A stretch of 15,474 bases of DNA from an uncultured archaeon (GTDB taxonomy: Archaea > Altiarchaeota > Altiarchaeia > IMC4 > SCGC-AAA252-I15). Positions within the stretch are counted from its first letter, which is position 1; each line of letters begins with the position of its first letter. A program made the position numbers and the translations under genes. Positions 1 through 15,474 of this stretch are shown in pieces. The DNA lies in assembly GCA_902384455.1 (NCBI GenBank), contig CABMCB010000013.1, forward strand, positions 1 to 15,474. Reading direction: 5' to 3'. The notes beneath the pieces were generated by a model. The model had not been told where the DNA came from. It saw only the letters and a list, made by a program, of their open reading frames with translations, and made no database searches.

Positions 1-1249
1 AATGTGCTTCGGCGGGGGGGGTTTGGGGGGGGAGTTTTTGTACGGCGGGTTGTTTTTCAGGTGCTGTCGGGGCAGGTGCCGCAGGTGCTTTTTCTGGGGG
101 TGTTTGCGGGGTTTGCTGTGGTATGGGCGTAATTGGTTCTGGCGGTTCTGTTGGTGGCTGCGGGGTTGCGGCTTTTTTCCTTCGTCTTATTTCGATTTCG
201 ACGTAAACTCCTATGGTCAGCCCTATCGCGGCTAGGATTAGTATCAGCAGCAGAATAGGCAGCGTCATGCCGCCTCTTGGTTGGGGCGGGGTCGTTGCCG
301 GAGGCCCTGAGATTGTTTGTAGTAGTTCTGTTATCGATAGGTTTTGTATGTCTGAGTTATTCGCTATTAGGTCTATTAGTTGGAGGGACTCTGCTGTTTC
401 GTTTGTGGGTGGGGTTGGGGGTTGTGTTGTTGTGGTTTGCGGTTGTTGACTGAGTGTTGTAGTAGTGGTGGTTGTGGTTGTCGTCGTGGTTTTTGCCGGT
501 TTGGGGAGCGGGCTCGGAGTTTGCCGTATTTCCTGGGCTTCTGAGGTGAGGTTTCCTATAATCGAGTTTATCTCTGTTTGGTCCACTACGAAGGTGTGGG
601 AGGTGGTTTTGGGTATGGTCCGGTTTCCAGTCTTCATCTCCCATATTTTGAATGAGCATTGAGATCTGGCGGATACGTTTGTTGAGCCTGCGCTTATCTG
701 GGCATCTACGTTTTCAGTGAGGTTGGGAATGCAGTAGTCTAGGTATTGAACCTGGAGAAGCGAATCATACTGGTCGGCCAAGTACGCGGCTGCGGTGCAG
801 AATAGGCGTATTCTGACGCAGTCGTCGGAAGCCGCTCTAGAGGCGGAAAGCCACTTGCCGGCTTCTGCCGCTGCTAGGTTGCTTCCGTTAACGCAGACCC
901 ATGAGCGGTCTGGGTTGCGGGTGGTCAATGGGCATTGAGCGTAGTTGTGCAGGTTGGCGTCGTCTTTAAGCACGTTTAGGGGAACGTTTGCGGGATGAAC
1001 GTATCTGCCGTTTGTGGGCGTGTTGCAGGGGGTATAAAATTCTTTGCCGGATAATTCCGACACTACGGTGCAGTAATCGTCGACTACGGCGCCCTTTGGG
1101 TTAAGTATGCACGTATCTAGCGCGGACTGGCCCCACACGGCTTTTACGGTCTGCTCGCAGAAGTATTTTTCTGCCGTCGGGCCCCACGCTGACGCTGAGA
1201 ATGAAAACGCGATTATCAGTAAGGCGACAACGGCGGCCTTAACGCGCAT
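1..1249 (-). CDS. Secreted, single-pass membrane-anchored Cys-rich protein (3'-partial, >416 aa) with a degenerate phospholipase C/S1-P1 nuclease-like N-domain, Thr/Pro stalk, TM helix and Pro-rich tail
   Basis: Manual translation from the ATG at 1249 is open to the window edge, so it is not in the ORF track. It begins MRVKAAVVALLIIAFSFSASA|WGPTAEKYFC and has 10 Cys in aa 31-198, a T12 run, the TM segment LPILLLILILAAIGLTIGVYV followed by EIEIRRRKK, and a P/Q/T-rich tail. A TATA-like TTTTAAAA lies 22-29 nt upstream. Confidence 0.9.
   Translation of the reverse strand, partial: MRVKAAVVALLIIAFSFSASAWGPTAEKYFCEQTVKAVWGQSALDTCILNPKGAVVDDYCTVVSELSGKEFYTPCNTPTNGRYVHPANVPLNVLKDDANLHNYAQCPLTTRNPDRSWVCVNGSNLAAAEAGKWLSASRAASDDCVRIRLFCTAAAYLADQYDSLLQVQYLDYCIPNLTENVDAQISAGSTNVSARSQCSFKIWEMKTGNRTIPKTTSHTFVVDQTEINSIIGNLTSEAQEIRQTPSPLPKPAKTTTTTTTTTTTTLSQQPQTTTTQPPTPPTNETAESLQLIDLIANNSDIQNLSITELLQTISGPPATTPPQPRGGMTLPILLLILILAAIGLTIGVYVEIEIRRRKKAATPQPPTEPPEPITPIPQQTPQTPPEKAPAAPAPTAPEKQPAVQKLPPQTPPAEAH
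455..490 (-). repeat. Poly-Thr (12 codons) low-complexity stalk
   Basis: Twelve consecutive ACN codons in frame within the 1..1249 CDS; codons are mixed, so this is not a perfect microsatellite. Confidence 0.9.
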
Positions 1250-1270
1250 GTTAGGATTATGGATGCGGTG

Positions 1271-1278
1271 TTTTAAAA
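1271..1278 (-). promoter_or_regulatory. Putative TATA box for the 1..1249 gene
   Basis: TTTTAAAA 22-29 nt upstream of the ATG at 1249; spacing fits a leaderless archaeal transcript. Confidence 0.5.
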
Positions 1279-1282
1279 TGCG

Positions 1283-2785
1283 TTATAGTCTGCTTTCTCT
1301 TAGTGCGTCTATGTCTGGTTGGTATAGTTGGCGTATGTCTGTTAGGCCTGTGCGTAGTGTTACTACGCGGTCTAGTCCTAGTCCCCATGCTAGTACGGGT
1401 ATGTCTTCTCCTAGTATGGGTTGGGTTACTTCTGGTCGGAATATTCCTGCTCCGCCTAGTTCTACCCATTCGCCGCGTTCTTCGAGGTAGACTTCTGGTT
1501 CTACGCTCATTTCTGTGTAGGGGAAGTATCCTGGTCGGAAGCGTATTTTTTTGAATCCCATTTTGTCGTAGAATTCTTTTAGTATTCCGAGTAGTCCGCG
1601 GAAGTTGGCGTTTTTGTCTGCGATTATGCCTTCTACTTGGTAGAATTCGGGTAGGTGTTTGTAGTCGATTGCTTCGTTTCTGAATACTTTGCCTATGCTG
1701 AAGACTTTTTGGGGTAGGTCGGCTGGGGTGATGCTTGCTAGGTATCGGCTTGTTACGCATGTTGTGTGGGTGCGCAGTACTGTTTTGAGTGCTTCGTCTT
1801 CTTTCCATTTGTATTGCCAGCCGGTGCTGCCTGTTTTCCATCCGTTTTCGTGGGTTTGTTTGACTGGGTCTTTGAGGCGTTCGAGGTGGGGTATTTGGAT
1901 TCGGTTTGGGTTTTTGAGGTAGAATGTGTCTTGCATGTCTCGGACTGGGTGGTCTTGGGCGGTGAATAAAGCGTCGAAGTTCCAGAAGCTGCTTTCCACG
2001 TAGTCGCCTGAGATTTCCCTAAAGCCCATGCCGGTGAATATTTGGCGGATTTCAGTCATCGCCCGGCGTAGCGGGTGCTTCTTCGCTGGGTGGTTGGGTT
2101 TGACGTACACTGTGACGTCGTAGGGGCGAAATGTTTTGTTTTTCCAGCTGCCGCCCTTAAGGATTTCAGGTGTGAGTTGGCCGATTTTGTCTGATGCTTC
2201 GGTATCTTTTAGTGAAGGGATTATTTTTTCGCCGTCGGGAGTTAGTTTAATTTGAATGGTCTTTACTTTGGTTACCCGCAAGACATTCTTTCGCGAGGCG
2301 AGAAGGTCGAACGCGGCTTTTTCCTTTTCATCAAGCGCCGACAGATGGATAGCTTTTGACTCTTTGATTTTACGAAGGAGTTTTTCGTCGTCGCGTTCTG
2401 AGGCGTCGCCTATGATGAATTCTGTGCCTGCGAGTGCGCCGTGGTTTTTTCTGCGAATCCAGCCGACGGCTATGCTGAAGACTTGCTGGGGAACTGCCTT
2501 CCGGACTTCCTCGGCCGGAATGCGTTGTTTGCCTTTGCAGGCATTAAGTAATTGACGTTCTGGGAGTCCGTTCTCTGCGTAATCTTCTCCCTCAGCATCA
2601 AGAGCAATAACTTCGTCAGGGTACTCCATCACCTCAACGAATTTCTTAGTAGTTAACCACCCGGCCGCCCTGAGGACGGCGTCCTCGGATATCCCTGCTT
2701 TATCAGCTATTTGTTTAGGATACAACGGACCTTTTAGACTCCCAAGAGTCTTGAGTACTTTTATTTCTGCGGGGTGTAGTTCCAT
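1283..2785 (-). CDS. pheS: Phenylalanine--tRNA ligase alpha subunit (archaeal/eukaryal long form)
   Basis: 500 aa. Motifs FWNFDALFTAQDHPVRDMQDTFY, LRTHTT, class II motif 2 FRNEAIDYKHLPEFYQVEG, FRPGYFPYTEMSVE and motif 3 ELGGAGIFRPEV...WGLGLDR. N-terminal wHTH-type extension (GLPERQL). Confidence 0.98.
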   Translation of the reverse strand: MELHPAEIKVLKTLGSLKGPLYPKQIADKAGISEDAVLRAAGWLTTKKFVEVMEYPDEVIALDAEGEDYAENGLPERQLLNACKGKQRIPAEEVRKAVPQQVFSIAVGWIRRKNHGALAGTEFIIGDASERDDEKLLRKIKESKAIHLSALDEKEKAAFDLLASRKNVLRVTKVKTIQIKLTPDGEKIIPSLKDTEASDKIGQLTPEILKGGSWKNKTFRPYDVTVYVKPNHPAKKHPLRRAMTEIRQIFTGMGFREISGDYVESSFWNFDALFTAQDHPVRDMQDTFYLKNPNRIQIPHLERLKDPVKQTHENGWKTGSTGWQYKWKEDEALKTVLRTHTTCVTSRYLASITPADLPQKVFSIGKVFRNEAIDYKHLPEFYQVEGIIADKNANFRGLLGILKEFYDKMGFKKIRFRPGYFPYTEMSVEPEVYLEERGEWVELGGAGIFRPEVTQPILGEDIPVLAWGLGLDRVVTLRTGLTDIRQLYQPDIDALRESRL

Positions 2786-2813
2786 TTGTTTTGTTGAGTA
2801 GTGGGAGGAAAGG

Positions 2814-2820
2814 TAAATAA
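2814..2820 (-). promoter_or_regulatory. Putative TATA box for pheS
   Basis: TTATTTA on the minus strand 29-35 nt upstream of the ATG at 2785. Confidence 0.4.
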
Positions 2821-2823
2821 GCA

Positions 2824-2851
2824 GCTGGCTGCTGGGGCAGCGGCTTTTTTT
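2824..2851 (+). terminator. Hairpin + T7 terminator-like element, antisense to both flanking genes
   Basis: GCTGC-TGGG-GCAGC stem, extendable by GCT/GGC with one bulge, immediately followed by TTTTTTT at 2845-2851. Confidence 0.3.
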
Positions 2852-2860
2852 GTGTTGCGT

Positions 2861-4318
2861 TTATGCGTAGTCGAATCCTGCGGTGTTTTGTTTTTTCTTT
2901 GTTTTGAATTCGAATTTATGTTTCTTGTGTTTGGGCACGTCTATTGAGTCTATTTTACAAAGCAGGAAGGGTACGTCTACGAGTGCGCCGGCGATTATGC
3001 ATTCGGCTACGTCTAGGCTGTCGAGGTCGCGTATTATTGTGTCGTTGATGCATTCGAAGCTTTTTCTTATGTGTTCTTTGTCGTTGGGGTTGGTGATGTG
3101 CATGTATATGCCGGTGTTGCATTGGGAAAGTATTTCTTCGTCGATTTTGCTTGGCTTCTGGCTGACGACGACGAGGCCTATCCCGAATTTTCTTCCTTCG
3201 CTTGCTAGCCGGGATAGTTGGTGTTTGCAGCTGGCGTTTAGGTTGTTTGCTGCGTAGTTGTGGGCTTCTTCTATGAGTAGCATTAGGGGGTTTTCTATTC
3301 GGTCTCCTTCCATTTCGTGGACTGCGTTCATGCGGCCTTTAAGGAGTTCTTTGGCGAGGTAGCTTACTACTGCTTGGCGTACTGCGGTTTGTGATAGGCT
3401 TACGTCGATTATTGTTACTTGGCCTGGTTCTATTAGGGTGGTTATGTCTGTTCCGTGCGTGCTGAATACGTCCTTGAAGTTTCGGCTGAGGCTTTTGAGT
3501 TTTCTTTGTAGTGCGCCTACTGTTCCTTCGTGGTATGTTCCTATTCCTGCTGTTCCGCCTTTGGTTGTTGCGACTGGTAGTCTGCTGCATGCTTCTGCTA
3601 GGTCGTCGATTAGGTAGTGTTCTTTGTTTTTGCGGACGTCTTCTATGACTGCTTCGAGGGCGTTCTGCTGCGGGTCGGTGAGCGAAGGTATGAAGTGGTG
3701 GAAGTCTGATGGCTCAAGGTCTGAGACTGGAATCTTGAATTGTTTCATTCCGCTTCTTGCGTGTTTGACTGTGAGGACTTCGACTTGAAACTTGTTTTCC
3801 TTGGATAGAGGCTCGATAAGCGAGGGGTATTCGCCGTGGGTGTCTACTATTAGGACTGGCAGTTTGAGGCGGGCGTACTCCTTAATCAGGTTTGCGGCGG
3901 TGTAGCTTTTTCCGCTGCCGGTGCTTGCAAGAATTGCTATGTGCCTGTCGAACTCAGAAGCCTTAAGCAGCGCCCTTGCTTTTGTTCCGTATATTACGCC
4001 GATTGCTATCCGGTCTTCTCCCGAAAGAAGAGTCTCAAGCTCCTGTTTGCCCGCAAAATAAACGTGAAGGTAAGGCTCTAGAGGCCGCTTGATTTTCCGT
4101 ATGCGGCCGTCTATTAGGCGGCCGAATATTTGCAGGTCTGCTTGTAGTAGGTGTCGGCTTCCTATTGTTGCGTCTTCTTTGTAGCGCATGGCTGTGACTA
4201 TGCCGTATGCGTCTACCGCGCGTAGTATGCTTCCTACTTCGACTTGGTCGCTTGTGACTTGGATTATTAGGTTTGCGCCGTCGCTTTCTATTATCATGCC
4301 GGCGGGTTGCGTTTCCAT
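2861..4318 (-). CDS. herA: HerA/FtsK-family (DUF87) P-loop ATPase / DNA translocase
   Basis: 485 aa. N-terminal HAS-barrel-like region, RHIAILASTGSGKS (Walker A), LIVDTHGEY, LLIEEAHNY (Walker B), EGRKFGIGLVVVSQKPSKID (Arg finger/sensor) and ILSQCNT. Orthology to the NurA-partner HerA versus a paralog is not established. Confidence 0.9.
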   Translation of the reverse strand: METQPAGMIIESDGANLIIQVTSDQVEVGSILRAVDAYGIVTAMRYKEDATIGSRHLLQADLQIFGRLIDGRIRKIKRPLEPYLHVYFAGKQELETLLSGEDRIAIGVIYGTKARALLKASEFDRHIAILASTGSGKSYTAANLIKEYARLKLPVLIVDTHGEYPSLIEPLSKENKFQVEVLTVKHARSGMKQFKIPVSDLEPSDFHHFIPSLTDPQQNALEAVIEDVRKNKEHYLIDDLAEACSRLPVATTKGGTAGIGTYHEGTVGALQRKLKSLSRNFKDVFSTHGTDITTLIEPGQVTIIDVSLSQTAVRQAVVSYLAKELLKGRMNAVHEMEGDRIENPLMLLIEEAHNYAANNLNASCKHQLSRLASEGRKFGIGLVVVSQKPSKIDEEILSQCNTGIYMHITNPNDKEHIRKSFECINDTIIRDLDSLDVAECIIAGALVDVPFLLCKIDSIDVPKHKKHKFEFKTKKKQNTAGFDYA

Positions 4319-4321
4319 GTT

Positions 4322-4353
4322 CGGTAAATTCTACGGTAAATTCCGTTATATAG
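4322..4353 (-). promoter_or_regulatory. herA promoter: TATA box plus tandem 10-bp operator-like repeat
   Basis: Minus-strand CTATATAA at 4353-4346. CGGTAAATTC occurs at 4322-4331 and 4334-4343, between the TATA box and the ATG. Confidence 0.55.
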
Positions 4354-4419
4354 GGTGCTTTAGGTTTGGGGGGTATGATGCGAGTTGAGGAGTTTGCGTG
4401 TTTTCTGTTGGGAGGGGAG

Positions 4420-5373
4420 TTAAGTCTGTTTTCGCATGCGGCTGTATATTCGCCGGGTTATTTCGCCTCTCATGTTTGCCATTTCGTCGGGGTTGAGCGT
4501 CTCCATCATATCCCGCAGTTCGCTCCCTTTCTTTCCTGCTGCGGGCTCTACGCCCATGTCGCGGGCTTTGCGCACCATCTTCAAGTCGCTAAGGCGTCCC
4601 TGCCGCTGTTCTTCGATTTCTTCTACAAGCTCGATGTCTCTTGCTATTTCAGATGTCCGAGTAGTCCCTCCCCCTCTTTCGCGGGAGGTGAGGCCGAGTC
4701 CGGGGACTTCAAGTCTCCTTTTTTTCCCTATTGTTTTGAGGCCTTGCGGGTCGATTGACTCATGCGTTACAACGGGAATCAGATGCTCTAATGCGATTTC
4801 CCAGCTGTAGCGGCCGTGTTGCAGGTATTCCGCCCATTTTTTATTGCCTGAGAGGAGGGGTTCTAGCGCATGCATCCGTATGGCTCTGAAGCCAGAGTGC
4901 ATGGGCTGGCATACTCTGGATTCGATTAGTTCTGGGTCGCCTTGCGTGTATGGCGCGCGTATCATCCATATGTCGTTGTTGTCGTGGATTTTGGATAGAA
5001 AACCGCCTATTTGGTCTACTGTGAGGTTTGCCATGTCGGCGTCGGTCGTGAACATTATGGTTGCTGCTTCTGTTTTGCAGTATTTTACTGCGGTCGTGTA
5101 TGCCGCAGTCTTACCTTTGTTTTCGGCGTGAGTTATGATTGCGCCGTGTTGTAGGATGGTTTGGGTGCTTCCGTCTTCCAGATTTTTTTCTGAGACAGGT
5201 TTCCCCAGAACCTCCTGAACTCTGTCTTTAGTGAGGTCTGTGCTGCCGTCGTCAACCACAAGTATTCCGTCGATTAAGCCGGCGTCTCTTGCGGACAATA
5301 GAGCCTCAAGGACGGGCTTTATGTAGTTTTGTTCGTTGTAGGCCGGCACCACGGCTATGATTCTTTCTGGCAT
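4420..5373 (-). CDS. GT-A fold glycosyltransferase (GT2 / GpgS-like) with charged C-terminal extension
   Basis: 317 aa. IAVVPAYNE, ILVVDDGSTD, NKGK, DxD motif TDADM, SGFRAIR and YSWEIAL; no TM helix. Confidence 0.85.
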   Translation of the reverse strand: MPERIIAVVPAYNEQNYIKPVLEALLSARDAGLIDGILVVDDGSTDLTKDRVQEVLGKPVSEKNLEDGSTQTILQHGAIITHAENKGKTAAYTTAVKYCKTEAATIMFTTDADMANLTVDQIGGFLSKIHDNNDIWMIRAPYTQGDPELIESRVCQPMHSGFRAIRMHALEPLLSGNKKWAEYLQHGRYSWEIALEHLIPVVTHESIDPQGLKTIGKKRRLEVPGLGLTSRERGGGTTRTSEIARDIELVEEIEEQRQGRLSDLKMVRKARDMGVEPAAGKKGSELRDMMETLNPDEMANMRGEITRRIYSRMRKQT

Positions 5374-5397
5374 GCATTAGGCTATGGAATGCGGAGG

Positions 5398-5408
5398 TAT
5401 TAATTTTC
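5398..5408 (-). promoter_or_regulatory. Putative BRE/TATA for the GT2 gene
   Basis: GAAAATTAATA on the minus strand, with the TATA part 25-31 nt upstream of the ATG at 5373. Confidence 0.45.
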
Positions 5409-5464
5409 AGCACCTTCGGTTAGCCCACACCAGATTGTTAATCTCGTTGATTGACTGGAAGGCG

Positions 5465-5479
5465 ATATTTAGTGTCTTT
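5465..5479 (+). repeat. 15-bp direct repeat, left copy (ATATTTAGTGTCTTT)
   Basis: Exact match to 7226-7240; the two copies flank the 5510..7174 gene. Confidence 0.9.
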
Positions 5480-5509
5480 ACCTAGCACGGTTGGTGTTAG
5501 AAAAGTCAG

Positions 5510-7174
5510 TTAGATTACTTGGGTTTTCATTGTTTCGTAGTCCGGAGGCGTATATAGTACCGTACGGGCGTGTTCGATTAGTTCTATGTCTTCGTATTTG
5601 AGGCCGCCTTTATACAGTTTGTAAAAGTCGACGTCTCTGTTTATCATTGTTTTTCTTAGTGTGTCCCAGTCTTCTGGGGTGAGGGAGTCTAGTGTTTTCT
5701 TTTGCATTTCCGCCAGTTTCTCGCGGTTTCCGAAGAACATTCCTGTGAAAAGGAAGTTTCTGTTGTCCCCTGAAAGCGTATCTGGTGGCAGGTTGAGTCG
5801 TATGCAGGGGTGTATTTCCCTTGCTTCCGCGAGTTCCACGAATTCTTTCTTTACCTGCAGGTTTTCAGCGATTATGGCGCAGTCTAAGTCGCTTTGCGGG
5901 GTCATGTAGCCTTTTTCGGTGCTTCCAACTATTACTACCCCAACGTATCCACTGCCGAATTCCTCAGTTAATCTTGCGGATATATCGGCAAGCGCCTGAA
6001 GTCTGCCTTCGGTTTCACGCAGGAAAGGCGAAGCCAACGCAGGCTCCCCCAAACCTATTAGAAGGTCTAACATAGGTTTTTTATCTGCTTTTTTCTCTGC
6101 TAAAGCTGTTTTTGCGACAGAGCTGACGTCCGGGACTGGATCCTCAGTTAGTTTTTCCAGCTCATGCAGCGCCTGTCCGCCTACCGCACCCAAACTCCGC
6201 GCTACAGCGCAACGAATACCTAAGTCGTGGTCTTGAGCTAATTGGACCAACGTAGGGATGGCTCTTTCCCCTATTCTACCCAACGACTCTATTGCAGTGC
6301 AGTGTACACCACCATATGGGTCTTGGGCTAGTTTGGCTAGCGTCGGAATGGCTTCTTCTCCAACATTACCTAATGCTGTTGCAACAGCCACACGGACATT
6401 ATCTTCTGGATCTTCAGCAAGTTTGGATAGCGGAGGCAGAGCTTCCTTGCCTAAGTTACCTAATGCTGTTGCAGCAGCCCGACGGACATGGCCTTCCGAG
6501 TCTTCGGCTAGTTTTACTAACGTAGGGACGGCTGTTCCCCCTACATTGCCTAATGCTGCCGCAGTAGCCACGCGGACGTAGCCTTCAGGGTCTTCTGCAA
6601 GCGTGGATAGCGTAGGTAAAGCTTCATTGCCGACCTTTCCCAGAGCTTTTATTGCAGGTTCACGGAATAACCAATTCGGCGCCAATGCCAGTAGAATCAA
6701 TGTAGGAAGAGCTTTCTCACCTACAGCACCCAACGCCGTTATTGCGTCTTGGCGGACATATTGTGTGTCTTTGAGTAGTGTTTGCAGAATAGGAAGCGCC
6801 TTTTCTCCTAAATTGCCCAATGCTGTTGCAGCAGCCCGACGGATATCCCGGTCTGAATCTTTGGCTAGTGTTTCGATTTTATCTGCCAACCGTTGTTTGT
6901 TTTCGTCTGGGATGTTCTTCTCCCCGCCGACTGCATACAGCGCCCCCATGCGGTTCACTAAGTCTCTGTTACCCAACTGTTGTATTATGAAGTCTGAGTT
7001 GAATTGTTCCTCGCCCAAAAGCATCCTAACTAGCCTAATTCTGTCTTGCATGAAAGCAGGCCTTGCTTTTGCCTCCAACAGAGGGGGAACTAGTTCGTCA
7101 ACAACAGAAATTCCTTTCAATGGCGTCCTATCGCCGGCCATGACTTCATCAAAACCCTTAGAAAGCACACTCAA
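5510..7174 (-). CDS. HEAT-repeat protein fused to a C-terminal Pol-beta-superfamily nucleotidyltransferase domain
   Basis: About 8-9 tandem 30-aa HEAT/PBS-lyase-like repeats (DxxxxVRxAAAxALGxxGxxAxPxLxxLAE), then VVIVGSTEKGYMTPQSDLDCAII, matching the hGSx10DhD motif, at 5882-5926. The start is uncertain: TTG at 7174 or ATG at 7141. Confidence 0.85.
   Translation of the reverse strand: MSVLSKGFDEVMAGDRTPLKGISVVDELVPPLLEAKARPAFMQDRIRLVRMLLGEEQFNSDFIIQQLGNRDLVNRMGALYAVGGEKNIPDENKQRLADKIETLAKDSDRDIRRAAATALGNLGEKALPILQTLLKDTQYVRQDAITALGAVGEKALPTLILLALAPNWLFREPAIKALGKVGNEALPTLSTLAEDPEGYVRVATAAALGNVGGTAVPTLVKLAEDSEGHVRRAAATALGNLGKEALPPLSKLAEDPEDNVRVAVATALGNVGEEAIPTLAKLAQDPYGGVHCTAIESLGRIGERAIPTLVQLAQDHDLGIRCAVARSLGAVGGQALHELEKLTEDPVPDVSSVAKTALAEKKADKKPMLDLLIGLGEPALASPFLRETEGRLQALADISARLTEEFGSGYVGVVIVGSTEKGYMTPQSDLDCAIIAENLQVKKEFVELAEAREIHPCIRLNLPPDTLSGDNRNFLFTGMFFGNREKLAEMQKKTLDSLTPEDWDTLRKTMINRDVDFYKLYKGGLKYEDIELIEHARTVLYTPPDYETMKTQVI
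6098..6859 (-). repeat. Intragenic tandem ~90-bp repeats encoding HEAT units
   Basis: TAATGCTG recurs at 6371, 6461 and 6551 (90-nt period). The 25-nt string AATGCTGTTGCAGCAGCCCGACGGA is identical at 6462-6486 and 6819-6843. Confidence 0.9.
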
Positions 7175-7225
7175 CTCTACACATCAGCCGAATAAATACA
7201 GACTCTTCGAGTGTATGTAAGCGCA

Positions 7226-7240
7226 ATATTTAGTGTCTTT
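7226..7240 (+). repeat. 15-bp direct repeat, right copy; overlaps the likely TATA box of the DUF99 gene
   Basis: Exact match to 5465-5479; AATATTTA lies 34-41 nt upstream of the ATG at 7266. Confidence 0.9.
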
Positions 7241-7265
7241 GGGCTATGAGGTAAGTGGTGGGATT

Positions 7266-7859
7266 ATGGAGGAGAGGTTTCGTCGGGTTAAGGATGAGGT
7301 CAGGATTTTGGGCGTCGACGACGGCCCGCATAAGAGGACTGACAAAGACGTTCTTGTTGTTGGAGTAGTGTTTAGGGGCGGGCGTTTCATGGACGGCGTA
7401 TTGTCCATGCGGACGGCTGTTGATGGCCTTGATGCTACTGAGAATCTTGTTAAGATGGTTTCAATGTGCCATTTTAAGGACTTGAGGGTGGTGATGACTG
7501 ACGGCATAAGCCTTGGAGGATTCAATGTGATTGATTTGCCCACTTTGACTGAAGCCACAGGGTTGCCGGCGATATCCATCATGCGCGAGATGCCGGACTA
7601 CGACGCAGTCAAAAAGGCCCTTTCTTACCTTCCTGACGCAGACAAAAGATGGCGGACAATACAATCGGCCGGAAAACCGCGGCCTGTGGAAACGCAGAAG
7701 GGGAAACAGATTTACGCTCAGGCGGTAGGAATCAAGTGGGAGGATGCGGTAAGAGTCGTTAAGGTTTCTGCGACACACAGCCTTCTTCCAGAGCCCATAC
7801 GGGCGGCGCATTTGATTGCCCGCGGCGTCACTTTGGGGGAAAGCAGGGGCCGAGCTTGA
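7266..7859 (+). CDS. DUF99 / UPF0215 family protein (endonuclease V-like fold)
   Basis: RILGVDDGP, VVGVVFRG, VDGLDAT, VMTDGISLGGFNVIDL, LPEPIRAAHLIARG. The ATG at 7266 with an upstream GGTGG is preferred over the track's GTG at 7233. Confidence 0.92.
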   Translation: MEERFRRVKDEVRILGVDDGPHKRTDKDVLVVGVVFRGGRFMDGVLSMRTAVDGLDATENLVKMVSMCHFKDLRVVMTDGISLGGFNVIDLPTLTEATGLPAISIMREMPDYDAVKKALSYLPDADKRWRTIQSAGKPRPVETQKGKQIYAQAVGIKWEDAVRVVKVSATHSLLPEPIRAAHLIARGVTLGESRGRA

Positions 7860-7899
7860 TGGGGGGTGATACTTAAGAGGGGGCACGTAATTTTTTATC

Positions 7900-8472
7900 G
7901 TGGAAAAGAAGGAGTATGCCGACATAACCAAGGAGTTAGCCGTTTATCATGAGGTTAGCGACAGGTTGCACGGAGAGTCCCGAGCCCTGATTAAGCTGAC
8001 TAAAAGCGTCATTTACGCTTTGCATCGGGGGGAAACTGCGGACGCGGAAAAAAAGGATAAGGAACTTAAGGCCGCCAAAAGGAGCATTGATTTGTTGAGG
8101 AAGAAGCTTCCTTTCGGTCAGATTGGTATTTTGGGGGCGGCAGATCAGGAGTTTGTTGAGGCTCAATCTTATTTGGCTTTCATAAGGAAGGATAAGGTTC
8201 CTTCGCGCAGGGAATTGGGCGTCGATACCGAGGCGTATTTGATGGGGTTGTGCGATTTGACGGGCGAGTTGGTGCGCAAGGCAATCGACAGTTTGATTAA
8301 GGGCGACAAGAAGACTGCGATTAGGGTTAAGGAGTACATCTCCGACGTCTACGGTAACCTTGTGGGCCTTGATTTGCCTTCCGGCGAAATAAGGAAGAAG
8401 GCGGACATGGTGCGCTGGAACCTGAATAAGGTTGAGGACGCTTTGTTTGAGGCGACGATGCGCGGAAAGTAA
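7900..8472 (+). CDS. Translin/TRAX family protein (archaeal C3PO-like RNase)
   Basis: 190 aa, predicted helical. SRALIKLTKSVIYALHRG, QEFVEA, YLMGLCDLTGELVRKA and IRKKAD; the acidic catalytic-type residues (ExxE, DxxGE) are intact. Confidence 0.92.
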   Translation: MEKKEYADITKELAVYHEVSDRLHGESRALIKLTKSVIYALHRGETADAEKKDKELKAAKRSIDLLRKKLPFGQIGILGAADQEFVEAQSYLAFIRKDKVPSRRELGVDTEAYLMGLCDLTGELVRKAIDSLIKGDKKTAIRVKEYISDVYGNLVGLDLPSGEIRKKADMVRWNLNKVEDALFEATMRGK

Positions 8473-8473
8473 G

Positions 8474-8489
8474 AGACACTTTTTAAAAA
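8474..8489 (+). promoter_or_regulatory. Putative BRE/TATA for the DUF362 gene
   Basis: AGACAC-TTTTTAAAAA, with the TATA part 23-32 nt upstream of the ATG at 8512. Confidence 0.55.
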
Positions 8490-8511
8490 CTGTTCTTCGT
8501 ATTCTTTGACG

Positions 8512-9576
8512 ATGGCGAAAGTCGCGGTACTTAAGACCACTCCAGAAACCGTTGTCTCAGACTACGGCCGGCTTATGAGTATGGCCGAGTATCAGAAGGC
8601 CGTTCCCAAAGTTAATGAGACTGTCCTTAAGATTAACCTGAGTTGGAGTTTGTATTATCCCGCATGTTCGACCGAGCCGTGGCAGCTGGAGGGCGTTGTT
8701 AAGACGCTTAGGGACGACGGATACGAGAAGGTAATTCCCGTCGAAAACAAGACTGTAGTCACCGACCCCAAAAAGGGCGCAAGGCTTAACAAGTGGCTTC
8801 CGGTGCTTGAAAAGTACGGCCTAGACTTCACTGCATTGCCTGACGTGGAATGGGTCGAATACAAGCCCAAAACGGAATTGCTAGCTTTAGACAAGATTTT
8901 CCCTGAAGGCCAGCTTATCCCCAAAATGTTTTCCGGAAAAAACGTCATACACCTTCCCACAGTAAAGACGCACGGCCACACCACGATGACGGGTGCGATG
9001 AAAAACGCTTTTGGGGGGTTAATCACTGAGAAACGCCACCACTGCCATAAGATGATTCACGAGGTTTTGGTGGACTTATTGGCCATACAGAAGGAGATTC
9101 ATCCGGGAATATTCGCGGTAATGGACGGCACGGTATGCGGCAGCGGCGCAGGCCCCCGCACAATGGAGCCGGTAGAGAAAGACTACATTCTAGCGTCAGA
9201 AGACCAGGTCGCAATAGACGCTATCTCTGCCAAGATGATGGGTTTTGATCCCCTGAAAATCCCTTTCCTCAAAATCGCCCACGACCGCGGATTGGGAATA
9301 GCTGACGTAGGCCAGATTGATGTCGTAGGCGAAGACGTAAAAGACGTTAATTTCCATTTTTCCACAGGCAAAAGCGCGGTGATAGCCGGCGACCAACTGT
9401 TCAGGAAAGGCGGCCTCAGCTTCATAGAGCCCATTCTTTTCCACACGCCCCTTTTCAAATTGTGCATCTTAGGCAGCGAAACATACCACGACCGGCTATG
9501 GTACCCTGTTGTCGGCAAAAGAAAGATTTCATCTTTCAACAAGACTAAGTGGGGCAGACTATTCGAATCCTATTAG
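8512..9576 (+). CDS. DUF362 domain-containing protein
   Basis: VLKINLSW, CSTEPWQLEGV, IHLPTVKTHGHTTMTGAMKNAFGG, AVMDGTVCGSGAGP, ILASEDQVAIDA. ATG at 8512; no C-terminal ferredoxin CxxCxxC motif. Confidence 0.88.
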   Translation: MAKVAVLKTTPETVVSDYGRLMSMAEYQKAVPKVNETVLKINLSWSLYYPACSTEPWQLEGVVKTLRDDGYEKVIPVENKTVVTDPKKGARLNKWLPVLEKYGLDFTALPDVEWVEYKPKTELLALDKIFPEGQLIPKMFSGKNVIHLPTVKTHGHTTMTGAMKNAFGGLITEKRHHCHKMIHEVLVDLLAIQKEIHPGIFAVMDGTVCGSGAGPRTMEPVEKDYILASEDQVAIDAISAKMMGFDPLKIPFLKIAHDRGLGIADVGQIDVVGEDVKDVNFHFSTGKSAVIAGDQLFRKGGLSFIEPILFHTPLFKLCILGSETYHDRLWYPVVGKRKISSFNKTKWGRLFESY

Positions 9577-10484
9577 TAGAGATGAGCCAACAGTATATAG
9601 GCTGACGCAGCCCACGCTACGAGCGCCGTAACCATCGGCTTGTCGGTGAAAACTAGTTCTGTCTTGCGGGCTATGGGACTGCCCGAGAACACGAATGTCA
9701 GGTACCTTAGGACCATGAAAGAGACGAACGGCAACGTCGCCATCATGTAGGGGTAAGGCTTGTTGTGCTCCATGAACGTGTATAATGCGTATGTGAAAAG
9801 GATGACTCCCGCCAGCAGAGTCACGTACGACTGGAGAAGAGGGTGCGTGTAGACGCTGTAGACTTTCCTTTTGGCGGATGACAAATGCGCCAAAACGTTT
9901 TTGTCGTGGCTTTTTTCCTCAAGAAACCTCAAGTCGGACTCCCTCTTTCCAGCCGCCAAAAACAATGCTACAAAAAATATGCTGAACACAAGCCACGGCG
10001 AAACTGCGACATCGATTAGTATGGCGCCGGACACCGCGCGAAGAAGGAAATTGAACGCTATTACGTGGATGTCCAAAACCGCGACATTCCTTATGCCAAG
10101 AGTATAAACGACTCCTGAAACAAGAAGAAGCGCCACAAACACAAAAAACAATCCGGACAACCAGCCGGCCAAAAGAAGCCCGCTTAAAGCGCACAGTAAA
10201 GACGCGGCCCAAGCCGTCCGCATGCTAATCTGCCCGGAAGTCAGGGGCCGATTCTTTTTTTCTGGGTGAAGCCGGTCCTCAGGCAAATCCCAAATATCGT
10301 TGAGGATGTAGTAGGCTGAACTCACAAGGCATAACGCGAAAAATCCCCACGCAGTCGTAATTAGAAGAGGTGGATTGAACAGGTTTTTAGTGAACAAAAG
10401 AGCCAGGAATATGACGAAATTCTTGTACCATTGCTGGACGCGCAGGAAACGCAGGATTAAAGAAGCCGAATCACCTAAAACCAT
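9573..10484 (-). CDS. UbiA-family prenyltransferase, decaprenyl-phosphate phosphoribosyltransferase-like subgroup
   Basis: 303 aa, multi-TM. LRVQQWYKN, YILNDIWDLPEDRLHPEKKNRPLTSG, LDIHVIAFNFLLRAVSGA and LFLAAGKRESDL. The 3' end overlaps DUF362 by 4 nt. Confidence 0.88.
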   Translation of the reverse strand: MVLGDSASLILRFLRVQQWYKNFVIFLALLFTKNLFNPPLLITTAWGFFALCLVSSAYYILNDIWDLPEDRLHPEKKNRPLTSGQISMRTAWAASLLCALSGLLLAGWLSGLFFVFVALLLVSGVVYTLGIRNVAVLDIHVIAFNFLLRAVSGAILIDVAVSPWLVFSIFFVALFLAAGKRESDLRFLEEKSHDKNVLAHLSSAKRKVYSVYTHPLLQSYVTLLAGVILFTYALYTFMEHNKPYPYMMATLPFVSFMVLRYLTFVFSGSPIARKTELVFTDKPMVTALVAWAASAYILLAHLY

Positions 10485-10516
10485 GAGATTAATTTAAAAA
10501 GGGTAAATAATAAACG
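10485..10516. promoter_or_regulatory. 32-bp divergent promoter with two crossing TATA-like elements
   Basis: TTAATTTAAAAA (10489-10500) is positioned for the + gene; minus-strand TTTATTATTTA (10514-10504) is positioned for the UbiA gene. Confidence 0.5.
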
Positions 10517-10894
10517 ATGGGGAAAGACGACTCGCTCATGGACCAACTGGTGTCATACATCCAAGAACACCAAGGTTCGGCCTTGTTAAGTGAAACTACC
10601 GCCGCTTTGAACGCGGACGATGAGACCGTCATGGGCCTCATCCGCATTCTTCAGGAGCATCAGATTATCCGCGTAGTTCCTCAGGATGACGGAAAGACCA
10701 AGATTGAGATGCTGAAGAACCCTAATGAGCTGGCTGAAAAACCTTCCGGCTCGGAGGAGGACCAGAAGGAGACCGCTCTTCCCTCCAGAAGCTCTTTTGC
10801 GCCTTCCGAATCTTCGGAAGAAGACCGCAGGGTATCTGATTTGCTGCGCCGGCTTAGGAACCGGACATTCGACAAGAAAACTAAGAAGGGTTAA
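10517..10894 (+). CDS. Hypothetical protein: N-terminal winged-helix-like domain, acidic/Ser linker, basic C-terminal helix
   Basis: 125 aa. MDQLVSYIQEHQGSALLSETTAALNADDETVMGLIRILQEHQIIRVV fits a wHTH pattern; the ORF fills the gap between its neighbours. Confidence 0.7.
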   Translation: MGKDDSLMDQLVSYIQEHQGSALLSETTAALNADDETVMGLIRILQEHQIIRVVPQDDGKTKIEMLKNPNELAEKPSGSEEDQKETALPSRSSFAPSESSEEDRRVSDLLRRLRNRTFDKKTKKG

Positions 10895-10897
10895 ATT

Positions 10898-11161
10898 TTA
10901 TTCTGGAGAATCCGCCTCGGACGAAGTTGCGGCGGCGCCCTCAGCCACCTGCTGAATCTTTTCTATCAGACTTTTGACTATTTCCTCGTTTACCGGAAAA
11001 CCAATCCCCCTATTGTAACGGCGCTCACCGTCCGGCCGGTAATAGCCCTTAGAGATGTTCAAAAACTCATTTTCATCGGGCATTGCCTTCTTCCGGGATA
11101 CTTCAATAAACTTGTTTCGGCCGTACTCTATGTACTCGCATTTCAGTGTCTCGTATTCCAT
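10898..11161 (-). CDS. Small conserved archaeal protein, PC4/PUR-like ssDNA-binding fold (putative)
   Basis: 87 aa from the ATG at 11161, with GGTGG upstream. Beta-rich FIEVSRKK...EFLNISKGYYRPDGERRYNRGIGFP followed by a C-terminal helix, the layout of PC4-type proteins. Confidence 0.65.
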   Translation of the reverse strand: MEYETLKCEYIEYGRNKFIEVSRKKAMPDENEFLNISKGYYRPDGERRYNRGIGFPVNEEIVKSLIEKIQQVAEGAAATSSEADSPE

Positions 11162-11222
11162 ATGGACCACCAGACCGGTCTTTAAGAAGTGTTAATTAAG
11201 CGTTGTATTTAATAAATACGTG

Positions 11223-11678
11223 ATGGTCGGACGCATACGCCGAGGTCAGGCTTCGCTCGAGTACATGGTGATGCTGTCTTTGTCGCTGGCCATATTTGCG
11301 GCTATCCTGTACGTCACAGGCAATCTTATCACCAGCAGCAGTTCTCACATAGGTTTAGACGCTTCTTACCGCGCAGTGCAGCGTATTGGGGAGGCTGCTG
11401 ACTTCATTTATGTTCATGGTCATCCGAGTAAGACACGGATTAATGTTTATGTGCCGCCTAACATTGAGAATGTTAGTGTTGTCGGTTTCCGCTATGTGAA
11501 TATGCGGATTGCCGTTGGAGATAGTTACACAGATGTCTACGTAGTGCCCCGCACTAATATTACCGGCTTGGAGGGTTTGTGTGACCCTGTTTGCCGTGAG
11601 GGTTATTACGTTTTGAGCGTGGAGTCCACGCCTATGCAGTCGCCCACAAACGGCATCGTTAATATTACGAAGCAGTAG
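11223..11678 (+). CDS. Type IV pilin-like protein with class III signal peptide
   Basis: RRG|QASLEYMVMLSLSLAIFAAILY; pattern IGEAADFIYVHG...VYVPPNI; three N-x-S/T sequons. ATG at 11223 (GTG at 11220 possible). Confidence 0.85.
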   Translation: MVGRIRRGQASLEYMVMLSLSLAIFAAILYVTGNLITSSSSHIGLDASYRAVQRIGEAADFIYVHGHPSKTRINVYVPPNIENVSVVGFRYVNMRIAVGDSYTDVYVVPRTNITGLEGLCDPVCREGYYVLSVESTPMQSPTNGIVNITKQ

Positions 11679-11680
11679 CT

Positions 11681-12592
11681 ATGGCCCGTACTGGTCAAGC
11701 GAGCGTGGAGTTCGCTGTTGTGATCGCGGCGGTTTTCACTATTTTCATTATTTCCGGTTACGTCATTTATCAGAAGCAGGTTCGTTCGTCCGACGTGAAA
11801 CTTCAGATTGAGGGTGACCGCATCCTTAAGATTGTGGCTGAAGCGGTGAATGAAGTCAATATTGTGGGTGACGGTTACCATCAGACTTTGACTTTGCCTG
11901 CGCAGCTTTATGGGGACCAGCCGTATGAAGTGTTTTTTGTGAGTGATGAGCCCACCGTTTTTATGCGCGGCGGAAGCTTCGTTGGCGGGACGACGCATTA
12001 CTGGAGCGCGCCTCTTTCTTCGCCGCTCATTTATTGCCCGCGCTACGACTGCGCGTCCAGATGCAACCAGACCCTCTCTGAGACGTGCCTGCCGATAACC
12101 TCTGAGACCAATGTTAGGGTAGTCAACGAGCACGGGAAAATCTACGTGACAGACCCGTATTCCCTCACCCAAGAAGACGAAAAACGCTGGGTCACACCCC
12201 TCACGGGGATAGGCAATCCCTACCAAGGAGCGCCCTGCAAGCAGGGAGGAACAGTGTTTCTTTACCGCGACGTATCAAACCAAAGCCTCTACTTAGTCTT
12301 CAAACTCAACGGCACAGGAGAAGTCAAATTCGACCTGAACGAAACATGGGGAGGCCCAGTCGTCGAATTGTCTGACGACCCCGGAGAACTTTCCTTTGGA
12401 CGCAAACCTGAGGGGCACTGGGGTCTGGCTGAGGGAGGCTGCGACGGAGGAGTCATATCTTACTCCGCCGGCTTCATGCACACTTGCATAATACCTGAAA
12501 TGCCGATTTCCATGAACCTAACTTTCCTAGACAGAGAAGGCACGCGCATACACCTGCAGAACAACGAAAAATTCTGCATAACCTACCCTTGA
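11681..12592 (+). CDS. Type IV pilin-like protein (minor pilin) with class III signal peptide and extra C-terminal beta domain
   Basis: RTG|QASVEFAVVIAAVFTIFIISGY; VAEAVNEVNIVGDGYHQTLTLP; 8 Cys; starts 2 nt after the preceding gene. Confidence 0.85.
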   Translation: MARTGQASVEFAVVIAAVFTIFIISGYVIYQKQVRSSDVKLQIEGDRILKIVAEAVNEVNIVGDGYHQTLTLPAQLYGDQPYEVFFVSDEPTVFMRGGSFVGGTTHYWSAPLSSPLIYCPRYDCASRCNQTLSETCLPITSETNVRVVNEHGKIYVTDPYSLTQEDEKRWVTPLTGIGNPYQGAPCKQGGTVFLYRDVSNQSLYLVFKLNGTGEVKFDLNETWGGPVVELSDDPGELSFGRKPEGHWGLAEGGCDGGVISYSAGFMHTCIIPEMPISMNLTFLDREGTRIHLQNNEKFCITYP

Positions 12593-12594
12593 AA

Positions 12595-13695
12595 ATGAAA
12601 AACCGAGGCCAGCTTTTCACATGGGACCTGGTGTTCGCCACATTCATATTTCTTGTCTCTCTCCTTCTTTCGATTTACCTGTGGGAGTCTACAACAAACG
12701 ACATAGTCAACGCGGAAAGGACGTACGACATGGAGTGGCTTTCAACATGGAGCAGCGAAGAACTCGTCCGCATACCAGGATACCCCTACAACTGGACCAC
12801 CGCAGACGTCGTGGTCTACGGACTCACCCATGTGGCTCGCGTGCTTACTCCGTATGGTAGTGAGCAGAAGGTGGTTTATACTACTCCGGTGGATAGGGTT
12901 CTTGATTCGGATAAGATGATGTTTTTCGTTCAGTCTGTTAATTCGGATTATGAGTCTGCGCGGAGGAGGTTTTTGGGTGAGGCGCAGTACAATTTCTATG
13001 TGAGTTTTTTCTGTGTTAATGAGTCTAGGATGGATTGTTTTGATGGGTTGCCGCTTAGGTTTGTTAGGGATAACGTAACTTGCGGCAACAATTATACTTT
13101 TACTCAGCGGGATGGAATGTTGGATAGCCGGATTTGGCTTGAGGCTGAGCAGTGGTGGGGTAATCCTAACGATGAGAAGTGCGGAAACTGTTCGGCTGGC
13201 AACATGAGTCTTAATCCGTCGTCTGCGGTCGTGAGCCTGAACGCAATTCCGCGTTTGTACTCTGTGTGGGTGCGGGATTATGATGATCCTGCGGACCGTT
13301 CCTTCCAGATTAAGGTGGGGCCGGATTATTCCAGGGTTTTGGGGGTTCACGGCAGCAACGAGATTAGGTGGGAGTATGTAGGCGACTATTATCTTGATGG
13401 GTCGTCGCAGGTTTCATTCAACTTCACTAATTCCGCAACGCTGGTAGATGCGGTGCTTATCACAAGCGACGTGGAGTATAATCCTGCTTCTAGGAATCCG
13501 CCGTACGGCAATCCTTTTATGCCGTCTGACCCTCGTTGCGTTGTTGGCCAGGTTCCTGCGTCGGGGTATGATTTGCTTGTTTCGGACACTAAGACCGCCA
13601 CTTTCTGGCATGGCTCTTATTATCCGGGCACCCCAGGCAGTCCGTCGTATTTCTCCAATTATACTGTGCGCGTTCAGGTTGTGGCTTGGGTTTAA
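12595..13695 (+). CDS. Type IV pilin-like protein (G|QxFxxD type) with inserted carbohydrate-binding-module-like domain
   Basis: KNRG|QLFTWDLVFATFIFLVSLLLSIYLW; LVRIPGYPYNW; internal WLEAE...YSVWVR...WEYVG...VDAVLITSD; C-terminal strand VRVQVVAWV. ATG at 12595. Confidence 0.82.
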   Translation: MKNRGQLFTWDLVFATFIFLVSLLLSIYLWESTTNDIVNAERTYDMEWLSTWSSEELVRIPGYPYNWTTADVVVYGLTHVARVLTPYGSEQKVVYTTPVDRVLDSDKMMFFVQSVNSDYESARRRFLGEAQYNFYVSFFCVNESRMDCFDGLPLRFVRDNVTCGNNYTFTQRDGMLDSRIWLEAEQWWGNPNDEKCGNCSAGNMSLNPSSAVVSLNAIPRLYSVWVRDYDDPADRSFQIKVGPDYSRVLGVHGSNEIRWEYVGDYYLDGSSQVSFNFTNSATLVDAVLITSDVEYNPASRNPPYGNPFMPSDPRCVVGQVPASGYDLLVSDTKTATFWHGSYYPGTPGSPSYFSNYTVRVQVVAWV

Positions 13696-14756
13696 GGCGA
13701 GTCTTCTGGGCCGACTATTTTAGGAGCTATTAGGGCGTATATTAGAAGCAGCCATCCGGCCCATAGCCAGATGTGGCTTTTTTCTGTGGGGTAGGAGTCG
13801 ACGAGTATTTTGCCGCCTAAGTCTTCCACTATCCAGGTTATGTTGTTTGTTCCGTAGTGGATGTAGGGCGTCATGTTTATGGTTATGCCGCCGCAGTCTT
13901 GGCAGGACTTGTAGCATCCCGTGTTTTGGTATGTTTTTATCCCGTTTGCGTAGACTGCCCATAGGCAGTCGTCGGAGGGGAATTTTATTTGGAGGGACGG
14001 GTCTACGGATAAAAGAAGCAACGTGGATTCTGCCATGTAGAAGTGGGATGTCGATGGCCGCATCATGGGTAGGCTTATTTTTTCTTTTGGCGTCGTGATT
14101 ATGAAGTTGGGTTCTTTTGACGCTGGTACTTCGGATCGTAATGCTTCTTTTACTGAGGCGTTTAGTATGTTGAAGTAGACTTTTCCGCCGTTGTCTCTGA
14201 TTAAAATGGTCATATGGATTGTTTTGTTGGGTTCTGTTTTCAGTGCGAGTCCTTTGCAGTGGGCGCATTTGTTGCATGTGTCGTTGTGGAATACGGTGGC
14301 GTTGTCGATGTTGACTTTTTGGACGCAGTCGTCGGCGTATAGGGTTATTGTTCCGTCGGGCCCTGTTGTTGCGGTTAGGTTTATTAGGTAGAACTTTGGG
14401 TCGTATGTCTCGTTTGAGTAGGGTAGGTTTATTTTCGCGTATTTGGCTGAGGATAAGTCAAGCAGGGATTCTACAGGAATTTCCTGCCCCTGGATGCTTA
14501 GCCAATGGGGGGAGAGCACGTAGTCGGTGATTAAGTAGGCGCCTGAGACCGCGAGGATGATGCTCAACAGTAGATATAGTTTATTGACTGAGAGTATACG
14601 CCGCAGGTAAGTCTTTTTTGCTGCGGGGTTCGTCTTTTCTACGCCTGTAGCGGGCGCGTTTTTTCCGCCGTGACCGCCTGCGTGCACCTGCTTGACCGTC
14701 GGTTCTTTATCGGTTTTTTTTGCGGCGTTTTGACTTTCTTTTAGCGTATTTCGCAT
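13692..14756 (-). CDS. Membrane protein with two TM anchors enclosing two repeated extracellular beta-sandwich domains (DDC...CxxC motif)
   Basis: 354 aa, TM at about aa 60-80 and 329-347. Internal duplication: KINLPY..FY..ADDC..CNKCAHCKG..RDNGGK versus KISLPM..FY..SDDC..CYKSCQDCGG..EDLGGK. Confidence 0.8.
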   Translation of the reverse strand: MRNTLKESQNAAKKTDKEPTVKQVHAGGHGGKNAPATGVEKTNPAAKKTYLRRILSVNKLYLLLSIILAVSGAYLITDYVLSPHWLSIQGQEIPVESLLDLSSAKYAKINLPYSNETYDPKFYLINLTATTGPDGTITLYADDCVQKVNIDNATVFHNDTCNKCAHCKGLALKTEPNKTIHMTILIRDNGGKVYFNILNASVKEALRSEVPASKEPNFIITTPKEKISLPMMRPSTSHFYMAESTLLLLSVDPSLQIKFPSDDCLWAVYANGIKTYQNTGCYKSCQDCGGITINMTPYIHYGTNNITWIVEDLGGKILVDSYPTEKSHIWLWAGWLLLIYALIAPKIVGPEDSP

Positions 14757-14760
14757 TTTA

Positions 14761-15474
14761 TCACCTGTTATTTTGCCGGCATGCCGGATTAATCACGGTT
14801 GAATTGCCGCCGCTTTTTGGACGGGCGTCTGTGTACACCGTTAGAACGCCGATTTCAGCGTGCGGCAATTTCTCGAGGGCGCCGTATTTTTTTGGGTTAG
14901 TAGATACCACGACATACCGTATACTACTGTTGACGTCATTGTAGCATTTAGGCGAAATACCATTTCGACCCAAAAAATAGCTGAACATGACCTTCGGCCC
15001 CGTGTCTATTTTAGCGTCGTGCGTTATCCTAAACGAACGCCCAGCCGAATCCGAAAGAACGTACGAAACCACGCGCAACTGCGTCCCTAAGGAAGCCCCA
15101 AAATCACCAAACGCCCCACCTTGCTCAGCTAAGTATGAGAAGACGTTATCTAGAAACAACGCCTGAGAAACAAAAAGAAGAACCACAAGGAGGCCGACGG
15201 CGATTGCGCCGTTTCGTTTGAAATGTGTTGCAAGTGCGTCAAGGAAAAATCCTGTCAGCAAAAGCATTGAGGGGAACATGACGGAGTAGTAATGGGGGAA
15301 ACGGCCTCCGCCGTGGAGTAGGATGGCGGTAGTGGGGGCTAAAAACCACGTTAGGGTTATGAGTAGGCCGTGTTTGGTGTCTGATGTTGTGTTTGATTGT
15401 TTTTGGGTTTTTAGTGTGTAGGTGAGAGCGTAGATTGTTGAGATGAGTAGGAGTATTGATACGGTTTCGTACGC
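14761..15474 (-). CDS. GT-C (ArnT/PMT-like) membrane glycosyltransferase, 5'-partial
   Basis: The frame of the 14761..15279 ORF stays open to the window edge (AYETVSILLLISTIYAL...LLITLTWFLAPTTAILLHGGGRFPHYYSVMFPSMLLLTG). It has multiple TM helices, a HY..P motif and a C-terminal soluble domain, and ends 4 nt before the next gene. Confidence 0.7.
   Translation of the reverse strand, partial: AYETVSILLLISTIYALTYTLKTQKQSNTTSDTKHGLLITLTWFLAPTTAILLHGGGRFPHYYSVMFPSMLLLTGFFLDALATHFKRNGAIAVGLLVVLLFVSQALFLDNVFSYLAEQGGAFGDFGASLGTQLRVVSYVLSDSAGRSFRITHDAKIDTGPKVMFSYFLGRNGISPKCYNDVNSSIRYVVVSTNPKKYGALEKLPHAEIGVLTVYTDARPKSGGNSTVINPACRQNNR

What the first reader, a model, noticed from the sequence alone, without database searches (positions are those of the whole stretch)
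1283..15474. Sawtooth, kb-scale A/C-to-G/T synonymous skew that switches sharply inside genes, independent of gene strand
Seen (hand counts of third-codon-position bases read on the + strand): in the + strand pilin gene, 14/16 codons at 12781-12828 have A/C, then 23/24 at 12829-12900 have G/T. In minus-strand herA, 18/23 are A/C at 4022-4090, then 30/32 are G/T at 4091-4186. Similar jumps occur near 2753 (pheS), about 7200-7240 and about 15190-15280. The reverse transition is gradual (about 11950-12150, 1950-2500, 3700-3950). Jump polarity is the same in genes of opposite orientation, so transcription or codon selection does not explain it. Inference: a sharp jump with slow decay resembles replication-origin skew profiles but at 1-4 kb spacing. 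This suggests fixed, closely spaced sites where strand-asymmetric synthesis, resection or deamination starts, such as dispersed initiation, nick-directed long-patch repair or chromatin-positioned ssDNA exposure. I cannot say whether this has been described for this lineage.
Basis: partly seen in the sequence, partly recalled or inferred. Interest (0 to 1): 0.8.

Follow-up and report, generated by a model that had tools for sequence, protein, structure and literature searches.

The report
Strand-skew sawtooth anchored at GGCC sites
In this uncultured archaeon the silent codon positions flip sharply from A/C to G/T and then drift back, and many flips sit on the 4-base word GGCC, as if short DNA words launch one-directional error-prone DNA processing, a pattern I could not find in print.

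Summary
In the window, 32 positions have a sharp A/C-to-G/T jump (D>=1.0) and none has the reverse. It survives restriction to fourfold-degenerate sites.

It is genome-wide on about 1.6 Mb of archaeal contigs. It is absent from 11 co-binned phage- or bacteria-like contigs, which act as a negative control.

GGCC is the best anchor of all 256 4-mers (z=37). 124 of 238 sharp up-jumps, and 0 of 64 down-jumps, lie within 12 nt of one. In the window only 3 of 9 jumps do, and the strongest (12829) does not.

New here: four relatives in three genera show a weaker GGCC step. One relative uses the asymmetric word GAGCD, with a one-sided tract: flat upstream, G/T-rich for about 500 nt downstream on the strand carrying the word.

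Best reading: site- and strand-specific nicking followed by low-fidelity 5'-to-3' resynthesis. The enzyme is unknown.

This scan had already noted the GGCC anchoring on two other pieces of this genome, and a similar mosaic in another genome. Five paper searches found no description.

The parts
1283..15474 (.). Mosaic of G/T-rich and A/C-rich third codon positions (read on the + strand), crossing 15 genes of both orientations
   Evidence: per-gene and per-codon strings; 32 positions with D>=1.0 against 0 with D<=-1.0; max D 1.67 against 1.07 in 500 shuffles
4083..4123 (.). Cluster of three GGCC sites (4083, 4105, 4120) at the sharp jump inside herA. The peak at 4100 has D=1.2, going from -0.33 to +0.87
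   Evidence: nearest GGCC 6 nt away
15192..15369 (.). GGCC sites at 15192, 15303 and 15366 at the jump near 15187 (D=0.87). All-position keto skew rises by +0.44 to +0.53 across each site
10634..10637 (.). GGCC 12 nt from a weaker up-jump at 10648 (D=0.80)
1129..1348 (.). Four GGCC sites (1129, 1180, 1235, 1345) to the left of the long G/T-saturated tract in pheS. The up-jump peak at 1295 has D=0.80 and lies 51 nt from the nearest site
12828..12831 (.). Strongest jump of the window (D=1.67, from -0.73 to +0.93), inside the + strand gene 12589-13695. No GGCC lies within 221 nt. Unexplained exception; GGCT at about 12834 is a possible decayed site but this was not testable
   Evidence: One search found no enrichment of GGCT near the non-GGCC jumps
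2750..2756 (.). Up-jump near the 5' end of pheS (D=0.93). The nearest GGCC (2663) is 88 nt to the left, so the jump is not anchored
7175..7240 (.). Up-jump across the divergent intergenic region (peak 7235, D=0.80). The nearest GGCC sites are 7136 and 7323, so the jump is not anchored. Its polarity is opposite to what the gene-strand baseline would give
1283..2000 (.). Tract with third positions nearly all G/T on the + strand (so the coding strand of pheS ends its codons in A/C). It decays gradually over about 1950-2700
2861..3700 (.). G/T-saturated tract in herA. It decays over about 3700-3950 into an A/C-rich stretch at 3940-4090
12040..12828 (.). A/C-rich tract that builds up gradually from about 11950 and crosses the gene border at 12589-12592
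12829..13100 (.). G/T-saturated tract after the 12829 jump, with slow decay further right
13900..14420 (.). G/T-rich tract in the minus-strand gene 13692-14756
14940..15190 (.). A/C-rich tract to the left of the 15192 GGCC
   Evidence: keto skew of the 150 nt to the left is -0.39

Best explanation
SHOWN. The window carries a heritable mutational footprint, filtered by selection because it is strongest at silent positions. From short DNA words, the strand that carries the word becomes enriched in G and T on its 3' side, for a few hundred nucleotides. In this genome the word is the palindrome GGCC, which reads the same on both strands. Each site therefore sends a G/T tract rightwards on the + strand and leftwards on the - strand. 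On the + strand this reads as A/C-rich to the left and G/T-rich to the right: a sharp upward jump at the site and a gradual fall towards the next site, which is the sawtooth.

INFERRED. A sequence-specific enzyme, of a restriction-modification or DNA-modification type whose specificity differs between lineages, occasionally nicks one strand at or next to the word. DNA is then resynthesised 5'-to-3' from the nick (nick translation or long-patch repair) by a polymerase acting without effective error correction. Its commonest errors are G opposite T and T opposite G. These turn A into G and C into T on the new strand. Even rare events would outweigh the background mutation rate near the sites.

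NOT EXPLAINED. I do not know which enzyme does this. I cannot explain why about half of the sharp jumps, including the window's strongest at 12829, have no GGCC today. I also cannot explain why site strength varies so much.
For: - Real and silent-site-borne. With fourfold sites only on the mosaic contigs, 138 positions have D>=1.5 and 15 have D<=-1.5.
- Asymmetric, by a strand-invariant statistic: 936 against 94 positions at |D|>=1.2, 201 against 6 at 1.4, and 26 against 0 at 1.6.
- GGCC anchor: rank 1 of 256 4-mers within 12 nt of 238 up-jump peaks (43% against 8.5% of 5000 control positions). After refining the change points, 124 of 238 lie within 12 nt, against 0 of 64 down-jumps. Mean step +0.155, z=37.4, n=7071; the next words all overlap GGCC. 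The profile at all 8029 sites goes from -0.12 on the left to +0.05 on the right, while CCGG, GCGC, CGCG, GTAC, AGCT and CATG are flat. With fourfold sites only and skipping 10 nt on each side, the step is +0.226, z=37.8, n=5210. In the window the mean step at 62 GGCC is 0.14, reached by 3 of 5000 random position sets.
- Not a composition artefact: an A/C-to-G/T boundary would by itself favour words such as CCGG, not GGCC.
- Internal negative control: 11 co-binned contigs (511 kb) with similar GGCC density have overdispersion 1.0-1.45, step -0.005 (n=1632) and no jumps.
- Independent of gene orientation: the step is +0.24 to +0.30 in all three reading frames and in both co- and anti-oriented genes.
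- Length scale: across GGCC-free intervals the skew falls antisymmetrically from about +0.2 to -0.3. The amplitude grows up to intervals of 700-1100 nt, and the middle is flat in intervals over 1800 nt. On 316 flanks with at least 1000 nt to the next site, it falls from +0.26 to about 0 over roughly 550 nt.
- Strand-specific and one-directional: in relative G019 the anchor is GAGC/GCTC, ranks 1 and 2 of 256 in 60 kb and again in a separate 442 kb (z=8.3 and 7.4). A, G or T must follow the word; C abolishes the step. On the strand carrying GAGCD the 600 nt upstream are flat (-0.005 to +0.016). Downstream the skew starts at +0.118 and decays with a length constant of about 260 nt (n=2044).
- The same GGCC step ranks 1 of 256 in relatives G001, G011, G016 and G006, and 3 of 256 in G004.
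- Pointers to synthesis errors rather than plain deamination. At fourfold sites of the most skewed zones the keto-rich strand has A 0.02, C 0.06, G 0.39, T 0.53, so A is lost at least as fully as C. In 8 paralogue pairs that differ in keto content, the net gain was 204 by transitions and 104 by A>T and C>G changes.
- Indirect sign of a GGCC-specific nuclease in this host: 20 low-GC contigs (about 120 kb) hold 0 GGCC (about 299 expected) and 2 GATC (about 448 expected), but 206 CCGG. A GATC (DpnII-type) system is encoded on the archaeal contig C71.
Against: - No candidate enzyme was found. There was no C5 methylase (PF00145; the control rang in 9 of 14 genomes) and no Vsr (PF03852). There was no HaeIII or NgoPII nuclease family, though those two searches rang in no control genome. 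There was no DndC, DndD or DndE and no PAPS-reductase family member in this 92%-complete genome.
- A Y-family polymerase is present, but its presence among 41 relatives does not follow the phenomenon. It was found in G002 and G024, which lack the step. It was not found in G011, G016, G006 or G019, which have it.
- 114 of 238 sharp up-jumps are more than 12 nt from a GGCC, and 75 are more than 20 nt away. In the window 6 of 9 are unanchored, including the strongest.
- Decayed sites (GGCT/AGCC) are not enriched at the unanchored jumps (1.24-fold, not significant). No second anchor word emerged more than 160 nt from GGCC.
- A uniform additive GGCC model explains little of the mosaic: r=0.24 on 30-codon bins, against 0.31 for gene strand alone and 0.39 for both. 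Site strength must therefore vary widely for reasons I did not find.
- Within about 10 nt of the site the outward skew is reduced or reversed, apart from a strong K at the first flanking base. The simple model does not predict this.
- The nick, the resynthesis and the polymerase bias are all inferred. No read, methylation or polymorphism data could be obtained.
Confidence: 0.42

Rival explanations
1. Single-strand exposure with deamination. The word directs a process that leaves the site-bearing strand single-stranded on its 3' side. Examples are 3'-to-5' excision of the complementary strand from a nick, a long displaced flap that re-anneals, or an R-loop. Exposed C and A deaminate to U and hypoxanthine, giving C>T and A>G on that strand, as proposed for the heavy strand of vertebrate mitochondrial DNA.
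For: The polarity and the one-sided decay fit equally well. Both C and A are depleted on the keto-rich strand. The window itself encodes an endonuclease dU family protein (PF01949, E=2e-58), so deaminated bases are an issue this cell handles. The mitochondrial gradient is recalled, not looked up.
Against: Spontaneous deamination of C is far faster than that of A (recalled). Yet A is depleted at least as fully as C: 0.02 against 0.06 at fourfold sites. Saturation weakens this argument. About a third of the net keto gain between paralogues is A>T or C>G, which deamination does not make. At about 25% divergence, multiple hits blur this too. The standard 5'-to-3' resection from a break at the site would expose the other strand and give the opposite polarity (reasoning, not a call).
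Confidence: 0.25
2. Site-specific priming or mini-origins. A primase or primase-polymerase starts DNA chains at GGCC (GAGCD in the relative), during replication restart or lagging-strand synthesis. The first few hundred nucleotides are made with low fidelity before a proofreading polymerase takes over.
For: The profile between sites has the shape of the replication N-domains of the human genome: an upward jump followed by a near-linear fall (the comparison rests on abstracts listed). The tract lies 3' of the word on the strand that carries it, as expected if the new chain begins there.
Against: Anchors lie every 193 nt at the median, far too dense for origins. A specificity that changes between genera (GGCC, GAGCD, none) is typical of restriction-modification-type recognition rather than of replicative primases (recalled). 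If only lagging-strand priming were involved, large regions should show only one of the two directions. Averaged over sites, both directions are seen. I did not search for primase-polymerase genes.
Confidence: 0.12
3. Backbone (phosphorothioate-like) modification as the source of the breaks. A Dnd- or Ssp-like system modifies GGCC on both strands, or an asymmetric word on one strand. Breaks arise during installation or oxidation of the modification and are repaired with errors.
For: Passages read in the review PMC6435447 say the following. The Streptomyces lividans modification core is GpsGCC on both strands. Another system modifies CpsCA on one strand only. Only part of the consensus sites are modified. 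Nicking is predicted during sulphur insertion. Oxidants break the strand at modified sites. These points parallel the palindromic and one-sided anchors and the very uneven site strength seen here.
Against: DndC (TIGR03183), DndD (TIGR03185) and DndE (PF08870) were not found in G000 (the DndE search rang in no control). DUF4007, which I recall as the SspB family, was found in 0 of 41 genomes, but that search rang in no control either. No PAPS-reductase family member was found in G000, G006, G016 or G019, while the control rang in 14 of 14 genomes.
Confidence: 0.06
4. Selection or expression: codon-usage selection, transcription-coupled asymmetry or amino-acid composition creates the blocks.
For: A real gene-strand component exists. 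The coding strand is A/C-rich at third positions: mean -0.117 over 2262 ORFs. In the GGCC-free contigs C42 and C83 the skew simply follows gene orientation. Gene strand alone gives r=0.31 on 30-codon bins.
Against: Blocks switch inside genes and cross gene borders. The GGCC step is equal in co- and anti-oriented genes and in all frames. It persists at fourfold sites. Positions 1 and 2 are dragged the same way, with keto fraction 0.43 to 0.57 across the skew bins, as expected of mutation pressure.
Confidence: 0.03
5. Artefact of sequencing, assembly or binning (mis-joins, strand-specific errors, chimeric contigs).
For: The genome is a 103-contig bin that does hold foreign contigs. No reads could be laid to check junctions.
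Against: Reading frames stay open. The bias is about 5 to 10 times stronger at third than at first or second positions, which only evolution under selection produces. Foreign contigs of the same assembly lack it. Five other genomes show the same kind of anchored step. Inversions or mis-joins would give up and down jumps equally, not 201 against 6.
Confidence: 0.02

Closest known systems
Replication-associated strand asymmetry (G/T-rich leading strand in bacteria; 'N-domains' of the human genome with upward skew jumps at origins and a linear fall between them; PMC2764438 and PMC3320577, abstracts seen in the listing)
   Same: The A/C-to-G/T jump has the same polarity on both strands. The return between neighbouring start sites is gradual and near-linear. 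The signal is carried by silent sites.
   Different: The scale is about 0.2-1 kb here, against megabases or whole replichores. The anchor is a 4-5-base word occurring every ~190 nt, not an origin. The word differs between genera. The asymmetric word gives a one-sided tract. The amplitude locally reaches about 95% G/T at silent sites.
Heavy-strand deamination gradient of vertebrate mitochondrial DNA (recalled, no paper read)
   Same: Combined C>T and A>G enrichment on one strand. The strength is graded with distance from a fixed start.
   Different: That is one gradient per genome, tied to strand-displacement replication. Here there are thousands of starts defined by a short word.
Site-directed nick-and-resynthesis repair: very-short-patch repair (Vsr at methylated C sites) and MutH/GATC-directed mismatch repair (recalled)
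   Same: A short, often palindromic word linked to a methylation system directs a strand-specific nick. Excision and resynthesis start from that nick.
   Different: No Vsr or C5 methylase was found. Vsr patches are only a few nucleotides (recalled), against a few hundred here. These systems lower the mutation rate, and no compositional footprint around their sites is known to me.
DNA phosphorothioate modification (Dnd: GpsGCC or GpsAAC/GpsTTC on both strands; Ssp: CpsCA on one strand), review PMC6435447, passages read
   Same: A 4-base GGCC core, a single-strand variant, partial and heterogeneous site use, and nicking or strand breakage at the site.
   Different: Dnd and Ssp marker families were not found in this genome. 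No mutational footprint of phosphorothioate sites is described in the passages I read.
Immunoglobulin somatic hypermutation and strand-coordinated mutation clusters (kataegis) in eukaryotes (recalled)
   Same: A sharp 5' boundary, decay over 1-2 kb or less, strand-coordinated changes, and involvement of patch resynthesis or single-stranded DNA.
   Different: Those are somatic and locus- or break-specific. They are driven by cytosine deaminases and start at promoters or breaks, not at a short word across a whole prokaryotic genome.

Membership tests
Replication-origin strand skew | Upward keto-skew jump with gradual or opposite return | tested here: met
Replication-origin strand skew | Jumps are origins, spaced at replicon scale | tested here: not met
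   Anchoring GGCC sites have a median spacing of 193 nt over 5843 intervals. Tracts fade within about 550 nt. Origin-binding repeats and initiator genes were not searched.
Transcription-coupled strand asymmetry | The sign of the skew follows gene orientation | tested here: not met
   The step at GGCC is the same in co- and anti-oriented genes. Blocks switch inside genes. A separate baseline of this kind does exist.
Type II restriction-modification system of GGCC specificity (HaeIII/NgoPII type) | Restriction endonuclease gene | tested here: inconclusive
   PF09556 and PF09521 gave no match in G000, but both searches rang in none of the 14 control genomes.
Type II restriction-modification system of GGCC specificity (HaeIII/NgoPII type) | Cytosine methyltransferase gene | tested here: inconclusive
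   PF00145 was not found, and its control rang in 9 of 14 genomes. PF01555 (N4/N6) has 8 matches. The one on C71 belongs to a DpnII-type GATC system. The specificities of those on C57 and C89 are unknown.
Type II restriction-modification system of GGCC specificity (HaeIII/NgoPII type) | Avoidance of the word in DNA exposed to the nuclease | tested here: met
   20 contigs (about 120 kb) hold 0 GGCC against about 299 expected. That these contigs reside in this host is inferred only from co-binning and shared GATC avoidance.
Very-short-patch repair (Vsr) | Vsr endonuclease gene | tested here: not met
   PF03852 was not found, and its control rang in 3 genomes. The genome is 92% complete.
Phosphorothioate modification (Dnd/Ssp) | dndC/D/E or sspB/D genes | tested here: not met
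   TIGR03183, TIGR03185 and PF08870 were not found. PF13182 was found in 0 of 41 genomes, with no control ringing. PF01507 was not found in G000, G006, G016 or G019, with the control ringing in 14 of 14.
Phosphorothioate modification (Dnd/Ssp) | Short consensus (GGCC core or single-strand word) with only part of the sites used | tested here: met
   This is a resemblance only. The GGCC anchor and very uneven site strength come; the one-strand word in G019; the paper passages.
Methyl-directed mismatch repair (MutS/MutL/MutH type) | MutS, MutL and a site-specific nicking endonuclease | not tested
   No search was made for these families. A NucS-type gene is present.

The most novel reading that the evidence does not exclude
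A family of uncultured archaea carries an undescribed DNA transaction. Short, lineage-specific recognition words (GGCC in at least four genera, GAGCD in another) act as strand-specific launch sites for tracts of mutagenic DNA synthesis or strand exposure, a few hundred nucleotides long. The process is frequent enough to dominate the mutation spectrum and to rewrite silent sites, and partly the amino-acid composition, across the whole chromosome. It would be the first case where a restriction- or modification-like specificity module leaves a genome-wide directional mutational footprint. It would point to a new nick-and-resynthesis enzyme system.
Probability: 0.5. Interest if true: 0.92.

Novelty: categorically new. 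Interest (0 to 1): 0.86.

Why it matters
If the reading holds, base composition, codon usage and even protein composition in these archaea are set locally by the positions of a 4-5-base word. Replication, transcription and translational selection would not be the main causes. That would be a new determinant of genome composition.

It would also give a sequence-only readout of an in-vivo strand-specific DNA process: its site, strand, direction and tract length. The specificity switches between genera, which should allow the responsible genes to be found by comparative genomics.

There are practical consequences. Such genomes will mislead composition-based binning, codon-usage-based expression predictions, origin prediction from skew, and substitution models used in phylogeny.

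Tried and rejected
- Decayed-site idea for the non-GGCC jumps: among 71 such jumps, GGCT is not enriched near the change point (21 near against 50 in far flanks, 1.24-fold). No word passed multiple-testing correction.
- Second anchor in G000: among 4-mers more than 160 nt from any GGCC, none has a positive step.
- Uniform additive model of GGCC positions: only r=0.24 on 30-codon bins, against 0.03 for CCGG and 0.08 for GCGC.
- Scale-free 'tracts meet in the middle' reading: dropped, because amplitude depends on interval length and long intervals are flat in the middle. A fixed length scale of a few hundred nt fits. The exponential fit for G000 was degenerate (near-linear decline).
- Extended recognition motif: strong sites (230 of 4765) have A/C at -1 (88%) and G/T at +4 (84%), with R at -2 and C at +5. 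The flank bias can be a passive consequence of the skew itself, so I make no claim.
- CCGCGG as anchor in G026: z=4.0 in 80 kb but z=1.7, rank 10 of 64, in a further 400 kb. Rejected.
- Y-family polymerase as determinant: its presence does not follow the phenomenon.
- Dnd/Ssp, Vsr, C5 methylase, and HaeIII and NgoPII nuclease families: not found. Several of these searches had no ringing control.
- Close relatives for polarised substitutions: the metagenome scan with herA found no relative. The nearest genomes held are about 40% identical in protein, too far for site-level comparison.
- Sequencing runs: none was listed, and no RNA holder was listed. No polymorphism, junction or expression check was possible.
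- Paralogue comparison: only 8 of 36 pairs differed enough in keto content, and at about 25% divergence. Indicative only.
- PHROGs on 30 ORFs of the GGCC-free contigs C42 and C83: 2 weak hits of unknown function. Their nature stays open.
- Phylum: the Atlas look-up of pheS only confirms an archaeal-type enzyme. 'Altiarchaeota' comes from earlier scan notes and I did not verify it.
- Paper searches returned nothing describing a word-anchored or kb-scale keto-skew mosaic in archaea. I saw listings and abstract starts only, and subscription journals are not covered.

Full report
WHAT THE WINDOW IS

The window is contig C13 of a 103-contig, 2.41-Mb genome bin. It holds 15-16 genes on both strands. 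They include the archaeal-type PheRS alpha subunit (1283-2785, minus strand), a HerA-like ATPase (2861-4318, minus), a glycosyltransferase, a HEAT-repeat protein, an endonuclease dU family protein (7233-7859, plus), translin, UbiA and several pilin-like or unassigned genes. Earlier notes of this scan call the organism Altiarchaeota. I did not verify the phylum.

THE OBSERVATION

- 14 of 16 A/C at 12781-12828, then 23 of 24 G/T at 12829-12900.
- 18 of 23 A/C at 4022-4090, then 30 of 32 G/T at 4091-4186.
- Fisher p = 7e-8 and 3e-8.

The strings of third-position letters show tracts of several hundred nucleotides where nearly every third position is G or T on the + strand. These lie at 1283-2000, 2861-3700, 12829-13100 and 13900-14420. 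The tracts are the same whether the gene is on the + or the - strand. The bias sits in third positions: +0.59 and +0.68 for pheS and herA, against +0.07 to +0.13 at positions 1 and 2.

I defined D as the mean keto value of the next 30 third positions minus that of the previous 30. Reverse complementation leaves D unchanged, so its asymmetry cannot come from the choice of strand. In the window:
- 32 positions have D>=1.0 and none has D<=-1.0.
- The maximum D is 1.67, against at most 1.07 in 500 shuffles.

With fourfold-degenerate sites only, the window has 15 positions with D>=1.2 and none with D<=-1.2.

GENOME-WIDE PICTURE AND A BUILT-IN CONTROL

I called 2262 long ORFs with a crude rule: the longest non-overlapping ORFs of at least 100 aa. 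Over these, gene-level third-position keto skew ranges from -0.9 to +0.89. Up-jumps far outnumber down-jumps:

| Threshold | Up-jump positions | Down-jump positions |
|---|---|---|
| D at least 1.2 | 936 | 94 |
| D at least 1.4 | 201 | 6 |
| D at least 1.6 | 26 | 0 |

The contigs of at least 10 kb fall into three groups:
- 41 'mosaic' contigs (1.62 Mb, including the window) have 4- to 10-fold overdispersion of 30-codon bins.
- 11 contigs (511 kb) have overdispersion 1.0-1.45 and no jumps.
- 2 contigs (C42 and C83) have no GGCC at all.

The 11 quiet contigs carry bacterial-type sigma-70 factors, a GH108 lysozyme, an integrase and a phage-type RNA ligase. Pfam hit 18 of the 38 ORFs sampled from three regions. 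These contigs share almost no homologues with the rest: 4 of 546 ORFs. They are probably phage or bacterial DNA binned by mistake. They serve as a negative control for my ORF-based pipeline.

THE ANCHOR

Two earlier follow-ups of this scan, on other pieces of this genome, reported that the jumps sit on GGCC. I tested this from scratch.
- Among all 256 4-mers, GGCC is the most enriched within 12 nt of 238 up-jump peaks: 43% against 8.5% of 5000 control positions.
- After maximum-likelihood refinement of the change points, 124 of 238 up-jumps lie within 12 nt of a GGCC and 163 of 238 within 20 nt. For down-jumps the figures are 0 of 64 and 1 of 64. One of the 65 down peaks lay on a contig without GGCC and was dropped.
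- Without any peak picking, the mean step across all GGCC sites is +0.155 (z=37.4, n=7071). The next-ranked words all overlap GGCC.
- Six other palindromes are flat.
- On fourfold sites, skipping 10 nt on each side, the step is +0.226 (z=37.8, n=5210) on mosaic contigs and -0.005 (n=1632) on the control contigs.

An A/C-to-G/T boundary would by composition favour words such as CCGG, not GGCC. The association is therefore not a by-product of the skew.

In the window the mean step at 62 GGCC sites is 0.14, a value reached by 3 of 5000 random position sets. Only 3 of the 9 window jumps (4100, 10648, 15187) lie within 12 nt of a site. The strongest, at 12829, is 221 nt from the nearest.

ANATOMY OF THE TRACTS

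Direction and frame. The step has the same size (+0.24 to +0.30) in all three reading frames. It is also the same for genes that run away from or towards the site. The frame-dependent offsets are an ascertainment effect. For example, GGC-CNN can only exist where third positions are C.

A separate baseline makes the coding strand A/C-rich. It is the only skew seen in the GGCC-free contigs C42 and C83.

Length. Between neighbouring sites the + strand skew falls antisymmetrically from about +0.2 to about -0.3. The amplitude grows with interval length up to 700-1100 nt, and the middle is flat in intervals over 1800 nt. On 316 flanks with at least 1000 nt to the next site it falls from +0.26 to about 0 over roughly 550 nt.

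Near-site detail. Within about 10 nt of the site the outward skew is reduced or reversed, except for a strong G/T at the first flanking base. The control contigs show none of this. I cannot explain it.

Site strength. Strength varies widely. The distribution of steps is shifted by +0.22 and has a heavy right tail. A uniform additive model gives only r=0.24.

Composition. In the most skewed zones the keto-rich strand has A 0.02, C 0.06, G 0.39, T 0.53 at fourfold sites. First and second codon positions are dragged the same way, with keto fraction rising from 0.43 to 0.57. Proteins are therefore affected too.

RELATIVES: THE MOST INFORMATIVE NEW RESULT

The nearest genomes held are in other genera, about 40% protein identity. 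Site-by-site comparison is therefore impossible. I sampled 10-500 kb from 17 of them and ranked all 256 4-mers by step.

| Genome (genus or family) | GGCC z | GGCC rank of 256 |
|---|---|---|
| G001 (g2) | 5.6 | 1 |
| G011 (g2) | 5.3 | 1 |
| G016 (g5) | 3.8 | 1 |
| G006 (g7) | 4.3 | 1 |
| G004 (g5) | 2.2 | 3 |
| G012, G002 (g3) | -3.6, -2.5 | 255, 254 (slightly negative step) |
| G013, G018, G010, G019, G015, G007, G003, G023, G024, G026 | -0.6 to +1.1 | 17 to 186 (unremarkable) |

In G019 (g8; the genome is only 57% complete), GAGC and its complement GCTC ranked first and second in the first 60 kb. They did so again in a separate 442 kb (z=8.3 and 7.4), where GGCC ranked 220th. The word must be followed by A, G or T. 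With C the step vanishes: 0.005 against 0.087-0.104.

Because this word is asymmetric, it shows the direction of the process. On the strand that carries 5'-GAGCD-3', the 600 nt upstream are flat (-0.005 to +0.016). The downstream side starts at +0.118 and decays with a length constant of about 260 nt. This holds in genes of both orientations (n=2044).

The process is therefore strand-specific and runs 5'-to-3' from the word. A palindrome like GGCC simply does this on both strands, which gives the origin-like jump.

MECHANISM

What is shown: a word-anchored, strand-specific, one-directional enrichment of G and T over a few hundred nucleotides. It is heritable, filtered by selection, and has a lineage-specific word.

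What I infer: a sequence-specific nick followed by 5'-to-3' resynthesis with uncorrected G-T mispairs. These turn A into G and C into T on the new strand.

Rare events would suffice, because an unproofread polymerase errs orders of magnitude more often than the background rate. This is a reasoned estimate, not a measurement.

The main rival is exposure of the site-bearing strand as single-stranded DNA, followed by deamination. It fits the polarity equally well. Two observations argue against it, both weakened by saturation:
- A is lost at least as completely as C.
- A third of the net change between paralogues is A>T or C>G.

Site-specific priming fits the direction. However, it does not fit the density of anchors or the switch of specificity between genera.

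A double-strand cut with ordinary 5'-to-3' resection and deamination of the 3' tail predicts the opposite polarity.

THE ENZYME

I found no enzyme.
- No C5 methylase, Vsr, HaeIII or NgoPII nuclease, Dnd or PAPS-reductase family member was detected in this 92%-complete genome. Some of these searches had no ringing control.
- The one clear restriction-modification locus is a DpnII-type GATC system on C71, next to a DNA ligase, an HhH-GPD glycosylase and a LigD phosphoesterase. It explains the GATC depletion: 8 observed against 48 expected in the window, and O/E 0.23 on mosaic contigs.
- A Y-family polymerase is present but does not track the phenomenon among relatives.
- Indirect evidence for a GGCC-specific nuclease comes from 20 low-GC contigs of the bin (about 120 kb). 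They contain no GGCC (about 299 expected) and 2 GATC (about 448 expected), but 206 CCGG. This is the signature of DNA that must survive both a GATC and a GGCC restriction activity.

NOVELTY

Five full-text searches gave nothing on word-anchored or kb-scale keto-skew mosaics in archaea. I saw listings and abstract starts only, and subscription journals are not covered.

The closest known patterns are replication N-domains (abstracts seen) and the mitochondrial heavy-strand gradient (recalled). The closest known biochemistry is site-directed nick-and-resynthesis repair and phosphorothioate modification, whose GpsGCC and single-strand CpsCA consensus sites, partial site use and strand breakage I read in passages of PMC6435447. 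Membership in each of these was tested and is not met or is inconclusive.

This scan had already reported the GGCC anchoring on two other pieces of this genome, and a similar unanchored mosaic in another genome.
- the internal negative control;
- the fourfold-site and frame controls;
- the tract anatomy;
- the spread of the GGCC step to three other genera;
- the asymmetric GAGCD anchor with its one-sided tract;
- the GGCC-free contigs;
- the exclusion of several candidate enzyme families.

LIMITS

- Gene calls are crude.
- The relatives are single unnamed species representatives, sampled in part.
- Kinship makes the four GGCC-positive relatives less than four independent cases.
- No reads, methylation data or close relatives were available.
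- About half of the sharp jumps, including the window's best one, remain unanchored.

Noticed in passing
G000 contigs C4, C10, C25, C28, C38, C40, C59, C61, C68, C69, C100 (511 kb): These contigs of the bin lack the mosaic entirely (overdispersion 1.0-1.45, GGCC step about 0). They have almost no GATC (7 in 511 kb). They encode bacterial-type sigma-70 factors, a GH108 lysozyme, an integrase and a phage-type RNA ligase. They are probably phage or bacterial DNA binned with the archaeon.
   Followed up: partly
20 low-GC contigs of G000 (C15, C24, C26, C30, C31, C33, C36, C37, C42, C44, C45, C46, C73, C75, C82, C83, C87, C91, C98, C99; about 120 kb): They hold zero GGCC (about 299 expected) and 2 GATC (about 448 expected), but 206 CCGG. 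On C42 and C83 the skew only follows gene orientation. The ORFs have almost no family matches. This may be a mobile element or virus shaped by GGCC and GATC restriction.
   Followed up: partly
G000:C71:217676-220372 (locus L066 5676-8372); window-wide GATC count: A DpnII-type GATC restriction-modification operon (Dam-class methylase, DpnII nuclease, second N4/N6 methylase). It lies beside an ATP-dependent DNA ligase, an HhH-GPD glycosylase and a LigD 3'-phosphoesterase. GATC is strongly depleted: 8 against 48 expected in the window, and O/E 0.23 on mosaic contigs.
   Followed up: partly
window 7233-7859 (+): An endonuclease dU family gene (PF01949, E=2e-58; NCBIfam PRK00766 at 231 bits, just under its cut-off of 235). 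It starts right at the unanchored up-jump at about 7235. It is relevant to handling of deaminated bases, but I did not test a link.
   Followed up: no
relative G019 (loci L082-L084, L091-L092, L103-L130): The skew step is anchored on the asymmetric word GAGCD, not GGCC, and the tract is one-sided on the 3' side of the word. Up-jumps exceed down-jumps there too: 166 against 46 positions at |D|>=1.0.
   Followed up: yes
relatives G012 and G002 (genus g3; loci L013-L020): GGCC ranks 255th and 254th of 256 words, with a small negative step (-0.045 and -0.042; z=-3.6 and -2.5). This is the reverse of G000 and is unexplained.
   Followed up: no
all GGCC sites on mosaic contigs of G000, within 10 nt of the site: The fine structure is palindromic. 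There is a strong A/C at -1 and G/T at +1 past the site. Over the next 2-9 nt the outward skew is reduced or reversed, and the plateau begins at about 11 nt. None of this appears on the control contigs.
   Followed up: partly
window 2-1249 (-): A 416-aa open frame running off the contig end has no Pfam or NCBIfam match. Its + strand keto skew is strong at all three codon positions (+0.16, +0.32, +0.44). It may be a protein whose composition has been reshaped by the skew, or not a real gene.
   Followed up: no
G000:C39:30584-31033 and G000:C63:24180-24500: A Y-family DNA polymerase gene (387-aa frame) and a NucS/EndoMS-type gene lie on mosaic contigs. The polymerase's distribution among relatives does not follow the skew phenomenon.
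   Followed up: partly
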